From a virus, in the IMG/VR virus record IMGVR_UViG_3300006752_006525, positions 1 to 64,000 of that record: a stretch of 64,000 nucleotides of DNA. One strand, written 5' to 3'. The notes beneath the pieces were generated by a model. It saw only the letters and a list, made by a program, of their open reading frames with translations. It was not told the origin of the DNA and did not search any database. Shown piece by piece: positions 1-64,000 of the stretch (position 1 is its first letter; the number at the start of each line of letters is the position of its first letter). The position numbers were made by a program, and so were the translations under genes.

Positions 1-1077
1 TTAAGTATATTGTATAGTTACTGTGGCCGCACCTTGCGTACATCCACTAGCATTTGTTAAGTATACTTTGATAGTGTTATTAGCATCAACTTCTTCTTGG
101 TATATATAACTAGGGTTAGTTACATAAACACCAGTACTTGAAATATCAACATAGTTTACACTCATTAATCTGCTTGTATCGTCATCATCACCAACAGTTA
201 AAACTGTACCCGAACCATCAAATGTAGTCGTTACATCTACCATAACAGATATTGCTTTTGAAGTTGCACTAACATTTCCAAGTGTAACGTTTCCGCCATC
301 ATATGTTACATTAGCACTTAATGTTGCACTGTCACCGCCTGAACTATCTCTGGTGCTGATAAGTGTTAAGTCACCTGTGCTGGTTGGGTTATCAACTCTA
401 GCAAGATATACAGCATACTCACCGTCACCTGCATCACCTACTTCAATAATATCACCTTCGTTGATATCTGAGTCTGCGTATACTGCCGTTAAGTTTGCTT
501 TACGATATGTTGTTGCGGCACCTGTTGCATCTGAACTTAATCCAAACGAACCAACGTATTTTGCACCAGCAACATAAATTACATTACTTGTACTTGTACC
601 AATGTCGCTTGGCAAGTTGTTTCCTATAAAGTGTAATACACCTGATTGATAATCAAAGTACCATTGGTCATCGTTACCTGAACCTGTTTCAAATAATTGC
701 GTACCACTTGATTGTACGTTATTTGTACCTGTTGGAGCCGCATATACTTTTAATTGATATGTTGCACCAAATGAGGGTGGAATCCAGTTAGTAACATTTG
801 TTTTCCAAGTACGGTTATCTGTGGATGAACCGTCTTCAGTAGTTTCGTGTGCTCCGCTAATGCTATCTGCATACACTTCAACAATACTAGAATTTGCACT
901 AGGTATAACACCAGGAACTGATGTTGACTGAGCCCATATCTGACTTGTTTTGATAATAAAGTCTGATACTATCCCTTCGTTGGGTGCTTTCTTATTAGCA
1001 TTGGTGTCTGATTTGGCTTTGCTGAAGCCAACTTTTTTCCAAAGCAGGTCTACTTTTTGACTATCTGTAATTGCCAT
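1..1077 (-). CDS. Virion structural/decoration-type protein; C-terminal domain shared with 40174..42207
   Basis: 358 aa, G/S/T-rich; C-terminal GDGEYAVYL..ISTRDSS..LGNVS..VDVTTTF..GAATVTIQY parallels the C-terminus of 40174..42207. Confidence 0.6.
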   Translation of the reverse strand: MAITDSQKVDLLWKKVGFSKAKSDTNANKKAPNEGIVSDFIIKTSQIWAQSTSVPGVIPSANSSIVEVYADSISGAHETTEDGSSTDNRTWKTNVTNWIPPSFGATYQLKVYAAPTGTNNVQSSGTQLFETGSGNDDQWYFDYQSGVLHFIGNNLPSDIGTSTSNVIYVAGAKYVGSFGLSSDATGAATTYRKANLTAVYADSDINEGDIIEVGDAGDGEYAVYLARVDNPTSTGDLTLISTRDSSGGDSATLSANVTYDGGNVTLGNVSATSKAISVMVDVTTTFDGSGTVLTVGDDDDTSRLMSVNYVDISSTGVYVTNPSYIYQEEVDANNTIKVYLTNASGCTQGAATVTIQYT

Positions 1078-4000
1078 TAACTTATACTCAGTGCAGTTAT
1101 GCTGTCACCGTCCTCTAATTTAATTCTCACAAGGATATTATTACCTGTGCTATTAGTTGCATTTTGGTCCCCAAGTGTAAGTGTGTAAGATTGATTACTT
1201 ACTGTACTACCAGTTGGCACTCTATCACCTGATGTAAATGCACAACCGTCACTTCCGTTACCGCCGTTACCTGTATCTGAACCTGGTGTTCCTGCGCCAC
1301 CATATGTTGTACTAGCATCTAACCAACCATTGATTCCTGAAGCGTCATCGATATCTGTGCCTGGAGCCGCAATCCATACGCCACTTACTTTACCACTTAA
1401 GGTGAAATCAAAGTTAGCCATTGTTGTTCTTCTAAATGCAAAAGTAAAGTATTGAGCTCCACTTCTGCCTGTTGCTAAATCAGGACCTACTGGTAAGTAA
1501 CCTGAACTTAAATCTGTATCATAATGTTGTAGTGTTCCAAATCTTACTACTGCTTCACTTGTGCCTGCAATGGTTTCTGCACCACTCCATACATTATCAG
1601 TGTAGAAGTTAGTTGAACTACTAAACGTTGGGTTGTCAGCACTTGCACCAAATCCTGTAACTCTCTTACCGTCATCATCATGTGTAGCACCTAAACTGTC
1701 TGCTACTGCAATTTCTTCTGAATCTAGTCCTGTTGGTGTCGCTGTATAAACTTGTATTTTCTCAGAAACTTCTGAGCTCATTGAACCTGCACCGTTAACG
1801 TTCTGCATTTGGAACTTGATTGTTTCAACTGTCTTAACGTTACTTGATGTGGTAATGTCTACTACAACATCACCTAATGCGTATGCACCAGCAATACCTA
1901 CGTTTGCTGTTGGTACACCTGATGCTAACATACTTGAAGCACCATCAATATCTGCATAACTTCTGTATTCTTCTTGGATAGCCGCTTGTGATGTACCCTC
2001 ATAATTAGTACCATCACTATTAAACCAAATTTGGCTACTGTCTCTGTACGCCTGTCCTATCCAGTTAGTGACTGTGGCACCTACTACTTTAACTTGTGGA
2101 CTACCTGTGTTGTAATATGGTATGCCCGAAATATATCTTTTTGTTCCAGCAGTTTCTTCTGCTAGAGAAGCACCACTTACATCAATTGTTGGTGTAGTTG
2201 ACAAGTTATCATAAACTACAAATACTTCGTTAGTGTCGCCTGTTGCATCATGGCTTAATTTAGTTTTGTGAGCACCGTAGTCTTGATCTGCTAAACTGTT
2301 AGAAACTCTTGCACTAAACACTTGATAGAAGTTTTTAGGATATGTTGTTGAACTTATTTGATCGTTTGCATCACCTTCTGCAGTGATAGTCAATGCATCA
2401 AACACACCTGTTTCACCTGCTGTGGTTGTAAACGTAACTGAACCATCTGTGCTACCGTTCCATACAGTACTTAATGTACCAGATGCACTGTTATATGCAT
2501 CTGCGGCAACCGATGTTTGCACTGCTGATGAAGTATCTCTTCTAATCACTGTTGATTGAGATAAACTATCACCTGCTGTTAAACCTGTTGAGCCTACATC
2601 GTTATATCCTGATGCCAGTTTAGGTGAAGTACCATCTGTTGATGTACTCCATGTAATACTCTTTGAACTTAATCCTGCTGGAGCACTTGGTACATCTTCT
2701 ACTTTAACAGTGAAACTGTCATTGTCAGTTTGTGCAGTGATATCTGGTGTACCACTTGCAGTCATTGTAACTGTTTTATTACCTGTTGAAGCACTGCTGT
2801 AGTCGTGTGTTACATTAGCACCACTGACACTACCTGCGCCACTACTTGCTTCTGTTACAGTAACGTTACTACTGCCGTCACCAAAGTCATATTCAAAACT
2901 ATCACCGTTTTGTGATGTATTATCTACAGTAAGTACTGCTCTGTTAGTACCTGACAAGTCTGTGCCTTTATATAAAGTTCTAATATTGTCATTGCTTGAC
3001 TTGAGGCTTGAAGTTGTGCTCGAACCTGTAATAGTTGCTCTCACATCTGGTTCAACGTGTACAGTAAAGTTTGCACTCTTAAATGGTGAACTGCTGTGAT
3101 TAGAGATAACTTCTAAGTTACCTGTGTAATCAACTGCTGTACCGTTTGCTTGTTCACTGCTACTTAATTCGTAAGTGTGATTAATTGTTCCACCGGTATC
3201 ACCTGCTGATCCAGTGCCTACGTTTACTGTAGATGTTGTACCATCTCCCCAAACGTATCTATATTGAATTCCGTATGACGCATAACTACCAATTGTGTTT
3301 TCAGTATTGTTAGTGAACTGTACTTGGTGTCCACTTGTTGATTCTTCGTTAATACCGCTGTTATCATCTAATGCTACTTCTGGAGTATGCGTATCATAAA
3401 CTTTAATTTGTTTTGTTGCAGTTGAAGGTATAACACTTGGGTCTGCAGTGCTATGACTGTCTAGACTTAATTCAACTGTATAAGTTTGTTCTTGTTCTGT
3501 TGAAGTTGTAAAGGTGTGTGCAAGTCTGCTACCTGCTGAACCACCTGGGAAAGCATCATTAGTAATTGTGCTATCCGATGTACCGTCACCCCAATCAATT
3601 GTAAACTGGATTGTTGCATCGTTGATGTTAGTTGTTTCGTTATCAAAGTACAATGATGTACCGTCATCAACTATAGTTACTGCTGAACCGCCACTTGCGG
3701 CCGCATAAAAATCAAAGTCTGCAACTGGGTTAGCAGTATATAATGTTATAAAGTCTGCTTTTGTTAAACTTGCTGAACTACCTTCACCAGCACCTGCATT
3801 GTTAAATGCTGTAACTGTTACATCAAATGGTGAATTGGAATTGTCAGTATAAGTGTGAGTTGGAGTGGAATCTGTTGTTGCAGTATCTGTAGTACCGTCA
3901 CCCCAATCAATTGTATATCTATTTGCGTTACCTGTAGCAGAAATATTCAGTGTACTAGTAAGTGGACTACCACCTGTGTCAGTGTCAACTGAAAAACTAA

Positions 4001-4427
4001 CATCTCTAACAAATGTATTATTATATACATTTAATGTAGTTTCGTTTAATTTATCAATTGCTTCTGATACTGTAGATGTATTTGTAAATGTAGTAACAGC
4101 ACCTTGTCTTGCAACAGAACTGTTTCCATCATACTCACCTTGATTAGGTGTAATATGCCAGTCACCATCACCACTTGCATCTACGTTACCTAACTGCAAA
4201 CTGAATCCGTCGGTTGCGGCACTTTGACTTACCACGTCAAGTTGCGATTTAGTTACAAAGTCAGTAGAGCCTATAGCATTTGCTCCACGCATGATGGATA
4301 ATGATCCACCTGCTGAGCTCACAGTGATTGCGCCTGAATCTGCGTTACCTTCTAATTTTGGTCCAAGTTTACCAAGTTGCAGATTTCTACCTGCACCTAT
4401 TAAACCGTAATCCTTATGTTGTGCCAT
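1077..4427 (-). CDS. Large virion protein with multiple PKD (Ig-like) domains
   Basis: 1116 aa; repeated (D/V)WGDG / DFGDG PKD motifs; late promoter upstream. Confidence 0.7.
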   Translation of the reverse strand: MAQHKDYGLIGAGRNLQLGKLGPKLEGNADSGAITVSSAGGSLSIMRGANAIGSTDFVTKSQLDVVSQSAATDGFSLQLGNVDASGDGDWHITPNQGEYDGNSSVARQGAVTTFTNTSTVSEAIDKLNETTLNVYNNTFVRDVSFSVDTDTGGSPLTSTLNISATGNANRYTIDWGDGTTDTATTDSTPTHTYTDNSNSPFDVTVTAFNNAGAGEGSSASLTKADFITLYTANPVADFDFYAAASGGSAVTIVDDGTSLYFDNETTNINDATIQFTIDWGDGTSDSTITNDAFPGGSAGSRLAHTFTTSTEQEQTYTVELSLDSHSTADPSVIPSTATKQIKVYDTHTPEVALDDNSGINEESTSGHQVQFTNNTENTIGSYASYGIQYRYVWGDGTTSTVNVGTGSAGDTGGTINHTYELSSSEQANGTAVDYTGNLEVISNHSSSPFKSANFTVHVEPDVRATITGSSTTSSLKSSNDNIRTLYKGTDLSGTNRAVLTVDNTSQNGDSFEYDFGDGSSNVTVTEASSGAGSVSGANVTHDYSSASTGNKTVTMTASGTPDITAQTDNDSFTVKVEDVPSAPAGLSSKSITWSTSTDGTSPKLASGYNDVGSTGLTAGDSLSQSTVIRRDTSSAVQTSVAADAYNSASGTLSTVWNGSTDGSVTFTTTAGETGVFDALTITAEGDANDQISSTTYPKNFYQVFSARVSNSLADQDYGAHKTKLSHDATGDTNEVFVVYDNLSTTPTIDVSGASLAEETAGTKRYISGIPYYNTGSPQVKVVGATVTNWIGQAYRDSSQIWFNSDGTNYEGTSQAAIQEEYRSYADIDGASSMLASGVPTANVGIAGAYALGDVVVDITTSSNVKTVETIKFQMQNVNGAGSMSSEVSEKIQVYTATPTGLDSEEIAVADSLGATHDDDGKRVTGFGASADNPTFSSSTNFYTDNVWSGAETIAGTSEAVVRFGTLQHYDTDLSSGYLPVGPDLATGRSGAQYFTFAFRRTTMANFDFTLSGKVSGVWIAAPGTDIDDASGINGWLDASTTYGGAGTPGSDTGNGGNGSDGCAFTSGDRVPTGSTVSNQSYTLTLGDQNATNSTGNNILVRIKLEDGDSITALSIS

Positions 4428-4460
4428 TTATTTCTACTCCAGCGGACGTTTTACAATAAG

Positions 4461-4468
4461 TATTTATC
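4461..4468 (-). promoter_or_regulatory. Late promoter GATAAATA
   Basis: T4-like late element (TATAAATA variant) about 35 nt upstream of the 4427 start. Confidence 0.65.
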
Positions 4469-4487
4469 ATTATTGAGGAATAATTAT

Positions 4488-5633
4488 ATGAGCACTAATC
4501 AATTAGATTCTAGGTGGGACAATGAGACTCTCAACTATGATCTAACCAAACACAACTGGCCAGAGTATTGGCTATCCGTAGCTCAGGATAAGTTCCCTCA
4601 AATTGAACAACTAGAAACAATACACGAAGTTCTCTCACCTAGAGAGATCAGCGAACTGGGCAAACATTGCCAAATGCAGTTTGACACAGAAGAATTACAA
4701 TCTAGAATAGATTCATATTTTGGGGATTATGTACCTGACCTTATTGACGAAGATGACTGGATGTTACAAAGATTCTTTACTGTAAGAATTGTAATACCCA
4801 ACCAAGCAAAAGTAGGTAGACTACTTGCATTCCATCAAGGCATATGGGTAGGCAATGGTTTAGGCTTACGAACAATATGGACACCCTTTACAAAATGTTA
4901 TGGAAATAACAGTATGCAGATTATGGATTGGGAAACATCAGATGAACTAACAGCAAATGCATACAAAGAACAATGGGACTATGATAAAATACAAGATGAA
5001 TGCCGTAAGCATGTTTATCCTGTAACACTAGAACCTGGTCAAGCACACTTGTTCCAGCAACATCACATTCATGGTAACTTTAATAACGACACAGATATCA
5101 CACGTTGGAGCATGGATGGTAGAGTATTACCTAAAGGACAACATTATCATAGAAAACTACCAGGTGGGTATTTTAGATTTGTTGGTGAACGTGATGACAA
5201 ACGTGAAATAGATACAACTAAAAAGTGGATTACTTATGCAGGTTGGAACAGTAAGTGGAGCGAACACTTGCCCTTACCAATGCAACGTGCTATAATAGGA
5301 CAGTATACAAATAAGTTTGGTATTGAAATAAATGACTATCAATTTGAGAATGAATATCTCAATTGGTTCCCAGGCTTAGAAAAAATGATAACTGGATATG
5401 GTGTTGAAGGTATTGTGTTATGCAGTATCTATTGTTTACCAGATAATCCATTTAGACGTTATGAGTTACTCAAAATGGCAGTTGACAATGGTGTAGAGTT
5501 ACACTTTGCTAACGAAGTAACCAGAGTTGTAAATGAAGATGATATCAAACACGTTCAACATATTTTTGAATTTGTAAATGAAAATACCAATCCAAATATC
5601 ACATTAGGCATTGAGAATGAAACTAGATTATAA
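4488..5633 (+). CDS. StrG-like/sporadic-carbohydrate-cluster 2OG-Fe(II) oxygenase fused to an LIC12192-like domain
   Basis: FHQG...HIHGNFNN..TRWSMDGR DSBH motifs; C-terminal IVLCSIYCLP..LHFANE; RBS GAGGA before ATG 4488. Confidence 0.55.
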   Translation: MSTNQLDSRWDNETLNYDLTKHNWPEYWLSVAQDKFPQIEQLETIHEVLSPREISELGKHCQMQFDTEELQSRIDSYFGDYVPDLIDEDDWMLQRFFTVRIVIPNQAKVGRLLAFHQGIWVGNGLGLRTIWTPFTKCYGNNSMQIMDWETSDELTANAYKEQWDYDKIQDECRKHVYPVTLEPGQAHLFQQHHIHGNFNNDTDITRWSMDGRVLPKGQHYHRKLPGGYFRFVGERDDKREIDTTKKWITYAGWNSKWSEHLPLPMQRAIIGQYTNKFGIEINDYQFENEYLNWFPGLEKMITGYGVEGIVLCSIYCLPDNPFRRYELLKMAVDNGVELHFANEVTRVVNEDDIKHVQHIFEFVNENTNPNITLGIENETRL

Positions 5634-6087
5634 AGGCGTAGGCACAGTAGGATTTACATGTAGCACATTTGACTTGCTACATGCAGGTCATATCACAATG
5701 TTGGAAGAAGCAAAAAGACATTGTGATTACTTAATTGTTGGTTTACAAACAGACCCTACACTAGACAGAGAAGGTAAAAACAGACCTGTACAGTCTATTG
5801 TAGAAAGACAAGTTCAGCTCAGTGCTGTTAAATATGTTGATGAGATTGTTATCTATTCAACAGAACAAGATCTTGTTGACTTGTTACTAACATTACCAAT
5901 TGATGTTAGAATACTAGGAGACGAATACAAAGGTAAAGATTTTACAGGTAAAGACATTGCCAAACAACGTGGTAGTAAGATTATTTACAACGGCAGAGAC
6001 CACAGTTTCAGTAGTACAAGTTTGAGAAGGCGTGTTGCTGAAGCAGAAAAATTTTCAAGGAGCGATGTTGTACAATTACCTAAATAG
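5617..6087 (+). CDS. Cytidylyltransferase (TagD/glycerol-3-phosphate CT-like)
   Basis: TFDLLHAGH (HxGH), LIVGLQTD, SSTSLR motifs. Confidence 0.85.
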   Translation: MKLDYKGVGTVGFTCSTFDLLHAGHITMLEEAKRHCDYLIVGLQTDPTLDREGKNRPVQSIVERQVQLSAVKYVDEIVIYSTEQDLVDLLLTLPIDVRILGDEYKGKDFTGKDIAKQRGSKIIYNGRDHSFSSTSLRRRVAEAEKFSRSDVVQLPK

Positions 6088-6535
6088 TTTTGCACTTTTA
6101 TTTGGTGCAATTTTGGTGAGTAGATTTGCTGAATTACCAGCAAACTTTACACCCTTACTTGCGTCAGCCATTTTTATTCCTCAAATGATGTCAAACAGGT
6201 TGACGCAAGTACTTTTTCCAATATCAATTCTATTCTTAACAGACATTGTTTTGGGTTTCTACACTGTAATGCCCATAGTGTACCTATGCATGGGTCTAGC
6301 ACCTATTATAAGCAGTTTTAACAAGAATATTTATATGTCTGGTGCATTGAGTGTACTGATTTGGCACATTGCTGTAAACGGTGCTGTGTACGTCACAGGG
6401 CATGGATATCCGCCGTTTAGTGCAGAAGCAATGATATTTGACATGAGATTATTACTCAGTACAATGCTGTTCCTAGCATTGTTTGATGGTGTAAAAAGAT
6501 TCGTTTCAAACATCAAATACTTGACATCACAGTAA
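6065..6535 (+). CDS. Membrane protein, DUF6580/ECF S-component-like putative transporter
   Basis: Multiple TM helices; SR..LPANFTP motif; RBS AAGGAG. Confidence 0.5.
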   Translation: MLYNYLNSFALLFGAILVSRFAELPANFTPLLASAIFIPQMMSNRLTQVLFPISILFLTDIVLGFYTVMPIVYLCMGLAPIISSFNKNIYMSGALSVLIWHIAVNGAVYVTGHGYPPFSAEAMIFDMRLLLSTMLFLALFDGVKRFVSNIKYLTSQ

Positions 6536-6548
6536 AAGAGCGTATACT
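6521..6548 (+). promoter_or_regulatory. Sigma70-type early promoter (leaderless to 6555)
   Basis: TTGACA-16-TATACT, ATG 6 nt downstream. Confidence 0.65.
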
Positions 6549-6554
6549 TATAGT

Positions 6555-6986
6555 ATGAATATAGTACTCACACTTCTGGAAAAATTAGGACGTAAAAGAG
6601 TTATAATGGATCGTCTCAGTAACGAACCATACTTAACAAGATACTACTTGTTTCTGAAGGAACGCAAGTGGTTCCCTTTTAATATATTCCTTCATAACTT
6701 TCACAAAGGAGACCCGGATGATTTACATGATCACCCTTGGCCTTATTTCACTATTATCCTTAAAGGTGGCTATTGGGAGCACCTTGAGACTGGCGAGCGA
6801 AAATGGAGGTCCCCAGGTCAAGGACGCATTGCTGGCAGTCGTAGCCTACACCGTATTGAGTTGGAACCTGGCGTTGATTGCTGGACTCTTTTTATTCCAG
6901 GCCCCCAATTAAGGGAATGGGGATTTATAGACAAAGGCGAATGGAAACAACACGAACAGTATTTGGCTGAACGTTACAAAGGGTAG
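6555..6986 (+). CDS. Cupin/DSBH-fold phage protein
   Basis: LHNFH..D.DDLHDHPW..IILKGGYWE..HRIEL motifs. Confidence 0.6.
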   Translation: MNIVLTLLEKLGRKRVIMDRLSNEPYLTRYYLFLKERKWFPFNIFLHNFHKGDPDDLHDHPWPYFTIILKGGYWEHLETGERKWRSPGQGRIAGSRSLHRIELEPGVDCWTLFIPGPQLREWGFIDKGEWKQHEQYLAERYKG

Positions 6987-6987
6987 T

Positions 6988-7149
6988 ATGTATATTTGTG
7001 TGTGCAATGCAATTACCACAACCATGCTAAAAGAAAACCCAGAGTTAAAAAAGAAGATTGGCTCTAATTGTGGTAAGTGTCTAGAATGGTTAAAAGAAAA
7101 TAAATACCCAGGCACAGACATAAAAATTGAGGACACAGATGAAAATTAA
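6988..7149 (+). CDS. bfd: BFD-like [2Fe-2S] protein (53 aa, absent from ORF track)
   Basis: MYICVCNAI...GSNCGKC, the CxC...CxxC pattern of bacterioferritin-associated ferredoxin. Confidence 0.7.
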   Translation: MYICVCNAITTTMLKENPELKKKIGSNCGKCLEWLKENKYPGTDIKIEDTDEN

Positions 7150-7546
7150 ATTTGTTTCAGCATTCATGGACTGTGCAGAAAGATTTGCACAATTAAGTAC
7201 AGCAACCAGAGCAAAGGTTGGAGCACTTATTGTAAAAGACAATAGAATTATTTCTATTGGTTACAATGGTATGCCATCAGGTTGGGATAATGAATGTGAA
7301 GAAGATGGAAAAACAAAACCAGAAGTTCTTCACGCAGAAACTAATGCTATTGCCAAAGTAGCACAAAGTTCAGAGAGCAGTAGAGGCTCAGAACTATTTT
7401 GCACACACTTACCTTGTATGGAATGTGCTAAACTAATTCATCAAAGTGGTATAGTCACTGTGTACTACCGAGAAGAATACCAAGCCGCCAAAGGCACTGG
7501 TAAACAATTTTTAATCGACAGTGGCATTGAGGTAATAAAGGTATGA
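7139..7546 (+). CDS. dCMP deaminase
   Basis: GYNG, HAE and PCMEC zinc motifs. Confidence 0.9.
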   Translation: MKIKFVSAFMDCAERFAQLSTATRAKVGALIVKDNRIISIGYNGMPSGWDNECEEDGKTKPEVLHAETNAIAKVAQSSESSRGSELFCTHLPCMECAKLIHQSGIVTVYYREEYQAAKGTGKQFLIDSGIEVIKV

Positions 7547-8124
7547 ATATAACAGTAACAGAAACAGCAAGAGAATATCTCAGCAACTTACTCAGTAAAA
7601 ATAGTGAAGCAATTGGTGTGAGGTTGTTTGTAGACAAGCCTGGAACACCACGTGCAGAAACATTATTAACTTATGCCAAAGAATCAAGTATCGAAGAAAC
7701 AGATGTGAAAGAGTCATTTGGTCCACTTGATGTTTATGCTGTTGGTGAGAGTGTGAAATATCTTGATGATGCATTAATTAATTATGATGCTGACTTTGCT
7801 GGTGGAACACTGACTATCAAAGCACCTAACAGTAAGTTACCTAAGTTGGGACCTGATGCCACACTCAGTGACAAAGTAAATTATGTTCTATATAACGAAG
7901 TAAATGAAATGGTCAAGATGCATGGTGGCGAAGTTTCACTTGTTGAAATCACAGATGAGGATGTTGCTATCATCAGTTTCGGTGGTGGGTGTCAAGGATG
8001 TAGTGCAGTTGATGCAACACTTAAACATGTTGTGGAAGACACTATTATGAAGGCAGTGCCCGAAGTCAAAGGCGTTAAAGATATTACTGATCATACAGAT
8101 ACCAGTAACGCCTATTACACTTAA
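7543..8124 (+). CDS. nfuA: Fe-S biogenesis protein NfuA
   Basis: N-terminal degenerate A-type domain (PGTPRAE), HGGEV, GGGCQGC, DITDH. Confidence 0.9.
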   Translation: MNITVTETAREYLSNLLSKNSEAIGVRLFVDKPGTPRAETLLTYAKESSIEETDVKESFGPLDVYAVGESVKYLDDALINYDADFAGGTLTIKAPNSKLPKLGPDATLSDKVNYVLYNEVNEMVKMHGGEVSLVEITDEDVAIISFGGGCQGCSAVDATLKHVVEDTIMKAVPEVKGVKDITDHTDTSNAYYT

Positions 8125-8125
8125 T

Positions 8126-8254
8126 TTATTCAGGCCACATATTTTGAGCAACGACCTCAAGACGCCCTTGCTTCATCATGGTATCAAATTTTCTAAAGTA
8201 GTCCAATGCTAATCGATGAGTTGCACTGGCTACTATTCCTATGGATTTCGCCAT
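8126..8254 (-). CDS. Small protein, 42 aa (MAKSIGIVASATHRLALDYFRKFDTMMKQGRLEVVAQNMWPE)
   Basis: AGGAGA RBS, own late promoter at 8362-8369, fills the intergenic gap. Confidence 0.65.
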   Translation of the reverse strand: MAKSIGIVASATHRLALDYFRKFDTMMKQGRLEVVAQNMWPE

Positions 8255-8318
8255 TTCAGTCTCCTATGTATGACACAATGTACCACAAAGCACCAGTAAC
8301 GTCAACTCTAATGAGTAC

Positions 8319-8362
8319 TGTTACAATCGGGCAACTTAAATGTTACAATCGTGTTACAGAAT
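8319..8362. promoter_or_regulatory. 11-bp-phased direct repeats TGTTACA (OmpR/PhoB-family-like operator)
   Basis: TGTTACAATCG at 8319 and 8341, TGTTACAGAAT at 8352. Confidence 0.5.
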
Positions 8363-8369
8363 ATTTATC
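8362..8369 (-). promoter_or_regulatory. Late promoter GATAAATA
   Basis: Motif match upstream of the 42-aa ORF. Confidence 0.6.
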
Positions 8370-8470
8370 ATTAACACAGTGTTTATTAACTGATTATAGA
8401 ATGACTTTCAAAAAGGTTGACAAACACCAGAAAAATGCTACAATGTTGTTTTATTAATATAAGTATCAGT

Positions 8471-8689
8471 ATGAAGAAAAGCACTACGCAAATGACAAAG
8501 TCTGAATTGATAGAAACTATCAAAAACAAAGATATACTTATAGCCGACCTCAACGATCGTATCGATGAGTTAGAGGGAATGGCAATAAGTAGTCAAGCGG
8601 TTCCTATGGATGCTGATGCAAGTAAATTGCTGACGTTGATGAATCAACGAATCCAAGCATTAGAGGAACAGATAAGTGAAAAAACCTAG
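8471..8689 (+). CDS. Coiled-coil hypothetical protein
   Basis: ORF; TATAAGTA 5 nt before ATG; sigma70 TTGACA..TACAAT near 8417. Confidence 0.55.
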   Translation: MKKSTTQMTKSELIETIKNKDILIADLNDRIDELEGMAISSQAVPMDADASKLLTLMNQRIQALEEQISEKT

Positions 8690-9065
8690 ACTAGTTTTCG
8701 TCTACGGAACTCTCAAAACCGGTAACACAACCAGAGGAATGCAATATTTCGAAGGTGCTGAGTTTGTGGGTGAAGGCATTACCTCGGATAACATACATGA
8801 CATCTTTGACTTGGGAAGTTTTCCTGCTGTCACAGAAGGCAAGTATAAAATCAAAGGAGAAGTATATGCTGTCGATGATGAAACATTTGAATACTTAGAT
8901 GCAATTGAAGGGTATCCAGATTTCTATAATAGGAAAAAAATATCAGTTAATATATCATCTGCTAAAGTAACAGCATATATGTATTTTATTGATAGGGTAA
9001 CCCTTTTGAATTCATACAAAACATCACCAGTAGGAGCAATTGGTGATACTAAGGAGTGGAATTAA
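8676..9065 (+). CDS. Gamma-glutamylcyclotransferase (AIG2-like)
   Basis: VFVYGTLK, GEVY, LDAIEGYP..Y.R motifs. Confidence 0.85.
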   Translation: MKKPRLVFVYGTLKTGNTTRGMQYFEGAEFVGEGITSDNIHDIFDLGSFPAVTEGKYKIKGEVYAVDDETFEYLDAIEGYPDFYNRKKISVNISSAKVTAYMYFIDRVTLLNSYKTSPVGAIGDTKEWN

Positions 9066-9761
9066 ATGGCTAAATTTAGATATAGAATTGAAGCAGGCAA
9101 CTACGGTGGTGAACTCACTGTCGGCGAAGTACCAGCAGAATTTGTTGAGTATTGGAAACATGAGGAGCAAGAAGACCTCATTGATCAAGTAATATCATTT
9201 GATGATATGGATGATGATGAACCTGAAGATGCATTAGAGAATCCTGATGGACCACCAATGGTAGACAATTACTGGCATGACATTGATGATCTAGAACATC
9301 AAAATGGTTGTTATTCAGATGGCAGTTGGACAGTTACACCTGTACCAACAGACGGTTCAGATGATTGGGCATACGAAGATTCAATCGAAGTTGAACCTAC
9401 TCACATGTACAGCAGAGAATGTTACAGTTCAGATGAGGTTGACGAAGAGTACGAAGATCAAACTGTGCCTGTGTTAGCATTTCACAGTTCAGAGAAAGGT
9501 ACATTTGCATGTTGGTTCTTGGATACCGATGAACAGTTTGATGCAGAGAAATTGAGATTTGGCAGTTGTGAAAGTGACCTTGCAGATCTTGTTGAAGCAG
9601 TTTACTACGGCAAAGAAGAACTTGAAGCAAACTATGATTACAATGACACAACTGGCAAGGCATACTATGCTCATGTTGGTTACGTGAATAGAAAGTGGCA
9701 TGACCCACTTGATCATTACACTGTTGAACAGTTAGAGGAAGATGGCTACTTTGACGAATGA
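9066..9761 (+). CDS. Acidic hypothetical protein
   Basis: 231-aa ORF with RBS AAGGAG. Confidence 0.6.
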   Translation: MAKFRYRIEAGNYGGELTVGEVPAEFVEYWKHEEQEDLIDQVISFDDMDDDEPEDALENPDGPPMVDNYWHDIDDLEHQNGCYSDGSWTVTPVPTDGSDDWAYEDSIEVEPTHMYSRECYSSDEVDEEYEDQTVPVLAFHSSEKGTFACWFLDTDEQFDAEKLRFGSCESDLADLVEAVYYGKEELEANYDYNDTTGKAYYAHVGYVNRKWHDPLDHYTVEQLEEDGYFDE

Positions 9762-10024
9762 GTATGTACGGCCATCCGGCTTACACTAGGTACCCACATT
9801 TGAAACCAGGCCCAACAGATGCCAAGTACACCAAGTGGCAAAAAGTATTTGCGTGGCGGCCCATTAAAACACTTAGTGAACAACGAGTGTGGCTTAAATA
9901 CGTGTACAGGAGAGAAAGGATTGTAGAATGGACACCTCCTCAATTTCCTGAAGGTGCATTTAATCGTGTTGAATACGAAACAGTTGAAAAAATAATAGAA
10001 CGAAAATTAGCAGGAACTAGTTAA
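9758..10024 (+). CDS. Hypothetical protein
   Basis: Translationally coupled ORF; W..FAWRP.K phage motif. Confidence 0.55.
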   Translation: MSMYGHPAYTRYPHLKPGPTDAKYTKWQKVFAWRPIKTLSEQRVWLKYVYRRERIVEWTPPQFPEGAFNRVEYETVEKIIERKLAGTS

Positions 10025-11067
10025 TGTTAAATGAATCCAGACGTGTATTCGATACAGTTGTTACAGAAGCGTCTGTAAAAGATAACGCTCACAAAGGCAC
10101 ACTTGAACTATCTATATACGGTGATAGTTTTGCTGATCCTACTAACACAGAAATGTGTGACCCAGACCATTTAGATGCTCAGCCGTGGCCTAGTTTATTA
10201 GCAGAATACTTTTTAGGAATGGCAGGTGCTGATCTGTCTGAAGAAGATTATGAAGACACTCTCAGAGGACATTCGTACAAAGGGCCTGTTGAAATAAAAG
10301 GTCGAGGTGGCACCAACCTATGGTGGTCACTTAATAACCTAATTGCTGACATCAACGAAACTGACGAAATTAAAAATGTAGTTTTTGTACACACAAATCC
10401 ACAACGTATTATTTCCCTGCTAGAACCAAATGAAACTAGGTCTTTCCTGTCACCGCAATTTGCACATATAGAAGACGAATTACAGGGTGAAGACAATATT
10501 CAAAATTATATAAATCTATTTTTCAAGTACAGCCACGATGTAATGTTAAATGACATGTTTGGACAAATGGTTTTTGATACTGTACAAAACTTGTCAAAAC
10601 AACACAACTTCAATTTAATTAATGTTATGCCATTTAGAAACTCTGGCCCTAGTATACCTTTCATGCCTGATGTTCCAGTAGTGGACGTAGAAAACAGAGC
10701 AGGACCAGTGATATCAGGATTGCAAAATATATGTTTTGGTGAAACTGGAACACCAAGTCGGTACATGAATAATGGTGACTTCCATGACTGTTGGCTACCA
10801 CCGCATAACGATGCTGATACAAAATGGGAGTTCCATGGCAGAGACTTGCGTTTGTGTCATATGAATATTGATAACAATAATCTGTTAGCACAGACAATAC
10901 TAGATCTTTTCAATCAAATGAAAGATGTTGATGTTGATCATGGCGGTAGTCCTATCATTGATTTATATCATCAGGGCAAATGGGTTAGCACCAAAGAAAA
11001 ATGGAATTACTATAATTCCGCAGAATGGATTGATAGTGTTTATGACTATGAGGGCAATAAACAATGA
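10024..11067 (+). CDS. SGNH/GDSL-like protein
   Basis: IYGDSFAD block I motif; distal H..N motif. Confidence 0.45.
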
Positions 11068-12182
11068 GAATTGAACGTGACGTAAAATTAGATTATGCTG
11101 ATGTACTGTTTAGACCTAAAAGAAGTGAAATAGGCAGTCGCAAGGACGTTGACTTAAACAGAGAATATAATTTTAGGAATAGCGGCAAAACGTACAGAGG
11201 TATTCCTATCATGGCCGCTAACATGGATGGTGTTGGTACATTTGATATGGCATTACCATTGGCTAAAAAAGGAATGTTTACCTGTTTAGCAAAAAGTTAT
11301 CAACCTGCAGAAATTTGGGATTGGTTAAATAATCATACTAACAAAGATGATTTGCGTCAAACAGTTGCAGTCAGCACAGGCATCACAGACATTGATCTCG
11401 AACGCATTGATAAAACATTATCACTCAGCAGATCTATTGACTATGTGTGTATTGATGTTGCTAATGGCTATTCAGAAAGATTTATAGATTTTGTTAAACG
11501 TTTTAGAGACAATCATCCTAATGTAACTATCATTGCAGGCAATGTTGTTACTCCGGATATCACAGAGGAGTTAATATTAAATGGAGCGGATATCGTTAAA
11601 GTGGGCATTGGCCCTGGTAGTGTTTGCACTACTCGGATTAAAACTGGTGTGGGCTATCCACAATTATCAGCAGTCATTGAATGTGCAGATGCCGCTCATG
11701 GTCTTGGCGGACACATCATCGCTGATGGCGGATGCAGTTCACCAGGTGACGTAGCAAAAGCATTTGGTGCTGGAGCAGACTTTGTGATGCTGGGCGGTAT
11801 GTTGTCAGGCACAGACGAAGGCGGTGGCGAAGTAATTACAAAAACTTTTATTACTGATGAACAAGCACCTAGCACAAGTGCAGGAGTAGGTAAAAAAGTT
11901 GAGAAACAATTTGTACAATTTTATGGTATGAGCAGTACCGCGGCACAGGAGAAACATGGTGGAACAAAAGAGTATAGAGCAAGTGAAGGCCGGGTGGTTC
12001 GTGTACCTTACAAAGGTCCTGTCGAATCCGTTATTGGAGACATTCTTGGCGGTCTCCGCAGTACTTGTACTTATGTTGGTGCAAAGAGTTTGAAAGAACT
12101 CAGCAAACGCACTACTTTTGTGCAAGTTAACAATGGCAAACAATTCAACACCACTTACGAACCATTTACTGTTGGTGAATAA
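11064..12182 (+). CDS. guaC: GMP reductase
   Basis: [51 protein letters not shown]. Confidence 0.95.
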
Positions 12183-12210
12183 TAGGTGTTTTAATAAATA
12201 AAATTAAATT

Positions 12211-13155
12211 ATGAGCATACAAGAAAATATTCAAAGGTACAACAGAGATCCTTCTCTGTCACCTTGGTTTCAAGAGAGACTCACAGATCTTATTTCTTAT
12301 GGAGTCTATCACAATAATATAGCAGATTTAAGTAGATCTGTTGTCAGCGAATTAGCAAAGTACAAAATCCAACATGGTATAGATAATATTGTACTTGGCA
12401 TGAGTGGCGGCATAGACAGTGCTGTTACTGCCGCACTATTCAAGAATGCTGGATGGAATGTTACAGGTGTAGTAATGCCTATACATCAAAATCCAGAAGA
12501 AACTAACAGAGGCATAGAAGCATGTAATGCATTAGGTATTAGAATGCTAAAGATTGACCTTACTGATGCCTTTGACAACTTAGTAGAATTTTATCAAAAC
12601 ACAGATGTTGACTTCCACAAAGAACTTGTTGGTGTTAACATGAAAGAACAAAATATTAGAAAGGGTAACATTCGAGCCAGACTTAGAATGATTACACTTT
12701 ATAATCTAGCAAGTAAACTAGGAGGTTGTGTGGCAAGTACAGATAACTTCTCAGAACTTGCGGCAGGGTTTTGGACATTGCATGGTGATGTTGGTGACGT
12801 CTCACCTATCCAAGCAATGACCAAGAGCTGGGAGATACCTGCGTTAGCAGAATATCTCGGAGTACCACAAAGCATTGTGGAGGCAAAACCTACAGACGGT
12901 TTAGGCATTGCCGACGGTGACGAGGACCAATTTGGTTTTAGTTACTTGGAGTTCGATATCGCTCTATTCTCTCTTATGAGGGGTGGAGTCGATATGGAAT
13001 CACTTAACGAGCAAGATAAAGCGATTGTTCAGGCTGTCGCTGACAGAGTGAGGAGTACTACTTACAAACGAGCAAATCCTTTCAATCTTGTACACCCGTT
13101 CGATAGTTCACGTTATGAGGACTTAGAACAATTAGATATATATCTTAGGAGTTGA
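12211..13155 (+). CDS. nadE: NH3-dependent NAD+ synthetase
   Basis: GMSGGIDSA PP-loop, NIRARLRM, GFWTLHGD, KPTDGL..DEDQ. Confidence 0.9.
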   Translation: MSIQENIQRYNRDPSLSPWFQERLTDLISYGVYHNNIADLSRSVVSELAKYKIQHGIDNIVLGMSGGIDSAVTAALFKNAGWNVTGVVMPIHQNPEETNRGIEACNALGIRMLKIDLTDAFDNLVEFYQNTDVDFHKELVGVNMKEQNIRKGNIRARLRMITLYNLASKLGGCVASTDNFSELAAGFWTLHGDVGDVSPIQAMTKSWEIPALAEYLGVPQSIVEAKPTDGLGIADGDEDQFGFSYLEFDIALFSLMRGGVDMESLNEQDKAIVQAVADRVRSTTYKRANPFNLVHPFDSSRYEDLEQLDIYLRS

Positions 13156-13157
13156 TT

Positions 13158-13469
13158 ATGGAAATTGTATTCATTATTGGTCTCTTAGTATTGGGTGGTG
13201 TTGTTTACTACTTTAACAAAGACAAAGGTCTTGACGTCAACAATGACGGAAAGGTTGATGTTGCTGATGTTAAAGAAGCAGTAGAAAATGCCAAGGCAGG
13301 CGTTAAAGCAGAAGTTAAAAAACTTCCTACACTTGCTAAACTCAAAGCACAAACTAAAGCACAACTTGAGGAATTAGGTCGTGATTTTGGTGTTGAGCTA
13401 GACAAGAGAAAAAACAAAGATACAATGATTGCCGATCTTAAAAAAGGCATCAAAGATCAAAAGAAGTAA
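13158..13469 (+). CDS. Membrane-anchored protein with EF-hand-like loop and HeH/Rho-N-like tail
   Basis: N-terminal TM; DVNNDGKVD; TKAQLEELGR..GVELDKR. Confidence 0.5.
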   Translation: MEIVFIIGLLVLGGVVYYFNKDKGLDVNNDGKVDVADVKEAVENAKAGVKAEVKKLPTLAKLKAQTKAQLEELGRDFGVELDKRKNKDTMIADLKKGIKDQKK

Positions 13470-13491
13470 TTCTTTTGTTTGCAAACATAAG

Positions 13492-13516
13492 AAGCCAGCT
13501 CTATGCTGGCTTTTTA
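13492..13516 (+). terminator. Rho-independent terminator
   Basis: AAGCCAGC-TCTAT-GCTGGCTT followed by T tract. Confidence 0.8.
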
Positions 13517-13538
13517 TTCTTTAACGTAAATACACTAT

Positions 13539-15008
13539 ATGAAAGTTTTAATTCTCAGTGAAAACACAGTGGGAACTGACCTGTATACCAGTAATACATA
13601 CAGAAATATAGGAGCCACAGATGTTGCTAGAAGACTCGATAGCAGAGGAATAGAGAACACCATAATTGATTGGTTCAGTCATTGGCCCAAAGACCTATTA
13701 CTAGATTCTATAATAACTTATCTTAAGGACTCTAAAGACCCAATTATTGCATTAAGTACGCCGTTTAGTAATCATGTAACTTATTCAATTGAGAACGTTT
13801 TGTTGCAGGTTAAGCAAGAAATACCACATGTCAAAATACTCCTTGGTGGCAATAGATACTTTGAAAAAGGACTCTTAAATTTAGTTGATTATTTCTTTGT
13901 TGGTCGCAGTATGGAGATATTTGAAGCATGGTTAGATGATGAGGACATGAGCAGGTTTGCTACACCTTATCCTAATGTGTTTATAAATCGCAACGTAGAT
14001 GTCAACATTGAGAAGCCTGTGATTGGTTACTTCAGAGACTGTGACTTTATCACTAGCAAGGACATTGTGGGATTTGAATTAGGTTTAGGTTGTAAATTTA
14101 ATTGTAGTTTTTGCAGTTTTGATTTGCGTAATACAAAAAATCCATTACTGCAACAATCTGAATATATAACTCAATTCATGGAACACATGAATAACAAGTA
14201 CGGTTCAGAACATTTTTATCTTGCTGATGACACCTGTAATGATGATACCCAAAAACTTAGAACACTGTTAGAAGTAAAAAACAATTTAGACTTTGATCCA
14301 AAGTTGGCCGGGTTTTTTAGGGTTGAACTGTTTGGTATGCAAGAACAACAAGAGCTTTGGGAACAATTAAAAATATCAGGTGTTAGTTTTGGTATTGAAA
14401 CTTTAGAAAGTAGCAGTGCAAAGTTGGCAAACAAAAGTGGTAACATACACAAGACAGTTGACATTCTCAAAAAACTAAAACAATTATCTCCTGAAACACT
14501 AATAAGCAGTGGAATAATTTTAGGTCTTAGAGGAGAAAGTGAACAAAGTTTTCTCAACAATATAAAACGTATAGCGGACGAAAAATTATTAGATGCATTG
14601 TATATCAGTGTACTGGAACTTGGCAAACCCAACAGTGATGTATATGACGATAACTATGTAAGCGATATGAGTGCTAACCCTGAAAAGTATGGTTACACAA
14701 TCACTGAAGAAGAAGATTTCAGAGTCAGTAAAAAATTAATGCATTGGAAGAACGAATGGACTGATTCTAAATCTGCACTCACAATCAGAGACAAGGCAGA
14801 TGCTTACTTGAGGTCTGTTAATTTTCCAACAGGGTTGAGTTCATTTGAATACTTGAACTTTATGGCGCATGGTGTTGTGAGTAATGTTCCTGACATGGTG
14901 GCATACACACAACAAATTAAAAAGCGATCTCTGAGTGTTGCAAAAAAGATTCGCAAACAATATTTCACTCAAAAGTCAGAATGGTTCAAAAATAACCAGA
15001 AAACTTAA
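13539..15008 (+). CDS. Radical SAM protein with B12-binding-like N-terminal domain
   Basis: GCKFNCSFC (CxxxCxxC), ADDT, FGIET, IILGL.GE; GTAAATA 6 nt before ATG. Confidence 0.85.
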   Translation: MKVLILSENTVGTDLYTSNTYRNIGATDVARRLDSRGIENTIIDWFSHWPKDLLLDSIITYLKDSKDPIIALSTPFSNHVTYSIENVLLQVKQEIPHVKILLGGNRYFEKGLLNLVDYFFVGRSMEIFEAWLDDEDMSRFATPYPNVFINRNVDVNIEKPVIGYFRDCDFITSKDIVGFELGLGCKFNCSFCSFDLRNTKNPLLQQSEYITQFMEHMNNKYGSEHFYLADDTCNDDTQKLRTLLEVKNNLDFDPKLAGFFRVELFGMQEQQELWEQLKISGVSFGIETLESSSAKLANKSGNIHKTVDILKKLKQLSPETLISSGIILGLRGESEQSFLNNIKRIADEKLLDALYISVLELGKPNSDVYDDNYVSDMSANPEKYGYTITEEEDFRVSKKLMHWKNEWTDSKSALTIRDKADAYLRSVNFPTGLSSFEYLNFMAHGVVSNVPDMVAYTQQIKKRSLSVAKKIRKQYFTQKSEWFKNNQKT

Positions 15009-15035
15009 CTGATGTTTTAACTATTGATAAATAGA

Positions 15036-15217
15036 TGTTGGAAGGTAGGGCACTTCCCTTCCACAACAATGTAAATGTTGATGCCTCGGGCTATTATGCC
15101 TACACTATGTATGTGTATGAGGGTCTACAAAAGTTAAGGAACTTTTTTTACACTGAGCTGTGCTCGTAAGAGGCAGTGAACGAAGTTGCTAAATTTAATT
15201 TAGGACTGGAGAATAAC
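15036..15217 (+). ncRNA. Candidate structured leader RNA (about 180 nt) after late promoter GATAAATA
   Basis: Nested helices TGTAAA/TTTACA, CCTC/GAGG, GGC/GCC, TACAC/GTGTA, AAAGTT/AACTTT, CACTG/CAGTG with CTC-GTAA-GAG; 5' hairpin GTTGGAAGG/CCTTCCACAAC. Confidence 0.45.
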
Positions 15218-15379
15218 ATGACAACCTTGACAAAGGTTGCTCACTCAATCACCGATACCTGGAACGAGTTCAAAGACCGCGTCTGCAACGACGGACACTT
15301 TTGCGATGATATTGCAATGGGTTTTTTGAGTCTAACTACGGCATGGATGATGTGGGTGGCTATGCAACCAATTATGTAA
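15218..15379 (+). CDS. Small membrane protein, 53 aa
   Basis: GGAGA RBS; C-terminal hydrophobic helix; hairpin downstream. Confidence 0.6.
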   Translation: MTTLTKVAHSITDTWNEFKDRVCNDGHFCDDIAMGFLSLTTAWMMWVAMQPIM

Positions 15380-15440
15380 CAAAAAACACTCGTGGTTCAC
15401 TTCCGTGGGCCACAACCTAACTCAGGATATAAATATCAGT

Positions 15441-15833
15441 ATGTCATCATTAGAAGAATACAATGCTCAAGCATTGCCAATTGATAATCCAAACGATTAT
15501 GTCGCTTGGTTAAACTCCATATCAGATGGAGTACTTACTAAAGTTACAGCAAGAAATGAAGAAGACTATGTAGCAGGTTGTAGTTCACCTGTATGGATTA
15601 CAGGTGCTAAGAATGCTGATGGTACATTTAGTTTTACTTTTCTTTCCGACAGTAAGTTTGTTAATGGCATTGGTAAAATACTCACAGACGTTTACGGTAA
15701 CAAAACTAAACAAGAGATTTTACAAGTTAAATTTAGAGATTTTGACAATATAACAAGATTTTTATTGTTTGAAAGAAAACGATCATTTCAAAAATTCATC
15801 AATAAAATATACAGTATTGCACTTAGTGATTGA
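15441..15833 (+). CDS. sufE: SufE-like sulfur acceptor
   Basis: VAGCSSPVW, SDSKFVNGI motifs; TATAAATA 5 nt before ATG. Confidence 0.7.
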   Translation: MSSLEEYNAQALPIDNPNDYVAWLNSISDGVLTKVTARNEEDYVAGCSSPVWITGAKNADGTFSFTFLSDSKFVNGIGKILTDVYGNKTKQEILQVKFRDFDNITRFLLFERKRSFQKFINKIYSIALSD

Positions 15834-15884
15834 CATACTTAACAAATTGTTATACAATTAACTTTTAACAAACAGGTAATAAAA

Positions 15885-16475
15885 ATGAATTTTGTCCCAT
15901 ACGTAATTGAAAAAACAAGTGCAGGAGAGCGTAGTTACGATATCTACAGCAGACTGCTAAAAGAAAGAATTGTATTTCTCAACGGAGAAGTCAATGATGC
16001 AGTAAGTAATAGCATTTGTGCTCAGTTACTATTCCTAGAAGCAGATGATCCAGACACAGACATCAACTTCTATATCAATTCACCTGGGGGTGTTGTAACA
16101 GCAGGTATGGCAATGTATGACACAATGCAATACATCAAGCCAGAAGTATCGACTATTGTAATGGGACAAGCGGCCAGCATGGGTTCATTCCTTGCTAACG
16201 CAGGTGCACCAGGTAAACGTTTTATGTTACCAGGAGCAAGGCACATGATTCATCAACCATTAGGTGGTGCTCAAGGACAAGCAAGTGATATTGAAATACG
16301 TGCTAAAGAGATTGTGCGTATCAAACGTGAACTCACAGAAGCATACGTTAAGCACAACACTGCTGGTAAAACATACGAAGAGTTTGAATCAGCAATGGAT
16401 CGTGATAACTTTATGACTGCCCAAGAAGCATTAGACTTTGGCCTTGTAGACGAAATCATTACCAAGCGAATTTAA
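15885..16475 (+). CDS. clpP: ClpP protease subunit
   Basis: [22 protein letters not shown] (catalytic Ser), MIHQP, DRDNFM. Confidence 0.97.
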
Positions 16476-16520
16476 TTCACATACTATATAAACAATGCTT
16501 TAATTGTGTTAAATAGTAGT

Positions 16521-16886
16521 ATGGAGATTAAAACATTTGATCCTAACCAGGATCTAGTAACCCTAACAGAAAGTGCCCAACAACACTTTCTTGCTCAAAC
16601 AGAAGGTGCTGATGCTATTGGCATTAAGTTAAGTTTGACTGGCGGAGGTTGTGCAGGTTTTATGTACGACTGGAAATTGATCAGCGATATATCAGACATC
16701 AACTTAACAGACTACAGCAAAGAATACAACGGTTGGACATTTTATTTAGACACGTTAAGTAAACAGTATCTAGCAGGCAGTACCATAGAATTGGTCACAG
16801 GCATTGCTGGACAACACATAGAAATCAAAGCACCATTAGCAGACAGTGCATGTGGTTGCGGGGAATCAGTAACATTTAGCATATGA
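16521..16886 (+). CDS. iscA: A-type Fe-S carrier (IscA/SufA/ErpA)
   Basis: GGGCAGF and CGCGES; TAAATA 5 nt before ATG. Confidence 0.85.
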   Translation: MEIKTFDPNQDLVTLTESAQQHFLAQTEGADAIGIKLSLTGGGCAGFMYDWKLISDISDINLTDYSKEYNGWTFYLDTLSKQYLAGSTIELVTGIAGQHIEIKAPLADSACGCGESVTFSI

Positions 16887-17728
16887 CAACAGAGTACGCA
16901 TTTTTAGAATACACATATAATCCAAGTAGGTATTCAGATGAGAGCATAGGTGAGCAGTTTGCCGCCTTGGGTTTTCGTATGCGTACATCAAGTGAAACAA
17001 ACAATGCTCAACTGTGGACCCAACGTAATTCAATTATTTTATTAAACAGAAATGACGATGCAGAAAAAGATGGCATATCAGGGATAGGATTTGTTACCCC
17101 ACTGTCATCAATAGAACACTTGCCTGTTAAGTATGATGATGACTTAGCAATGTACATTCTCGATAATGGAACACCTTTTAGAAGTCTTTTTGTTGATGAA
17201 GATGAATATGCCAAGATACGAAACATACTGCAAAGACACAAAGTATACGACTTACCTGCATATTCCAAGCCTGAGTTTCAACACATATCAGGCATAGTGT
17301 ACAATCAACATCACAGATCAGTGATGGACCATTACCAAGATATAGGATTCAAATTTACCAAGCAAGGAGAAACCTATAACACATTGGTGAGCAACAACAA
17401 TAGATTCAGCATACTGATAGACAGGACAAGTAGAAACAATAATGTTCCTGCAATGATAGTAGACACTAACGATGTGTTTGCATCTACAGCAAGTCTACTT
17501 GTTAATAACTTAGACTTAAAAGAGTACAATGCAACAGTAGATAATTTTGGTGCATTGAATTACAAAATCAATTCCTACAACTGCCTAGCATTTGGCAACG
17601 AAGAATCATATAGCATAGAAAACAAAGTAGTCCAAGCATTACCCGGATTAGATGTGATATTCAGACAGAGAAAGCAGACCATACACATACTAGAACACAA
17701 CATATTATCACACTATGAACGGATTTGA
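16883..17728 (+). CDS. VOC/glyoxalase-fold protein resembling a degenerate HPPD
   Basis: FLEY..F.ALGF....QLW.Q..IILLN resembles the HppD N-terminal domain. Confidence 0.35.
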   Translation: MTTEYAFLEYTYNPSRYSDESIGEQFAALGFRMRTSSETNNAQLWTQRNSIILLNRNDDAEKDGISGIGFVTPLSSIEHLPVKYDDDLAMYILDNGTPFRSLFVDEDEYAKIRNILQRHKVYDLPAYSKPEFQHISGIVYNQHHRSVMDHYQDIGFKFTKQGETYNTLVSNNNRFSILIDRTSRNNNVPAMIVDTNDVFASTASLLVNNLDLKEYNATVDNFGALNYKINSYNCLAFGNEESYSIENKVVQALPGLDVIFRQRKQTIHILEHNILSHYERI

Positions 17729-18047
17729 AATAGATACTCTTCCACGTAGTAATACGTATGCCAATATGTTCTCAGATGAGAAAATGTTTGAAGCATTTGG
17801 TAAACTTAATCCAACACTAACAGAACGCACTGCATACTTTGCAGAATGCTGGCTTGAATGGCGTCCAAACAGATATATGCTAATCAGAGGTAAATCAGAT
17901 AGAGAGTTACGTAAGGTACTTATTGACTACGGATTGCAAGATTTTTGGGATTTTCAATTAAAAAGCGGCCAGATTCGCTTCAGGACACCCGACTTAGCGG
18001 CGATAAGTAAGTTAAGTATTGCAAAGGATTATTTGAAAGATGTTTGA
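17715..18047 (+). CDS. Hypothetical protein
   Basis: Coupled ORF. Confidence 0.55.
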   Translation: MNGFEIDTLPRSNTYANMFSDEKMFEAFGKLNPTLTERTAYFAECWLEWRPNRYMLIRGKSDRELRKVLIDYGLQDFWDFQLKSGQIRFRTPDLAAISKLSIAKDYLKDV

Positions 18048-18354
18048 TTATTATGATTATGTTAATAAGTTATCAGAAGATAAACTTGTTACTGAAATTG
18101 ACAAAGTAACAAAACGTTTATTAGCAACATCTCCAACATCTCCTGTTGTAGGACAACTACAAGGCATGTTGGAAATGGCACAACAAGCATATCAAGATTC
18201 CCTTTTCAAAGCAAGAGTCAAAGTAGAGGACAAAGTAATTGACATTGGTGAGATGGAAAGTGTTGATTACATACCAGAAGAATACAGCAAAGATGAATTA
18301 ATGATTGAGATTGTAAGATCATACTTAGGTAAGGATGGGCCGGATGGACAATAA
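18040..18354 (+). CDS. Hypothetical protein
   Basis: Coupled ORF. Confidence 0.6.
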   Translation: MFDYYDYVNKLSEDKLVTEIDKVTKRLLATSPTSPVVGQLQGMLEMAQQAYQDSLFKARVKVEDKVIDIGEMESVDYIPEEYSKDELMIEIVRSYLGKDGPDGQ

Positions 18355-19072
18355 ATTTACACTACAAAAAACAACACCATTAAAGTTTATATTACTTGAT
18401 GATATACAAAAAGGATTTGAAATAATTGAATACAATTTTTCATTCAGTATGTACACAGGCGTGTCAGACATCAGTGAAGAAAGTGTATTGAATGCACAAA
18501 AACAACAGAACGTGAGTTTTGCAAAAGCACTTACATTCATAGAAGGTGTGTTAAACAAAAGCATAATGTACGTTATGAAGGACAATCAACTAGATGTTGA
18601 TGTAATATTCAAAGGCATAGAAAACAACTTTGTGGCATTACCTGATACATCAGAACAAACTATATGTGCAATGCTACACAGCAAGTTAAACACTATCACA
18701 GGTCCAAACACAGTAATTGAAACTGTCAAGTTAGAAGACATAAACGAAAACATGATGTATGAGTATTCACACAACAACGAAGATGCTTACATGGAATTAC
18801 CTGCTATCAACGAATGGGTAACAGACATGAGCTACTGGCAGATACCTTGGTGGTTTAGAAATGATATTAGTACGTCTGATAAGTTAGCAACCTCACATGA
18901 AGAATTAGAAGAATGGCAATCAAAATTTGATGAAGTAGAAAAGTGTAACACAGAAACATTCAAAGAAATAGAAATAGAAATTTTAGAGTCTTGGCAAAAA
19001 CTTGACAACTCCCCTCCTGGAGAACTAATTAAAGTTGACTTTGGTAAAAAGAAACCTGAAAAAAACATTTGA
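18344..19072 (+). CDS. Hypothetical protein
   Basis: Coupled ORF; PWWFR and IKVDF motifs. Confidence 0.6.
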   Translation: MDNKFTLQKTTPLKFILLDDIQKGFEIIEYNFSFSMYTGVSDISEESVLNAQKQQNVSFAKALTFIEGVLNKSIMYVMKDNQLDVDVIFKGIENNFVALPDTSEQTICAMLHSKLNTITGPNTVIETVKLEDINENMMYEYSHNNEDAYMELPAINEWVTDMSYWQIPWWFRNDISTSDKLATSHEELEEWQSKFDEVEKCNTETFKEIEIEILESWQKLDNSPPGELIKVDFGKKKPEKNI

Positions 19073-19097
19073 CAAAAAAGCATTTATAAGGTATAAT
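19069..19097 (+). promoter_or_regulatory. Consensus sigma70 promoter (leaderless)
   Basis: TTGACA-17-TATAAT, ATG 5 nt later. Confidence 0.8.
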
Positions 19098-19102
19098 ACA
19101 GT

Positions 19103-19573
19103 ATGCAAATTCTAAATGAAGAACAAGTCGGTATTGAAATGTTGTATAGAAATAAATCTATACAAGATGTTCCTTTTTTAGAAGATGTTGTAAAAAGATA
19201 TAACAGTGTTTGTGAAGAACTAAACATCATGCCAATTACTAGCGAAGGTAATTGGAGCAAAGAATTTAATATACCACAATACTACAAAGACTTAGATGTT
19301 GAGGAATATGTAAGAGGACTAATTCCTACAAGCGGAGATTCAGCCGAGGCTGTCGAAGCCAGAGTAGAAATGGAATTAGCCGAATTTAATGCCAGGAACC
19401 TATATCCTGTTCTACAACTTTTGATATATATTATAGACACAATGCGGAAAAACAACCTCATTTGGGGTGTTGGAAGAGGTAGTAGTGTTGCAAGTTATGT
19501 ACTGTTCCTATTGGGCATACATAAAGTAGACAGTATAAAGTATAACTTAGATATAAGAGAGTTTTTGAAATAA
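19103..19573 (+). CDS. Stand-alone DNA polymerase III alpha (DnaE) fragment
   Basis: RVEMEL..F..., GVGRGSSVASYVLFLLGI..VDSIKYNL..FL; stops before the catalytic PDIDxD. Confidence 0.8.
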   Translation: MQILNEEQVGIEMLYRNKSIQDVPFLEDVVKRYNSVCEELNIMPITSEGNWSKEFNIPQYYKDLDVEEYVRGLIPTSGDSAEAVEARVEMELAEFNARNLYPVLQLLIYIIDTMRKNNLIWGVGRGSSVASYVLFLLGIHKVDSIKYNLDIREFLK

Positions 19574-20097
19574 TGGTAACAAGAAAAACTAACAGAGGTG
19601 CTCCAATTGATTTTGATGCACTTATGGCAAAACAGAATCCAAGTAGTCCTGCACTAGGAAACATGGGTGTAAATGCCAAAGGCGATAGGCTTGGTCCACG
19701 TAATGAAGTGGTAGAACCTGCTGAAGCAAGAGTTCGTAGAACCTATGCAAAAACAGAAACTGTTAGTAATGATCAAGTCAGTCTCAAAGGTGAAACTAGA
19801 ACGTTAACACCTGACACTGACCCTGCAATGAATGATGTTAAGACTGCAAAGACAGCATCTGAAAATGTACGAACCTCCGCTGAACCATCAGTTACAGAAA
19901 CAGTTAAAGAAGTATTAGATGATGCTAGTGCCGGGTTTGATAACAGACAAGAACATGACACAGAATCATTTGATGATCCCACTCCACCCGAAGGTGAAAA
20001 CTTTGATGAAGTACAACCTCTAGGTTTTAAGGAAGTAGAATTACCCAATGGCGATATTGAAATGGTTCCTTATTACCGAGAGGAAGACGCACCTTGA
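19573..20097 (+). CDS. Hypothetical protein
   Basis: Coupled ORF; ALGNMGVNAKGD motif. Confidence 0.65.
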   Translation: MVTRKTNRGAPIDFDALMAKQNPSSPALGNMGVNAKGDRLGPRNEVVEPAEARVRRTYAKTETVSNDQVSLKGETRTLTPDTDPAMNDVKTAKTASENVRTSAEPSVTETVKEVLDDASAGFDNRQEHDTESFDDPTPPEGENFDEVQPLGFKEVELPNGDIEMVPYYREEDAP

Positions 20098-20423
20098 GCA
20101 AACAACTAGATTTAGATTTCAACAGTACAGTAACTATTTCAACTCCTACTAGCACATATACAATGTGTGACAGTGACTGGAATAGTGATTCTATTACTGT
20201 GACCACTGACAGCGACTATTCCACAATAAGTGGTTACGATGATCTCACAATCAACACAGGTAATTTGTTTGAGGACTTACCTGTAAAGATAGGCAAATAC
20301 GAGTTGACCGAAAAAAGTTTGGAAAAGGTATTTGCTGTCATAGATATATTTGAGAATGATGAGGACCTCAAAGATGTTCTCAAATCACAAATAGCATTGA
20401 ACCGGATAAAAAATGAAAATTAG
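20094..20423 (+). CDS. Hypothetical protein
   Basis: Coupled ORF with TTG start. Confidence 0.5.
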   Translation: MSKQLDLDFNSTVTISTPTSTYTMCDSDWNSDSITVTTDSDYSTISGYDDLTINTGNLFEDLPVKIGKYELTEKSLEKVFAVIDIFENDEDLKDVLKSQIALNRIKNEN

Positions 20424-20781
20424 AGCAATTAACGATAATATACTTTGTGTAGATGGTGACTTCGGAGAGCAAGTTACTCAAAGCGGTATTATTATTCAAA
20501 ACACCAGCGGTAAAGAAGAAGGTATATATTCACGTTGGTTTAAGGTATTTGAAGTAGGCCCAGACATTGATTGGTTAACACCAGGGCAATGGGTATATGT
20601 AGAATATGGTAGATGGACTGAAGCAATGAAACTGTCCGACGATAGGTTTGAAACTGATGACAACAAAGCAGATGTATGGAAAGTAGATCCTAAAGGTTGT
20701 TTAGCAGTTGCAGACGAAAAACCAGATGGAGTCAGTGTTGCTGACGTATTTGGTGATGTATATCGCAAACAGAGAGATTAA
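20413..20781 (+). CDS. groES: GroES-like co-chaperonin
   Basis: IRAINDNIL..TQSGIII..VGP..PGQWV. Confidence 0.7.
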   Translation: MKIRAINDNILCVDGDFGEQVTQSGIIIQNTSGKEEGIYSRWFKVFEVGPDIDWLTPGQWVYVEYGRWTEAMKLSDDRFETDDNKADVWKVDPKGCLAVADEKPDGVSVADVFGDVYRKQRD

Positions 20782-20948
20782 TGAAGTTACCTAACATACA
20801 AAACAGAGTAGGCTTAACCACAGCAGGGTTGACAGGAAATGTAATTCTAGCAGGAATTATATTTGGCAGTCTAAATCCATGGTGGTTAATAGTTTCAATA
20901 GTAATGATAATGGCTGGAATGGGTTACGAATCAGGAAGAAATCAATAA
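20781..20948 (+). CDS. Small two-TM membrane protein (55 aa)
   Basis: MKLPNIQNRVGLTTAGL...PWWLIVSIVMI; coupled on both sides. Confidence 0.55.
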   Translation: MKLPNIQNRVGLTTAGLTGNVILAGIIFGSLNPWWLIVSIVMIMAGMGYESGRNQ

Positions 20949-21187
20949 TGCCGTACATAGAAAAAACAGGCAACAAAGCAATCAGAGAGCAACTGTGGCA
21001 ATGGGAAGGCGTAATGCATGACCCTAACATAGATGGCTTCAATGGTTGGGGTTGTAAACAAAAAATATATGAAGTTTACTTTCAAGCAAAAGAAGCAATA
21101 GAAAATGGTCCTTCATATTTCGGCGAGGAAGAATGGTTACAGGAAAGGAAGGATGAAAAAGCCTTCAAAAAATTAGGAGGGGGATAA
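20948..21187 (+). CDS. Hypothetical protein
   Basis: MPYIEK...DPNIDGFNGWGCKQ; coupled start. Confidence 0.6.
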   Translation: MPYIEKTGNKAIREQLWQWEGVMHDPNIDGFNGWGCKQKIYEVYFQAKEAIENGPSYFGEEEWLQERKDEKAFKKLGGG

Positions 21188-21571
21188 ATGAATACTAGAT
21201 TAGCAGTATTACTATCAATATTATTTGTCACAGGATGTGCAAACGTAGCAAAGTATATTCCTAGTGACTTTGATAATGTAGAGTTTGGTAAATTAGCAGA
21301 ACTGCATGTGATAGCAGAAGAGCCATTAGATGGTGTTAACTGGTGCGGACGAGCAGACATTGGCATGATGAACCACAATGCTAAAATTTTAACAGTATAC
21401 AGCGAACACAGATTAAACGACAACATCAAAAACATTTACACAGCAATACAAGACTTAACACAGGAACTATACGACAGAAAAAATCCTAGCGAAGGCTATT
21501 GTAAAATAAAAAGACAGGGTATTGCTAACATATCAGAACAAGCCTTGGCAACATTTGGAGACAGAAAATGA
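21188..21571 (+). CDS. Lipoprotein
   Basis: Signal peptide with lipobox VTGC. Confidence 0.65.
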   Translation: MNTRLAVLLSILFVTGCANVAKYIPSDFDNVEFGKLAELHVIAEEPLDGVNWCGRADIGMMNHNAKILTVYSEHRLNDNIKNIYTAIQDLTQELYDRKNPSEGYCKIKRQGIANISEQALATFGDRK

Positions 21572-21783
21572 ATGTAGAACAATGGCAAACCAGCAAAGAA
21601 AAAGAAGTCAGAGAACTTAAGAATCTATGGGAAAGCGGCGGCATCTCAGAAAGCGAATACAAAGAACTTGTAGAAGATGTCATTGACATTGCCAAGATTC
21701 AAGATGACTTAGCAACAGAAGATCTCAAAAACAAAGTAGTAAAAGCAATTGACGCAATCAAGGTAGTGGCAGGCTTATTATAA
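21568..21783 (+). CDS. Hypothetical protein (SHOCT-like)
   Basis: ELKNLWESGGISESEY. Confidence 0.5.
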   Translation: MNVEQWQTSKEKEVRELKNLWESGGISESEYKELVEDVIDIAKIQDDLATEDLKNKVVKAIDAIKVVAGLL

Positions 21784-22599
21784 ATGAAGTTGAAACTAGG
21801 CATCATTGGTGCCGGCTTTGTAGGCGGTTCAGTAATTGAAGGATTTGATACTGATACTGTAGACCAGTTTGTGGTGGATCCACTATATAACGACAACACA
21901 ATTGATGACCTTGTCAAATATGATCCACCACTTCTTTTTGTTTGTGTACCTACACCAGAAACAGAATCAGGTGATGTTGATGTATCTATAGCAAGACAAA
22001 CACTAAGCGATCTTGCTGACAGAAAGTACAAAGGCATTGTGGTAATCAAAAGCACAATCACACCTAAACATCTAACAAAAATGAAAAAGGATTTTGCAAT
22101 AAACTTGGTGTACAATCCAGAGTTTCTCACAGAAGCAAATGCACATCAAGACTTTATAAATCCAAACATGCAAGTGTTAGGTGGCAGTTGGAAATTCTGC
22201 GACAAAGTAGAAAAAGCATACGCAAGACACAGCAAAGTAAAAACTGTGCCTACATTCAAAGTAGATCTCATCACAGCAAGTTTAATCAAGTACACTATAA
22301 ACAGTTGGCTTGCAACCAAAGTCATTTTTATGAATGACTTGCACAACTTGTTTACACAAAGTGGTTCTAATTCTACTTGGGAGCAATTCACAGAAATATT
22401 ACAAACAGATCCACGCATGGGTAAAACACACATGCAAGTACCTGGTCCAGATGGTTCGTTTGGTTTTGGTGGACATTGTTTCCCTAAGGACACCAAAGCA
22501 CTGTTACACTATGCTAATAAACTACAAGCAGATTTAGGAGTGTTAAAAACTGCTGTAAAATTAAATGACAAAGTGTACAGAAATGACGCAGATAATTAG
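21784..22599 (+). CDS. ugd: UDP-glucose/GDP-mannose 6-dehydrogenase family
   Basis: GAGFVG, CVPTP, IKST, NPEFL, GFGGHCFPKD. Confidence 0.9.
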   Translation: MKLKLGIIGAGFVGGSVIEGFDTDTVDQFVVDPLYNDNTIDDLVKYDPPLLFVCVPTPETESGDVDVSIARQTLSDLADRKYKGIVVIKSTITPKHLTKMKKDFAINLVYNPEFLTEANAHQDFINPNMQVLGGSWKFCDKVEKAYARHSKVKTVPTFKVDLITASLIKYTINSWLATKVIFMNDLHNLFTQSGSNSTWEQFTEILQTDPRMGKTHMQVPGPDGSFGFGGHCFPKDTKALLHYANKLQADLGVLKTAVKLNDKVYRNDADN

Positions 22600-23695
22600 A
22601 ACACATGCTGGCTCTATCTATCACTTAGATATAGAACCACCATGGTGGGGACCAATAAAACATCTAGTTAAAGATAAATTTTGTATACTCTGCTACGGCG
22701 GAAAAGATCTAACCAGTTGCAATTGGCAAGAGTTAAATTTTCACAACAAAGACATTGCTGTAATACAATATTCAGAAGCATTCGAAGATATAATGTTTGC
22801 TATAGAAGATTGGAATCTCAAAAACGTTACATTAATAACCAATAATCTAGGTCTTAGAAGCACAGAGAACGTCTCTGTGCATAGGTTTATGTGGTTTGAA
22901 TACATGCACACCTATCATCAAGAAAACTTTGTGTTAGAGGAAATGTGCCACAACGAAGCAGTAAACAAAAAGTTTATATCACTTAATGGTAGAAGAAATG
23001 TGACTAGGTTGTTCATGATACTTGGGCTGAAGTATAGAAATCTTTTAGACAAAGGCTTTGTGAGTTTATTACCTGCAACATGGAAACCAACAAAATTATA
23101 CAATTGGCGAGATGGTATAAAAGCAGTAATAGACTTTGTACAAAATTCAAGCGAGTCAGTTATTATACCCAATGACGGAAGATTTTTAGATAACTTGGTT
23201 GTTGACAGGAACATGAAAGGCAAAGACACTGCATCAAACATTATGTCCAATAGATGGCTTAAAGAATGTAATGTATCTGATGTATTAGATGGCCCATGCC
23301 ATTTTAGTTTACTGCCTATGATAAATCAATCCTTCTTTACTGTGATCAACGAAACATTTACATGCAATGGTGATCCAATGTTCTTTACTGAGAAAACATT
23401 TAAGGCCATGCAATATGGACACCCTTTTGTTTTATGTGGTGTGCCAGGTGCATTGGCAAAATTACGTGAGTTAGGATACAAAACGTTTCATCCTTACATT
23501 GATGAAAGTTATGATTTAGAGGTTGACGATTTAACAAGATATGTTAAAATATTAGAGCAGATTAAAATACTATGCGAACTAGATAACCAACAACTTAAAA
23601 CCTTTTTAAGTAACGTTCGACCTATCGCAGAGCATAACTATATGACACTAAGAGATAAAACAAACTGGATTTATAATGAAAGAACTTTGGACTGA
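22583..23695 (+). CDS. Glycosyltransferase-like (exostosin/GT10-like C-terminus)
   Basis: FISLNGR..R; INET..FFTEKTFK...HPF..LRELGYKTF..IDESYD. Confidence 0.5.
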   Translation: MTQIIRTHAGSIYHLDIEPPWWGPIKHLVKDKFCILCYGGKDLTSCNWQELNFHNKDIAVIQYSEAFEDIMFAIEDWNLKNVTLITNNLGLRSTENVSVHRFMWFEYMHTYHQENFVLEEMCHNEAVNKKFISLNGRRNVTRLFMILGLKYRNLLDKGFVSLLPATWKPTKLYNWRDGIKAVIDFVQNSSESVIIPNDGRFLDNLVVDRNMKGKDTASNIMSNRWLKECNVSDVLDGPCHFSLLPMINQSFFTVINETFTCNGDPMFFTEKTFKAMQYGHPFVLCGVPGALAKLRELGYKTFHPYIDESYDLEVDDLTRYVKILEQIKILCELDNQQLKTFLSNVRPIAEHNYMTLRDKTNWIYNERTLD

Positions 23696-24599
23696 AAAAT
23701 ATCGACCAAGCACAATTGATACGTATGTATTCCGTGATGATAACCAACGTAGGCAAGTTGCTGGTTGGGTAAATGATGGCGCATTGCCTCACTTGCTGTT
23801 TAGCGGTGCACCTGGCACTGGTAAGACTACATTAGCAAAAGTATTGTTGCGTGAACTAGACGTAGCAGACATGGATGTATTAGAGATTAATGCTAGTAAT
23901 GAAAACAATGTAGACACAATTAGAAACAAGATTACAAACTTTAGTAGCACTATGCCTTTTGGTGATTTGAAATATGTGTTACTAGATGAGGCTGATTATA
24001 TCACGCCAAATGGACAAGCGGCATTACGTGGTGTAATGGAGATGTATCATACAAGTTGTAGATTCATTCTAACATGTAATTATCCACAACGTATTATTCC
24101 TGCACTACACAGTAGATGCCAAGGCTTTCACATTGAGAAGTTAGACATCAATGAGTTCACTGCAAGAATTGCAAAAATTTGTATAGATGAAAACGTTGAA
24201 GTAGACTTAGACACACTAGATACTTATGTACAAGCAAGTTATCCAGACTTGCGTAAAAGCATTAATCTAGTACAACAAAATGTAGTAGACAATTCACTAC
24301 AAAAGCCACAAGAAGGTGATCAAAGTGCTAGTGATTGGATGTTGAAAGTTGTTGAAATGTTCAAAGCAGGGCAATACAAGCAGGCACGTGAACTGATTGT
24401 TAGTCAAGCAAGACCAGAAGAGTATGATGACGTGTACAAGTTCATGTACAGGAACCTGGAACTGTGGGGAACAACAGAACAGCAACAAGACCAAGCAGTT
24501 GTTATTATCAGAGATGGTATGGTTAAGAGCGTATCATGTGCTGACCCAGAAATTAATCTCAGTGCAACACTTATAGAACTACACTTAAACAGTATGTAG
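23676..24599 (+). CDS. Clamp loader small subunit (gp44/RFC-like AAA+)
   Basis: LWTEKYRP, GAPGTGKT, INAS, LDEAD, SRC. Confidence 0.93.
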   Translation: MKELWTEKYRPSTIDTYVFRDDNQRRQVAGWVNDGALPHLLFSGAPGTGKTTLAKVLLRELDVADMDVLEINASNENNVDTIRNKITNFSSTMPFGDLKYVLLDEADYITPNGQAALRGVMEMYHTSCRFILTCNYPQRIIPALHSRCQGFHIEKLDINEFTARIAKICIDENVEVDLDTLDTYVQASYPDLRKSINLVQQNVVDNSLQKPQEGDQSASDWMLKVVEMFKAGQYKQARELIVSQARPEEYDDVYKFMYRNLELWGTTEQQQDQAVVIIRDGMVKSVSCADPEINLSATLIELHLNSM

Positions 24600-24628
24600 T
24601 CGATAAATAGTGTTACACAGGAGAATAC

Positions 24629-24940
24629 ATGGCTGATAATAAACAAACCATAGTTGAAGATAAAGAAGTCGTAATCAAGAAATTACCTTGGTACAAACGA
24701 CTATGGCAATGGTGGCTTAGTCTATTCAAAGAAGAATACGAATTAATTGTTTGGTTTCATTCTGAAACTATTGAACATCAAGACGGATTAAAAACTATCA
24801 GACGCAGTTGCAAAACATTCATGTTAAAGGACGTCTCAAAGAAAACATCTACTCATATAGTTGGTAAAGACATATTTAACAAACCGTTTGAGATTAAAAC
24901 AGTTGAACCGTTCGATTACCAACTACGCAAATTAATGTAA
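24629..24940 (+). CDS. Hypothetical protein (late)
   Basis: GATAAATA at 24602 and AGGAGA RBS. Confidence 0.6.
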   Translation: MADNKQTIVEDKEVVIKKLPWYKRLWQWWLSLFKEEYELIVWFHSETIEHQDGLKTIRRSCKTFMLKDVSKKTSTHIVGKDIFNKPFEIKTVEPFDYQLRKLM

Positions 24941-26367
24941 TGAGATCAAACATAGATGGTGCATTTATATTAGAGTGTACTAATACTAACGTCAGAGACG
25001 AATACAGAGCCCACACAATACGTCCACTTGCACCTTTTGCATTACACGAAGTATTTCACAAACGCAACATACCCAGCACTGTAATTAATTACACAGACTT
25101 CTGGCATCCTGTTACCCTAATTGAAATGTTCGAAAAATGGGTAACACGTTTTGGTGTTAGAAATCCTGTTATTGTGTGTAGCACACTGTTTAACAATTAT
25201 ATGTTAAGCGGTGATAATACAGTGACAGCATTTATCAAACATGTGAAAAAAGAATACAACATAAAATTAATCATTGGCGGACCTATTAATCTAATAGATT
25301 ACAGTTTAGACAGTGTTATTCCAGATGCAGTATTCCAAGGTAGAAGTTTACATTTATTTGAAAGATGGTTAGAGGGCAGTGAGCCTTTGCCTAACACTGT
25401 AGAAACTGTTAATGGTGTTCAAAAATTTCACAATCCAAGCAATGAAGTAATCGAAGATCCTATTGTACCAGAACTACACAATGATTTCTGTTTGGATAAA
25501 AATGACATTATCAATTTTGAAACAAGACTAGGATGCAAGTTTAATTGTACTTTTTGCAATTTTGAATTTAGAAATGCTAAAAAAGTAAACGATGCCAGTG
25601 TAGCAAAATTAGAAAGATTTTTTAGAATAGCAAATGTACGTTATGGTATAGACACATTCAGTTGTGTAGACGATACCTTTAACGAGGACGACAACAAGAT
25701 ACAAACATTGCACACTGCCACAGGCATGTTAGATTATGTTCCTACCATAGTAGGATACAATAGATTTGATATCATGATGGCAAAACCTTACCAAGCAGAA
25801 CTACTTGATGAATGTGGCTTCCATGGTCATTACTTTGGTATTGAAACACTAAACCGCGAAGCAAGTAAAATGATTCGCAAAGGTATTAGAAAAGAAAAAG
25901 CATATGACTTTATGCGTTTTATCAGAGATACTTTCCCACATTGGCACACCTGTGCTGGATACATAATGGGTATACCCGGTGAACCTCTTGAAGAAGCCAT
26001 AGACACAATGAGTCATATTGCTGATAATAAATTACTCAAAAGCATCATACCTAACAGTTTAGGCTTATATAGAATACCAGGCAATGAACACAACTACAGC
26101 GAAATGAGCAAGAACCCTGAAAAATTTGGAATACGTCTCACACAACAAACAAGTGGACATGATGTGTTTTGGACTTCAGCAACCACAGACAAGAGAACTG
26201 CTGATGTAGCGGCATTGAGAGCCGCAAGTATTTTGGGCAAGAAAAAGTGTAAACCTTTAGACCCATGGGAATGGGCTAGTTCACGTACAACTGGACACGG
26301 TGAATCGGCGCATAATCATATACGCCGATACATATCACGTAAGGTTAATTATATAACTTGGTTATAA
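24940..26367 (+). CDS. Radical SAM protein with B12-binding-like domain, paralog of 13539..15008
   Basis: GCKFNCTFC, IIGGP, DDTFN, FGIET, IMGIPGE. Confidence 0.85.
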   Translation: MRSNIDGAFILECTNTNVRDEYRAHTIRPLAPFALHEVFHKRNIPSTVINYTDFWHPVTLIEMFEKWVTRFGVRNPVIVCSTLFNNYMLSGDNTVTAFIKHVKKEYNIKLIIGGPINLIDYSLDSVIPDAVFQGRSLHLFERWLEGSEPLPNTVETVNGVQKFHNPSNEVIEDPIVPELHNDFCLDKNDIINFETRLGCKFNCTFCNFEFRNAKKVNDASVAKLERFFRIANVRYGIDTFSCVDDTFNEDDNKIQTLHTATGMLDYVPTIVGYNRFDIMMAKPYQAELLDECGFHGHYFGIETLNREASKMIRKGIRKEKAYDFMRFIRDTFPHWHTCAGYIMGIPGEPLEEAIDTMSHIADNKLLKSIIPNSLGLYRIPGNEHNYSEMSKNPEKFGIRLTQQTSGHDVFWTSATTDKRTADVAALRAASILGKKKCKPLDPWEWASSRTTGHGESAHNHIRRYISRKVNYITWL

Positions 26368-27098
26368 ATTCCTAGCACTTCGTCAACTACAGGATGTCTT
26401 TCGATATCTGTATTTGCAAACTCAACAACCTTTATTCTGTCAGATGCAATTCTTTGCAATCTTTCTATAAACAGTTTCAAGCCATTGGATTCATAACCTC
26501 TATCGTGCTGAGCTAAGTCGCCTGTTACAACTAACTTACTGCCTTCACCTATTCTGGTTAGTAGCATTTTCATTTGACTGTCGGTAGCATTCTGCATTTC
26601 GTCAGCAATGATATATGAATTCTTGAATGTTCTTCCTCTCATGTAAGCAAGGGGAGAAATTTCAACCTTGTTATCTCCAATCATATATTCAATTTGGTCT
26701 GGAGTATAATACTCCTCAAATAAATCAAACACTGGTCTTGTCCATGGCGCCATCTTTTCTTGTAATGTGCCTGGTAAAAATCCATGTTGCTCGTCCACAC
26801 TGACTGCAGGTCGTGTAACTACGAACTTATCGATGTCACCTCCTTTGAGTTCTTTGATGCCTGCTAGTGTTGATATGAGTGTTTTGCCCGTTCCTGCTGG
26901 ACCGATTGCAAACACTATGTTTACATTTGGATTTTCTAATAGACCTAATAGTTTGTCTTGGTTAAAATTTCTGGGTACAATGTTTACTGTACTCTGTCTG
27001 TTGCGTTGGACGCCTCCTTGTATTACTCTCAAATATGATTCTCCATGTTGTTGTTTTCGATACTTGTTGCATTTCTGCTTTCTTGCTTTTCTAGACAT
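26349..27098 (-). CDS. phoH: PhoH-like ATPase
   Basis: GPAGTGKT, TRPAV, GFLPG, YMRGRT, DEMQN, GDLAQ, RHP. Confidence 0.95.
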   Translation of the reverse strand: MSRKARKQKCNKYRKQQHGESYLRVIQGGVQRNRQSTVNIVPRNFNQDKLLGLLENPNVNIVFAIGPAGTGKTLISTLAGIKELKGGDIDKFVVTRPAVSVDEQHGFLPGTLQEKMAPWTRPVFDLFEEYYTPDQIEYMIGDNKVEISPLAYMRGRTFKNSYIIADEMQNATDSQMKMLLTRIGEGSKLVVTGDLAQHDRGYESNGLKLFIERLQRIASDRIKVVEFANTDIERHPVVDEVLGIYNQVI

Positions 27099-27122
27099 TC
27101 GGGTACTCCCATTTTTTTGTCA

Positions 27123-27157
27123 CAAAAAAACGAGTAGAAGGTTTCCCCTGTACTCGT
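27123..27157 (-). terminator. Terminator-like hairpin in the phoH leader
   Basis: Minus strand ACGAGTA-CAGGGGAAACCTTC-TACTCG followed by T7. Confidence 0.55.
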
Positions 27158-27361
27158 GGTAACTTTTTGTGTCTTCCAACTTTTTAGATGGTTGATTATC
27201 ATCATACAATATTATTTAGCCGGAGAAATTACACAAAAACACAGTTGTTTATAGGTTAACCCCCATGTTAAGTGGCCAAAATAAGAATATTTCTTAACAA
27301 CTTATACTAAATAAAAGTGGTTAGTATTTACTAACCTTTTTTATCTATATAGGAGTAACAT

Positions 27362-27592
27362 ATGGATAGTATTATGAAAATAGTCAATGACTTTGTCGGC
27401 GGCCTAAGTTCAATTTTTATTGGGCTACTAGGTTTAGGAATACTTTCAGGCTTATTGTTTGGAAATCAATTCTTTATCGGCGATGTTATTGGAAACATCA
27501 CAGCACTAGTTTCAGGACTCGGTGAAAGCGGATTAGTTGGACTAATCGTAGCAATCATTGTGCTTCACCTACTAGGAGTAAAAGCCAAGTAG
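27362..27592 (+). CDS. Small membrane protein
   Basis: Hydrophobic Gly-rich helices; AGGAG RBS. Confidence 0.7.
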   Translation: MDSIMKIVNDFVGGLSSIFIGLLGLGILSGLLFGNQFFIGDVIGNITALVSGLGESGLVGLIVAIIVLHLLGVKAK

Positions 27593-27654
27593 AGAAACGG
27601 GGTTGGGGTGACCCGCATCACCCCCTACAACTATAATAACAAAAAGGAGAAAAT

Positions 27655-28263
27655 ATGAAAGTATTTCATATCTTTGCAGTGGCACTATTGGGTTTTTCTT
27701 TCAGTGCAAATGCAGTTGAATTAGGTGGTAAAGTTGGAGTTGCGTCTGACAATTATTTCAGAGGTATAAACATGAGTGACGGTTTTGGATACTCTGCAGG
27801 TGGTTATTTAGATCACGACAGCGGTATTTGGGCAGGTGCTAAGTTTATGTCTATGGATGACAGTGAGTACATGCATAGTTATGGTATTGGATACGGCCTT
27901 GAATTAGGTGGCGTTGATATAAACGTTATGTATCAAGATCACAACTTTAGCATGGACGGTTCAGAAGGCTGGGAAGAAGTAGGCGTTAAAGCAGACTTTG
28001 ACTGGTTCGCAGTTCGTTACCATGTAGGCCTCGATGATGCAAGTGATTACTGGGAAGTAAGCTCTAGTGCATTAAAGTACCTAGACGTAGCATACGGTGA
28101 TTGGGACGATGCTGGTTCATTCTGGAAATTATCAAAAGGTTTCGACCTACTTGGTGGTGAACTAGAAATGGGCTACATTGACCATGACAGTAATGATGAA
28201 GATTTTGCAGATAAAATACAAGATCTTGACAACTTCTACGTTGGTTACAGTTACAGGTTCTAA
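27655..28263 (+). CDS. Outer-membrane beta-barrel, TorF/Gcw_chp-like porin
   Basis: Signal peptide, ASDNYFRGI motif, C-terminal YSYRF (BAM signal). Confidence 0.7.
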   Translation: MKVFHIFAVALLGFSFSANAVELGGKVGVASDNYFRGINMSDGFGYSAGGYLDHDSGIWAGAKFMSMDDSEYMHSYGIGYGLELGGVDINVMYQDHNFSMDGSEGWEEVGVKADFDWFAVRYHVGLDDASDYWEVSSSALKYLDVAYGDWDDAGSFWKLSKGFDLLGGELEMGYIDHDSNDEDFADKIQDLDNFYVGYSYRF

Positions 28264-28279
28264 ACTTGTACAACTAGGG

Positions 28280-28302
28280 AAAAGGCCTCCGGGCCTTTTT
28301 TC
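28280..28302 (+). terminator. Rho-independent terminator
   Basis: AAAAGGCC-TCCG-GGCCTTTTTT. Confidence 0.8.
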
Positions 28303-28353
28303 TTGACTTTTATTTCAAATCTGTTATAATAATACAGTAAAAGGAGAAAACAA

Positions 28354-28557
28354 ATGAGTTTGATAAACGTAATTCTAATAGCAATAACCACATTCTTTAT
28401 AGTAAAGGCTGGCTGGTTATTAATTAGAGGCATGTTTGGCTTTGATAGCAATGGCTACAGAGGCATAACATATTCATTTTACTTTTTCCTTTGTGTACTA
28501 GGATGGTGGACTGCTATTTGTTTAGTGCTGTGGCTTATAGGATTTGATGTATTCTGA
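28354..28557 (+). CDS. Small membrane protein
   Basis: Two TM helices; sigma70 promoter TTGACT..TATAAT and AAGGAG RBS upstream. Confidence 0.6.
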   Translation: MSLINVILIAITTFFIVKAGWLLIRGMFGFDSNGYRGITYSFYFFLCVLGWWTAICLVLWLIGFDVF

Positions 28558-29108
28558 TGATAGTTAACCTAGATCAAATATTAAAAGAACGTCTTGTATA
28601 TCCTGAGAGCAAAAACCTACAGCAAAGAGGTATTGCCGACAAAATAGAAGAACGTTGCAACCTTATTATCAAGCAGAACTTTCCTGATGTACAAGACCCA
28701 CGCAGTAGACGTAGCATTGAAGACATCACAATAGGTGATACTTATGTGGATCACAAGAGCAGTGACGAAGCATTAGACTTCAAAATGCCTAATCTTATCA
28801 GCATAGACAGACTAATACATTTGGATAAACCGTTGATGTATAACTTTATTATATACAACAGCGATGACAAAACCATTGTGAAAAACTTTAGTTTGAATGT
28901 GTATGAACTCAATTGGGACCATCTCAGCATACAAAATCTAGGTAAAGGGCAACTGCAAATCAAAAATATGAAAGAGTTTTTGCAGAATCCTAAGTCAACA
29001 ATGACCAAAGAAGAGTGGATAGCACGTCTTAAAACAGAGGCTATTGCGTTCTACGATAAACTGTTATCAAAAACTACGGATCGTAAGACTTACTGGATGT
29101 CGCTCTAG
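28557..29108 (+). CDS. Putative PD-(D/E)xK restriction-like endonuclease
   Basis: ADKIEE..SIEDI....YVDHKS..MPNLISIDRL pattern. Confidence 0.45.
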   Translation: MIVNLDQILKERLVYPESKNLQQRGIADKIEERCNLIIKQNFPDVQDPRSRRSIEDITIGDTYVDHKSSDEALDFKMPNLISIDRLIHLDKPLMYNFIIYNSDDKTIVKNFSLNVYELNWDHLSIQNLGKGQLQIKNMKEFLQNPKSTMTKEEWIARLKTEAIAFYDKLLSKTTDRKTYWMSL

Positions 29109-29140
29109 ATTGATAAATAGTTGTAACAGGAGTTATTGTT

Positions 29141-29710
29141 ATGACTATAGCATTGAAAATACTAAACGATCAAATCAAAAAGATTTCAGAGACTAATACT
29201 CTACTGGATATGCTTCTAGAATTTGAAAAAGTATTAGATGATGTTGATCTATATGCATATAAAAATTGGAACCAAGGCGAGATACTAGAAGGTCCCATTG
29301 TTGATAGACATTTTGTAACAGTAAAACTAATGTTCCTCAATGAAGAAATGCCTGATCCATATGGAGCAAAAAGATTATTTGCTAAGGATTGTTTGGTAAA
29401 GTTTTCAAAGGACACTCTTATACGTCCAATCAAAGTCAAAAGTTGGGACGATATCACAACAGAGGCTAGACCGGATGGGTCTATCAAGAAAAAAGCAAGA
29501 TCAAAATCTGAACCTGTGTGGGTAGTTGAAATCAAAATGCCACGTAGATTCGTAGACGAATTTAGTTCAGAGCGTATAGAAATAGATAATGATAACTTTG
29601 TTGACTTAGATAGTCTAGATGCTGAAGTACAACAACAGCAAGAACAAGATATGATGCAGACCGATCCAAATATGGATATGAACATGGGTATGCAACAAGG
29701 AACTATATAA
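29141..29710 (+). CDS. Late hypothetical protein
   Basis: GATAAATA at about 29112, AGGAG RBS. Confidence 0.65.
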   Translation: MTIALKILNDQIKKISETNTLLDMLLEFEKVLDDVDLYAYKNWNQGEILEGPIVDRHFVTVKLMFLNEEMPDPYGAKRLFAKDCLVKFSKDTLIRPIKVKSWDDITTEARPDGSIKKKARSKSEPVWVVEIKMPRRFVDEFSSERIEIDNDNFVDLDSLDAEVQQQQEQDMMQTDPNMDMNMGMQQGTI

Positions 29711-30474
29711 TGGGAATCAAGCAGGGTGAATTAAAAGACACAATGCTCAGCAAGGTTAGTATTGATGAGTTTGTGCCTAAGACAGGTGATGTAGAAGATG
29801 TCATCACTGCTGGGTTTTATGTATCTGAAAGTGAAGTAGGCAATGATGTATACAAGTACATTTCAAACTCCACAGCAGATGTCAGAGACGTAGAAGTATC
29901 TCCAAACCCAAACCCAGATGGTTACTATATGGTGTTTGTGGAAATGGATCGTAACCCAGAAGCTCTTTCCAAGATAAGAGAAATTTGCAAAGACTTAGAA
30001 AATGTTGCAGGTTCTTTGAGATGGCAAGGTAAAACACATTTAATAGATGAGTATCACAGTCTATATGAAGACGATATTGAAAAGTATGTGATACTGGAGC
30101 CAGCAAAGTATATGGATAAAGAACAATTTGATGCAGAGCAGGTAGCCGCACAAGAAGCCGCAGAGCAACAAGACAATTCAAATAAGATTTTAGAGTTTTT
30201 AAGAGACAGCAGTTTATTAGAAGCAGGAATTAACGACAATAAAATTGTCATGCGTGGATCGAGAGATGTAGCACAATTAGAAATTGTGAACTTTGGTCCT
30301 GCAAAAGACATAATGGCAGAAGTTGGAATCAACGAAAGTGCAATCAAGCCATTGGACAGTACACTTAGAATGTTTAACAGTATGTTAGGTGAGATGAGAG
30401 CCGTTCCAATCGATGATTACATCGTGGTATTCCATCCAAGCCAAGATAACGTACTGGTAACAAAACAATGTTAG
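29710..30474 (+). CDS. Hypothetical protein
   Basis: Coupled ORF, 254 aa. Confidence 0.65.
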   Translation: MGIKQGELKDTMLSKVSIDEFVPKTGDVEDVITAGFYVSESEVGNDVYKYISNSTADVRDVEVSPNPNPDGYYMVFVEMDRNPEALSKIREICKDLENVAGSLRWQGKTHLIDEYHSLYEDDIEKYVILEPAKYMDKEQFDAEQVAAQEAAEQQDNSNKILEFLRDSSLLEAGINDNKIVMRGSRDVAQLEIVNFGPAKDIMAEVGINESAIKPLDSTLRMFNSMLGEMRAVPIDDYIVVFHPSQDNVLVTKQC

Positions 30475-30941
30475 GATTTATAAAAGCACTCCCAATCATG
30501 ATAGTAATACTAGGAGCAGGTTATGCCGCTCATAGTTTTATTGTGAACGAAAAAGAAAATCGTATCAATCAATTACAATCACAAGTTGATTATCTCAACA
30601 CTGAAAATGTTGCACTGCAAACAGCGGCCGCAACTAACGAAGCAACCATTAGAAGCCTAGAAGCAAATGCAAAACAACAAGCAGAAGCAATGATGGGTTT
30701 ACAAAATAGAAACAATGAGTTGAATGCAGAGCGTGATAGTTATATGAGAATATTTGCTGACCATGATCTAACAAAATTAGCAAGAGCAAAACCAGGCAGT
30801 ATAGAATTAAAAGCAAATAGAGCAACAGCAGATGTATTTAGATCTGTTGAAGCAGACAGCAGAGAATTAGATAAAGCCGATGGCGAAGAAGCATTCGATG
30901 ATTTTACACTGAAGACAGAGACACAAGATGACAAAAAGTAA
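30468..30941 (+). CDS. i-spanin (Rz)-like protein
   Basis: N-terminal TM plus long coiled coil, followed by an overlapping lipoprotein gene. Confidence 0.55.
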   Translation: MLGFIKALPIMIVILGAGYAAHSFIVNEKENRINQLQSQVDYLNTENVALQTAAATNEATIRSLEANAKQQAEAMMGLQNRNNELNAERDSYMRIFADHDLTKLARAKPGSIELKANRATADVFRSVEADSRELDKADGEEAFDDFTLKTETQDDKK

Positions 30942-31683
30942 AGCAATAAAAAGTATATTTGATTTTGCAGTTATAGGAGGATTAGTATTATTCCTAGCCT
31001 CTTGTAGTAGTATGCAAAGTGTACCATATCAGCAACCTAGTCAAGTTAAAGTATTCACAGAAGAAGTCAAGTTAGACATTTATCAACCACCTCTACCACA
31101 GGAAATATCTATGAGAGATATACAGTGGTATGTGATGACTAACACACCATGCAAACCTGCAACAGGCGAGAACAAGAATCCAAAGTATTACACCACTGAG
31201 AAGTATATGAGTGAGAAGTATACCAAGGAAGATGGTACAACAAGTACTCGTGCTGTCAGAGACGAAGCAGGTAAACGTATACTCAGAGAGCAACTCAAAG
31301 ACGAAAACGGTGAAGTCATAATGGTGTGTGGCAACATGGATCAAAAGATAGCAGAGTTGGAAAAAAAGATTGGCGGTGAGTTTGTAATGATGGGTATCAG
31401 TGTCAAAGGCTATGAGAACATGGCTTACAACTTACAAGAGATCAAACGTTATCTCAATCAACAAAAAGAAATTATTTTATATTACCGTGAAGCAACCGGT
31501 GGATTTGATAATGACAGCAAAGAAGATTGGTTAGAAAAGAACGAAACTAACCAAGCGGACCAAGTAGAAGATGCAAAACGTGATAACGAGCAACAAGCAT
31601 CTGAACTTGCACAACCTGAAGAAGAGAAATCAAGTTTTTCAATCGGAAACTTGATACCAGGATTACCAAAAACCAAAGACTAA
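30928..31683 (+). CDS. o-spanin (Rz1)-like lipoprotein
   Basis: Lipobox LASC; Pro-rich segment; overlaps the Rz-like gene. Confidence 0.5.
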   Translation: MTKSKAIKSIFDFAVIGGLVLFLASCSSMQSVPYQQPSQVKVFTEEVKLDIYQPPLPQEISMRDIQWYVMTNTPCKPATGENKNPKYYTTEKYMSEKYTKEDGTTSTRAVRDEAGKRILREQLKDENGEVIMVCGNMDQKIAELEKKIGGEFVMMGISVKGYENMAYNLQEIKRYLNQQKEIILYYREATGGFDNDSKEDWLEKNETNQADQVEDAKRDNEQQASELAQPEEEKSSFSIGNLIPGLPKTKD

Positions 31684-31686
31684 ATT

Positions 31687-31908
31687 ATGCTTACACAAGA
31701 AGAATTTTTACGTCTGCTCAGGACAGAGCATGACTTTGATTTACAGATGGAAGATCGTTTTGATGAGATTCCTAACTTTGATAGTCTAAGTATTGTTGAA
31801 GTTATAATGACTTTAGAAACAGAATACGATATAGATATCGAAGACGACCTAATAGATGGTTTGGAAACAGTCAAAGAACTATTTGATTTAGTTAATGATT
31901 TAAGTTGA
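31687..31908 (+). CDS. acpP: Acyl carrier protein-like
   Basis: 73 aa, acidic; FDSLSIVEVIMTLETEYDIDI...TVKE phosphopantetheine-site motif. Confidence 0.8.
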   Translation: MLTQEEFLRLLRTEHDFDLQMEDRFDEIPNFDSLSIVEVIMTLETEYDIDIEDDLIDGLETVKELFDLVNDLS

Positions 31909-31939
31909 CATTACAGCATAATAATGCTATAATTTGACA

Positions 31940-32722
31940 ATGAATTATTACGACCTGTTAGGTGTAAATCACACTACCACACCCGGAGAGATCAAGAAAG
32001 CATATCGCAAACTTGCATCTAAGCATCACCCTGACAAGGGAGGTGACCCAGAACAGTTCAAACAAATTCAAGAAGCATACGAAACACTAAGTGACCCTGA
32101 TAAAAAATATGCTTACGACAATCCTGATCCATTCAGTAGGGGCAGTCCATTTGAACAGGGCAGTCCATTTGCAGACATATTTGGTGACGTGTTTGGGCGT
32201 AGAGCACAACCTTCACGTAATCCAGATACTGTAACACAATTACGTATTGATCTAGCAACAGCATACAACGGAAGAAGTATAATGGTTGACTTAGGTTATA
32301 TGAGAGAGTACATTGATATACCTGCTGGTATAAGAGATGGTTCTAGAATACGTTTAGCAGGCAAAGGACAAATAAGATATCAAGGATTACCGCCAGGTGA
32401 TTTACAAATCAAAGTATTTGTTGATATGCCATATGGAATGGCACGTGACAATGATGATTTGTATCAACGTGTAAGTATACCGTCAATAGATGCTATTACT
32501 GGCACTGAAATATTAGTAGAGAATGCAGTTGGTGGAGGATTAAAAGTTTCTATACCTGCTGGAACACAACCTGGTGCTAAACTAAAGTTATCAAATCAGG
32601 GTATGCCTAATCCTAGTACAGGAAGTTTAGGAAATATGATTGTGGTTGTAGAAGTTTCTACACCAAGAGTTACCAATCCTGAACACCTAGAGTGGTTAAA
32701 TAAAATTAAGAATGATTTATAA
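31940..32722 (+). CDS. dnaJ: DnaJ/CbpA co-chaperone
   Basis: [19 protein letters not shown]; C-terminal domain, no Zn finger. Confidence 0.9.
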
Positions 32723-32855
32723 GTGTTTCGAATGTGGCGTAACAGTAATGCTAGGCCTAATAAAATATCATACAGCAGATAAGACAAAAGTTTTCTGTGG
32801 TGCTGAATGTAGTGTAAAGTATCACGCAAAGCAAAGGAGCGATAAAAACAAATGA
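32712..32855 (+). CDS. Small Zn-finger protein (47 aa)
   Basis: CFEC...FCGAEC; coupled to dnaJ and clpA. Confidence 0.5.
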
Positions 32856-35047
32856 GTAAAAGTCCTACAGTAGAATTAATCATGCGTGATGCAATGAATA
32901 ATGCATCTAAGCAGAAGCACGAATATGTATGCTTAGAACATATCATGTATGTACTACTTGAAAATGATGACGTTATAGAAGTATGTGAGAAGAGTGATAT
33001 CGACAGAGATCAAATCCTCACAGATCTTTCTAACTATCTAAATGATCCAGATTCAAATGGATTACAAAATCCAAACGGCTCCAAAGGTGGACCTAAGAAA
33101 ACACAGGCTGTTGAAAGAGTATTACAACGAGGACTAGCCAATGTGTTGTTTAACAACAGAGAATATTTTGTCCCAATGGATTTGTTATTGAGCATATTAT
33201 CTGAGGATAATTGCATGGCAAGATATCTATGTGAGATCAATGGCTTGACAAATGAAGTTGTTAAGCATCATTTACGAACCTCACGTAACAATGAAGAAAG
33301 CAAAGAGTTGTTGGAAGAGTTTACAACTAACCTCAATGAAGAAGCCAAGAGCAGTAAGATTGATCCACTGATTGGTAGACATGAAGAAGTCAGCGACCTA
33401 GTACACATTCTTGCAAGACGTAAGAAAAATAATTGTGTAATGGTTGGTGAGCCTGGTACAGGTAAGACTGCTATTGCAGAAGGACTTGCTAAGAAGATTG
33501 TTGATGGAGAAGTACCTAAAACTCTCAAGAACAAAGTGGTATACAGTTTAGACTTGGGTGCTATGTTAGCAGGTACTAGATACAGAGGTGACTTTGAAGA
33601 ACGTATTAAAGGAGTACTTAATGTACTAGAAGCAGACCCAAATGCCATATTGTTTATTGATGAGATACACATGATTATGGGAGCAGGTGCAGGTGGACAA
33701 GGTAATGTCGATGCCGCTAATTTGCTAAAGCCTGTGTTAGGCAGAGGCACAATGCTTACAATAGGTGCTACAACACCAGACGAGTTTGCAGATACTTTTG
33801 AGAAGGATAGAGCATTACTTAGACGTTTTGCAAGACTAGACATTGAAGAAACTTCTGTAGAGGACACAAAACTAATTGTACTTGGATTGAAAAAGTATTA
33901 CGAAGACTTCCATTGTGTTACATACAACAACGAATTATTAGAACGCAGTGTTGATTTAGTTGACAGGTATCACAAAACAAAACACTTCCCAGACAAAGCA
34001 ATTGATGTTATCGATGCCGCTGGAGCCGCTGTTAAGTTGCGTGATGAAACACTAGTACAGATGTCAGACTTTGTGAAAGTAATTGCTAAAGTAAGTAAAA
34101 TTGGTGAAGATGTTATTGACACTGAAAGCACAAATGCATACAAAGATTTAGATGACAGAATTAAAAATACTGTTTATGGACAAAACGAGGCTGTAGATAA
34201 AATTGTAGAAGCCATTCTTGTAAGTAAATCAGGATTGAGAGAACCTCACAAACCAATTGGCAGTTTCTTGTTTGTAGGTCCAACTGGCACAGGTAAAACA
34301 GAAACAGCAAGAGCACTGGCAAAAGAGTTACAGGCAAAACTGGTCAAGTTTGATATGAGTGAATATCAAGAGAGACACAGTGTTGCTAAATTGATTGGTG
34401 CTCCTCCTGGATATGTTGGACATGCTGAAGGTAAGATGGGACAAGGACAACTTATTGCCGCAGTAGAAGATTCACCTAATTGTGTGTTGCTGTTAGACGA
34501 AGTAGAAAAAGCCGCACCACAGGTATTGCAAGTATTGTTACAAGTAATGGACGATGGTAAACTTACTGGCAGTATGGGCAAAGAAGTAGACTTCAGTAAT
34601 GTAGTATTATTAATGACTTCTAACTTAGGTGCCGCAGAAGCAGAATCTAAAAAGATTGGGTTTGGTGATCAAACAAAAACAAAAGCAGTTGACAAGGCTG
34701 TAGAAAAATTCTTTACACCAGAGTTTAGAAACAGATTGGATTCTGTTGTTAAATTTAACAAACTAGAACCTGAGCAAATGTTACTGATCGTAGATAGATT
34801 GCTCAAAGAGACAAACGAACTACTACAAACAAACAATTCAACTGTGAGTATTTCGTTAACTGAAAGTGCTAGACAACAATTATCTTTAGATGGTTATGAA
34901 CCAAGCATGGGTGCAAGACCGTTGAAGAGAATATTTGAAGAGAAAATTAAAAAGCCTTTAAGTAAAAAGATATTGTTCGAAGACTTGGAAAATATTACTA
35001 TCACAGTTGATTGGAATGAAAGTGAAACCTACTATTTCAACACATGA
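32852..35047 (+). CDS. clpA: ClpA-type AAA+ chaperone
   Basis: Clp N-domain, two Walker A motifs (GEPGTGKT, GPTGTGKT), IGF ClpP-docking loop, no ClpB middle domain. Confidence 0.92.
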   Translation: MSKSPTVELIMRDAMNNASKQKHEYVCLEHIMYVLLENDDVIEVCEKSDIDRDQILTDLSNYLNDPDSNGLQNPNGSKGGPKKTQAVERVLQRGLANVLFNNREYFVPMDLLLSILSEDNCMARYLCEINGLTNEVVKHHLRTSRNNEESKELLEEFTTNLNEEAKSSKIDPLIGRHEEVSDLVHILARRKKNNCVMVGEPGTGKTAIAEGLAKKIVDGEVPKTLKNKVVYSLDLGAMLAGTRYRGDFEERIKGVLNVLEADPNAILFIDEIHMIMGAGAGGQGNVDAANLLKPVLGRGTMLTIGATTPDEFADTFEKDRALLRRFARLDIEETSVEDTKLIVLGLKKYYEDFHCVTYNNELLERSVDLVDRYHKTKHFPDKAIDVIDAAGAAVKLRDETLVQMSDFVKVIAKVSKIGEDVIDTESTNAYKDLDDRIKNTVYGQNEAVDKIVEAILVSKSGLREPHKPIGSFLFVGPTGTGKTETARALAKELQAKLVKFDMSEYQERHSVAKLIGAPPGYVGHAEGKMGQGQLIAAVEDSPNCVLLLDEVEKAAPQVLQVLLQVMDDGKLTGSMGKEVDFSNVVLLMTSNLGAAEAESKKIGFGDQTKTKAVDKAVEKFFTPEFRNRLDSVVKFNKLEPEQMLLIVDRLLKETNELLQTNNSTVSISLTESARQQLSLDGYEPSMGARPLKRIFEEKIKKPLSKKILFEDLENITITVDWNESETYYFNT

Positions 35048-35681
35048 CATTAAACTGCTTGATGAGAAAAAATACAAAAAGTTTTTATTAGTCCCAAGTT
35101 CTAGAGTTTATTACGGCAGTAAACCTTATAAAGTATCTATAAACGTACTGAAAGACTCAGACGAACTAATAGGTAACAGTCGACGATATCACTGGTGGGC
35201 ATGGCAGGATTTGATCAAAGTCATGTGTCTGAATCATGATATCACTGTGAGAACACAGGGCAGATTTCCAAACATGTATCTATTCTTTTCTCATAGAGAA
35301 GGCGTAGATCTCTGTATCAAAAACTATTCTACTAGAATAAATTTTATAGAAGGGCCATTAAGTGATGATCACTTAGAAAAAATATCTGGCCGTAATGATA
35401 TAATTGTTAGAAGAAATCTGTTCTACAATCAATATCCAATGAAAGTGAATTGCTGGATGCCCTGGGGTTACGGTAATTATTACAATAGACAAAACGCAGT
35501 CAATGAAGTCAGAGAGTATGTGAAAGACAATATAGGTTCTGGTAGATTATCAAGTTCCAGATGGAAAGCATCGTTTTTTGCTTCTCCAGATGAGATAAGC
35601 GATATCATTCCATTTATTAAACTTCAGTGGCCTTCACTGAGAATAGAGTACACAGAAATCTATTATCCTGACTCTTTGTGA
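35016..35681 (+). CDS. Hypothetical protein
   Basis: ORF overlapping the clpA end. Confidence 0.55.
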   Translation: MKVKPTISTHDIKLLDEKKYKKFLLVPSSRVYYGSKPYKVSINVLKDSDELIGNSRRYHWWAWQDLIKVMCLNHDITVRTQGRFPNMYLFFSHREGVDLCIKNYSTRINFIEGPLSDDHLEKISGRNDIIVRRNLFYNQYPMKVNCWMPWGYGNYYNRQNAVNEVREYVKDNIGSGRLSSSRWKASFFASPDEISDIIPFIKLQWPSLRIEYTEIYYPDSL

Positions 35682-35706
35682 TAAATAGTTACACAAGGAG
35701 ACACAG

Positions 35707-35871
35707 ATGGCAAAAATAGTAAGTGAAGCAGTTGTAATTGAAATTAGCAGAATTGCTAAGGAAGATGAGCATTTAGAAACTGCTATCAATGAAGAGATTA
35801 CTGCTACCATTGAGCAAGTTGTACAACAACTTGTAGGTGATAGTGCAGTAGTAGAAGTTAAAAACGGATAA
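35707..35871 (+). CDS. Small late protein (54 aa)
   Basis: GATAAATA at 35680 and AAGGAGA RBS; MAKIVSEAVVIEISR... Confidence 0.65.
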   Translation: MAKIVSEAVVIEISRIAKEDEHLETAINEEITATIEQVVQQLVGDSAVVEVKNG

Positions 35872-35874
35872 GAT

Positions 35875-36288
35875 ATGCCTATTAATAGACGAAGTATTAT
35901 ACTAATGAGTGCCAGTGGCACAGAGATGAATCAGTATTCAGACACTGTGAAAGGTGATAGTTACTATGGCTACACTGACGGATACCACACAATTCAAGTA
36001 ACATACGATCAATTTATAGGTAGATTGCGAGTACAAGCAACTCTAATGCTAGAGCCAACTGACGACGATTGGTTTGATTTAGTACCTTCCGAGTCAACAG
36101 GCACTACATTTAATCCATTAGGTTACATTCAATACAACGCAAATGACCCAGCAAGTAAGTCAGAAGCATACTCCTTCAAAGGAAATTACGCCTATATACG
36201 TATCTACATGGACAGAGAGCATGTAGGTGACGGCGAAACCTACGATACCTCATACGGACAAGTTAGTCGAATAGTCTTATCTAGTTAA
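35875..36288 (+). CDS. Late/virion protein
   Basis: 137 aa, beta-rich, in a late operon. Confidence 0.6.
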   Translation: MPINRRSIILMSASGTEMNQYSDTVKGDSYYGYTDGYHTIQVTYDQFIGRLRVQATLMLEPTDDDWFDLVPSESTGTTFNPLGYIQYNANDPASKSEAYSFKGNYAYIRIYMDREHVGDGETYDTSYGQVSRIVLSS

Positions 36289-36333
36289 AGTGATAAATAG
36301 TTGTAATATCACTTAAACTGAGATAGGACATAT

Positions 36334-39300
36334 ATGGCGGCTAATACATTTGTAGAATTAAACGATACCCCTTCTAATTACACTGGTTCAGGTAATAAGT
36401 TCCTTGTGGTTAAAGGCGACGAGTCGGCTCTTAACTTTACAAACATATCATTAGAAAAAGTCAGCGATGTAAATGTTACAGGTGCATACGTTCCTGTTGG
36501 TGGCCAAGTATTACAATATAGTTCAGCCGCTAATGAATGGCGAGCAATGGACAATGATCCTTACAGTTTTGGTGCAGGTTTATTAAAGTCAGGCGGTACC
36601 ATCGATGTTATTGCAAGTGGTGGTCTAGTTTCAAATGCGTCTGGTGTATATATCCAGGACATAGCAAATGTTGCAGGAACATACGGCAACTCATCAGCAG
36701 TCCCTCAGTTTACAGTTAATACCAAAGGTCAAATCACAGCAGTAGATTTAGTTGACATTGGTGTTCCTAGTGCAGACGAACTTACAGCAGATTATGTAGG
36801 CAACGTTGCAGGCACATCAGGGCAAATTCGTGTAACAGGTGGCACAGGTAATAATTCAAATGCCACAATAGACTTAGTAGCAACAGGTGTAACAGCCGCA
36901 GTATATGGTAATGCTACACATGCTCCTCAAATAACAGTTGACACTTACGGTAGAATATCAAATGTAACAGAGATTGAATTATCAGCAGGTGACGGAAATA
37001 GTGTTGCAGGGCTAGGGTACAGCAGTATTGCAGTATCTGGACAGACAACTATTGCCGCAGACAAAGTTGAAGATGACTTAACTTTTGTTGCTGGTGATGG
37101 CATGTTGATTTCAACTGATGCTTCAAATGATTCAATTACATTTAGTATCACAGGAAGTGTAGTAGCAGATGATATTGCACTTGGTCAAATATCAGATGTA
37201 AGTATTGGCAGTATCAGTGACGGACAAGTTATTAAATGGGATAGTGCAAACAATCAATTTGTACCTCATACATTAGTTGACAACGGTATACTATTAACAG
37301 ATTTAAGTGGCACCAATGGTGTTAGTTACGATAACACATCAGGTGAGATATCTTTAGCAACCTCTGGTGCAGTAGCAGGAACATACGGCAATTTATCAAA
37401 TGTTGCTCAAGTCACAGTAAATGATAAAGGTATTGTAACAAATATAACAAACGTAAGTTTGTCCACAGGTGTTACTGCAGGTACATATGGTAATGCAACA
37501 TTAACACCTTCATTTACTATTGATGCATCAGGACGTATCACTGACATTGAAGAAGTAAGCAGTGCCAGTTATATTCAAAGTTTAAGTTGGAATACAGCCA
37601 ACGATGAATTAAGTTTAAGTGGCGGTGGCAACACAGTTGATTTATCAACATTAAGAAATCCAAGTTTCAGAGGTGTAACAGGACCAGGACAACCTTTAAT
37701 ACTCGCAGAGAATGTAGAAGACACACTTAATTTTGAGGGTGGCACTGGTATCAGTGTTACAATTAATAGTGTAACTGACACAGTAACAATCAGTGCAACA
37801 GGCGATGCGGCTGAAGCAGATTTAAGTAACAGCAGTATTTCAGGATTGAGTGATGTGGGTGCAATAGGTGCAATCACAGACGGACAGGCTCTTGTATGGA
37901 ATGCAAGTTCAGGTGAGTTCCAGCCAGGCACAGTTGCAGGCAGTTATGGTAATGCCACAGTACAAGCATATTTAGATGCTCAAGGTTACAGCACTACTGA
38001 TAACGACAGTCAAACATTAAGTTGGAATGCTGGTTCAAACTCATTGAGTATATCAGGTGGTAACAGTGTTGATCTAAGTGTATTATTAGATAACGTAGAT
38101 TCACAGGCAATAAGTTTATCAGGCAATGTAATTAGTATCACAGGCGATGCTTCAACTGTAGACTTAGGTCCATTGCTAGGCAGTGTTGACAGCAATTATG
38201 GTGACAGTAATGTATCAGCATATTTGTCAGCACAAGGATACGCAACACAATCTACAATAGTAGCGGCAATAACTGACAGTGCTCCAAGTACGTTAGATAC
38301 ATTAAATGAATTAGCGGCCGCACTTGGTGACGATCCTAACTTTGCAACCACAACAACAAATGCTATTGCTCTTAAAGCAAACTCAGCAGATTTAGCCACA
38401 GTTGCTACAAGTGGTGATTATACAGATTTAACAAATAGACCTACAATAGCATTAAGCGGTAGTGACTTATCATATGATGGTACTACATTAGACTTATCAG
38501 GTGTAGGCGCAGTAGGACCTCAGGGTAACATAGGACCAACAGGTGCTACTGGTAATGGAATAACAAACGCAACTGTTAGCAGTGGCGATTTAATTCTAAC
38601 ATATTCAAATACTTCAGTTCAAAACTTAGGCGACATTACTGGCCCAACTGGTGCAACAGGTCCACAGGGTATACAAGGTAATACAGGACCTACTGGTGCA
38701 ACAGGACCTCAAGGTGCAACAGGACCAGCGGGTGCAGATGGCAGTGATGGAGCAGACGGCAGTAACGGAACGGACGGTGTAGGTGTAACCAACGTAAATT
38801 TAGTTGGTGGCAACTTGATGTTTACATATTCAAATGTAAGCACACAAGACGTTGGTAATATACAAGGTCCAACAGGTGCTCAAGGACCTGCTGGTAATGA
38901 CGGAGCCGACGGAGCAGATGGTACAAGTATCAGCAGTGGTAGTGTTACAAATGGTGTAATTACTCTCACAATGAGTGATAGCAGTACAATTAATGTATCA
39001 GGTAACGTTGAAGGAGCAGTGGGTGCTACAGGTGCTACTGGACCACAAGGTGTTCAGGGTCCTGCAGGTGCTGACGGAAGTGATGGTGCTACTGGTCCAC
39101 AGGGTGCTGGCTTAAATGATGTAAGTGTTACATCAGCAAGTGCAAGTGGTTCAGGTAGTTTAGCATACAACAGCGGTACTGGTGTATTTACATTTACTCC
39201 ACCAGACCTAAGTTCATACTTAACAAGCGAAACTGATAGTCAAACTTTAACATTAAATAGCACAGCCGGGCAACTGGCAATATCAAGTGGTAACAATGTT

Positions 39301-40161
39301 GATTTAAGACAAACACAGTTCTTATATTCAGCATTAAGTGATTTGCCAAGTGCAAGTTCATATCATGGTGCTATTGCTCATGTACATGCAGAAGGTGCAA
39401 TGTACTTTGCACACGCCGGCAACTGGGTTGAACTAGCCAATGCTAGTGATTTATCAACTAACACAGATGCTCAAACATTAAGTTTATCAGGTAACACTGT
39501 CACAATCAGTGGTAGTGGTAGCTCAGTAGACTTAACGCCTATACTAGGAACAAGCGGCGGCGGAGGCGGCATAGCCTTAACAGATTTATCAGCCACAGAT
39601 GGCGTAGAATATAGCAACGTAACTGGTGTATTTAATCTAACTGACACAGGTGTAAGTGCTGGCACTTACGGTAGCAGTACACTTGTACCACGAATAACAG
39701 TAGATGCCAAGGGTAGAGTCACATCGGTTACCACTCAAGCAGTAAGTGGCGGAGGTGGCGGTGGCGGATCGGGTGCCACTGTAGAAAGATTCAAATTAAA
39801 CTACACATCTGCAGGCGCTCTTGACAGCATCACAGATACCACAGGAGGTATCAGCAGTGTGAGTATTGACAGTGCATCGGGTGGTGATGTCACAGTCGCA
39901 TTCACAGGATATAATTTCCCTCCAGCATCTATTATGATATATGGTTATGTGTATGCAAGTAACAAATATCAAATCGCTCCTCTAGAATCATCTATGGGAT
40001 TGAGAGAAGTTGCAGGCGGTGGTTCAACAGGTGCACCAAGTTTGTTTGGTGGCATGGGTGTTCCAACAACTAAACTCAGATTACGTGAAGCAGAAACAGG
40101 CGCAAGTAGAGGTTTTGGTACAACTACACATGCTTGGGTTCAGTTTGTAATGTATGATTAA
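36334..40161 (+). CDS. Tail fibre protein with collagen-like repeats
   Basis: AGTYGN..TVD.KGR fibre repeats, APSTLDTLNELAAALGDDPNF motif, Gly-X-Y runs; GATAAATA at 36292. Confidence 0.8.
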   Translation: MAANTFVELNDTPSNYTGSGNKFLVVKGDESALNFTNISLEKVSDVNVTGAYVPVGGQVLQYSSAANEWRAMDNDPYSFGAGLLKSGGTIDVIASGGLVSNASGVYIQDIANVAGTYGNSSAVPQFTVNTKGQITAVDLVDIGVPSADELTADYVGNVAGTSGQIRVTGGTGNNSNATIDLVATGVTAAVYGNATHAPQITVDTYGRISNVTEIELSAGDGNSVAGLGYSSIAVSGQTTIAADKVEDDLTFVAGDGMLISTDASNDSITFSITGSVVADDIALGQISDVSIGSISDGQVIKWDSANNQFVPHTLVDNGILLTDLSGTNGVSYDNTSGEISLATSGAVAGTYGNLSNVAQVTVNDKGIVTNITNVSLSTGVTAGTYGNATLTPSFTIDASGRITDIEEVSSASYIQSLSWNTANDELSLSGGGNTVDLSTLRNPSFRGVTGPGQPLILAENVEDTLNFEGGTGISVTINSVTDTVTISATGDAAEADLSNSSISGLSDVGAIGAITDGQALVWNASSGEFQPGTVAGSYGNATVQAYLDAQGYSTTDNDSQTLSWNAGSNSLSISGGNSVDLSVLLDNVDSQAISLSGNVISITGDASTVDLGPLLGSVDSNYGDSNVSAYLSAQGYATQSTIVAAITDSAPSTLDTLNELAAALGDDPNFATTTTNAIALKANSADLATVATSGDYTDLTNRPTIALSGSDLSYDGTTLDLSGVGAVGPQGNIGPTGATGNGITNATVSSGDLILTYSNTSVQNLGDITGPTGATGPQGIQGNTGPTGATGPQGATGPAGADGSDGADGSNGTDGVGVTNVNLVGGNLMFTYSNVSTQDVGNIQGPTGAQGPAGNDGADGADGTSISSGSVTNGVITLTMSDSSTINVSGNVEGAVGATGATGPQGVQGPAGADGSDGATGPQGAGLNDVSVTSASASGSGSLAYNSGTGVFTFTPPDLSSYLTSETDSQTLTLNSTAGQLAISSGNNVDLRQTQFLYSALSDLPSASSYHGAIAHVHAEGAMYFAHAGNWVELANASDLSTNTDAQTLSLSGNTVTISGSGSSVDLTPILGTSGGGGGIALTDLSATDGVEYSNVTGVFNLTDTGVSAGTYGSSTLVPRITVDAKGRVTSVTTQAVSGGGGGGGSGATVERFKLNYTSAGALDSITDTTGGISSVSIDSASGGDVTVAFTGYNFPPASIMIYGYVYASNKYQIAPLESSMGLREVAGGGSTGAPSLFGGMGVPTTKLRLREAETGASRGFGTTTHAWVQFVMYD
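38500..39110 (+). repeat. Collagen-like Gly-X-Y coding repeats
   Basis: GPTGATGPQG.. blocks. Confidence 0.85.
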
Positions 40162-40173
40162 TAGGAGATTTGC

Positions 40174-42207
40174 GTGGCTTTGATTAACTACAAGTCTAGT
40201 CAAATTAAACTTAACTATCCAAATAAAGTATTGGCAGTTAATGTAACAAGCATTGCTGGTAGAGACTACTGGCAACATGCCAACGGTTCCAGCGACCCTT
40301 GGTACTCAGGTTCAAGTTCTCCAAAGTATTATCGTTGGGAAATCACATTCACTGTAACTGCACAAGGACACGGTTCTCACTTAACCAGAGATGATAGAAC
40401 ATACAACGGTTTAGATATTGTTGTAGGTGATTGGGTAGGCAGTGCAACAGCAGGTATTTGTTGTAAAGTAATCAGCATCACAAGTAAAACTTCCACAGAA
40501 GTAAGTTGTATTGTAGAAGATTGGTTACGTTATAATACTTTTGCAAACTCCACAGGTAATGGTATATTTGGTTTAGGTTCAGCCGCAGTGTTCTCATTGA
40601 ATGAGAATGGTGTGCCAATGCTTGATCCTCTACCAACCACAGTATCCAGTTCATTCTATGCAACTGTGATGAGTAGATTCCAATACTTAAATCCGCAAAC
40701 AAACTATGTGTTAGAACAAACAGCACACGGTTTTGACAAAGGTGATGTTGTAGTAGTTACCAGTAGTGGATTCTCAAAAGCAAATTCAACTACATTAAGT
40801 AAAAGTATTGGTGTGGTAACAGAGCCTGGTCCAGGACCAGATCAGTTTATGATATTACCTAACAACAGGATCATTGACTTTGAACCACGCATACCAGGAA
40901 CACAAGGCCAATATGTTTATGTAGACACTGATGGTGACTTAACAACCAGCGAAACAGATGCCCCAACATTTTTAGTTATACAACCTGCAATAGAAACTTT
41001 ACTAGAAGGTGACCAAGATGGTCCTGAGATACCTCATGGACATACTGTAACAATAAATGGTTACGACACAGTTATCAGTGCAGGAGCAGGTTCAGGTAAT
41101 GCAAACGTAAGTGAAATAGTTTCAAGCATTAACAGTCACACTGCAAATCATAATGTTGTAGCAAGTACAGTTGCAACAAAGACTGTGATAAATTCAGACC
41201 CAAGTGGTACAGTGTACGGACTCGTAGGTGGCTTTACGCCATTCAGTGCCGCAATAGATAGTGGTAGTGGTAACACAACAATTAATTTTACAACCAATGC
41301 CGCAGGTCAAGCCGCATACAGTCAAGCAGTTGCTATTCCACAAGACATGGCAACAGACATTAATGCCGCTGGTATTGCAAACTTAACTGCTACATATAAT
41401 TCAGGTACATTAACATTAACAGAAACAAATGGTAATGCTGTTACTATAGTTAATGTAACCAATGATTCTAACAATAATCCTTATGTTGGTGCTGGTAATA
41501 TATCAGGTTTGCCAGCAAGTGTAGCCGCACCTGGAACAGAACGTATTAATCTCACACGCAGTGACGGTGGTGAGATATTAATTTTTGAAAGCACAGAATT
41601 CTTTAGAGTGAACACAGGTATTGCAAGTGGACACACAGGAATGTATCCATTAGCACTCAACGTTGAACAAGGTATCAGAGGTGGTACTGTTAAAGTGGTT
41701 GCAGATGTCAGTGCAAGAAATGCATTGAATGCACAGGTTGGTGACCAGGCACATGTATTAAGTGCCGACGATGGTGAATGGGCACTGTACTTATATGATG
41801 GTTCAAGTTGGGTTAAGATATCTGACAGAGATAGCAGTACAACAGATGCTAGAACACTCACAACAACATTCACAATGCCAGTGGGTGGCTTTGGTGTTAG
41901 CACAACAAACTTACTTGGTAACATATCACCCGGTGGTAAAATTGTTAGTGTTGCTGTAGAAATTAACACAACATTCTCAGGACACAGTGGTGGTGAACCA
42001 AACATTGAAGTTGGTACACTAGCAGACCCAGATGTGTATTGTGACTCACCAAGTAATGACTTAACTGAAAGTGCAGGTGACACTTTCTTATGTCAACCAG
42101 AGTATGTGTGGCCTTCAACACAGACACAAGATTTAGAAGTGAGAGCACGTTGTAATCACTACAATGCAAGTGCTGGAAGTGTCACTGTCATATTAACATA
42201 CGTTTAA
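40174..42207 (+). CDS. Virion structural protein with shared C-terminal domain
   Basis: 677 aa, GTG start with AGGAG RBS; C-terminus homologous to 1..1077. Confidence 0.65.
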   Translation: MALINYKSSQIKLNYPNKVLAVNVTSIAGRDYWQHANGSSDPWYSGSSSPKYYRWEITFTVTAQGHGSHLTRDDRTYNGLDIVVGDWVGSATAGICCKVISITSKTSTEVSCIVEDWLRYNTFANSTGNGIFGLGSAAVFSLNENGVPMLDPLPTTVSSSFYATVMSRFQYLNPQTNYVLEQTAHGFDKGDVVVVTSSGFSKANSTTLSKSIGVVTEPGPGPDQFMILPNNRIIDFEPRIPGTQGQYVYVDTDGDLTTSETDAPTFLVIQPAIETLLEGDQDGPEIPHGHTVTINGYDTVISAGAGSGNANVSEIVSSINSHTANHNVVASTVATKTVINSDPSGTVYGLVGGFTPFSAAIDSGSGNTTINFTTNAAGQAAYSQAVAIPQDMATDINAAGIANLTATYNSGTLTLTETNGNAVTIVNVTNDSNNNPYVGAGNISGLPASVAAPGTERINLTRSDGGEILIFESTEFFRVNTGIASGHTGMYPLALNVEQGIRGGTVKVVADVSARNALNAQVGDQAHVLSADDGEWALYLYDGSSWVKISDRDSSTTDARTLTTTFTMPVGGFGVSTTNLLGNISPGGKIVSVAVEINTTFSGHSGGEPNIEVGTLADPDVYCDSPSNDLTESAGDTFLCQPEYVWPSTQTQDLEVRARCNHYNASAGSVTVILTYV

Positions 42208-42307
42208 TACTTTTCCCTTAATTTAGATAAATATACATAACGTTTAGCTCTTATGGCTGGATGTTATCGATAACACGCAAAAAATACGTATTATATAGGA
42301 GATATAA

Positions 42308-45300
42308 ATGGCTGACATTAAGAACTTTGGTATAAAGGGTCTATCGTCAGACGTCCAACTCGGTAAGGGTGGCGGTAAAGTCAAATATGATTCTAGTAAT
42401 AACAGATTCGACCTCACGCAGTCGGATGGTTCAACACTAGAAAATTTAAGACTTGGCGCGATCACTGCAGGTGCATGGACGGCAACAGCAATTGGTACGC
42501 AATATGGTGGTTTAGGACTTGACGGTTCCTCTTCAACTGGTATTGCAACGTTCTCATCTGGTACGGCTAGTATTGGTACAATCGATCTAAGCGATTCAGG
42601 CTTAGTTGATGCATCTTCGCAACTTCCAGTTGCACAAGGTGGTACTGGTGCAAGTACAGCAGGTGGAGCAAGAACTAACTTAGGGTTAGGTTCAATTGCA
42701 ACGCAAGACTCAAACAATGTTGCTATTACAGGTGGTGCTTTAGATAGCACCGTCATCGGCGGTAGTACGGCGGCGGCAGGTAGTTTCACAACTATTAATG
42801 CTTCCGGTGCAATCACAGGTAACTTAACAGGTACAGCAGATGATGCTGATGGCCTATCAAGTGCTGTTACAGTTGGTCTTTCAGGAGACGCAACAGGTAC
42901 AGCAACTTTTCAAGATGCTGGTGATACCGCAACAATTTCCACAACTTTAGCCACTGTTAACAGTGATGTAGGATCATATGGTAGTTCAACTGCTATTCCT
43001 GTACTCACAGTTAATGCTAAAGGTTTAGTTACAGCAGTAAGTACTGCTAGTATCTCAACAAGTTGGACAATTAGCGATGGCTCAAACACTTCTTCAATTG
43101 ACGGTGGCGATACTTTAACGGTATCAGGTACTGCAAACGAAGTAGATGTTGTTGTAAGCGGCGACTCATTAACAATCGGTTTACCTAACGATGTAACAAT
43201 AGGTAACAACTTGACAGTAACTGGTTCATTCCTTTCGGATGACATTACAGCGGCACAGGTAAGTGTTGCAGGTGATGCAGTTATTACAGGTAACTTAACA
43301 GTACAAGGAACTCAAACAACAGTTAATTCGACAACAGTTGAAACTGCTGATGCAATTTTCCGTGTAAACAGTAATGGTACAACAGGTACTGACGTAGGTT
43401 TCGAAGCCAACGTTGGTGGCACTGCAAAGCAAATTGTTTATACAGGTGCTGGTAGTAAGTGGAGTGTAGGCTCCGAAACTTTTGTAGCGGCAACGTTCGA
43501 AGGTGATGTAACTGGTGATGTAACTGGTGATGTAACAGGTAATGTTACAGGTAACTTAACTGGTGATGTAACTGGTGATGTAACTGGTGATGTAACTGGT
43601 AATGCAGATACAGCAACAACTTTAGCGAATGCTAGAACAATAACAATAGACGGTGATGTAGATGCAACTGCTACTGCTTTTGATGGTAGTCAGAACATTA
43701 CATTAACAACTACACTTGATAACACAGGTGTTACAGCGGCTAGTTATGGTTCTGCTTCACTAGTTCCAGTATTAACTATTGATGCAAAAGGACGAGTAAC
43801 ATCTGCTAGTACAGCGGCTATTACAACTTCTTTCACATTAGCAGGTGATACAGGTACGCAACTTGTTGAAGGTGGAGACACAGCAACAATAGCAGGTGGT
43901 ACTAACATCACTACAGTAGCAAGTGCAACTGATACTTTAACAGTTAATCTAGATCCAAATATTAGTTTAACAAACGTTACTACATCAGGTGGCATTTTCA
44001 CTGATGACATCTACGAGCAAACTACTAATGCAGGTATTACTTTTGGACATGACGTCAATGGTGGTGCGGCAACATTTAGTGGTACAGTAACTGGTGGTAC
44101 ATTAACTGACGGCACATTAAGTGCTTCAAGTGGTGCAATCACAGGTGCTACAACAATCACTGCAAGTGGTGCAATCACTGGTGGTAGTTTAACAGACGGT
44201 ACTGCTACATTAAGTAGTGGTGCATTAACAGGTGCAACTAACGGTACATTTAGTGGTACAGTAACTGGTGGTACATTAACTGATGGCACATTAAGTGCAA
44301 GTTCAGGTGCTATTACAGGTGCTACAAATATCACAGCAAGTGGTACTGTTCAGTATGGTTCATTAAGTGATGGTTCAATCACAGTTACTGGTTTTGTCGA
44401 TGAAGACAACATGGCTAGTGACAGTGCAACACTTATCCCAACGCAACAATCTGTTAAAGCATACGTCGACGCAGTTGCAACAGCGGCTGACTTAGACTTC
44501 CAAGGTGATGACGCAACTGCTTTAAGTATTGATCTTGATAGTGAAGTACTTACAATCGCAGGTGGAACTGGTCTAACAACAGCAGGTAGTGGTAACACTC
44601 TTACTGTTAACTTAGACAACACAGCAGTAAGTGCTGGATCATATGGTAGTTCAACTGCTATTCCAACATTTACAGTTGATGCACAAGGACGTATTACAAA
44701 TGCCTCTACAGCGGCAATTAGTACTTCTTGGACATTAAGTGATGGTTCCAATACACAAACTATCGATGGTGGTGATACTTTAACAGTATCAGGTACTACT
44801 GGCGAAGTTGATGTAGCGGTTAGTGCAACAGATACATTAACAATTGGTTTACCAAGCGATGTAACAATCGGTAATGACTTAACAGTTACTAACGACTTAA
44901 CAGTATCAGGTACACTTAACTCGGATGATATTACATCTGCAACAGTTAGTGTGTCAGGTGATGCAGTTATTTCTGGTAACTTAACAGTTAACGGTACACA
45001 AACTATTGTTAATTCAACAACAGTTCAAACAGAAGATGCTATCTTCAGAACAAACAGTGGCGGTGCTAATACTGATGCTGGTTTTGAAGCAAACACAGCA
45101 AGTGGTGTAAAACAAATTCTTTACACAGCGGCTGGTACAGAATGGGACTTCGGTTCTGAGAATGTAAAAGCAAGTACGTTTGAAGGTAACTTAACAGGTG
45201 ACGTAACAGGTGACACAACAGGTGCTCACAATGGTACAGTTGGTGCAACAACACCAGCAACTGGTGCATTTACTACAATTAATGCTTCAGGTACAATTAC

Positions 45301-45937
45301 TGGTGATGTAACTGGTGATTTAACTGGTGACGTAACTGGTGATGTAACAGGTGATGTAACTGGTGATTTAACTGGTGATGTTACAGGTAGCATCAGTGGT
45401 GCAACTGGTACGTTTACAGGCGCAGTAAGTTTTGGTACATTAACAGATTCAGGTGAGAGCATTGCAATCACTAAGTTTGTTGATGAAGCAGATGGCATTG
45501 GCAACAACGACAATGACACTACTATTCCAACTTCAGCGGCAGTTGTTGATTATGTTGCAACAAATGGTGGTGACGGACTATTACTTAGACAAGCATTGAC
45601 ATCAGGTAGTGCAACTATCGATACAAGTGCTATGCCTAACATTAGTAGCAGAACTTACTATGCACAAAAAATTGTAATTAAGATTGGAACAGCATTTAGT
45701 GGCGGTTCTTTCAACCATATTCTTGTTAAAGAGAATGGTGGTAGTGGAACAGTATTAGTAGCGGCTGATGACGCAGATGCGGCAACAGCAGGTACTTACA
45801 TCATCGAGTTAGATGGTGATGCGGCACTTACAAAGAATGCGGCTGTACAAGTACAGTTCATGCAGGCAGACAGTAGCACAGCGGCTACAACTACTGCAGG
45901 TTCAGGTACAATCTCAGTACATTACAACTATGTCTAA
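42308..45937 (+). CDS. Long fibre/surface virion protein with internal duplications
   Basis: G/T/S/A-rich; duplicated DDIT..GNLTV.GTQT..AIFR module; GDVT repeats; GATAAATA at 42226 and a 12-bp leader hairpin. Confidence 0.75.
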   Translation: MADIKNFGIKGLSSDVQLGKGGGKVKYDSSNNRFDLTQSDGSTLENLRLGAITAGAWTATAIGTQYGGLGLDGSSSTGIATFSSGTASIGTIDLSDSGLVDASSQLPVAQGGTGASTAGGARTNLGLGSIATQDSNNVAITGGALDSTVIGGSTAAAGSFTTINASGAITGNLTGTADDADGLSSAVTVGLSGDATGTATFQDAGDTATISTTLATVNSDVGSYGSSTAIPVLTVNAKGLVTAVSTASISTSWTISDGSNTSSIDGGDTLTVSGTANEVDVVVSGDSLTIGLPNDVTIGNNLTVTGSFLSDDITAAQVSVAGDAVITGNLTVQGTQTTVNSTTVETADAIFRVNSNGTTGTDVGFEANVGGTAKQIVYTGAGSKWSVGSETFVAATFEGDVTGDVTGDVTGNVTGNLTGDVTGDVTGDVTGNADTATTLANARTITIDGDVDATATAFDGSQNITLTTTLDNTGVTAASYGSASLVPVLTIDAKGRVTSASTAAITTSFTLAGDTGTQLVEGGDTATIAGGTNITTVASATDTLTVNLDPNISLTNVTTSGGIFTDDIYEQTTNAGITFGHDVNGGAATFSGTVTGGTLTDGTLSASSGAITGATTITASGAITGGSLTDGTATLSSGALTGATNGTFSGTVTGGTLTDGTLSASSGAITGATNITASGTVQYGSLSDGSITVTGFVDEDNMASDSATLIPTQQSVKAYVDAVATAADLDFQGDDATALSIDLDSEVLTIAGGTGLTTAGSGNTLTVNLDNTAVSAGSYGSSTAIPTFTVDAQGRITNASTAAISTSWTLSDGSNTQTIDGGDTLTVSGTTGEVDVAVSATDTLTIGLPSDVTIGNDLTVTNDLTVSGTLNSDDITSATVSVSGDAVISGNLTVNGTQTIVNSTTVQTEDAIFRTNSGGANTDAGFEANTASGVKQILYTAAGTEWDFGSENVKASTFEGNLTGDVTGDTTGAHNGTVGATTPATGAFTTINASGTITGDVTGDLTGDVTGDVTGDVTGDLTGDVTGSISGATGTFTGAVSFGTLTDSGESIAITKFVDEADGIGNNDNDTTIPTSAAVVDYVATNGGDGLLLRQALTSGSATIDTSAMPNISSRTYYAQKIVIKIGTAFSGGSFNHILVKENGGSGTVLVAADDADAATAGTYIIELDGDAALTKNAAVQVQFMQADSSTAATTTAGSGTISVHYNYV
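43502..43603 (+). repeat. 12-nt tandem repeat GGTGATGTAACT (GDVT)
   Basis: About 8 units. Confidence 0.9.
45302..45388 (+). repeat. 12-nt tandem repeat (GDVT/GDLT)
   Basis: About 7 units. Confidence 0.9.
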
Positions 45938-45953
45938 TTAATTTTAGATAACT

Positions 45954-45983
45954 AAAAAGGGCAGTTTAACTGCCCTTTTTTTT
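45954..45983. terminator. Bidirectional rho-independent terminator
   Basis: AAAAAGGGCAG-TTTAA-CTGCCCTTTTTTTT between convergent genes. Confidence 0.9.
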
Positions 45984-45986
45984 GAC

Positions 45987-46136
45987 TTAAGGATAGAAAG
46001 GATTATCTGTGATATACTTAGGCCACTCTGTTCTTTTCTCCACAGTGGGGAAACTCAAAGTTGACACTCTTTTTACTTTCTTAAGTTGTTTTTGTACAGC
46101 ACGTCGAACGAGTACTGTCTCTTGATACTTAGTCAT
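45987..46136 (-). CDS. Riboswitch-controlled basic 49-aa peptide (MTKYQETVLVRRAVQKQLKKVKRVSTLSFPTVEKRTEWPKYITDNPFYP)
   Basis: AGGAGA RBS 5 nt before ATG; ends at the terminator; absent from the ORF track. Confidence 0.75.
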   Translation of the reverse strand: MTKYQETVLVRRAVQKQLKKVKRVSTLSFPTVEKRTEWPKYITDNPFYP

Positions 46137-46157
46137 GTCATTCTCCTATCGGAAAAT

Positions 46158-46206
46158 GCGTTCCTTCGGCTTCATTGCCTACTTCCGTCCTTTACAGGAT
46201 GAACGT
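46158..46206 (-). ncRNA. Glutamine-I (glnA-motif) riboswitch aptamer 2
   Basis: ACGUUCA-[UCCU GUAA AGGA]-CGGAAGUA-[GGC AAUGAA GCC]-GAAGGAACGC. Confidence 0.85.
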
Positions 46207-46212
46207 AACAAT

Positions 46213-46262
46213 GCGTTCCTTCGTCACTATTGACTACTTCCGCCCAATGATTGGGTGAACGT
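46213..46262 (-). ncRNA. Glutamine-I (glnA-motif) riboswitch aptamer 1
   Basis: ACGUUCA-[CCCAA UCA UUGGG]-CGGAAGUA-[GUCA AUAG UGAC]-GAAGGAACGC. Confidence 0.85.
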
Positions 46263-46268
46263 ATAAAA

Positions 46269-46276
46269 TATTTATC
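46269..46276 (-). promoter_or_regulatory. Late promoter GATAAATA directly upstream of the riboswitch
   Basis: Motif 6 nt before aptamer 1. Confidence 0.7.
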
Positions 46277-46280
46277 ACTT

Positions 46281-46607
46281 TTAGGATTCTAATTGTACGA
46301 TTTTAATGGCTTCTTCTGTGCTATATGGACTTGATTCTGCCATTGGAGGCTTAGTTTCGTAGATGTTTTCATACTTTTCTACCATGTCAGCATTGATTTG
46401 TATGAATGGCTTTTCTGCTTCTGGCACATCAATCTCATCAAATATTGCATCAACAGGACATTCTGGTACACACAATCCACAATCAATACATTCATCTGGA
46501 TCTATGACCAACATATTTGGTCCTTCATAAAAACAATCAACAGGACATACTTGAACGCAATGTGTGTCCTTACAGCCGACACAAGCACTAGTTACTACAA
46601 ATGCCAT
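46281..46607 (-). CDS. fdxA: 7Fe/8Fe ferredoxin (FdxA-type)
   Basis: [42 protein letters not shown]. Confidence 0.92.
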
Positions 46608-46608
46608 T

Positions 46609-47211
46609 TTACCCCTTTTGAAATTTTGGTTTTAAGTCTATATGATACGTGCAAGAAAATACCAGTGTTCTTTTATCTGATAAGTTTGGTGTCATGCCCC
46701 ATGGAATATGACTTGGCCAAAACATTACCTTTGCTGGCTTACCTCTTTTAACAACATTGGATGGTGTCACTATAGGTGGCGTAGCCCAACGTTTGTCTCC
46801 AAAGTGTTCAAAGTAAACACTTGAACTTTTATCTGCACTCTCATCTACATCGAGGAACACTAATGCTGAATACCATCTAAGTCTTTCAGCATTGAGTGGA
46901 AAATTATGTTTAGGATTAATTGATATAAATTTACTATTAGCACAGGTTATATCTATTTGTGCTTGATTCAACTTATAGTAATCAAAAACTTGCTGGTGAA
47001 AAACGTTGCCAAGTATCTGTACTAGTTTCCTAGTCTTGTCAACTGTGTTGTTTTCTCCTGTGATAAATCCAAAGTTAGTTTCAATTCGAGGAAGTTTTGT
47101 ATCTACCTCAGTAATAATATCAGATATCATATTGCTATCTAATTCTAGTTGTCCATCAAAAACCAAGTCTGGAAACATAGGAGTAATATTCCACCCTAGC
47201 GATTTCCTCAT
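46609..47211 (-). CDS. 2OG-Fe(II) oxygenase-fold protein, metal ligands apparently degenerate
   Basis: [19 protein letters not shown] pattern; GTAAATA 5 nt before ATG. Confidence 0.45.
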
Positions 47212-47296
47212 ACTACTATTTACCGGCTGGCTTTAATATGCTTGACATATAATGAATGTACTGTATAATATAGTTTTTACACATAGTAGGTATGAA

Positions 47297-48736
47297 ATGA
47301 ATAAGCATTGTTTATTGTTAGGTACAATATTATTAGCCAGTTGTGGAGGCGGAGGAACATCTCCTGCTGTTGGTTTGCAACCGTTAAATCCAACACCACC
47401 TGCACCAACACCACAATTCAAAGAAGATGCAGTAGTATTATCAAATCCCAATACATATTTTACACAAAGTTGTATGGAGCCAAACGTTCAATTTGTTTTG
47501 CCTACTAAACTTAACGGTGATGAACATGTTGATTTCATAGTACACTATTGGTGTTCTGCTGATCCATGGGGTGACTCTAAACGTGAACCCACACCAGATA
47601 CACTAGTAGCATGGGCAAGTAATGGACTAGGTGGATATGATGTTGTTAACTATGAAGTGTTTAATGATTCGTATCCAAAGATAGGCTCAGCAACAAGAAA
47701 AGTTTCTGTCAAAGACATCAACAATGATGGCTTACCCGACTTTGCATTTGCTACAAACATGGAAGATGGTAGAGCAACAGGTGGTCCAGATAACCAAGAA
47801 GATGCATTGAGCAATGGTGCCTACCCTGCTATCCTATTAAGTTCTGCTGATTACAAATACACAGTCCACACTATGGGAGAAATTGATTGGGGACATGCTG
47901 TAGACTTTGCACCCAACGGTGATGCAGTTTTTGCTGGTTACTTATGGACAGCAGAGCAACAGGCATTTAGATTACAAGACAGTTCTTTTGTAGATGTATC
48001 TGATCAATATCCAGTTGTGCAAGGTAACTCGTTTAGGTTTGGTGCAGAATTGTTAGTAAACACTAACCGATTGGAAAGTGGTAATCACTCAATTGAATTA
48101 TACAACGGAAAAGAACTTTTACATGTGTGGGAAAGGCCTACATTGTTTGAAGTAGATATAGACAACCAAATGTATCCAGTATCAGATATCAATGGTAGAA
48201 AAGCAGTTGGTGGAACAGTGCCTGAGATATGTGTAATGGACTACAACGGCAAAGAAACATTTGTGATGTCTGTGCTGTCTAGTCAATTAGTATCCGGTGA
48301 GGACTTACAGGAAGATTATTACTACACCAACAGCGAATTTCTAAACGCATTACGCATTGAATTCTTCCAAGTAGAGAACAATCAATTAATAAGGATTGCA
48401 GACCCAATTGATGTAGAGTTAGACACAGCAGACTTCAACTTTATGGTGTGTGATGATATCAATGGTGACGGATTAGATGATTTGCAAATACAAAAACACA
48501 GTAATCGCATTGACAATGACAGAGATACAGGCGGTATACCTGACGTTTTATTGCAATCTTCTAGTGGTATGAACTATGTAAACACCACAGAATGGCCACA
48601 ATACAGCAGTAAAAACATGTCTACTTGGGGTATGTTACTGGATGTAAATGCTGATGGATACAGTGATCTCATGCTGTGGGAAGAAGCAGTAGACTTGGGC
48701 GATATAGAAATATATTTAGGAAACAAAGACTTATAA
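47297..48736 (+). CDS. FG-GAP/VCBS repeat lipoprotein
   Basis: Lipobox LASC-GGGG; DINNDGLPD, DINGDGLDD, DVNADGYSD repeats; TTGACA..TATAAT promoter at 47242. Confidence 0.75.
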   Translation: MNKHCLLLGTILLASCGGGGTSPAVGLQPLNPTPPAPTPQFKEDAVVLSNPNTYFTQSCMEPNVQFVLPTKLNGDEHVDFIVHYWCSADPWGDSKREPTPDTLVAWASNGLGGYDVVNYEVFNDSYPKIGSATRKVSVKDINNDGLPDFAFATNMEDGRATGGPDNQEDALSNGAYPAILLSSADYKYTVHTMGEIDWGHAVDFAPNGDAVFAGYLWTAEQQAFRLQDSSFVDVSDQYPVVQGNSFRFGAELLVNTNRLESGNHSIELYNGKELLHVWERPTLFEVDIDNQMYPVSDINGRKAVGGTVPEICVMDYNGKETFVMSVLSSQLVSGEDLQEDYYYTNSEFLNALRIEFFQVENNQLIRIADPIDVELDTADFNFMVCDDINGDGLDDLQIQKHSNRIDNDRDTGGIPDVLLQSSSGMNYVNTTEWPQYSSKNMSTWGMLLDVNADGYSDLMLWEEAVDLGDIEIYLGNKDL

Positions 48737-48739
48737 AAA

Positions 48740-48792
48740 GGTTGACAAATATGCAAAATTTGCTATACTATATACATAGTTAGGAAATAGGA
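48740..48792 (+). promoter_or_regulatory. Early promoter module, copy 1
   Basis: GGTTGACAA..AAATTTGCTATACTATATACATAGTTAGGAAATAGGA. Confidence 0.8.
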
Positions 48793-48806
48793 AACAGGAG
48801 TTAAGT

Positions 48807-49118
48807 ATGTATATTTTAGAAAACAAAACAAACGGTTCGGTCTTTGGTGCAAAGAGTTATTACATCAAGTCTGAATTTTCAACAGCGGCGGCGGCTAAAG
48901 CGGCTTTAACCAGATACACTAAGAAGTATGCTGATCATGACTACATCAACTTTGATCCAGAGAACTTCAAGGTAACTGCTTGGGCTGATTATGATGAGCC
49001 TCAAGTTACTAGAACTGCAAGGTTCCCAGGTACTGGTGAAGAGAGAACTTACACAATTGGTATCAATAGTGTTGGTACTTGTGTAGACCCAGCAACAGAA
49101 ACTTACTGGAGTATGTAA
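48807..49118 (+). CDS. Early hypothetical protein
   Basis: C-terminal DPATETYWSM phage motif. Confidence 0.7.
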   Translation: MYILENKTNGSVFGAKSYYIKSEFSTAAAAKAALTRYTKKYADHDYINFDPENFKVTAWADYDEPQVTRTARFPGTGEERTYTIGINSVGTCVDPATETYWSM

Positions 49119-49124
49119 TCAAGA

Positions 49125-49201
49125 GCGGCTGTAGCTCAGTTGGATAGAGTATGTGGCTACGAACCACAAGGTCGGGAGTTCGAATCTTCCCAGCCGCGCC
49201 A
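49125..49201 (+). tRNA. tRNA-Arg(ACG)
   Basis: Cloverleaf; anticodon loop CT-ACG-AA; GTTCGAATC T loop; CCA end. Confidence 0.95.
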
Positions 49202-49212
49202 AGAGGAAATGT

Positions 49213-49830
49213 ATGGTAGTTAAAAACAACAAAATTATTCTCACAGATTGTGATGGAGTCCTACTCGATTGGGAGGAGGGCTTTTCTGTTTGGATGGAAC
49301 ATCACGGACATGAAAAGGTAGAAGGCTATCAATACATGTATAACATTGGTGATAGGTATGGTATCACTAAAGAACAAGGTAAGAAGTCTATCAAGACATT
49401 CAATGAGAGTGCCGCCATTGGCTTCTTACCTCCCCTCAGAGATGCACAATACTATGTGAAGTTACTTGCTGAAAAACATCAGTATAGGTTTGTTGTGCTC
49501 ACAAGTCTCAGTTTAGATCCTTATGCAAAAGAACTGAGAATCAGAAACCTAAACAAAATATTCGGCGACATATTCTTAGACGTCATTTGTTTAGACACAG
49601 GTGCAGACAAAGATGAAGCACTGGACCAACTTGCTCAAAAGTACCAAGGTAACTATTGGGTTGAAGATAAACCTGAGAATGTTATGGCTGGTGTAGACAG
49701 AGGCTTTACAGGTATTCTCATAGAGCATGGACATAACATGGGTTGGGAAGATACCTTTGTTGCTAAGAAGTGGGAAGATATCTACAATCTTGTAACAAGG
49801 AATGAAAAGCAAGAAGACTACTCTCGGTAA
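49213..49830 (+). CDS. HAD-family 5'(3')-deoxyribonucleotidase
   Basis: TDCDGVL motif I, VEDK motif IV. Confidence 0.8.
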   Translation: MVVKNNKIILTDCDGVLLDWEEGFSVWMEHHGHEKVEGYQYMYNIGDRYGITKEQGKKSIKTFNESAAIGFLPPLRDAQYYVKLLAEKHQYRFVVLTSLSLDPYAKELRIRNLNKIFGDIFLDVICLDTGADKDEALDQLAQKYQGNYWVEDKPENVMAGVDRGFTGILIEHGHNMGWEDTFVAKKWEDIYNLVTRNEKQEDYSR

Positions 49831-50059
49831 GTATCTCAAGTTTAGATTACCCACTGGAGGTGCAGGGTTGCCAGCTCAAATGCACAAGAACAAAATAGCA
49901 AAATGTGTAAGAGGTTACACAGAACCAGTTGGTATAGATGTTAAATTTGAAACAGAAGGGTACACATTGAACGTGTATTTTGAATCAAATACGGATTTAG
50001 CACAGTTTTTATTGCTATACAGCAACGAATACGGCAAACCCAGTGTGCTAAGTTATTGA
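49802..50059 (+). CDS. Hypothetical protein
   Basis: Overlapping ORF. Confidence 0.5.
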   Translation: MKSKKTTLGKYLKFRLPTGGAGLPAQMHKNKIAKCVRGYTEPVGIDVKFETEGYTLNVYFESNTDLAQFLLLYSNEYGKPSVLSY

Positions 50060-50079
50060 TTTTATTAGAGAAAAAAACC

Positions 50080-50132
50080 GGTTGACAATACACAGAAATT
50101 TGCTATACTATATGCATAGTTAGGAAATAGGA
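50080..50132 (+). promoter_or_regulatory. Early promoter module, copy 2
   Basis: GGTTGACAA..AAATTTGCTATACTATATGCATAGTTAGGAAATAGGA. Confidence 0.8.
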
Positions 50133-50139
50133 GAGCAGA

Positions 50140-50805
50140 ATGAAATTCCCAGTAATAGAAGTTATATCAACGTCTGTAGCAATACACAAAATGAATGGTG
50201 GCTTTGTAAAGACACATAATCTTCGTGAGGAAGATGAGAGCAAAACACCAAACAGCAAATTGCTATATTCTTATTTCCTTGATTCAAAGAAGAAGCCTGA
50301 TGTAACAATCACTCAGGATGACACTAACAAGGCTATGGAGATCATTGAGTATCTCAAAGGCTTAGGCTTCAAAGCAATTGAGCGTAAGCTCACAGATTTT
50401 GAGAGCAATGTTCTCAAATTGGTCACTGCCGAAGAGATTGGCAAAGACAAGATTGGTATTGCCGCTAGTTTACCTAAGGTATACCAAAACAAACTTGATC
50501 AAGATACTTGGTCTGTACGTGAGAACGAACTTGCTAACCAAAGTGAATTCGAGGGCGAGTTGCACAAAAGAGGTAACTTTGAACTCACAGTTGAGAACGT
50601 GAGGTACATTGCTTCAGTTGGTAGCACACTGTTCTGCACTTGCTCATCTAAGGGCAACATTGTCAAGTTCTTTAATGACAATGAACGCAAAATCAAAGTG
50701 GGCGACAAGATTCATGTTACAGGTTACATCAAGTCTCATGAAGAAAGCAAGTATCATGGCGGTAAGGAAACTATGATCAATCGTATAAAATATTGCGATA
50801 AGTAA
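50140..50805 (+). CDS. Early protein with C-terminal OB-fold-like domain
   Basis: KVGDKIHVTGYIK..ET.INR. Confidence 0.55.
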   Translation: MKFPVIEVISTSVAIHKMNGGFVKTHNLREEDESKTPNSKLLYSYFLDSKKKPDVTITQDDTNKAMEIIEYLKGLGFKAIERKLTDFESNVLKLVTAEEIGKDKIGIAASLPKVYQNKLDQDTWSVRENELANQSEFEGELHKRGNFELTVENVRYIASVGSTLFCTCSSKGNIVKFFNDNERKIKVGDKIHVTGYIKSHEESKYHGGKETMINRIKYCDK

Positions 50806-50872
50806 AAATTTCCGGTTGACACATAGTACAGTTCCTGTATAATTAACAAATATTCACAAGAGGTATTCAACC

Positions 50873-51292
50873 TTGAACATTGGCATTGAAGGTCCACGAG
50901 GCGGTAAAGTTGATTTAGGTTTACAGGCGTATGCTACTCTGGCTGTACGCAGTTTTGCCCAGCAACTTGGCATTAGCCGTTTGAAGACAAACATTGTGGT
51001 GCGTTTGCACAACAGGATTCATGTTGGTGACTTTGGTACTGAAGGTTTATGCGAGAGCATCGACAATCGTAATTTTGTAATTGATGTTGCTCTGTTTGGC
51101 AACTGGCTGAGCATACTTGCACACGAAATGGTGCATGTAAAACAGTTTGCTCGTGATGAGATGGACGCAGGTCTTACTCGTTGGAAGAGCAACCACTATG
51201 CAGGCAACATTGATTATTGGGACCAGCCCTGGGAGAAAGAGGCTCGTAAATTGCAACACAAGATGGTTGCAGAATTTGACAAACTAGATTAA
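50873..51292 (+). CDS. Zn metallopeptidase-like (HExxH)
   Basis: LAHEMVHVKQ, PWEKEA. Confidence 0.75.
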   Translation: MNIGIEGPRGGKVDLGLQAYATLAVRSFAQQLGISRLKTNIVVRLHNRIHVGDFGTEGLCESIDNRNFVIDVALFGNWLSILAHEMVHVKQFARDEMDAGLTRWKSNHYAGNIDYWDQPWEKEARKLQHKMVAEFDKLD

Positions 51293-51298
51293 GTTTAT

Positions 51299-51375
51299 GC
51301 GCCTGTAGCTCAACCGGATAGAGCATCGGCCTTCTAAGCCGAGGGTTGCAAGTTCGAGTCTTGCCAGGCGTGCCA
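51299..51375 (+). tRNA. tRNA-Arg(TCT)
   Basis: Anticodon arm TCGGC-CT-TCT-AA-GCCGA; CCA end. Confidence 0.95.
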
Positions 51376-51459
51376 AAGAAGTGAGTGAGTTGAAAACAGT
51401 AGACTGCATTCACATAAAGTGTAGTAAAAGTTAAGAAGAGGGTAATAGTTAGAGGGCAA

Positions 51460-51557
51460 GAAAGGACGGCTAGTTGGCGGTGGCAAGAGAAGACCACAGG
51501 AGTTTAGATTTAGTCGTGATGTGCAATAACCTATCATACAGGTTGCGGGGTCCTTTC
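51460..51557 (+). ncRNA. Candidate structured ncRNA inside the tRNA cluster
   Basis: 8-bp closing helix GAAAGGAC/GTCCTTTC enclosing GGCTAG/TTAGTC, GTGG/CCAC and GCAA..CCT/AGGTTGC. Confidence 0.4.
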
Positions 51558-51579
51558 GATTATTTTGTAAAAAGTATAT

Positions 51580-51667
51580 GCCTGAGTGGTGAAATTGGTA
51601 GACACAAGGGACTTAAAATCCCTCGCCTGTAATGGGTGTGCCGGTTCGAGTCCGGCCTCAGGTACCA
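51580..51667 (+). tRNA. tRNA-Leu(TAA)
   Basis: AGGGA-CT-TAA-AA-TCCCT, long variable arm, CCA. Confidence 0.95.
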
Positions 51668-51676
51668 TTTTAATTA

Positions 51677-51753
51677 GGGCCCTTAGCTCAGTTGGTTAGA
51701 GCATCCGACTCATAATCGGCAGGTCGTTGGTTCAAATCCAACAGGGCCCACCA
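51677..51753 (+). tRNA. tRNA-Ile2(CAT), lysidine type (alternatively Met)
   Basis: CT-CAT-AA loop; GGGCCCT acceptor with C4/C5 as in bacterial ileX; CCA. Confidence 0.85.
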
Positions 51754-51756
51754 ACT

Positions 51757-52359
51757 TTATTTTAGTGATATGAATTCTGGATTTGCAAATGACAATTCTC
51801 TTTGCTCTTGCCATTCAGTAAAGCTCACAGGTTCAAACTCTATATCATCTTTCACAAACCAAGTTTCGAATACACCAACTTCTAAACCTTCGGGTATATA
51901 TCTCACAGGTGTTACATCATATACAGCAACTTTATAACCTCTATCAAGCAAGTAGTCCTCTACATCTTGCTTTGTGCTGTCCTCAAACCTGTAGTAATCG
52001 TGTTCAAATGTAATGCTGTCAAACGTACAGCCTGCTTCTATAATGTGCTGTAGGGCCTTGTACGTTGTTGTAGAGCCCAGTATGTCTATGCTGAGATAGC
52101 CATAATGTCCTGCATGTTGTTCAAAGTCATAGTTAAATACATCTATAAAATGTATGTTCTTTCTATTATGATATGCCCAATGTTTCCACCATTGGTCTCT
52201 GTCAATTTCAATACTGAAACCTTGCCAGCATAATGTGTCTAATAGAAATGTATTGTTACTGATAACAGGATGGTGGCCACCTATCTCTATATAGGTATTG
52301 TGTTTGCATGTTTCTAATGCAAAGATATCTTGATAAGATTGGCTAAAACTACTGTACAT
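51757..52359 (-). CDS. FkbM-like methyltransferase
   Basis: SQSYQD, YIEIGG..NNT, YLSID, FEHD; TATAAATA 7 nt before ATG. Confidence 0.65.
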   Translation of the reverse strand: MYSSFSQSYQDIFALETCKHNTYIEIGGHHPVISNNTFLLDTLCWQGFSIEIDRDQWWKHWAYHNRKNIHFIDVFNYDFEQHAGHYGYLSIDILGSTTTYKALQHIIEAGCTFDSITFEHDYYRFEDSTKQDVEDYLLDRGYKVAVYDVTPVRYIPEGLEVGVFETWFVKDDIEFEPVSFTEWQEQRELSFANPEFISLK

Positions 52360-52419
52360 GTAATAGTATTTATAATCCTACTTTATGATAAATAGTACAA
52401 TAAGGTAGGAGATTTTATT

Positions 52420-52749
52420 ATGGCAGAGGAACAAACAGCAGACAAACACTTTCATCCAGCAGACAGCAACGGTGATGGTAAAGTCTCAAAACAAGAAGAG
52501 CAAATGTATTTGGAATTCAGACGTAAGGAGTTAGAAGACCAAGACGCAATGAGAGACGCACAAAGACAGATGGCGTGGTTCTCATTGTATGGAATGTTAG
52601 CATACCCAGTGCTAGTTATCGGTACAAATTTTGCAGGCGTTGAAAAGGCCGCAGACATTTTAGGTGACATGGCAGGCGTATACTTCATTGCAGTTGCAGG
52701 TATTGTTGCCGCATTTTTTGGTGCCCAGGCTTGGACAGGTAAGAAGTAA
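52420..52749 (+). CDS. Late membrane protein with EF-hand-like loop (holin-like?)
   Basis: DSNGDGKVS; two TM helices; GATAAATA at 52387. Confidence 0.55.
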   Translation: MAEEQTADKHFHPADSNGDGKVSKQEEQMYLEFRRKELEDQDAMRDAQRQMAWFSLYGMLAYPVLVIGTNFAGVEKAADILGDMAGVYFIAVAGIVAAFFGAQAWTGKK

Positions 52750-52751
52750 AG

Positions 52752-53054
52752 ATGGATTTTATCAAACACTTTTGTAGATTGATTACTAAGGAAGAACTTA
52801 GTAATGATGATGTAGTGAACTATTTTGACATAGTTCAAAGTGTTTGTCCATCTAAAATTGTTAAAGCATACAGCAACGACGGAACACAAATAGAAGCCAA
52901 CGTTACTGTATATGAAGCAGACAATGATAAACTTATCTATGAGATTGTTTTAGAACAACAACTCGACATAAACGAAGGGGAAGACATAGCAGATGAAATT
53001 GCAGAAGAATTCCCTGATTTAGATTTTGAATACGAGACCAGTTTAGAGTTTTAA
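52752..53054 (+). CDS. Acidic hypothetical protein
   Basis: ORF. Confidence 0.6.
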   Translation: MDFIKHFCRLITKEELSNDDVVNYFDIVQSVCPSKIVKAYSNDGTQIEANVTVYEADNDKLIYEIVLEQQLDINEGEDIADEIAEEFPDLDFEYETSLEF

Positions 53055-53055
53055 T

Positions 53056-53412
53056 ATGAGATTACAAGAACTATTTTTAACGCAAGAAGACAAAGTCAAG
53101 AAGGCAGAGCAAAAGCTCAAAGGTCTTAGACGTGCAATCGAAGATGGTGATACACCAGAGATTCACAATGCTGGTTACACTATTCAAGGACCTGCTTGGG
53201 GTGACCTAGAGAAGATGGGTTTTGCTGAGAAGCAACAAGAACCTTCAGGTGGTAACTATGTACGTGAGCGTTGGATGTACAATGGACCAGGTCCAATTAA
53301 ATTGTTAACCAAGTACGCCAAGTCAACCGACAGTGGAATGCAACATGGTACAAAGGAACGTGTCATGCAACCAGGCGATGCAACTGATTGGATAGAAGTA
53401 GACTATACGTGA
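53056..53412 (+). CDS. Hypothetical protein
   Basis: MRLQEL start typical of head-internal proteins. Confidence 0.55.
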   Translation: MRLQELFLTQEDKVKKAEQKLKGLRRAIEDGDTPEIHNAGYTIQGPAWGDLEKMGFAEKQQEPSGGNYVRERWMYNGPGPIKLLTKYAKSTDSGMQHGTKERVMQPGDATDWIEVDYT

Positions 53413-53494
53413 GCGTAGGCGTTTTCTTTCTTGGAGTAATTATGATGCTACCAATGATTGCAGGTGCCATTACATTCTATCTATCAGTTAAAGA

Positions 53495-53704
53495 ATGCAA
53501 ATAGAAGTATACAGAATAGGCGATATATTTGTTGCATACGATAAGCAAGGCAACAGAATTAAAGATCGCAACATCCTCGATCAAATATCATTTGATCAAA
53601 TCCCAGGTCTTAAGGTACACTACGAAATAGATTTACCGATTGACACTAGCCAAAAACCTGCTATAATTAATGCTGTGGACATAAATATTAACACAGGAAA
53701 ATAA
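53495..53704 (+). CDS. Hypothetical protein
   Basis: ORF. Confidence 0.5.
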   Translation: MQIEVYRIGDIFVAYDKQGNRIKDRNILDQISFDQIPGLKVHYEIDLPIDTSQKPAIINAVDININTGK

Positions 53705-53705
53705 T

Positions 53706-53969
53706 ATGGCATTTAACAGATCATTTAATACAGAAGAACAAGCACGTCTTAAGAAGTTAATCGACGAAGGCATGCAAGTTACGTATGAGATTGAAAATCT
53801 CAAAGAAGGTCTTCGCGATACAGTGAAAGCAATCGCAGAAGAAATGGACCTCAAACCAGGTGTGCTAAACAAAGCAATTCGTATTGCACACAAAGCAAGT
53901 TTCCAAGATGAGTATGACAAGTTCGATGAACTAGAAACTATCCTTGAAACTGTTGGTAGAACTCTTTAA
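53706..53969 (+). CDS. dsDNA-binding protein (T4 DsbA/GapR-like)
   Basis: 87-aa helical protein, EIENLKE.L...KAIAEE.DLKP..LNKAIR. Confidence 0.6.
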   Translation: MAFNRSFNTEEQARLKKLIDEGMQVTYEIENLKEGLRDTVKAIAEEMDLKPGVLNKAIRIAHKASFQDEYDKFDELETILETVGRTL

Positions 53970-53999
53970 TTAGATAACTATCTTTTTTAATTTGGTATT

Positions 54000-54019
54000 G
54001 CGTCAGCCGGAAGTGATGC
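54000..54019 (+). promoter_or_regulatory. Hairpin just 5' of the polymerase SD (possible autogenous operator)
   Basis: GCGTCA-GCCGGAAG-TGATGC then GGAG. Confidence 0.4.
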
Positions 54020-54035
54020 TCGGAGACAGACAAAT

Positions 54036-56717
54036 ATGAGTTACGTAGACGCCTTCTACGATAAGCAGAAAGATCTTATTCGCGTTGTCGAACGTATAAA
54101 CGGACAACGTCTGCTAGTGGAACACAAACCCGAATACAATTTTTATGTTGCCGATCCGAGAGGTTCGCATAGAAGTATCTATGGCGAGCCAGTTGCAGAA
54201 ATTCGCTGTAAGAATATCAAAGACTTTCGCAAGAATGTTGCTATCAATAAAACAAACAAAACGTTTGAAACTGATATCAAGCCTGTAAATAAAACATTAG
54301 CAAAGCATTATCTCAATGCTGATATCCCTAAACTACATACTGCATTTTTAGATATCGAGGTAGACTTTGATCCACAACGTGGATACAGTTCACCCGAAGA
54401 TGCATTCATGGAGATCACATCTATTGGTGTGTACTTACAGTGGATGGATGCTATGGTGTGTTTGGCTGTTCCGCCTAAGACACTTAGTTGGGGTCAAGCA
54501 CAAAACGTTGCCAGTGAATTGCAAGAAGTAATACTGTTTAAGACTGAGAAAGAAATGCTACAAACATTTCTCAACCTCATAGAAGATGCAGACATACTGA
54601 GTGGTTGGAACAGTGAGGGCTATGATATTCCTTATATTGTAAATAGGATTATCAAGGTACTGGGCAAAAGTGAATTACGTAAACTTTGTTTGTTTGATCA
54701 ACTGCCAAAGCAGAGAACATATGAAGCATTCGGTAGTGAGCGTGAGACATATGATTTAATTGGTCGTGTACACTTAGACTATATGCAACTGTATCGCAAA
54801 TACAACTATGAGGAACGACACAGTTACAGGCTGGACTACATTGGTGAGATGGAAGTAGGTGAGAAGAAGGTAGCCTATGAAGGTAGTTTGGACAGGCTTT
54901 ATAATCATGACTTCAAACTGTTCTTAGAATACAACATCCAAGACGTTATGCTGTTGGATAAACTAGATAAGAAACTACAGTTTATTGACTTAGCAAACAC
55001 TATTGCACATGATAACACAGTGCTATTGCCAACCACAATGGGTGCTGTGGCAACAACAGAACAAGCAATTATCAATGAAGCACACAGACGTGACTACATT
55101 ATTCCAGACAGAGATCGCAGTGAGCGAAAGAACACACAGGCGGCAGGTGCTTATGTTGCGTTCCCCAAGAAAGGTTTTCATGAATGGGTAGGTAGCATGG
55201 ACTTAAACAGTCTGTACCCTAGTGTGTTCAGAGCATTGAATATGGCACCAGAGACTATTGTAGGGCAACTGAGACAAGACTACACTGAAGAAGAAATCAT
55301 AAACAAGCAGACACTGGAAAAGAAATCATTTGCAGATGCATGGTTAGGTAAGTTTGGTAGCAATGAATATGAAATGGTCATGGGCAAAGACGTTAACCAC
55401 ACAATGCATTTGGATATGGAAGATGGCTCAACTGTAGAAGTTACAGGCGCCGATGTTTACAACTTAGTTTTTAATAGTGGGCAACCTTGGAATATCAGTG
55501 CTAATGGTACAATATTCAAAACAGACTTCCAAGGTATTGTTCCAGGCTTATTGGAGAGATGGTATGCAGAAAGAAAAGAGTTACAAGCAAACAAAAAGAA
55601 AGCAACCACAGATGCCGACATTGCATTTTGGGATAAGCGACAGTTGGTCAAGAAGATTAATCTTAATAGTTTGTATGGTGCTATTCTCAATCCTGGTTGT
55701 AGATTCTTTGACAAAAGAATCGGTCAATCCACAACACTTACTGGACGGGCCATTACCAAACACATGGGAGCAGAAACAAACAGAATGCTTACAGGAGTGT
55801 ACGATCATACTGGCGACACTATAGTATATGGTGACACTGACTCTGTGTACTTTACTGCAACTCCAGCATTAAAAGAAGGACAGACATTAGATATGGAGAG
55901 TGCAATTAATTTGTATGACCACATCTCAGATAGTGTTAGTTCTACTTTTCCTAAGATGCTGAAGGAACAATTTAACGTACCTTATGAACAAGGTGCAGTT
56001 ATGCAGGCAGGTAGAGAAGTAGTTGGTAGGTCAGGTTTGTTCATTACCAAGAAGCGATATGCAATCAAGTGTTTAGACATTGAGGGATATCAACCTGAGG
56101 GTGGTAAACTAAAGATCATGGGCATGGACATCAAGCGAAGTGATACGCCTGAGTTTATACAAGACTTCTTAGAAGAAGTATTAGATGATGCTCTTGATGG
56201 TAAGCCTGAAGATGAAGTATTGGATAAGATTAGAACATTTAAGAAAGGCTTCCAAGAACTAGATCCTTGGTTAAAAGGTATGCCTAAACGTGTAAACAAC
56301 TTAACAACATACAGTGAGAAACTTGCAAAGCAACGTAGAGTCGAAGCAAACAACTACAAGTTAAAACGTCTCACAGACATGGCACCAGAGAACAATATGA
56401 TACCTGGACATGTTAGAGCAAGTATAAACTGGAACGAACTTAAAAATGCACACGGTGACAACTACAGTATGACTATCATGGATGGCATGAAAGTGATTGT
56501 GTGTAGGCTTAAAAATAATCCTATGGGTTACTCAAGTATTGCATATCCCACAGATGAAATGCATATACCTGAATGGTTTAAGGATTTGCCGTTTGATACT
56601 GAAGCAATGGAGCAGGCAGTATTGGATAAGAAGATCAGCAATGTACTAGGTGCAATGAATTGGGATCTCAAACGAATTAACGAAAGTGAGGCCTTACAAG
56701 CCTTCTTTGAATTTTAA
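54036..56717 (+). CDS. Family B DNA polymerase (gp43-like)
   Basis: DIEV, GWNSEGYD, YNIQD exonuclease motifs; DLNSLYPS, KINLNSLYG, YGDTDS, KKRY. Confidence 0.97.
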   Translation: MSYVDAFYDKQKDLIRVVERINGQRLLVEHKPEYNFYVADPRGSHRSIYGEPVAEIRCKNIKDFRKNVAINKTNKTFETDIKPVNKTLAKHYLNADIPKLHTAFLDIEVDFDPQRGYSSPEDAFMEITSIGVYLQWMDAMVCLAVPPKTLSWGQAQNVASELQEVILFKTEKEMLQTFLNLIEDADILSGWNSEGYDIPYIVNRIIKVLGKSELRKLCLFDQLPKQRTYEAFGSERETYDLIGRVHLDYMQLYRKYNYEERHSYRLDYIGEMEVGEKKVAYEGSLDRLYNHDFKLFLEYNIQDVMLLDKLDKKLQFIDLANTIAHDNTVLLPTTMGAVATTEQAIINEAHRRDYIIPDRDRSERKNTQAAGAYVAFPKKGFHEWVGSMDLNSLYPSVFRALNMAPETIVGQLRQDYTEEEIINKQTLEKKSFADAWLGKFGSNEYEMVMGKDVNHTMHLDMEDGSTVEVTGADVYNLVFNSGQPWNISANGTIFKTDFQGIVPGLLERWYAERKELQANKKKATTDADIAFWDKRQLVKKINLNSLYGAILNPGCRFFDKRIGQSTTLTGRAITKHMGAETNRMLTGVYDHTGDTIVYGDTDSVYFTATPALKEGQTLDMESAINLYDHISDSVSSTFPKMLKEQFNVPYEQGAVMQAGREVVGRSGLFITKKRYAIKCLDIEGYQPEGGKLKIMGMDIKRSDTPEFIQDFLEEVLDDALDGKPEDEVLDKIRTFKKGFQELDPWLKGMPKRVNNLTTYSEKLAKQRRVEANNYKLKRLTDMAPENNMIPGHVRASINWNELKNAHGDNYSMTIMDGMKVIVCRLKNNPMGYSSIAYPTDEMHIPEWFKDLPFDTEAMEQAVLDKKISNVLGAMNWDLKRINESEALQAFFEF

Positions 56718-56776
56718 TCGAAAAAAATGGATAAATTTATCTTGACTTTTCTAAATAATAGTGTACAATTAGACTT

Positions 56777-57025
56777 ATGCCAGAACCTAAACAAGTAAAA
56801 CAAGCATTCTACGAAGCATTAACTGATACAGGTATTGCGGCCGTAGTTAACATACCACTAAACTTTGTGTTAGTGTATTTGTGTATTGATGTATGGCAAG
56901 TAGGTACTATGTGGACTAGTGTTATTATGACAACTTTGTTCACGGCGTATGCTATTATACGTAAGACAATAGTTAGACTATATTTTGAACGTGAAGCAAT
57001 TAAGAAACAAGCCAAAGTAATTTAA
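56777..57025 (+). CDS. Small membrane protein
   Basis: Two TM helices; leaderless after TTGACT..TACAAT. Confidence 0.55.
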   Translation: MPEPKQVKQAFYEALTDTGIAAVVNIPLNFVLVYLCIDVWQVGTMWTSVIMTTLFTAYAIIRKTIVRLYFEREAIKKQAKVI

Positions 57026-57034
57026 GGAGATAAT

Positions 57035-57790
57035 ATGGCAGATAATTATATCAAAGATACATTGCGAGATGTATTAAGGCATACCCATAACTTGGGTATT
57101 TTTGAAATGGTAAAGATCAAAGGCAGTGTTGAATCAACTGACATTGAAACTGTTGATGCAGAAAAGACTGTGATCTTAAAAGGTAACACAATTAATCCTG
57201 TGCCAGACTTTGTTGATGCAACAGTAGGTCTAAGCAGAATGGGTGTGTTAGATGGTTACTTGAAGTTTCCAGGCTTTGATGATGAGGCGGCCACAGTGCA
57301 AGTTGTTACACAAAATCGTAACGATGAAGATGTGCCTGTTGAAGTTGAATTTGTTAGTCCTGAAGGAACAGATGCACACTACAGATTTATGTTAGCAGAT
57401 GTTGTTAACCAGCAACTAAAAGACATCAAGTTTAAGGGTGCAGAGTTCGATGTAAACATTGTGCCTAGTGCAAAGATGCTTAAAGATCTAAGTTACTTCA
57501 ACAGTGTAATTGGTGCATTTGAAACTAACTTCTCGCCAAAGACTGAAGACAATAAGTTGTATTTCTACATTGGTGATGAAGGCAGTGACAGAACTAAAGT
57601 ACTTGTTGCTGATGGTGTTGATGGCGACATCAAACATGACTTCCGTTGGAACTTAGATATTGTACTTAAGATTTTACGTTTAGGTGACAATTCAAATGTT
57701 GTTATGAGTTTTAATGCACAAGGTCTATGTCAAATTGTTGTTGACAGTGGACTAGGTGTATACACTTACTTACTACCAGCAAGGAGTTAA
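57035..57790 (+). CDS. Sliding clamp (gp45-like)
   Basis: 251 aa, next to the polymerase; C-terminal VDSGLGVYTYLLPA. Confidence 0.6.
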   Translation: MADNYIKDTLRDVLRHTHNLGIFEMVKIKGSVESTDIETVDAEKTVILKGNTINPVPDFVDATVGLSRMGVLDGYLKFPGFDDEAATVQVVTQNRNDEDVPVEVEFVSPEGTDAHYRFMLADVVNQQLKDIKFKGAEFDVNIVPSAKMLKDLSYFNSVIGAFETNFSPKTEDNKLYFYIGDEGSDRTKVLVADGVDGDIKHDFRWNLDIVLKILRLGDNSNVVMSFNAQGLCQIVVDSGLGVYTYLLPARS

Positions 57791-57792
57791 GT

Positions 57793-59352
57793 ATGGATTT
57801 AGGCAAGAGACAGAGAGACTATGCAGTTTATCTCCCTGCGATTAGTAGTTTCTATGTAAAACAAGTAGACAAGATTGTGAACAAAGTTCCACAAGACAGC
57901 AGAACTCCTGCAGGCTTTGAACACGGTAATGAAGGTCTTGACTTCCTAAAGCCTAAAGATACATACTATCATTATCCTTGGGGTCTATATTCTGCAGGTC
58001 ATGCTCATTTAGACATTGACAAAAGTCATGCCGATGAGCCAATGATACAAGACAGAGATAGAAATGACACATTAATTTTAGGTGACAGTGGTGGATTCCA
58101 AATTGCTACTGGTGTACTAAAACTAGATTGGGCTAACGCAAAGGATCCACTTGATCCTGCTCGAACTGCGATCTGCGAGAAGATATTGCGTTGGCTCGAA
58201 CACACCGCAGATTGGAGTATGACACTTGATATTCCAGCATTTGCCGCAGTTGAGCCTCTCAGCAGTAAAACTGGGTTGACATCTTTTGATGATACATTAG
58301 ATATCAGTCTACTAAACCTGGACTACTTTGTTCGTAATCGAGTACCAGGTGCAACCAAGTTCCTTAATGTATTAAGTGGTACAGATGAGGCCACAAGTAA
58401 AACTTGGTATGAAGCAGTTAAGAGCTTCAGTCAACCGCAGTTTACTGCTGACGCATACGGTGATGCCAATAGGGCATTAGAAGGATATGCCTTTGCTGGT
58501 ATTAACATGAAAGACCTTAGTTGTGTCTTGAATAGGTTACTAGACTTGCGTGAAGATGGATTACTAGAAGGCAAGGATTGGATACACTTCCTTGGTACTG
58601 GTAAACTACAATGGGCCTGTTTCCTAACCAGCATTCAGAGAATGTTACGACAGCACGATAACCCAAACATTACTTTGAGCTTTGACGCGGCATCACCGTT
58701 TGTGAATACAGCATATGGACAAACGTATGCACATAACTTTTTTGAGCCTGGTAAGTTTGGTTACTTTATGGACAGAGCATTTGATCAACAAGAACTTGTT
58801 GGTAGTGATTTGCCTGCTCCGTTTGGCCACAGTCCTATTATGGAAAGGCTTACAATGGGAGACCTATGTTCAATGGGTCCAGGTGCTCAGGACAAGAACG
58901 GTAACTACAAGTTCAGTGAAGGACAACCACTTACAGATAAGCATGGTGAGCCTAAACTAGATGCAGAAGGCAATCAGTTGTATGCAGAACGTGACAGCAC
59001 TACTTGGGACACACAAAGTTATTTGTATTACATGGCTCACAGTGTGTTCAATCACATTGACGCAGTACAAGAAGCAAACAGACTTGCTGACGTAGAACGT
59101 ACAAGAGAATCAGTACACTATACACAGTGGCGTAAACCTACAAAGAAAAGCAGTAAAGCACAAGAGGTATCACCTTACGTGCCAGTTAACTTGTTCTTCT
59201 TTGATAGTTTTGTTAAAGATGTATTAGACCCTGCGTGTAGTGAACCGAGAAAACTAATCAAAGACTACAAGGAAATGTTAGATTCATTCAGTGTAGGCGG
59301 CGAAGCAGAAGATACTAAAGAAGAGGTGTTAAATGAGTTTTTTGAATTTTAA
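57793..59352 (+). CDS. dpdA: TGT/DpdA-like guanine transglycosylase
   Basis: LGDSGGFQ, MTLDIP, LNVLSG, HFLG, SFDAASP TGT-fold motifs; no Zn-binding CxCxxC. Confidence 0.7.
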   Translation: MDLGKRQRDYAVYLPAISSFYVKQVDKIVNKVPQDSRTPAGFEHGNEGLDFLKPKDTYYHYPWGLYSAGHAHLDIDKSHADEPMIQDRDRNDTLILGDSGGFQIATGVLKLDWANAKDPLDPARTAICEKILRWLEHTADWSMTLDIPAFAAVEPLSSKTGLTSFDDTLDISLLNLDYFVRNRVPGATKFLNVLSGTDEATSKTWYEAVKSFSQPQFTADAYGDANRALEGYAFAGINMKDLSCVLNRLLDLREDGLLEGKDWIHFLGTGKLQWACFLTSIQRMLRQHDNPNITLSFDAASPFVNTAYGQTYAHNFFEPGKFGYFMDRAFDQQELVGSDLPAPFGHSPIMERLTMGDLCSMGPGAQDKNGNYKFSEGQPLTDKHGEPKLDAEGNQLYAERDSTTWDTQSYLYYMAHSVFNHIDAVQEANRLADVERTRESVHYTQWRKPTKKSSKAQEVSPYVPVNLFFFDSFVKDVLDPACSEPRKLIKDYKEMLDSFSVGGEAEDTKEEVLNEFFEF

Positions 59353-59701
59353 GAATCCTTTTAAGAAGACTGTTAAAGTTAATGGTTTAATAAAAGGCGA
59401 TGTCCAGATGTTTGATAATGCTATTAGACAATGGCATCATGATAGAAATTTAATTGATGGTAGTACTGATAAAGATCAAGTACTTAAATTAATGCAGGAG
59501 TTAGGCGAACTGTCTGATAATTGTTGCAAGGGTAAAGACATGCGTGATGACCTAGGTGACATGATGGTAGTAATGCTTAATATTATGGAACGCAATGGCT
59601 ACTCATTAGAAGGTTGCCTTGCACAGGCATATGGTGACATCAAAGACCGTAAAGGTAAAATGGTAGATGGTATCTTTGTCAAGGAAGAAGACTATCTATG
59701 A
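59333..59701 (+). CDS. MazG-like NTP pyrophosphatase
   Basis: QW..DRNL, KLMQELGEL, DDLGD, AYGDIKDRKG..FVKE. Confidence 0.8.
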   Translation: MSFLNFKNPFKKTVKVNGLIKGDVQMFDNAIRQWHHDRNLIDGSTDKDQVLKLMQELGELSDNCCKGKDMRDDLGDMMVVMLNIMERNGYSLEGCLAQAYGDIKDRKGKMVDGIFVKEEDYL

Positions 59702-59886
59702 CTAGGATTATTGTTGGGTTGTATACCAACGAGGGACACGATGTTGTATTCGAAGAACACAGCGACAGCGAAGTGCAGGTAACAGAAACATATAATGGTA
59801 ACACAATGCCAACTGTGATTGTTAATCTTGCTGATGCTAAAGCAAAACAAGATCAACTATCAGCATTAGGTTATCAGTTGGTATGA
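59698..59886 (+). CDS. Hypothetical protein
   Basis: Coupled ORF. Confidence 0.5.
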   Translation: MTRIIVGLYTNEGHDVVFEEHSDSEVQVTETYNGNTMPTVIVNLADAKAKQDQLSALGYQLV

Positions 59887-60068
59887 AAACTATCAGAGCA
59901 ACTATCACAGTAGAAATTCCGTACAGTAATGAACTTATGAACTATGGTGATAAGTTGAGCGATAAGTTAAAGCAAGTAATTGCAGATACAGATTTTATAT
60001 CACACGAAACTCAGGCAGGTGATTTACAACCTTGTACAAGACCAGTTATAAGAGTAACAGATGAATAG
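59883..60068 (+). CDS. Hypothetical protein
   Basis: Coupled ORF. Confidence 0.5.
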   Translation: MKTIRATITVEIPYSNELMNYGDKLSDKLKQVIADTDFISHETQAGDLQPCTRPVIRVTDE

Positions 60069-60573
60069 AGAAGGACACACAATAGACACAAAGTTCTTTA
60101 TAGGCACTGAAGTAGAGCATAGCCCTGCTTATGGTCAGAGAACATTGTTTGTTATTGGACCACAACCTTACAAAGAAGTATTAGCAAGGGCATTGAATAA
60201 TAACTGTCCTCACATATACTTAGGTGCTAATCAAAGTTTTGACATCAGCACAGAACATGCTAAACAAGAATGGGACTTTATGTTAAACAAACTTGTAGTT
60301 GATACAGGTATTTGGGTAACACTTGACTTTGATGTAAAACATGTTGAATGGGTACTCGATAGTGGTATGACAGAGTATAACACTTTTATACCAATGATGA
60401 GTTGTAAGTTACCATTTATAAATCAATTAGGATACAATGCATGTCTCAAATTAGATGACATGGATTTCAAAGCAACAAACCCAGGTGTATGGACACACAG
60501 AGTACACGACTTGATGGATAGGAAAGTATTCACCGATTGGACCAAGTACACCAAAGATGAGGTAATAGAGTAA
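60061..60573 (+). CDS. Hypothetical protein in the dpdA cluster
   Basis: 170 aa; FFIGTEVEHSPA, HIYLGAN, NPGVW. Confidence 0.65.
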   Translation: MNREGHTIDTKFFIGTEVEHSPAYGQRTLFVIGPQPYKEVLARALNNNCPHIYLGANQSFDISTEHAKQEWDFMLNKLVVDTGIWVTLDFDVKHVEWVLDSGMTEYNTFIPMMSCKLPFINQLGYNACLKLDDMDFKATNPGVWTHRVHDLMDRKVFTDWTKYTKDEVIE

Positions 60574-60587
60574 TCGAGGAAGATACT

Positions 60588-60755
60588 ATGAAAAGAGATG
60601 AAAGAATGTATAAGTCTACAAAAGCAAGACAAAAACGCAGACTAGTAAAAGCAATCAGAGCAAAAATTAAACGTAGTTACTATGCTCACATGCGACATCT
60701 CCGAAAGAAGTATCAAAAGATCAGAGGAAGACATCATGATGAGGCAACAAATTGA
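60588..60755 (+). CDS. Very basic 55-aa protein
   Basis: MKRDERMYKSTKARQKRRLVKAIRAKIKRS...; GAGG RBS. Confidence 0.55.
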   Translation: MKRDERMYKSTKARQKRRLVKAIRAKIKRSYYAHMRHLRKKYQKIRGRHHDEATN

Positions 60756-60994
60756 CAATAACTGATGTCATAGGATTGATAGGGGTAGCATTATTAATCT
60801 ACACTTATGCAATGCTACAGTTTGATAGGATAGACCCTAAAGGATTTTGGTACAGTTTTAATAATATGGTTGTTGCCATACTGGTAACTGTGAGTTTACT
60901 CTACAGTTTTAACTTAGCAAGTATGGTTATAGAAGTATTTTGGTTTAGTCTAAGTGTGTATGGCATTTGGAATTATTATAGGAAGAAGAAATAA
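60752..60994 (+). CDS. CBU_0592-like small membrane protein
   Basis: DVIGLIGV..YSFNN..SL..EVFW..SVYG. Confidence 0.65.
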   Translation: MTITDVIGLIGVALLIYTYAMLQFDRIDPKGFWYSFNNMVVAILVTVSLLYSFNLASMVIEVFWFSLSVYGIWNYYRKKK

Positions 60995-61156
60995 ATGGAC
61001 GGTGTAATATTAGCGGCAGGTATGGTAGCAAGTTTGATTGCTATTGTGGGTTTACTATTTGGTGCAGAAGGCAGTAAAGGTATTACAGAAGAATACACCA
61101 CAAAGTCGGGTGTCAAGCACACTGCAAAAAAAGATAGAGAGGAACACTTAGTATGA
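60995..61156 (+). CDS. Small membrane-anchored protein (53 aa)
   Basis: N-terminal TM; adjacent to both neighbours. Confidence 0.5.
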   Translation: MDGVILAAGMVASLIAIVGLLFGAEGSKGITEEYTTKSGVKHTAKKDREEHLV

Positions 61157-61599
61157 GAGAACTATTTGATACTTTACTGAAGCAGGACCACAAGTTACAT
61201 TGGACCACAGTACTAACTGAACGTGCAATTATTGCACTGATTGGTTTGTGTACTGTTATGGCCGTAGGTGATTATGTTTATGGCATGTGGTTAATAAAGT
61301 CTGTTCAACTAGCAGACTTGTTTATGTTGTTTATTTTTGCAGAGGTAGTTGCAATGATTGGTGCGTTTTATAATACAGAACGTATTCCTGTAACATTGCC
61401 AATAATCATTGCCATTACAGCACTATGTAGATTAATAGTGTTACACAGCAAAGAAATGGAGAGTTTGGACTTGATTGCTGAGGCAGGAGCCATATTAATC
61501 TTAGCAGGTTCGGCTTACTTGATGAGCCTCAAAGATAAACTCAGTTTAGAAAAATTAAAAATTCAATCTAAGAAAGTAAAGGTTGACAAAAAGAAATAG
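61153..61599 (+). CDS. psiE: Phosphate-starvation-inducible PsiE-like protein
   Basis: DLFMLFIFAE..IPV..IIIAITALCRLIV. Confidence 0.75.
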   Translation: MRELFDTLLKQDHKLHWTTVLTERAIIALIGLCTVMAVGDYVYGMWLIKSVQLADLFMLFIFAEVVAMIGAFYNTERIPVTLPIIIAITALCRLIVLHSKEMESLDLIAEAGAILILAGSAYLMSLKDKLSLEKLKIQSKKVKVDKKK

Positions 61600-61617
61600 G
61601 TATGTATAATATATAGT

Positions 61618-61797
61618 ATGAAGATAAATCTATCGACCAGAAAAGGCAGAACAGAAATTGCCACAGAAATTGACAGTGACTTTGAAACTGAATATGACTG
61701 GCAAGAGTTTATGTTAGGCGTGTTTGATTTTTTATTAGCGGCAGGCGTTGAACTGCCAGATGAAATAGCAGATGCTTTAGACGATTTTAATGATTGA
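61618..61797 (+). CDS. Acidic 59-aa protein
   Basis: Leaderless after TTGACA..TATAAT. Confidence 0.5.
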   Translation: MKINLSTRKGRTEIATEIDSDFETEYDWQEFMLGVFDFLLAAGVELPDEIADALDDFND

Positions 61798-61893
61798 GTT
61801 ATTATTGTGGAGTCTAATAGTTATTACATGGTTAAGTTATGGAATGCATGTGATAAGAGAATACATAAGGCATCACAGTGAATAGGAGAATTT

Positions 61894-62304
61894 ATGATTG
61901 AACCACATATGAAAAAGCCACCTTTATTTAGAAGGGCAGTAATGAATACTGTTTGGTTATGGAGACGTATAATGAGTCTCAAATATAATCCACTAGGCAA
62001 GATTCCAGACCCAAGTCTGCAGACTTACTTTATGTTAGTGCTGTTTACTATTTGGAGTGTATGGTTTGGTTTCTTAGCATCAAGTTACCTAGGCTGGTTT
62101 GGCTATAGTACTGTAGCAAGTATTATTATTCATGCCGCTATATTGGTACCATTGGCAATGACTAATGCAATCTTTATTGATGCAGAACGTGATGGTCATA
62201 AGTGGCTAAAAGAATGGAAAGAAGAACACAATAGATGGACTATTGTTACCAATAGACTCAAGACAAAGAACTTGACTATATGGGATCCGAGCAAGGAGGC
62301 GTAA
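61894..62304 (+). CDS. Membrane hypothetical protein
   Basis: YNPL..IPD motif, two TM helices; AGGAG RBS. Confidence 0.65.
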   Translation: MIEPHMKKPPLFRRAVMNTVWLWRRIMSLKYNPLGKIPDPSLQTYFMLVLFTIWSVWFGFLASSYLGWFGYSTVASIIIHAAILVPLAMTNAIFIDAERDGHKWLKEWKEEHNRWTIVTNRLKTKNLTIWDPSKEA

Positions 62305-62486
62305 TGGCAATATCAGATGAAATGAGAGAACAACTTGAACAGGTTGTTCAGTATGGTGATCAAATCAAAGCAATGTTTGCAGAACAAGACGACGTTGACT
62401 ATGAGATTGGTGACTACGATGAACCTATCACACAACTGCTAGGACACATGAATGAAGTCATGGAATCAATAGACGGAGGTTGGTAG
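62304..62486 (+). CDS. Acidic hypothetical protein
   Basis: AAGGAGG RBS. Confidence 0.55.
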   Translation: MAISDEMREQLEQVVQYGDQIKAMFAEQDDVDYEIGDYDEPITQLLGHMNEVMESIDGGW

Positions 62487-62917
62487 TGAGAAGTATTTGG
62501 GTAACGTTTACTAAAGAGGGTATTCACAAGTACCCTGCCGCCTTAGATGATCCTAAGTTAGCAACAGGCGATTGGGACGATGTATCCTTTTTAGGATATC
62601 CACATAGACACACCTTTCACTTTAAGGTGTGGCTCGAAGTGTTCCATGATGACAGAGACGTAGAATTTATACAGTTTAAGAGATGGATGGAAAGACTGTA
62701 TGCACAAGACACATTGCAATTAGATTACAAGAGTTGTGAAATGATTGCAGACGATTTAGCGAGTGAGATACAAGCAAAGTATCCTGATCGCTGGATTAAG
62801 ATTTCGGTAGCCGAAGATAATGAAAACGGTTGCGAAATGGAGTATCCAATAAATTATATGGATGGTCCAAACTTTGATGCTGATGGTATCGAAGAAGTAT
62901 TTGATAGTCTAAAATAA
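62480..62917 (+). CDS. QueD-like T-fold protein (DpdL-type candidate)
   Basis: EGIH, LGYPHRHTFHF, DRDVEF, SCEMIA, EDNENG. Confidence 0.65.
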   Translation: MVVRSIWVTFTKEGIHKYPAALDDPKLATGDWDDVSFLGYPHRHTFHFKVWLEVFHDDRDVEFIQFKRWMERLYAQDTLQLDYKSCEMIADDLASEIQAKYPDRWIKISVAEDNENGCEMEYPINYMDGPNFDADGIEEVFDSLK

Positions 62918-62927
62918 GGAGAAAACT

Positions 62928-63110
62928 ATGAGTTCAGAAATACATTTACAAATCAAAGCCGCAATGGATACTTACTTAGAGGAAAGTTCTAAGTTTGAAG
63001 ACAAAGGTGTAAAGGCCGCGGCTACTAGAGCACGTGGTGCTTTGATGGAATTAACTAAACTTGCAAAAGCAAGACGTGGTGAAATCCAAGACAAAAAGAA
63101 TGCAATGTAA
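62928..63110 (+). CDS. Histone H1-like (Hc1-type) small basic protein
   Basis: KGVKAAATRARGALMEL.KLAKARR.EIQ. Confidence 0.6.
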   Translation: MSSEIHLQIKAAMDTYLEESSKFEDKGVKAAATRARGALMELTKLAKARRGEIQDKKNAM

Positions 63111-63277
63111 TGACAAAGAAGAAGGCAAACACTAGCTCAACACCTAAAGTTATTAGCAAAAATGAGGCTGACAAAATGGACAACTATGTTCAAAGTCTCG
63201 AAGATGAAGTAACTCATGTTGTTGACTATGGTGACATAGCAGAACCAAAAAAGAAACGAGGTAAAAAGAAGAAATGA
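63110..63277 (+). CDS. Small hypothetical protein
   Basis: Coupled ORF. Confidence 0.45.
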   Translation: MTKKKANTSSTPKVISKNEADKMDNYVQSLEDEVTHVVDYGDIAEPKKKRGKKKK

Positions 63278-64000
63278 GAAAACTGTTTTATATGGGACTT
63301 GAGTCCTACGAGGCACGATATACACTTCAGTTACAAGACTGGAATGAACGAGTATTCAAACGCAGAGGCATTGACTATGAGATCATTACAGGTGAAGAGC
63401 TGGATAACAGCAAGGCTATTGTAACAGGTAGTGTGTTAGATGCACATGGGCGTTCCTATTACAGTTTGTCTCAGACTATGAACCTTGTTCAAATGATGAA
63501 GAACGGCGAACTAACAAACGAGGATGTTATCTTTTATGAAGATATGTTTACTCCTGGTATTGAATGTTTGCCTTACATCATGGATCAGTCACCGCCAGAA
63601 TACAGACCCAAAGTGTATTTGCGTTTCCTTGCACAAACTACAGACCCAGATGACTTCCTTATTAGAGAAGGAATGTTCCACTGGATGCGTAAGTATGAGG
63701 AAATGGTAGATCACGTAGTAAGTGGTATTATGGTAGCGAATGAAGAGTTTGCCGCACACTTGCGTATTGCTGGATTGTTAGCACCTATTTATGTAACTGG
63801 CTTGCCATATGGTAAAGAAGAAGTACAAGGTAGGGTTGATCACAGCACACCATTGCATAAAAGAAAGAAGCGTGTAGCCTTTGCCGCACGTTGGGATGAC
63901 GAGAAGCAACCTAACTTCTATATGGATCTTGCAGAAGCATACTACAAGATTGATCCTGAAGTAGAGTTTGCAGTATTTTGCGGACACCCAGAACTAAAGA
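63274..64000 (+). CDS. GT-B glycosyltransferase (partial, runs off the window)
   Basis: Open frame MRKLFYMGLESYEARYT...VAFAARWDDEKQP (GT4-like R..EK motif). Confidence 0.65.
   Translation, partial: MRKLFYMGLESYEARYTLQLQDWNERVFKRRGIDYEIITGEELDNSKAIVTGSVLDAHGRSYYSLSQTMNLVQMMKNGELTNEDVIFYEDMFTPGIECLPYIMDQSPPEYRPKVYLRFLAQTTDPDDFLIREGMFHWMRKYEEMVDHVVSGIMVANEEFAAHLRIAGLLAPIYVTGLPYGKEEVQGRVDHSTPLHKRKKRVAFAARWDDEKQPNFYMDLAEAYYKIDPEVEFAVFCGHPELK

Follow-up and report, generated by a model that had tools for sequence, protein, structure and literature searches.

A 64,000-nt stretch of viral DNA (positions 1 to 64,000 of IMG/VR record IMGVR_UViG_3300006752_006525; hereafter the window) contains three units, here called U1, U2 and U3, in which a late-type promoter is followed by a long non-coding leader and a very short ORF. 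In the initial annotation these were taken for stand-alone members of a single set of nutrient-sensing switches that tune late infection, a system of which no description was known. The locus thus raises the question of whether the three units belong to one such system, or whether they are separate cassettes with a common layout. Their features are collected in Table 1.

Table 1. Features of U1, U2 and U3 (positions in the window)
Unit	Feature	Position	Strand	Basis or remarks
U1	late-type promoter GATAAATA	8362..8369	-	motif scan
U1	hairpin A, two UGUAACA copies (UGU-A-ACA, 4-nt loop), ~4 nt past promoter	8341..8358	-	RNAalifold
U1	hairpin B, outer GUAAC/GUUAC, purine-rich internal loop, inner NNC-AWUA-GNN	8296..8324	-	
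U1	SD AGGAGA	8260..8265	-	kept in all loci
U1	ORF P0001, 42 aa	8126..8254	-	near-invariant N-terminal ~30 aa (MAKSIGIVASATHRLALDYFKKFD..MK.G)
U2	late-type promoter GATAAATA	15026..15033	+	motif scan
U2	H1, 5'-terminal hairpin GGAAGG...CCUUCC	15040..15062	+	3 pairs with compensatory changes
U2	pseudoknot P1, 5' strand (H1 loop)	~15052-15059	+	
U2	three-way junction, P2 enclosing H2 and H3	15067..15155	+	
U2	P2	15067-15072 with 15150-15155	+	compensatory changes in 5/6 pairs
U2	H2, variable apical insert	15079-15126	+	compensatory changes in 8/8 pairs
U2	H3, AAAAGUU-AAGG-AACUUUU	15129-15147	+	invariant in 18 distinct sequences
U2	H4, bulged 7-bp stem, GNRA tetraloop	15158..15176	+	compensatory changes in 6/7 pairs
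U2	P1 3' strand, then small hairpin H5	15182-15190; 15189-15203	+	
U2	SD GGAG	15208..15211	+	
U2	ORF P0003, 53 aa	15218..15379	+	invariant MTT start, C-x5-C motif, C-terminal hydrophobic segment
U2	H6, hairpin over codons 2-8	15222-15239	+	
U3	late-type promoter GATAAATA	46269..46276	-	motif scan
U3	glutamine aptamer 1 (RF01739)	46210..46263	-	54.5 bits, gathering score 35
U3	glutamine aptamer 2 (RF01739)	46155..46207	-	61.8 bits, gathering score 35
U3	expression platform, aptamer-2 3' tail CAUUUUCC pairing with GGAGAAUG	46139..46158	-	
U3	SD AGGAGA	46142-46147	-	inside expression-platform pairing
U3	ORF P0002, 49 aa	45987..46136	-	MTKYQ start, basic helix, invariant C-terminus YITDNPFYP
U3	bidirectional intrinsic terminator	45954..45980	.	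ends U3 and convergent tail-fibre gene

Late-type promoters and source genome

T4 late promoters consist of the element TATAAATA, which is read by gp55/gp33 together with the sliding clamp. In the window, the TATAAATA-like element GATAAATA has the distribution expected of a T4-type late promoter. It is enriched (10 copies vs 3.6 +/- 2.0 expected; none of 100 shuffles reached 10), all ten sites are intergenic and correctly oriented, i.e. toward a downstream gene with a Shine-Dalgarno sequence (SD), and virion and tail-fibre genes lie downstream of several of the sites with short leaders. As in T4, it is a lone eight-base -10-like element upstream of structural genes, and the phage carries T4-like replication genes. 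Unlike in T4, its first base is mostly G, and a single TGTAACA or GTTACA is present downstream of most late promoters in the window, often 1-3 nt away. From the sequence of these promoters, we infer late timing for all three units.

The DNA polymerase and clamp loader of the phage are T4-like; its nearest polymerases, at ~42% identity, are those of T4-related jumbo phages of 350-490 kb. According to CheckV, the 97-kb record is 27% complete; no further long-leader late cassette was found in its positions 64001-97319. The cassettes co-occur in a single clade of T4-related jumbo phages, which are marine and uncultured.

Common architecture of the three units

The architecture ascribed to the units was recovered in all of them: the GATAAATA promoter, a leader of 107 nt (U1), 184 nt (U2) or 132 nt (U3), a strong SD (AGGAGA or GGAGA, 5-7 nt 5' of the start codon) and an ORF of 42, 53 or 49 aa, respectively. 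The long leaders do stand out, as those at the seven other GATAAATA sites measure 19, 19, 21, 25, 33, 34 and 74 nt. Each transcript would carry a hairpin within a few nt of its presumed start, then the structured leader, the strong SD and the microprotein gene. The dN/dS check suggested for the ORFs gave medians of 0.50 (U1), 0.23 (U2) and 0.38 (U3), and the three ORFs represent conserved microprotein families under purifying selection.

Each microprotein keeps its own promoter and leader across many marine viral contigs, and the genes flanking the cassettes vary from locus to locus. In relatives, the U3 cassette was also encountered in opposite orientation at the same junction. U2 is not clearly stand-alone, as the terminator scan found no terminator 3' of its ORF; its transcript probably runs on into SufE and ClpP.

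Searches of Pfam and PHROGs with the three peptides returned no match, and the ESM Atlas, with all scores under 0.9, offered no lead either. Among GenBank phages, there was no DNA match for U1 or U2 and no credible peptide match, and the sole match of U3 DNA was the flanking ferredoxin gene. The function of every peptide is one that we can only infer.

A predicted glutamine switch in U3

Both aptamers noticed in U3 belong to RF01739, covering model positions 1-53 of 53 with scores above the gathering score. The unit of promoter, aptamer(s) and peptide was found in 33 other viral contigs; (G/T)ATAAATA precedes the aptamers in 32 of these 33 related loci, the 33rd being cut by the contig end. 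The peptide falls into 30 representative clusters, nearly all full-length matches having 41-69 aa.

The hairpin formed by the aptamer tail and the SD would couple the aptamer to the downstream gene, and it was present in all 16 distinct tail-to-ATG segments, with compensating changes of length and sequence. Since the 3' tail pairs with the SD and covaries, we predict that U3 is a tandem glutamine-I riboswitch acting as a translational ON switch, the direction being taken from cyanobacterial gifB, for which a glutamine ON switch was demonstrated experimentally (PMC6212724). As long as glutamine is absent, the SD would be paired with the 3' tail of the last aptamer. Binding of glutamine would draw this tail into the aptamer and free the SD, allowing translation of the basic 49-aa peptide. 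Sequestration of the SD by the 5' arm of aptamer 2 was considered as well. The sequence of the window would permit it, but the relatives conserve the 3'-tail hairpin and not the UCCU anti-SD used in this model, and this candidate was rejected.

In cyanobacteria, the glutamine-I riboswitch (glnA RNA, RF01739) controls gifB/IF17 (PMC6212724; PMC2864571). U3 shares with it the aptamer family, the tandem arrangement, the short ORF downstream and the ability of the aptamer 3' nucleotides to pair with the ribosome-binding site, which is the basis of the predicted response to glutamine. It differs in being driven by a phage late-type promoter and in its peptide, MTKYQ...YITDNPFYP, which lacks a DUF4278/IF17 signal: P0002 had no Pfam match at E<=0.01, and none of 19 members of its family matches DUF4278 (IF17/IF7) at E<=5. 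No GenBank phage was found with this peptide by tblastn.

The statement that nothing of the kind had been described proved too broad, as phage-borne glutamine riboswitches have been published for Melnitz-like phages, pelagimyophages and T4-like cyanophages, their target being given as ssrA or left open (PMC9004378; PMC9964418). Like those, U3 has RF01739 aptamers in a marine T4-related myophage; unlike those, the gene that it would regulate is defined and encodes a conserved microprotein, and the cassette, self-contained from promoter to terminator, belongs to a jumbo-phage clade. The downstream-peptide motif (glutamine-II, RF01704) is associated with short ORFs in marine picocyanobacteria (PMC2864571). 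It also places a glutamine aptamer directly 5' of a conserved peptide ORF (17-100 aa in RF01704), but the aptamers of the window score as RF01739, i.e. another class. To our knowledge, few phage riboswitches have been documented, and the genes regulated by them are mostly unclear. A glutamine riboswitch linked to one particular peptide, which is conserved and ends in an invariant motif, would offer a direct handle on how phages use the nitrogen signal of their hosts.

The U2 leader, a candidate for a new RNA family

The multi-stem RNA proposed for U2 is supported by covariation. In an alignment of 18 distinct sequences, which was fitted partly to the model and whose last ten members were found via the model or a pattern derived from it, 96.6% of cells pair (43-50% in slid controls), 25 of the 41 pairs have changed on both sides (2-9 in controls), and the covariation score is 0.50 (<=0.09 in controls; 0/500 shuffles as high). 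Across relatives, the fold occupies 155-200 nt. The H4 tetraloop varies among GUAA, GCAA, GAGA and GUGA, and in H5 the arms CUAAA/UUUAG are replaced by CUAUA/UAUAG and CAAAAG/CUUUUG. By minimum free energy the leader does not stand out (z = -0.8), and it is from the comparative data only that the structure emerges. Pseudoknot P1 is moderately supported: 86% of cells pair, and the cognate loop-strand duplexes have -8.2 to -8.9 kcal/mol, not consistently better than non-cognate ones. An outer CACUG/CAGUG helix around H4, assumed at one stage, is broken in L052 and L053 and was replaced by P2 and the bulged H4. Between the window and L036, the leader is ~95% identical in nucleotides and the ORF ~75%.

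Compared with the 4227 families of Rfam 15, the leader matched no covariance model even at E<=10, and no U2 copy was found when 185,579 species genomes were searched for the core pattern; three core-pattern matches in cellular genomes were dismissed as chance, H3 alone having matched. Wherever the motif occurs, it is accompanied by an SD, by GATAAATA and by a homologous ORF for a small membrane protein. A conserved multi-helix 5' UTR fold, with covariation and conserved junction nucleotides, is what a riboswitch class would display, and we regard the leader, judged by sequence comparison, as a strong candidate for a new RNA family of orphan riboswitch-like character. Its most likely role would be to control how the small membrane protein is translated, the signal being a ligand or a protein. 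Because the neighbouring genes vary, gene context does not indicate the ligand. The motifs manA and wcaG are orphan riboswitch candidates of marine phages (PMC2864571). U2 resembles them as a structured, covarying 5' UTR motif of marine T4-like phages; unlike them, it fits no Rfam family and is tied to one small membrane-protein family, not to metabolic enzymes.

It is possible, if somewhat improbable, that the U2 leader senses no small molecule and serves as a 5' UTR that binds a protein or has a structural role. Examples would be an autoregulatory operator like the leader pseudoknot of T4 gene 32, a 5' stabiliser against RNase E or a translational enhancer. H1 would fit such a role, since it lies at the 5' end of the transcript (5-6 nt past GATAAATA in the 11 loci measured, with GATAAATA directly upstream in all later loci), and a 5' hairpin opens all three cassettes. 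The sequence of H3 is invariant, as a protein recognition site would be, and the conserved fold leaves the SD free of pairing and not visibly sequestered. No conserved alternative pairing that could serve as an expression platform was found; a candidate for such an element is H6, present in 12 of 14 ORFs with synonymous changes in its loop only. However, the pseudoknot, the three-way junction and the GNRA-capped stem together comprise ~41 conserved pairs, far beyond the need of 5' stabilisers, and, like those of aptamers, the junction strands show sequence conservation.

If the U2 RNA binds a metabolite, it would represent a new riboswitch class, so far present only in viral and metagenome contigs; this undescribed fold, with its unusually strong comparative support, is ready for ligand screening. 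An extended version is less probable, namely that the class is exclusive to marine jumbo phages, responds late in infection to a metabolite or ion of the host and controls a membrane microprotein that is tail-anchored and has the C-x5-C motif, forming with the glutamine-gated peptide and U1 a phage-encoded sensing layer of host physiology that possibly times lysis or redirects metabolism.

That the 5' part of U2 is a separate small RNA ending at H3 and the U-run, the ORF being reached by read-through only, is highly improbable: seven U residues follow H3 in the window, but H3 contains a single G-C pair, P2 and P1 pair across the U-run and covary, the L076/L077 group has just three U residues at this place, and the terminator scan of the + strand gave nothing at H3. 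H3 was rejected as an intrinsic terminator on these grounds, several members lacking the U-run.

Separate cassettes or one system

We consider it likely that U1, U2 and U3 are three separate portable late-gene cassettes ('morons') with a T4-type (G/T)ATAAATA late promoter each, the leaders of which differ in kind. That all three leaders are metabolite sensors in one coordinated nutrient-sensing network, which tunes late infection through microproteins, appears unlikely. The common architecture and the riboswitch-like complexity of U2 speak for such a network, and so does the distribution of the cassettes: one 92-kb relative holds all three and another holds U2 and U3, while L006-L008 and one further contig have U1 and U3 in convergent orientation at a distance of 47-57 nt. 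However, no sequence or fold is common to the three leaders or to the three peptides. Because neither the leaders nor the peptides are related to each other, the data do not establish one coordinated 'system', and we do not uphold the idea of a single set of switches. The co-occurrence of the three cassettes in one clade and the adjacency of U1 and U3 may leave room for a functional link.

As for the individual sensors, the claim holds to different extents. U3 would report on nitrogen, via a bona fide glutamine riboswitch class. U2 has the complexity and covariation of a riboswitch and belongs to no known family. The U1 leader consists of simple hairpins, without a multi-helix, aptamer-like junction or a pocket-like conserved core. 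The ligand is not inferable for U1 or U2, no gene association hinting at it. Conservation of leader structure was likewise confirmed in part, as U2, U3 and hairpin B of U1 covary, whereas hairpin A of U1 is invariant and uninformative. What the clade does repeatedly is to combine a microprotein with a structured leader and a late promoter in a movable unit, and genes of this microprotein class escape standard gene callers and annotation.

Leader and repeats of U1

U1 was found in 20 + 3 viral loci. Promoter, leader and SD are kept in 24 loci, with (G/C)ATAAATA at -113 to -123 of the ATG in 24/24, and the peptide family, of 40-43 aa, comprises 18 protein clusters of 40-42 aa. The phased repeats described for this leader are indeed present as three TGTAACA copies, spaced by 11 and 22 nt. 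All six pairs of hairpin A, which contains two of the copies, are invariant in 19 sequences; covariation therefore neither supports nor refutes this structure, and a DNA site would explain the invariance equally well. Hairpin B has the third 'TGTAACA box' as the 5' strand of its RNA stem, and six of the eight pairs of this hairpin show compensatory changes. Against Rfam 15, the leader gave chance snoRNA matches only (E 1.9-9.9). Most likely, it would act as an mRNA-stability, translation or protein-binding element and not as a metabolite sensor.

It is much less probable that the boxes, phased by 11 bp, are DNA operators for a response-regulator-like factor at the late promoter or at a divergent sigma70 promoter. 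The number and spacing of the boxes, the invariance of the first two in 24 loci and a near-consensus sigma70 promoter on the opposite strand at 8417-8444 would all suit an operator. Against it, the third box covaries with its 3' partner (GUAAC/GUUAC to UUGUA/UACAA and GUUGC/GCAAC), the boxes lie inside the transcript, downstream of the promoter, they move with the cassette to contexts without a divergent gene, and single copies follow most late promoters of the window (see above).

Finally, the U1 locus of L038 carries an insertion of ~250 nt. From L038 alone, the U1 ORF could have been taken for a remnant of a deletion fusion; this was rejected, as the 42-aa form is the norm in L006-L008, in 20 further loci and in the 18 clusters.

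Source phage and late promoters

The record is 97 kb long, the window representing its first 64 kb, with an estimated completeness of about 27% (CheckV). Genes for a T4-type DNA polymerase, a clamp loader, tail-fibre and virion proteins, ClpP and a Clp-type ATPase were detected in the window. The nearest polymerases (about 42% identity) belong to T4-related jumbo phages of 350-490 kb, e.g. Atu_ph07, Phosso, XbC2 and Serratia BF. The source is read as an uncultured marine jumbo myophage. Its set of auxiliary Fe-S-cluster genes (see the table) is unusually broad for a phage. Across relatives, the phage ClpP shows 90-99% amino acid identity, while adjoining genes reach only about 65-75%.

The motif GATAAATA is present in 10 copies against 3.6 expected, a number reached in no shuffle. 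All copies are intergenic and each is oriented toward an SD-bearing gene; at seven sites, several of which precede virion or tail-fibre genes, the leader measures 19-74 nt. This combination of enrichment, gene-facing intergenic placement and virion or tail-fibre targets fits a T4-type late promoter, an assignment drawn from the T4 paradigm. Most late promoters in the window are followed after 1-3 nt by TGTAACA or GTTACA, and this (T)TGTAACA/GTTACA element may be a clade-specific extended promoter or initial-transcript element. The initial annotation had singled out three units (U1, U2 and U3) in which such a promoter, a long leader and a strong SD precede a microprotein of 42, 53 and 49 aa, respectively. 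This observation was confirmed, with leaders of 107, 184 and 132 nt, and the ORFs, SDs and coordinates of all three units were reproduced on re-checking.

Positions of the three units and of other features (window coordinates unless stated otherwise)
Feature	Position	Strand	Remarks
NfuA-like fusion	7543-8124		Fe-S-cluster auxiliary gene
U1	8126-8369	-	42-aa ORF
Extended sigma70 promoter, near-consensus	8417-8444	+	TTGACA-16-TG-TACAAT; divergent from U1
72-aa coiled-coil-like ORF	starts near 8471		driven by the sigma70 promoter; divergent from U1
GGACT-like gamma-glutamyl cyclotransferase	8676-9065		after the 72-aa ORF
B12-binding radical-SAM enzyme	13539-15008		Fe-S-cluster auxiliary gene
U2	15026-15379	+	53-aa ORF
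Hairpin just after U2 stop codon	15392-15413	+	covaries with related locus L036 (GUGGU/GCCAC vs GAGGC/GCCUC)
SufE	15441-15833		Fe-S-cluster auxiliary gene
ClpP	15885-16475		
IscA/HesB-like	16506-16886		Fe-S-cluster auxiliary gene
Clp-type AAA+ ATPase	32852-35047		
U3	45987-46276	-	49-aa ORF
7Fe ferredoxin	46281-46607	-	Fe-S-cluster auxiliary gene
Four tRNA genes	49125-51753		Arg-ACG, Arg-TCT, Leu-TAA, Met-CAT
Post-promoter element	downstream of the GATAAATA sites at 24602, 29112, 35680, 36292, 8369(-)		(T)TGTAACA, GTTACA or partial TTGTAAT, 1-3 nt after GATAAATA
U1 ORF with insertion	3079-3491 of related locus L038	-	100-aa protein created; 26-aa remnant ORF left

A new RNA family in the U2 leader

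The structure of the U2 leader and the first covariation counts were obtained from twelve relatives (two viral, ten metagenomic). Further members were recovered by a covariance model built from those twelve and by a core-pattern scan, giving a final set of 21 instances, 18 of them distinct. The fold starts with a 5'-terminal hairpin (H1), whose loop forms a pseudoknot (P1) with the strand following H4. Helix P2 closes a three-way junction enclosing H2, which carries a variable apical insert, and H3, which is invariant across members (AAAAGUU-AAGG-AACUUUU). In H4, a GNRA tetraloop caps a bulged stem, and the small hairpin H5 immediately precedes the SD. In the final alignment, which was fitted to the model that also served to find the later members, 96.6% of cells are paired (43-50% with partners slid), 25 of 41 pairs are changed on both sides (2-9 in slid controls), and the covariation score of 0.50, against at most 0.09 in controls, was reached by none of 500 shuffles. 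P2 has been rewritten as a whole (CAAUGU/ACAUUG to CGGG..GG/CCCCCG) and H4 from UC/GA to AG/CU; P1 is the least supported helix. The leader matched no Rfam family even at E<=10, and its core pattern was found in none of 185,579 species genomes, except for chance H3 matches. U2 is a new RNA family.

In all instances, GATAAATA lies shortly before the fold (by 5-6 nt in the 11 loci for which the distance was measured), and the leader comes with an SD and with a small protein that is homologous throughout. The protein invariably begins with MTT, its C-terminus is hydrophobic and a C-x5-C motif is usually present; the median dN/dS of its ORF is 0.23. Between the window and L036, identity is about 95% in the leader, about 75% in the ORF and 78.6% in the wider region.

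As for the role of the leader, H3 was considered as a terminator and ruled out, because covarying helices span it and the U-run is missing in some members. A 7-bp hairpin over codons 2-8, with synonymous changes confined to its loop, occurs in 12 of 14 U2 ORFs and is a candidate expression platform, but conserved alternative pairing was not detected and the SD seems to be unpaired. We give about even chances to the leader being a sensor of a small molecule or ion, and a somewhat lower probability to its binding a protein or having a structural role. Gene context yields no ligand since the neighbours vary between loci: in the window and several relatives U2 lies between the radical-SAM gene and SufE-ClpP-IscA, and elsewhere they differ. 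The family merits experimental ligand screening. The hairpin following the U2 stop codon has no U-run; located between U2 and SufE, it may act in RNA processing or stability.

A predicted glutamine switch in U3

U3 contains two full-length aptamers of the glutamine riboswitch family RF01739, with Rfam scores of 61.8 and 54.5 bits, the gathering score being 35. Relatives of its ORF were detected in 33 viral contigs, and in every one of them one or two RF01739 aptamers lie directly upstream; (G/T)ATAAATA precedes the aptamers in all cases but one, where the locus is cut by the contig end. MTKYQ, a basic helix and the invariant C-terminus YITDNPFYP are common to the peptides. When 1.84 billion representatives were searched with a profile, 30 clusters were obtained, with full-length matches nearly all of 41-69 aa. 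The median dN/dS is 0.38.

All 16 distinct segments that link the last aptamer to the ATG form a hairpin in which the aptamer 3' tail (GCAUCU) is paired with the SD region, with compensating changes (CAUUUUCC/GGAGAAUG in the window, CAAUCU/AGAUUG in related locus L017). In Synechocystis gifB, an aptamer of the RF01739 class is a translational ON switch, its 3'-end nucleotides otherwise pairing with the RBS (PMC6212724). Based on the hairpin and on this precedent, we predict that U3 is a glutamine-ON translational switch, in which glutamine would turn on translation via the 3' tail that would otherwise pair with the SD region. As no DUF4278/IF17 signal was detected in the peptide, inhibition of glutamine synthetase by it can be suggested only by analogy. 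Glutamine riboswitches in phages have already been published (PMC9004378, PMC9964418), so U3 adds a member to a known kind: a predicted glutamine switch of a phage, ordinary but well defined. While the target was left open or assigned to ssrA in the published cases, it is a defined gene in U3.

The unit is closed by a bidirectional terminator. In several relatives (L003, L005, L018, L023, L030-L035), the cassette occupies the same tail-fibre/2OG-oxygenase gene junction, in reversed orientation with respect to the window (45937-46609), where the ferredoxin gene is additionally present. In many U3 relatives (e.g. L003, L009, L014, L029), aptamer 1 is preceded by an additional 5' hairpin, UGUAAC-N5-GUUACA, which lies about 10-30 nt downstream of the late promoter. 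This hairpin is absent from U3 of the window and resembles the 5' element of U1.

A conserved microprotein with a simple leader in U1

The 42-aa ORF of U1 is one of a family that comprises at least 18 clusters of 40-42 aa and in which the N-terminal 30 residues are near-invariant; its promoter (at -113 to -123), leader and AGGAGA are kept in twenty-four loci. In the leader, TGTAACA copies 1 and 2 are invariant and able to pair together as a putative 5' hairpin; they may alternatively be Pho-box-like DNA sites. Copy 3 represents the 5' strand of a bipartite hairpin with compensatory changes in six of eight pairs, which contradicts a Pho-box-like DNA reading of this box. Outside both hairpins the leader is variable. 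It is a conserved structured 5' UTR and not aptamer-like; U1 as a whole is a cassette in which a conserved microprotein follows a structured leader of simple design. In L038, an insertion of about 250 nt interrupts the ORF, and the resulting 100-aa protein reuses the microprotein N-terminus as a signal-peptide-like start.

Relationship of the three cassettes

The design common to the three units is real and consists of a late promoter, a 5' hairpin, a structured leader, a strong SD and a microprotein. The units had been proposed to be nutrient-sensing microprotein switches tuning late infection. This interpretation is supported in part: the glutamine aptamers of U3 and the covarying fold of U2 speak for it, but the U1 leader does not resemble an aptamer, and a single function is not supported, as leaders and peptides are unrelated; each cassette was also found in other contexts. 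All three units occur together on one 92-kb relative and U2 with U3 on another, while in L006-L008 and one further contig U1 and U3 lie next to each other in convergent orientation, separated by 47-57 nt. The cassettes thus belong to one phage clade and are sometimes clustered.

Follow-up and report, generated by a model that had tools for sequence, protein, structure and literature searches.

Tandem glutamine-I aptamers and a 49-residue basic protein form a predicted glutamine-ON cassette in T4-like ocean phages and marine Gammaproteobacteria

Organization of the cassette

The window analysed here is a stretch of 64 000 nucleotides (64 kb) from the 97-kb IMG/VR phage record IMGVR_UViG_3300006752_006525. 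Its minus strand carries, from position 46276 to 45954, a compact unit composed of a late promoter box, two aptamers, a Shine–Dalgarno (SD) platform, an open reading frame (ORF) of 49 codons and a terminator. The promoter box GATAAATA (46276..46269, minus strand) is of the T4 late type and lies 5 nt ahead of the match to aptamer 1. Aptamers 1 (46263..46210) and 2 (46207..46155), both on the minus strand, match the glutamine-I family RF01739 over the full model (positions 1–53) with 54.5 and 61.8 bits, respectively. The expression platform is an SD-sequestering hairpin of 8 bp (46158..46139, minus strand): the 5′ arm CAUUUUCC (46158..46151) and the 3′ arm GGAGAAUG (46146..46139) enclose the loop GAUA, and the 3′ arm holds the SD sequence AGGAGA (46147..46142, minus strand), whose GGAG is six nucleotides from the AUG. 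The gene (46136..45987, minus strand, stop codon included) begins with the ATG at 46136 and encodes a basic protein of 49 residues, MTKYQ...DNPFYP. A terminator scan identified an intrinsic hairpin at 45954..45980 (strand given as '.'), which ends both the cassette and a convergent gene for a fibre-like protein of 1209 aa.

The box GATAAATA occurs 10 times in the 64-kb window, against 3.6 expected. Among related viral cassettes, the motif [TG]ATAAATA is found 7–25 nt before aptamer 1 in all 24 distinct upstream regions, and most of the 23 cassettes printed have, as judged by eye, a GC-rich hairpin and a T run within about 50 nt 3′ of the stop codon. T4-type late transcription units are marked by a TATAAATA-type promoter ahead of the gene and an intrinsic terminator behind it. 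On the basis of this promoter box and of the terminator-like hairpin at its end, the viral cassette can be regarded as a self-contained late transcript.

In many of the related loci (L003, L005, L009, L011, L014, L018, L023 and L025–L034), the 22–25 nt that separate the box from aptamer 1, where the transcript is predicted to start, contain a small hairpin, GUAAC-NNNN(N)-GUUAC. It is absent from the window and from L010, where the conserved GUUCA that opens aptamer 1 follows 8 nt after the box.

The phage polymerase is of the T4 type and is about 42 per cent identical to those of T4-like jumbo myophages of 350–490 kb; CheckV estimates the 97-kb record to be about 27 per cent complete. IMG/VR labels this record 'provirus'. 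It contains the T4-type polymerase and late promoters (GATAAATA, 10 copies), and a fragment of a lytic jumbo phage seems more likely than an integrated element. No glutamine synthetase (GS) gene was found in the record, which is about 27 per cent complete.

Upstream of the cassette lie a 2×[4Fe–4S] ferredoxin gene (46281–46607) and a gene for a 200-aa 2OG-Fe(II)-oxygenase-like protein (46609–47211, minus strand; phrog_81, E = 6e-6), which is single-copy in the phage record. An oxygenase-like gene of this type also adjoins the cassette at L003, L005, L030 and L032–L035, in two different arrangements. The oxygenase-like protein of the window is not similar to the hydroxylase encoded beside the cassette of phage Mosig (E = 0.29). 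The idea that the peptide is a substrate of its oxygenase-like neighbour found no support and was dropped.

Positions 46120–46282 are matched at about 99 per cent by contigs from four marine metatranscriptome studies, which diverge on both sides and come from relatives of the phage. The matching part runs from the promoter through the two aptamers to the fifth codon, and the continuation still reads MTKYQE.... Such contigs cannot prove transcription, and the parts of the stretch that they leave uncovered mean nothing. Between some relatives, the leader is better conserved than the coding part.

The glutamine-I aptamers and their linkage to the gene

Both RF01739 scores are far above the gathering score of the Rfam covariance model (35). 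Aligned to the model, the two aptamers have all the core positions of the three-helix junction, including the conserved cores CGGAAGUAG and GAAGGAACGC. Helices P2 and P3 differ between the two copies yet stay paired. The C directly 3′ of P1, which is the linchpin partner, is at 46158 in aptamer 2 and at 46213 in aptamer 1. Judged by these sequence features, the aptamers belong to the glutamine-I riboswitch class, with L-glutamine as the predicted ligand.

The association of the aptamers with the gene is strict. They lie directly upstream of it in all 32 assessable viral loci (28 tandem, 4 single), and tandem RF01739 aptamers precede it in all seven assessable bacterial loci; one further viral locus, L016, has only 45 nt of upstream DNA and was left out of the count. 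Homologues unlinked to the riboswitch, which the original prediction had named as a possible refutation, were not found at these loci. BLASTN searches of phage records with the aptamers were too insensitive to be useful.

The Rfam matches of the two aptamers are separated by a linker of only 2 nt, which leaves aptamer 1 without a platform of its own. From P1 to P1 the spacing is 8 nt in the window and 6–9 nt in the relatives (by eye). In L004, L005, L009, L018 and L023, aptamer 1 is followed by a tail, GCAUCUU, whose anti-SD sequence is identical to that of the aptamer 2 tail; this is a hint that capture of two anti-SDs would be needed.

Tandem glutamine riboswitches are known, with 157 doublets and 4 triplets recorded (Sherlock and Breaker 2022, PMC9481103). 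As in those, two complete aptamers stand in a row here, and a steeper response is expected. The known tandems are classed as pseudo-cooperative, with several expression platforms (PMC9481103), whereas here only aptamer 2 has one.

Expression platform and direction of the switch

Folded by itself, the hairpin between the tail of aptamer 2 and the SD region has an energy of −9.7 kcal/mol. The minimum free energy (MFE) structure of the full leader retains it and gives a pairing probability of about 1 to five of the six bases of AGGAGA, those of GGAG among them. The same hairpin is present in 16 of the 16 distinct platforms compared. The RNAalifold consensus of these 16 recovers the helix, with changes on both sides in three of its six pairs. 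With the helix as specified here, 97.9 per cent of the alignment cells are paired, against 28–67 per cent when the partner is slid by 1–3 columns. Of 500 shuffles, only 5 reached three doubly changed pairs. As the number of sequences is small and they are related to one another, this covariation is moderate rather than overwhelming evidence. Most relatives have the version CAUCUUU...GGAGAUG; L017 has CAAUCUU...GAGAUUG and phage Melnitz CACUU...GAGUG. The compensatory changes thus include paired insertions (window and L017) and the CACU/AGUG version of Melnitz.

A different anti-SD had originally been proposed, namely the 5′ strand of aptamer 2, GUUCAUCCUGU (46204..46194, minus strand), which pairs with AUAGGAGAAU (46149..46140). 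This pairing exists in the window, with 10 pairs, one bulge and a duplex energy of −12.2 kcal/mol, about 4 standard deviations beyond that of shuffled 5′ strands (−5.0 ± 1.8). What the relatives conserve, however, is another anti-SD, the 3′ tail of aptamer 2, CAUUUUCC, whose hairpin is found in all 16 platforms with compensatory changes. It is improbable that the 5′ strand is the main anti-SD, in a mutually exclusive P1/anti-SD switch to which the local hairpin would be incidental. Such a pairing competes directly with P1, the usual riboswitch logic, and it also exceeds the shuffles in the L010/L014/L025 group (about −9). However, it is no better than shuffles in L003, L012, L017 and L021–L023, it requires a loop of about 50 nt, and the fold in which it is forced (−34.1 kcal/mol) lies 6.7 kcal/mol above the MFE (−40.8); the local hairpin, for its part, is universal and covaries. 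We therefore read the tail hairpin as the conserved repressor and the 5′ strand, which may be a redundant anti-SD, as a second, local one in the window.

The first base of the 5′ arm of the hairpin is the C that directly follows P1 of aptamer 2 (46158). In the solved aptamer structure, the corresponding C60 forms a ligand-dependent 'linchpin' pair with the junction G23 at the base of P1 (PMC11477058). Klähn et al. (2018, PMC6212724) showed experimentally that gifB is switched on by glutamine, mapped the same C in its leader and postulated that glutamine binding melts the pairing of this C with the ribosome-binding site (RBS); how type-1 glutamine riboswitches act is still only a postulate (PMC6212724). 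The arrangement of gifB is found again here: the linchpin C and the bases that follow it pair with the RBS in the window, in all 16 platforms and in the bacterial copies.

A switch that works by the tail hairpin would proceed as follows. The late promoter would transcribe a leader with two glutamine-I aptamers. In the absence of glutamine, the 3′ tail of aptamer 2, from the C after P1, would pair with the SD region and block initiation; in the window, the 5′ strand of aptamer 2 could block the SD likewise. Binding of glutamine would fix P1, and the junction G would take the linchpin C, so that the hairpin would be undermined and the ribosome could load. Both anti-SDs would then be tied up, the 5′ strand in P1/P2 and the tail via the linchpin.

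In nearest-neighbour folding, the SD hairpin persists when both P1 helices are formed. Opening of the hairpin would therefore depend on tertiary effects beyond computation, and we infer the ON direction from analogy and physiology, as secondary-structure energy alone leaves the hairpin closed. By analogy with gifB, glutamine-ON control through the tail hairpin is nevertheless quite probable, and the glutamine-ON translational switch that had been predicted for this gene is its best reading.

The opposite view, that glutamine turns the gene off, or that the aptamers have lost their regulatory function and the peptide is made constitutively late in infection, is considerably less credible. It can appeal to the secondary-structure model, in which the SD hairpin coexists with both folded aptamers, and to the glutamine-II class, for which a structure study reportedly suggested sequestration of the RBS on binding. 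Against it, the only type-1 example tested is an ON switch (PMC6212724), and the first base of the hairpin is the C that the ligand captures (PMC11477058). Moreover, a probable gltB gene has the same platform (see below), and across diverged relatives both aptamers keep all their core positions at high score, which argues for function.

A family of small basic proteins with an invariant C-terminus

The protein of the window has 11 lysine or arginine and four acidic residues and a pI of 10.2. Every element of the original description, a basic 49-aa ORF with 11 K/R and an AGGAGA SD, is present at the locus. The ORF had been called unannotated, which is right as regards function, since none is assigned, but not as regards gene prediction, the exact protein having already been predicted by gene callers (P0001).

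A word-index search found 13 close homologues of 48–62 aa, and IMG/VR contains 33 viral loci of the family. A profile built from 32 members, run against 1.84 billion representative proteins, recovered 31 clusters of relatives, with family-like matches of 38–69 aa only. Three longer matches (273–1246 aa) are partial or multi-stretch, and the two inspected are repetitive. The proteins have an N-terminal part MT(K)YQ...(K/R)RAV(K)xxL(K) and end in the invariant motif (L/W)PxYITDNPFYP, which distant members relax to LPxY(I/V)xxNP(F/W/Y)Y; the linker between the two parts varies. Over the last 12 codons, compared in 21 distinct nucleotide versions, there are 2, 2 and 11 variable columns at codon positions 1, 2 and 3; in the YITDNPFYP block the numbers are 0, 0 and 8. 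Together with the 13 homologues, 33 viral loci and 31 clusters, this third-position-only variation in YITDNPFYP means that the ORF, as had been predicted, is real and not a chance frame. We consider it practically certain that both the cassette and the protein are genuine.

AlphaFold2, with the family alignment, predicts a helix at residues 3–25 (block-mean pLDDT 91–94 over residues 1–20) and a flexible remainder, with a mean pLDDT of 76. We propose that the product is a trans-acting basic protein of 49 aa with an N-terminal helix and that its invariant C-terminal motif is docking-like.

No relatives of known function were recovered. The 13 proteins of alignment A1 (including P0011) have no Pfam match at E values up to 10; Pfam, PHROGs, a PDB profile search and the ESM Atlas gave no usable match for the peptide, and the PDB profile search related the family to no solved structure. 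Neither Pfam nor the profile search of 1.84 billion proteins revealed homology to DUF4278 (PF14105)/IF17 or to the gifB and gifA products. Tblastn with two family members against 50 697 phage records yielded no isolate phage with the family, and no description of the peptide family or of its bacterial copies was found in the literature. The family thus appears to be undescribed; the switch class is known. Some members contain a YRG motif, which we considered as a sign of DUF4278 ancestry and rejected: comparisons by hhalign with the cyanophage YRG peptides (probability 0.8%), with Mosig_00116 and with the Melnitz ORF are not significant, so the motif is no evidence of such an ancestry.

Copies in bacterial chromosomes

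Among 185 579 species genomes, a single match to the peptide was found, in a 1.3-Mb metagenome-assembled genome (MAG) labelled 'uncultured Gammaproteobacteria'. Within the order of this MAG, which comprises small marine Gammaproteobacteria, the family profile located the peptide in eight of 266 genomes; one of these copies is on a single contig of 1.6 Mb. This order is probably SAR86, an assignment resting partly on its TonB receptors and on the report of RF01739 in SAR86 MAGs (PMC12379486).

All seven assessable bacterial loci have, after the tandem aptamers, the same GCAUCUUUUUAACAGGAGAUGU hairpin, and all seven lack the late-promoter box. The chromosomal context is of housekeeping type, and the neighbouring genes encode a 5′-nucleotidase, a Zn-dehydrogenase, a CDP-alcohol phosphatidyltransferase, IlvC, an acetolactate-synthase-like protein (ilvB) and TonB-dependent receptors. 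The gene after the cassette is convergent, and there are no phage genes around.

The riboswitch is far more widespread in this order than the peptide. RF01739 exceeds the threshold in 64 of 151 sampled genomes (0.7–1.8 Mb), often in tandem and with up to six copies each; the corresponding loci are L062–L091 (order of G001/G212). To our knowledge, the published view is that the glutamine-I class is exclusive to cyanobacteria, with which these 64 gammaproteobacterial genomes do not fit. Since only eight of 266 genomes have the peptide, it is not a core part of the nitrogen control of the order.

In three of the loci that were read, the gene after the riboswitch begins with a class-II amidotransferase domain of the GltB type (PF00310), and its leader shares the tail:SD platform, GCAUCU...AGGAUG. 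By its domain content this gene is probably gltB, and its presence under the same platform fits the ON logic, glutamine being the expected substrate of that enzyme. Other genes found under RF01739 in the order are a circularly permuted ATP-grasp gene and an ORF of 201 aa of unknown function (L084). Some of the leaders have a different platform, GCGACCGUUAAACCC....

Five carriers of the peptide were searched for genes of nitrogen control. PII was found in all five (two genes each), GlnD in four, a Gln-synt_C match in all five and a full-length GS-I of about 465 aa in three. GlnE was found in none of the five, including the 1.6-Mb contig. The usual enzyme that switches GS off is thus missing in these carriers, as it is in cyanobacteria. 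Absence of GlnE is common in bacteria. Cyanobacteria are without the adenylylation route, and their GS is switched off by small basic inhibitors made under a glutamine riboswitch.

Relation to the gifB system and possible role of the protein

In earlier descriptions, glutamine riboswitches are a device of cyanobacteria for the control of the GS-inactivating factor IF17, and the organisms of the 'marine metagenome' copies were left open. The present copies place a doubled switch before an unrelated mini-protein, and they occur in a jumbo phage, in many other ocean phages of the T4-like kind and on the chromosomes of abundant, streamlined heterotrophs in which no GlnE was found.

The cassette resembles the leader of gifB (IF17) in Synechocystis (PMC6212724) in the RF01739 aptamer, the small basic protein encoded downstream, the expected ON response and the anti-RBS that starts at the linchpin C after P1. 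It differs in having two aptamers 2 nt apart on one platform and a T4-type late promoter, gifB being controlled by NtcA. Its protein lacks DUF4278 and could not be related to IF17 or IF7, and the cassette is carried by a phage and by heterotrophic Gammaproteobacteria instead of cyanobacteria. The likeness to the IF17/IF7 proteins (PF14105) is therefore one of kind only (49 aa, pI 10.2, tandem RF01739 upstream) and does not extend to sequence membership. We classify the cassette as a 'glutamine switch plus mini-protein' design of the gifB type, with an unrelated protein, in heterotrophs and their phages. The Downstream-peptide/glutamine-II riboswitch of Prochlorococcus and Synechococcus is comparable, as a glutamine-sensing RNA placed before a tiny basic protein made in nitrogen excess; aptamer class, protein family (IF17-like DUF4278 there) and organisms are all different.

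We lean towards the explanation that a T4-like jumbo phage carries a stand-alone, monocistronic nitrogen-status cassette, switched on by glutamine, whose 49-aa protein would feed back on host nitrogen assimilation when glutamine is high. Whether the protein acts on host nitrogen metabolism is, taken by itself, an even call; circumstantial support comes from the bacterial copies, whose five genomes examined have PII, a Gln-synt_C match and, in four cases, GlnD, but no GlnE. We infer its target with greater reserve: GS is a possible but doubtful candidate, for which the peptide would be a non-homologous functional analogue of IF7/IF17. The case for a GS inhibitor is circumstantial, being based on carriers that have no GlnE, like the cyanobacteria that use small inhibitors under the same riboswitch. 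A complex prediction with the peptide (alignment A2) and two copies of Escherichia coli GS as a stand-in, made without controls, gave a score of 0.00 and no verdict in either direction. Somewhat more doubtful still is the full hypothesis that the MTKYQ...YITDNPFYP proteins are new, non-homologous, glutamine-induced GS inhibitors, native to GlnE-less marine heterotrophs of the SAR86 type and convergent with cyanobacterial IF7/IF17, and that T4-like ocean phages captured the cassette entire, sensor and effector together, and placed it under a late promoter. If it holds, infected cells with ample glutamine would no longer use up ATP and glutamate in the GS reaction.

If the protein does act on nitrogen assimilation, the pathway would have a second small-protein regulator of independent evolutionary origin, and the phage would carry a complete metabolite sensor and effector, not just an enzyme. 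A synthetic peptide of 49 residues would then be a testable handle on nitrogen control in uncultured ocean bacteria.

The peptide could instead serve the phage itself, as an assembly or virion factor, as a nitrogen-costly DNA- or RNA-binding peptide made when nitrogen is ample, or as a lysis-timing effector of the kind that had been suggested for this gene. We consider this unlikely. It would agree with the richness of the peptide in lysine and arginine, with the late promoter of all 24 distinct viral upstream regions and with the position of the phage cassette among late structural genes, 3′ of a gene of the major-head-protein cluster (c4; its representative matched phrog_138) in nine loci and 3′ of a fibre-like structural gene in about a dozen; lysis control was also speculated on by the authors of the Melnitz study (PMC9004378). 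The head-gene context comes from two lineages, one Melnitz/pelagimyophage-like and one of PA5oct/Phosso-like jumbo phages (one capsid gene checked in each). However, the position of the cassette varies between phage lineages like that of a moron, and the same protein and leader are chromosomal in bacteria, with neither phage genes around them nor a late promoter. As the cassette is native to cells, the original role of its protein was probably not confined to the virion or to lysis.

It is very improbable that the ORF is a cis-acting leader or ribosome-arrest peptide whose translation controls the terminator beside it and the genes beyond: conservation is indeed strongest in the last 12 residues, ending in P-stop, and the terminator stems start about 7–15 nt after the stop codon (by eye), within reach of a terminating ribosome, but the N-terminal helix is also conserved and confidently predicted, and the next gene is convergent in the window and in the bacterial loci, so that there is nothing downstream to control and the peptide is the end product.

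Other phage riboswitches followed by small genes

Glutamine riboswitches have been reported in the marine myophages Melnitz (host OM43) and Mosig (host SAR11) (PMC9004378). In both, a single RF01739 aptamer is followed by an ORF of about 30–50 codons, as it is in the cyanophage S-CREM1, and Melnitz has the same tail:SD hairpin design as the cassette of the window. Homology of the encoded proteins with the present family is not demonstrable: the hhalign probabilities are 1.4% for Mosig, 7.5% for Melnitz and 0.8% for the cyanophage.

The Melnitz paper assigns the riboswitch to the tmRNA gene (PMC9004378). In our analysis, the aptamer lies 3′ of the tmRNA, whose Rfam match ends at position 791 of L040, and 5′ of an ORF beginning with MTLYQQ. 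Aptamer, CACUU...GAGUG SD hairpin and this unannotated ORF of 32 codons occupy positions 799–968 of L040 (MZ577097.1, 46398–46567); the only ORF annotated at the site is on the minus strand. This suggests that phage annotations such as 'riboswitch-controlled tmRNA' overlook the small ORF, which is likely the regulated gene.

In Mosig (L041, 726–951; MT647606.1), the single aptamer precedes an annotated basic protein of 51 aa, Mosig_00116, ending in ...NLFTDDPRMQGI. It is of similar build to the present family, with a basic N-terminal helix and TD(D/N)P near the C-terminus, although hhalign gives the 1.4% cited above.

Glutamine-I aptamers are also known in T4-like cyanophages such as S-CREM1. 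The record of this Synechococcus phage (L043, 901–1172) annotates a 'glnA' riboswitch, which is not called at the Rfam gathering threshold. The 48-aa protein that follows it, MSQATYRGAKYDT..., has no Pfam match and no relation to the present peptide family. It has at least 24 close relatives of 48–68 aa, and the four longest contigs encoding them are of 166–213 kb.

Follow-up and report, generated by a model that had tools for sequence, protein, structure and literature searches.

Analysis of a 64,000-nucleotide stretch of viral DNA, referred to here as the window (positions 1 to 64,000 of IMG/VR virus record IMGVR_UViG_3300006752_006525), revealed a compact series of elements on the minus strand between 46276 and 45950. 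Reading along that strand, GATAAATA, a T4-type late-promoter-like motif recognized by its sequence and from a motif list (46269..46276), is followed by two aptamers, a short hairpin, an AGGAG SD, a 49-codon ORF that would encode a basic mini-protein (45987..46136, stop codon included; recognized by its conservation in homologs), and a GC-rich hairpin. This last hairpin (45954..45980), with a 12-pair stem flanked by T and A runs, resembles a bidirectional intrinsic terminator, serving both the ORF and the convergent tail-fibre gene, and a GC-rich hairpin and U-run follow the ORF in every relative that we found. Judged from its sequence, the locus is a stand-alone cassette consisting of a late-type promoter, two aptamers, a predicted SD-sequestering hairpin, a 49-codon gene and a terminator; that a terminator closes the unit had already been recognized in an earlier description made from these letters without database searches (the sequence-only reading), and the 12-pair hairpin bears this out.

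A whole-window Rfam scan identified two matches to RF01739, the type-1 glutamine riboswitch (glnA RNA), both on the minus strand and both above the gathering score of 35 bits: aptamer 1 at 46210..46263 (54.5 bits) and aptamer 2 at 46155..46207 (61.8 bits), with E values of 1e-9 to 1e-11 across the two for the window as a whole. Each aptamer aligns over the full length of the model (positions 1-53), and no non-canonical pairs are flagged in the alignment. The two units of ~53 nt have the blocks ACGUUCA, CGGAAGUA and GAAGGAACGC in common, and their hairpins differ in sequence yet pair in both units (CCCAA/UUGGG and UCCU/AGGA for the first hairpin, GUCA/UGAC and GGC/GCC for the second). P1 and the two internal hairpins meet in a three-helix junction with the conserved strands CGGAAGUA and GAAGGAAC. 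Among 41 distinct relatives the junction blocks are invariant, and every variant of the internal hairpins retains pairing: the first and second hairpins occur in 13 and 15 variants, respectively, in aptamer 1 and in 16 and 15 variants in aptamer 2. A C lies directly 3′ of P1 in both aptamers, and the one that follows aptamer 2 (46158) is kept in 41/41 relatives. By covariance-model score and covariation, the tandem RNA is a type-1 (glnA-type) glutamine riboswitch, and both aptamers presumably bind glutamine. The structure of this riboswitch type was reportedly described by Ren and colleagues in 2015.

These results uphold the central claim of the sequence-only reading, which had proposed a tandem glnA-type riboswitch from the shared blocks and the differing yet pairing hairpins and had named a covariance-model search as a check; both matches score well above the gathering threshold. 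The span that it assigned, 46158-46276, did capture the tandem unit but ended too early, as aptamer 2 reaches 46155, and it left out both the SD-sequestering hairpin and the ORF.

The hairpin that follows aptamer 2 (46139..46158, minus strand) was recognized from the minimum-energy (MFE) fold and from conservation. In this 8-bp structure, CAUUUUCC (46151-46158), which begins with the C immediately 3′ of the P1 of aptamer 2, pairs with GGAGAAUG (46139-46146) over a GAUA loop. The SD, AGGAG (46143-46147), lies 6 nt ahead of the AUG and has its 3′ part covered by the hairpin, and the start codon is two bases past the hairpin. The MFE fold of the leader includes this structure (-40.8 kcal/mol, z -3.2). 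The duplex between tail and SD has an energy of -6.0 to -8.9 kcal/mol in 41/41 relatives, compared with -3.9 for shuffled tails, and it occurs as four helix variants with compensatory changes (CAUCU/AGAUG, CAUUUUCC/GGAGAAUG, CAAUCU/AGAUUG and CAUCU/GGAUG). The same tail/SD design, with other tail and SD sequences, is present in >120 viral contigs that carry this aptamer, and cyanobacterial glutamine-aptamer leaders likewise show it.

A layout of this kind has been proposed for gifB of Synechocystis, where the tail after P1 pairs with the RBS (PMC6212724). The C after P1 is drawn into a ligand-dependent long-range G-C pair, and formation of this G23-C60 linchpin pair, together with melting of the P1-attached helix, frees the RBS, such that gifB would be switched ON by glutamine (PMC11477058, PMC6212724). 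Since the platform in the window is the one proposed for gifB, we read the unit as a glutamine-ON translational switch. When glutamine is low, CAUUUUCC after the P1 of aptamer 2 would pair with GGAGAAUG and hide the RBS. Upon glutamine binding, the first C of the tail would join the core of the aptamer to form the linchpin pair, the helix attached to P1 would melt, and translation would begin. The leaders of SAR86 genes for glutamate synthase, a glutamine-using enzyme, carry the same tail/SD design at three loci, and glutamine-ON logic fits this placement ahead of a glutamine-consuming enzyme. Two aptamers in series would be expected to give a sharper response; tandem glnA RNAs were noted in 2010 (PMC2864571) and have been tied to a more switch-like response. 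Most likely, the two aptamers let the mini-protein be made only when glutamine is plentiful. We infer the ON direction from the platform; since, on paper, the anti-SD hairpin can form alongside the folded aptamers, secondary-structure energetics cannot demonstrate switching. A second anti-SD in the tail of aptamer 1 was considered and dropped as a general rule, as SD complementarity is found there in only about half of the relatives.

Other ways of wiring the switch must be weighed against this tail-based, glutamine-ON mechanism. The anti-SD could instead be GUUCAUCCUGU, the 5′ strand of aptamer 2, which in an unfolded aptamer would pair with AUAGGAGAAU; with ligand bound, that strand would be held in P1 and the SD exposed, again giving glutamine ON. 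Although this duplex is the strongest in the window (-12.2 kcal/mol, versus -8.9 for the tail), it is uneven over the 41 relatives (-4.0 to -12.2, mean -7.3 versus -5.2 for shuffled sequences), whereas the tail helix is uniformly kept through compensatory changes, is the one picked by the MFE fold, and is the element used in the published gifB model (PMC6212724). We consider the 5′-strand version unlikely; the tail is favored as the exact anti-SD partner and the 5′ strand is possible, with the same logic either way. Quite improbable, in our judgment, is an OFF switch, or control through transcription or RNA stability instead of translation initiation. Repression would be logical for the glutamine synthetase genes of marine bacteria, which follow the same aptamer with a different platform; however, only 22 nt separate aptamer 2 from the AUG, a stretch that the SD hairpin occupies and that contains no terminator-like hairpin, and in its design the platform agrees with the ON switch of gifB and with the leaders of the SAR86 glutamate synthase genes. 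Finally, the ORF might go unexpressed, the tandem aptamers being a non-coding RNA such as a glutamine-dependent 3′ structure on the transcript of a neighboring ferredoxin gene. That gene lies on the same strand and ends 4 nt before the promoter motif, so read-through is possible. We give this idea almost no credence, as the ORF has 44 variants with in-frame indels, invariant ends and an SD that is always properly spaced, and as related phages have the unit beside other genes or inverted, without the ferredoxin gene.

The relatives on which this judgment rests came from family-alignment searches, which recovered the ORF on 13 viral contigs and 47 metagenome contigs. In the 13 database homologs the start does not vary and the C-terminal motif hardly does, and the 44 distinct protein variants, despite their indels, keep both ends (N-terminus MTKYQE..RAV, C-terminus YITDNPFYP); this pattern of sequence change shows the coding potential of the ORF. 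Two RF01739 hits lie directly upstream of the ORF relative in 13/13 viral loci, which answers the survey of related phage contigs that the sequence-only reading had suggested. Tandem aptamers are likewise present in ~45 metagenome loci with enough upstream sequence, the one exception having a single aptamer by pattern. An AlphaFold model built from the family alignment predicts a helix at residues 3-25 (pLDDT above 90), with the rest at low confidence. The ORF has no family match in Pfam or PHROG, and a search of the ESM Atlas for look-alikes gave sub-threshold hits only. A comparison with 50,697 GenBank phage records gave no match, either to the DNA of the unit or to the peptide, and within the literature library searched there was no publication on the mini-protein family, its SAR86 chromosomal unit or the phage copies.

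The >120 viral contigs that share the aptamer and the tail/SD hairpin design are diverse in what follows. There, the aptamers precede at least 10 unrelated families of ORFs of 25-65 residues, most of them very basic; some families have YRG repeats of the DUF4278-like kind and many are without a recognized match. A few of these small-ORF families also occur in MAGs labelled Proteobacteria (two loci).

T4-type late promoters are recognized by a TATAAATA-like -10 element that stands a few nucleotides ahead of the transcript start and has no -35 element with it; GATAAATA, 6 nt from aptamer 1, matches this element. Ten such sites occur in the window, a number not above chance, and all are intergenic and co-directional with the next gene. 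Both tail-fibre genes are preceded by one (36334, 42308); further motifs lie at 8362-8369(-) and 15026-15033(+). A T4 gp55-like late sigma factor was not found in the 97-kb record, which represents ~27% of the genome. NATAAATA lies upstream of aptamer 1 in 34/35 distinct phage or metagenome copies, at distances of 13-32 nt, but in 0/6 of the bacterial copies described below, which supports the late promoter that the sequence-only reading had placed 6 nt upstream and suggests late timing of cassette transcription. The spacing is 13-14 nt in some copies and 28-32 nt in others, in which an extra small hairpin intervenes. Many relatives carry this extra hairpin (GUAAC, 5-7 nt, GUUAC), which begins after NATAAATA and stands 5-25 nt ahead of aptamer 1, but it is missing from the window and from the copies most closely related to it.

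What kind of phage carries this cassette? The window belongs to a 97,319-base IMG/VR record that is judged ~27% complete, from which we estimate a genome of ~360 kb, that of a giant, uncultured ocean phage. Its DNA polymerase (54036-56717) is nearest to those of jumbo phages of Proteobacteria (such as Atu_ph07, Phosso, XbC2 and CBB; 42% identity). Five related contigs have counterparts of the polymerase (72-75% identity), of the fibre genes and of further genes in the window. In these five phages, the cassette lies between a fibre gene and a 2OG-oxygenase-like gene, on the strand of the fibre gene; relative to them, the cassette in the window is inverted and adjoined by the ferredoxin gene (region 45987-47211). 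Since neither the ferredoxin gene (46281-46607) nor the gene for an FG-GAP protein (47252-48736) has a match in the five related loci, the site between the fibre and 2OG-oxygenase-like genes is variable, and since orientation and neighboring gene differ between the window and the related phages, the cassette acts like an autonomous insert that brings its own promoter and terminator. In IMG/VR the record is labelled a provirus. Only genes of phage type lie in the 33 kb past the window, including those for a carbamoyltransferase, a MoxR-like ATPase, a protein matching a PHROG labelled HNH endonuclease and a DNA ligase, and no host flank was seen there; the provirus label looks doubtful for a T4-like jumbo phage.

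The ferredoxin gene, on the minus strand, encodes 108 residues; domain matches identify the product as a two-cluster ferredoxin whose tail matches DUF3470 weakly. Its DNA is 73-86% identical to a gene in 201/201 SAR86-order genomes sampled and 70-83% identical to a gene in 28/81 other genomes of the class. Its sequence marks it as an auxiliary gene that is host-like and gammaproteobacterial in type; as 28 of the 81 genomes outside the SAR86 order match too, we rejected it as a host marker.

The cassette itself points to a host. A contig of one SAR86 MAG was found to end partway through an ORF whose beginning resembles that of the phage protein; the rest of the contig carries ordinary bacterial genes. 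Profile searches detected full-length homologs of the mini-protein in 10/201 genomes of the order to which this MAG belongs and in 0/399 other genomes of the same class. The SAR86 copies came from a riboswitch pattern scan and these profile searches; a first peptide scan of the genome collection had returned nothing, its two back-translated patterns being too strict for the SAR86 variants. These chromosomal copies have the same tandem aptamers, the same tail (anti-SD)/SD hairpin and a terminator, with 81-82% DNA identity to the window over the leader, and encode a homologous protein of 46 residues that is 48-61% identical to phage members. They lie at a conserved chromosomal site beside a zinc-dehydrogenase-like gene, with phosphatase, TonB-receptor and DsbA-like genes as neighbors, and one is on a 1.6-Mb contig. 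Where the phage and metagenome copies have NATAAATA, all six SAR86 copies instead have a bacterial-type promoter region; this promoter swap is shown by the sequence comparison. A tree built from leader and ORF groups the SAR86 copies into a single clade (100/100) among viral lineages whose branching order it does not settle, and it favors neither direction of cassette transfer. The best reading of these sequences is that the cassette is a phage version of a SAR86-order unit, in which the bacterial promoter would have been replaced by a T4-type late promoter. The shared cassette suggests SAR86 as the host of the phage without proving it. The sequence-only reading had guessed at a non-cyanobacterial host, and both the recurrence of the whole unit in SAR86-order chromosomes and the affinity of the polymerase to jumbo phages of Proteobacteria support that guess.

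How is the riboswitch otherwise deployed? According to a pattern scan in which each prokaryote species was represented by one genome, the type-1 aptamer is also common in groups other than cyanobacteria. In Cyanobacteria the aptamers are mostly single and precede DUF4278- or IF7-like ORFs. Pairs 17-18 nt apart precede ammonium transporter and glutamine synthetase genes in marine Alphaproteobacteria, and in SAR86 and other marine Gammaproteobacteria pairs spaced 3-9 nt apart, as in the phage, precede tiny ORFs in part. The earlier statement that tandem copies are frequent in cyanobacteria and marine metagenomes therefore needs a caveat: in the genomes sampled, tandem copies were typical of marine Proteobacteria, and most cyanobacterial aptamers were single. 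In several unicellular cyanobacteria (ten loci), the aptamer precedes ORFs of 49-56 residues ending ..NRQ.SML.R.A.E.G, which we take to resemble IF7 (gifA) and not DUF4278/gifB.

RF01739 matches occur in 50/101 sampled SAR86-order genomes, mostly ahead of glutamine synthetase. When the downstream genes were tallied for the 30 best SAR86-order loci, 17 encoded a GSII-type glutamine synthetase, three GSI, three glutamate synthase, four a 200-residue outer-membrane-like protein, two a 477-residue protein, and one another mini-protein. In the leaders of glutamine synthetase genes, the downstream hairpin differs from the tail/SD design. In five mini-protein-bearing genomes, the tandem pair ahead of the mini-protein is the only RF01739 match above the gathering score, and the glutamine synthetase gene has no RF01739 leader. 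Because RF01739 in the SAR86 order otherwise precedes glutamine synthetase and glutamate synthase genes, we place the mini-protein in the nitrogen-assimilation regulon. The SAR86 GSII-type glutamine synthetase and the SAR86 mini-protein have the same first five residues, MTKYE; this may be chance, or the mini-gene may have arisen when the 5′ portion of the synthetase gene, with its riboswitch leader, was duplicated.

The history of the riboswitch class raises the possibility of a cyanobacterial or cyanophage origin, with a cyanobacterial host and an ORF whose product would be a glutamine synthetase inactivating factor of a divergent IF17/DUF4278 type. It was in cyanobacteria and cyanophages that glutamine riboswitches of type 1 were first recognized (PMC6212724, PMC9964418), a DUF4278-like motif, Y-x-YRG-x-x-Y, is present in some of the ORF's relatives, and repeats in the fibre genes resemble cyanophage structural genes at the DNA level. 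Nevertheless, the Pfam model for DUF4278/IF17 (PF14105) gave no hit at E up to 10 for 13 + 3 members of the family, whereas controls, cyanobacterial and other, were hit at 7e-12 to 1e-4, and profile-profile comparison (hhalign) with riboswitch-linked DUF4278 proteins gave a probability of 8%. As homologs with identical leader architecture reside in SAR86-order chromosomes, the polymerase is nearest to those of Proteobacteria jumbo phages, and the module is unmatched in the GenBank phage records, we regard a cyanobacterial origin as very unlikely. The reading that we think likely is a SAR86-type nitrogen cassette placed under a phage late promoter, with a glutamine-ON translational switch that would yield the mini-protein late in infection and only in a glutamine-replete host cell.

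What might the mini-protein do? It probably acts on host nitrogen assimilation, as its membership in the regulon suggests, and a function comparable to that of the inactivating factors of cyanobacteria would fit. A complex prediction for two copies of the SAR86 GSII-type glutamine synthetase with the SAR86 mini-protein gave a median score of 0.31 against a mark of 0.32, in a run without controls, and counts neither for nor against binding. A more specific proposal, which we put forward tentatively and regard as doubtful, is that the mini-protein is a glutamine-induced inhibitor or modulator of a SAR86 nitrogen-assimilation enzyme, most plausibly GSII, and hence a non-homologous analogue of IF7/IF17 that a clade of jumbo phages would have captured and placed under a late promoter. 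If so, the phage could turn off ammonium assimilation, with its cost in ATP, late in infection and solely in cells already rich in glutamine; protein-based inactivation of glutamine synthetase would not be unique to cyanobacteria; and this phage clade would be among the first with a gene-level link to uncultured SAR86.

Comparison with described systems clarifies which features are new. The gifB (IF17) leader of Synechocystis belongs to the same Rfam family and has the same junction blocks and the same C after P1, and it too has a tail predicted to work as a glutamine-ON platform ahead of a small basic protein (Klaehn et al. 2018, PMC6212724). However, gifB has one aptamer in place of two in series, the phage cassette is driven by a late-type promoter and has a payload that is not DUF4278/IF17, and its lineage is that of SAR86 and phages, whereas gifB is cyanobacterial. 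Closer in setting are the glutamine riboswitches of the OM43 phage Melnitz, the Pelagibacter phage Mosig and pelagimyophage MAGs (Buchholz et al. 2022, PMC9004378), in which, as here, a type-1 glutamine aptamer resides in a T4-like marine myovirus of a non-cyanobacterial host. In Melnitz, the aptamer reportedly maps to the 3′ domain of a tmRNA gene that is in two pieces, and the host has no such riboswitch (PMC9004378), while here a tandem pair would gate a mini-protein gene, the putative host lineage has the identical unit, and the phage is a different one, of jumbo type with an estimated genome of ~360 kb. Earlier reports also describe the glnA RNA motif in cyanophages related to T4 and glnA RNAs arranged in tandem in marine metagenomes (Weinberg et al. 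2010, PMC2864571; PMC9964418); motif and tandem arrangement are the same, but those tandem copies were not assigned to SAR86 or to this peptide family. RF01739 in SAR86 MAGs has been published in passing. Already known, therefore, are the riboswitch class, its occurrence in phages including those of non-cyanobacterial hosts (PMC9004378, PMC9964418) and its tandem copies; new are the payload, the promoter swap and the SAR86 link.

Few uncultured heterotrophs in surface seawater are as abundant as bacteria of the SAR86 group, and to our knowledge very little ties specific phages to them. A cassette architecture that is shared letter-for-letter provides a testable host assignment for a clade of ~360-kb phages. 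It would also be a case in which a phage takes over a complete metabolite-sensing circuit of its host, comprising sensor, platform and payload, and alters only the promoter, such that production of one protein would hinge on both the stage of infection and the nitrogen state of the cell. Since the riboswitch in the SAR86 order otherwise fronts genes for glutamine synthetase, glutamate synthase and an outer-membrane protein, the mini-protein stands out as a specific candidate for a new small protein that regulates nitrogen assimilation, on which it would act in the host.
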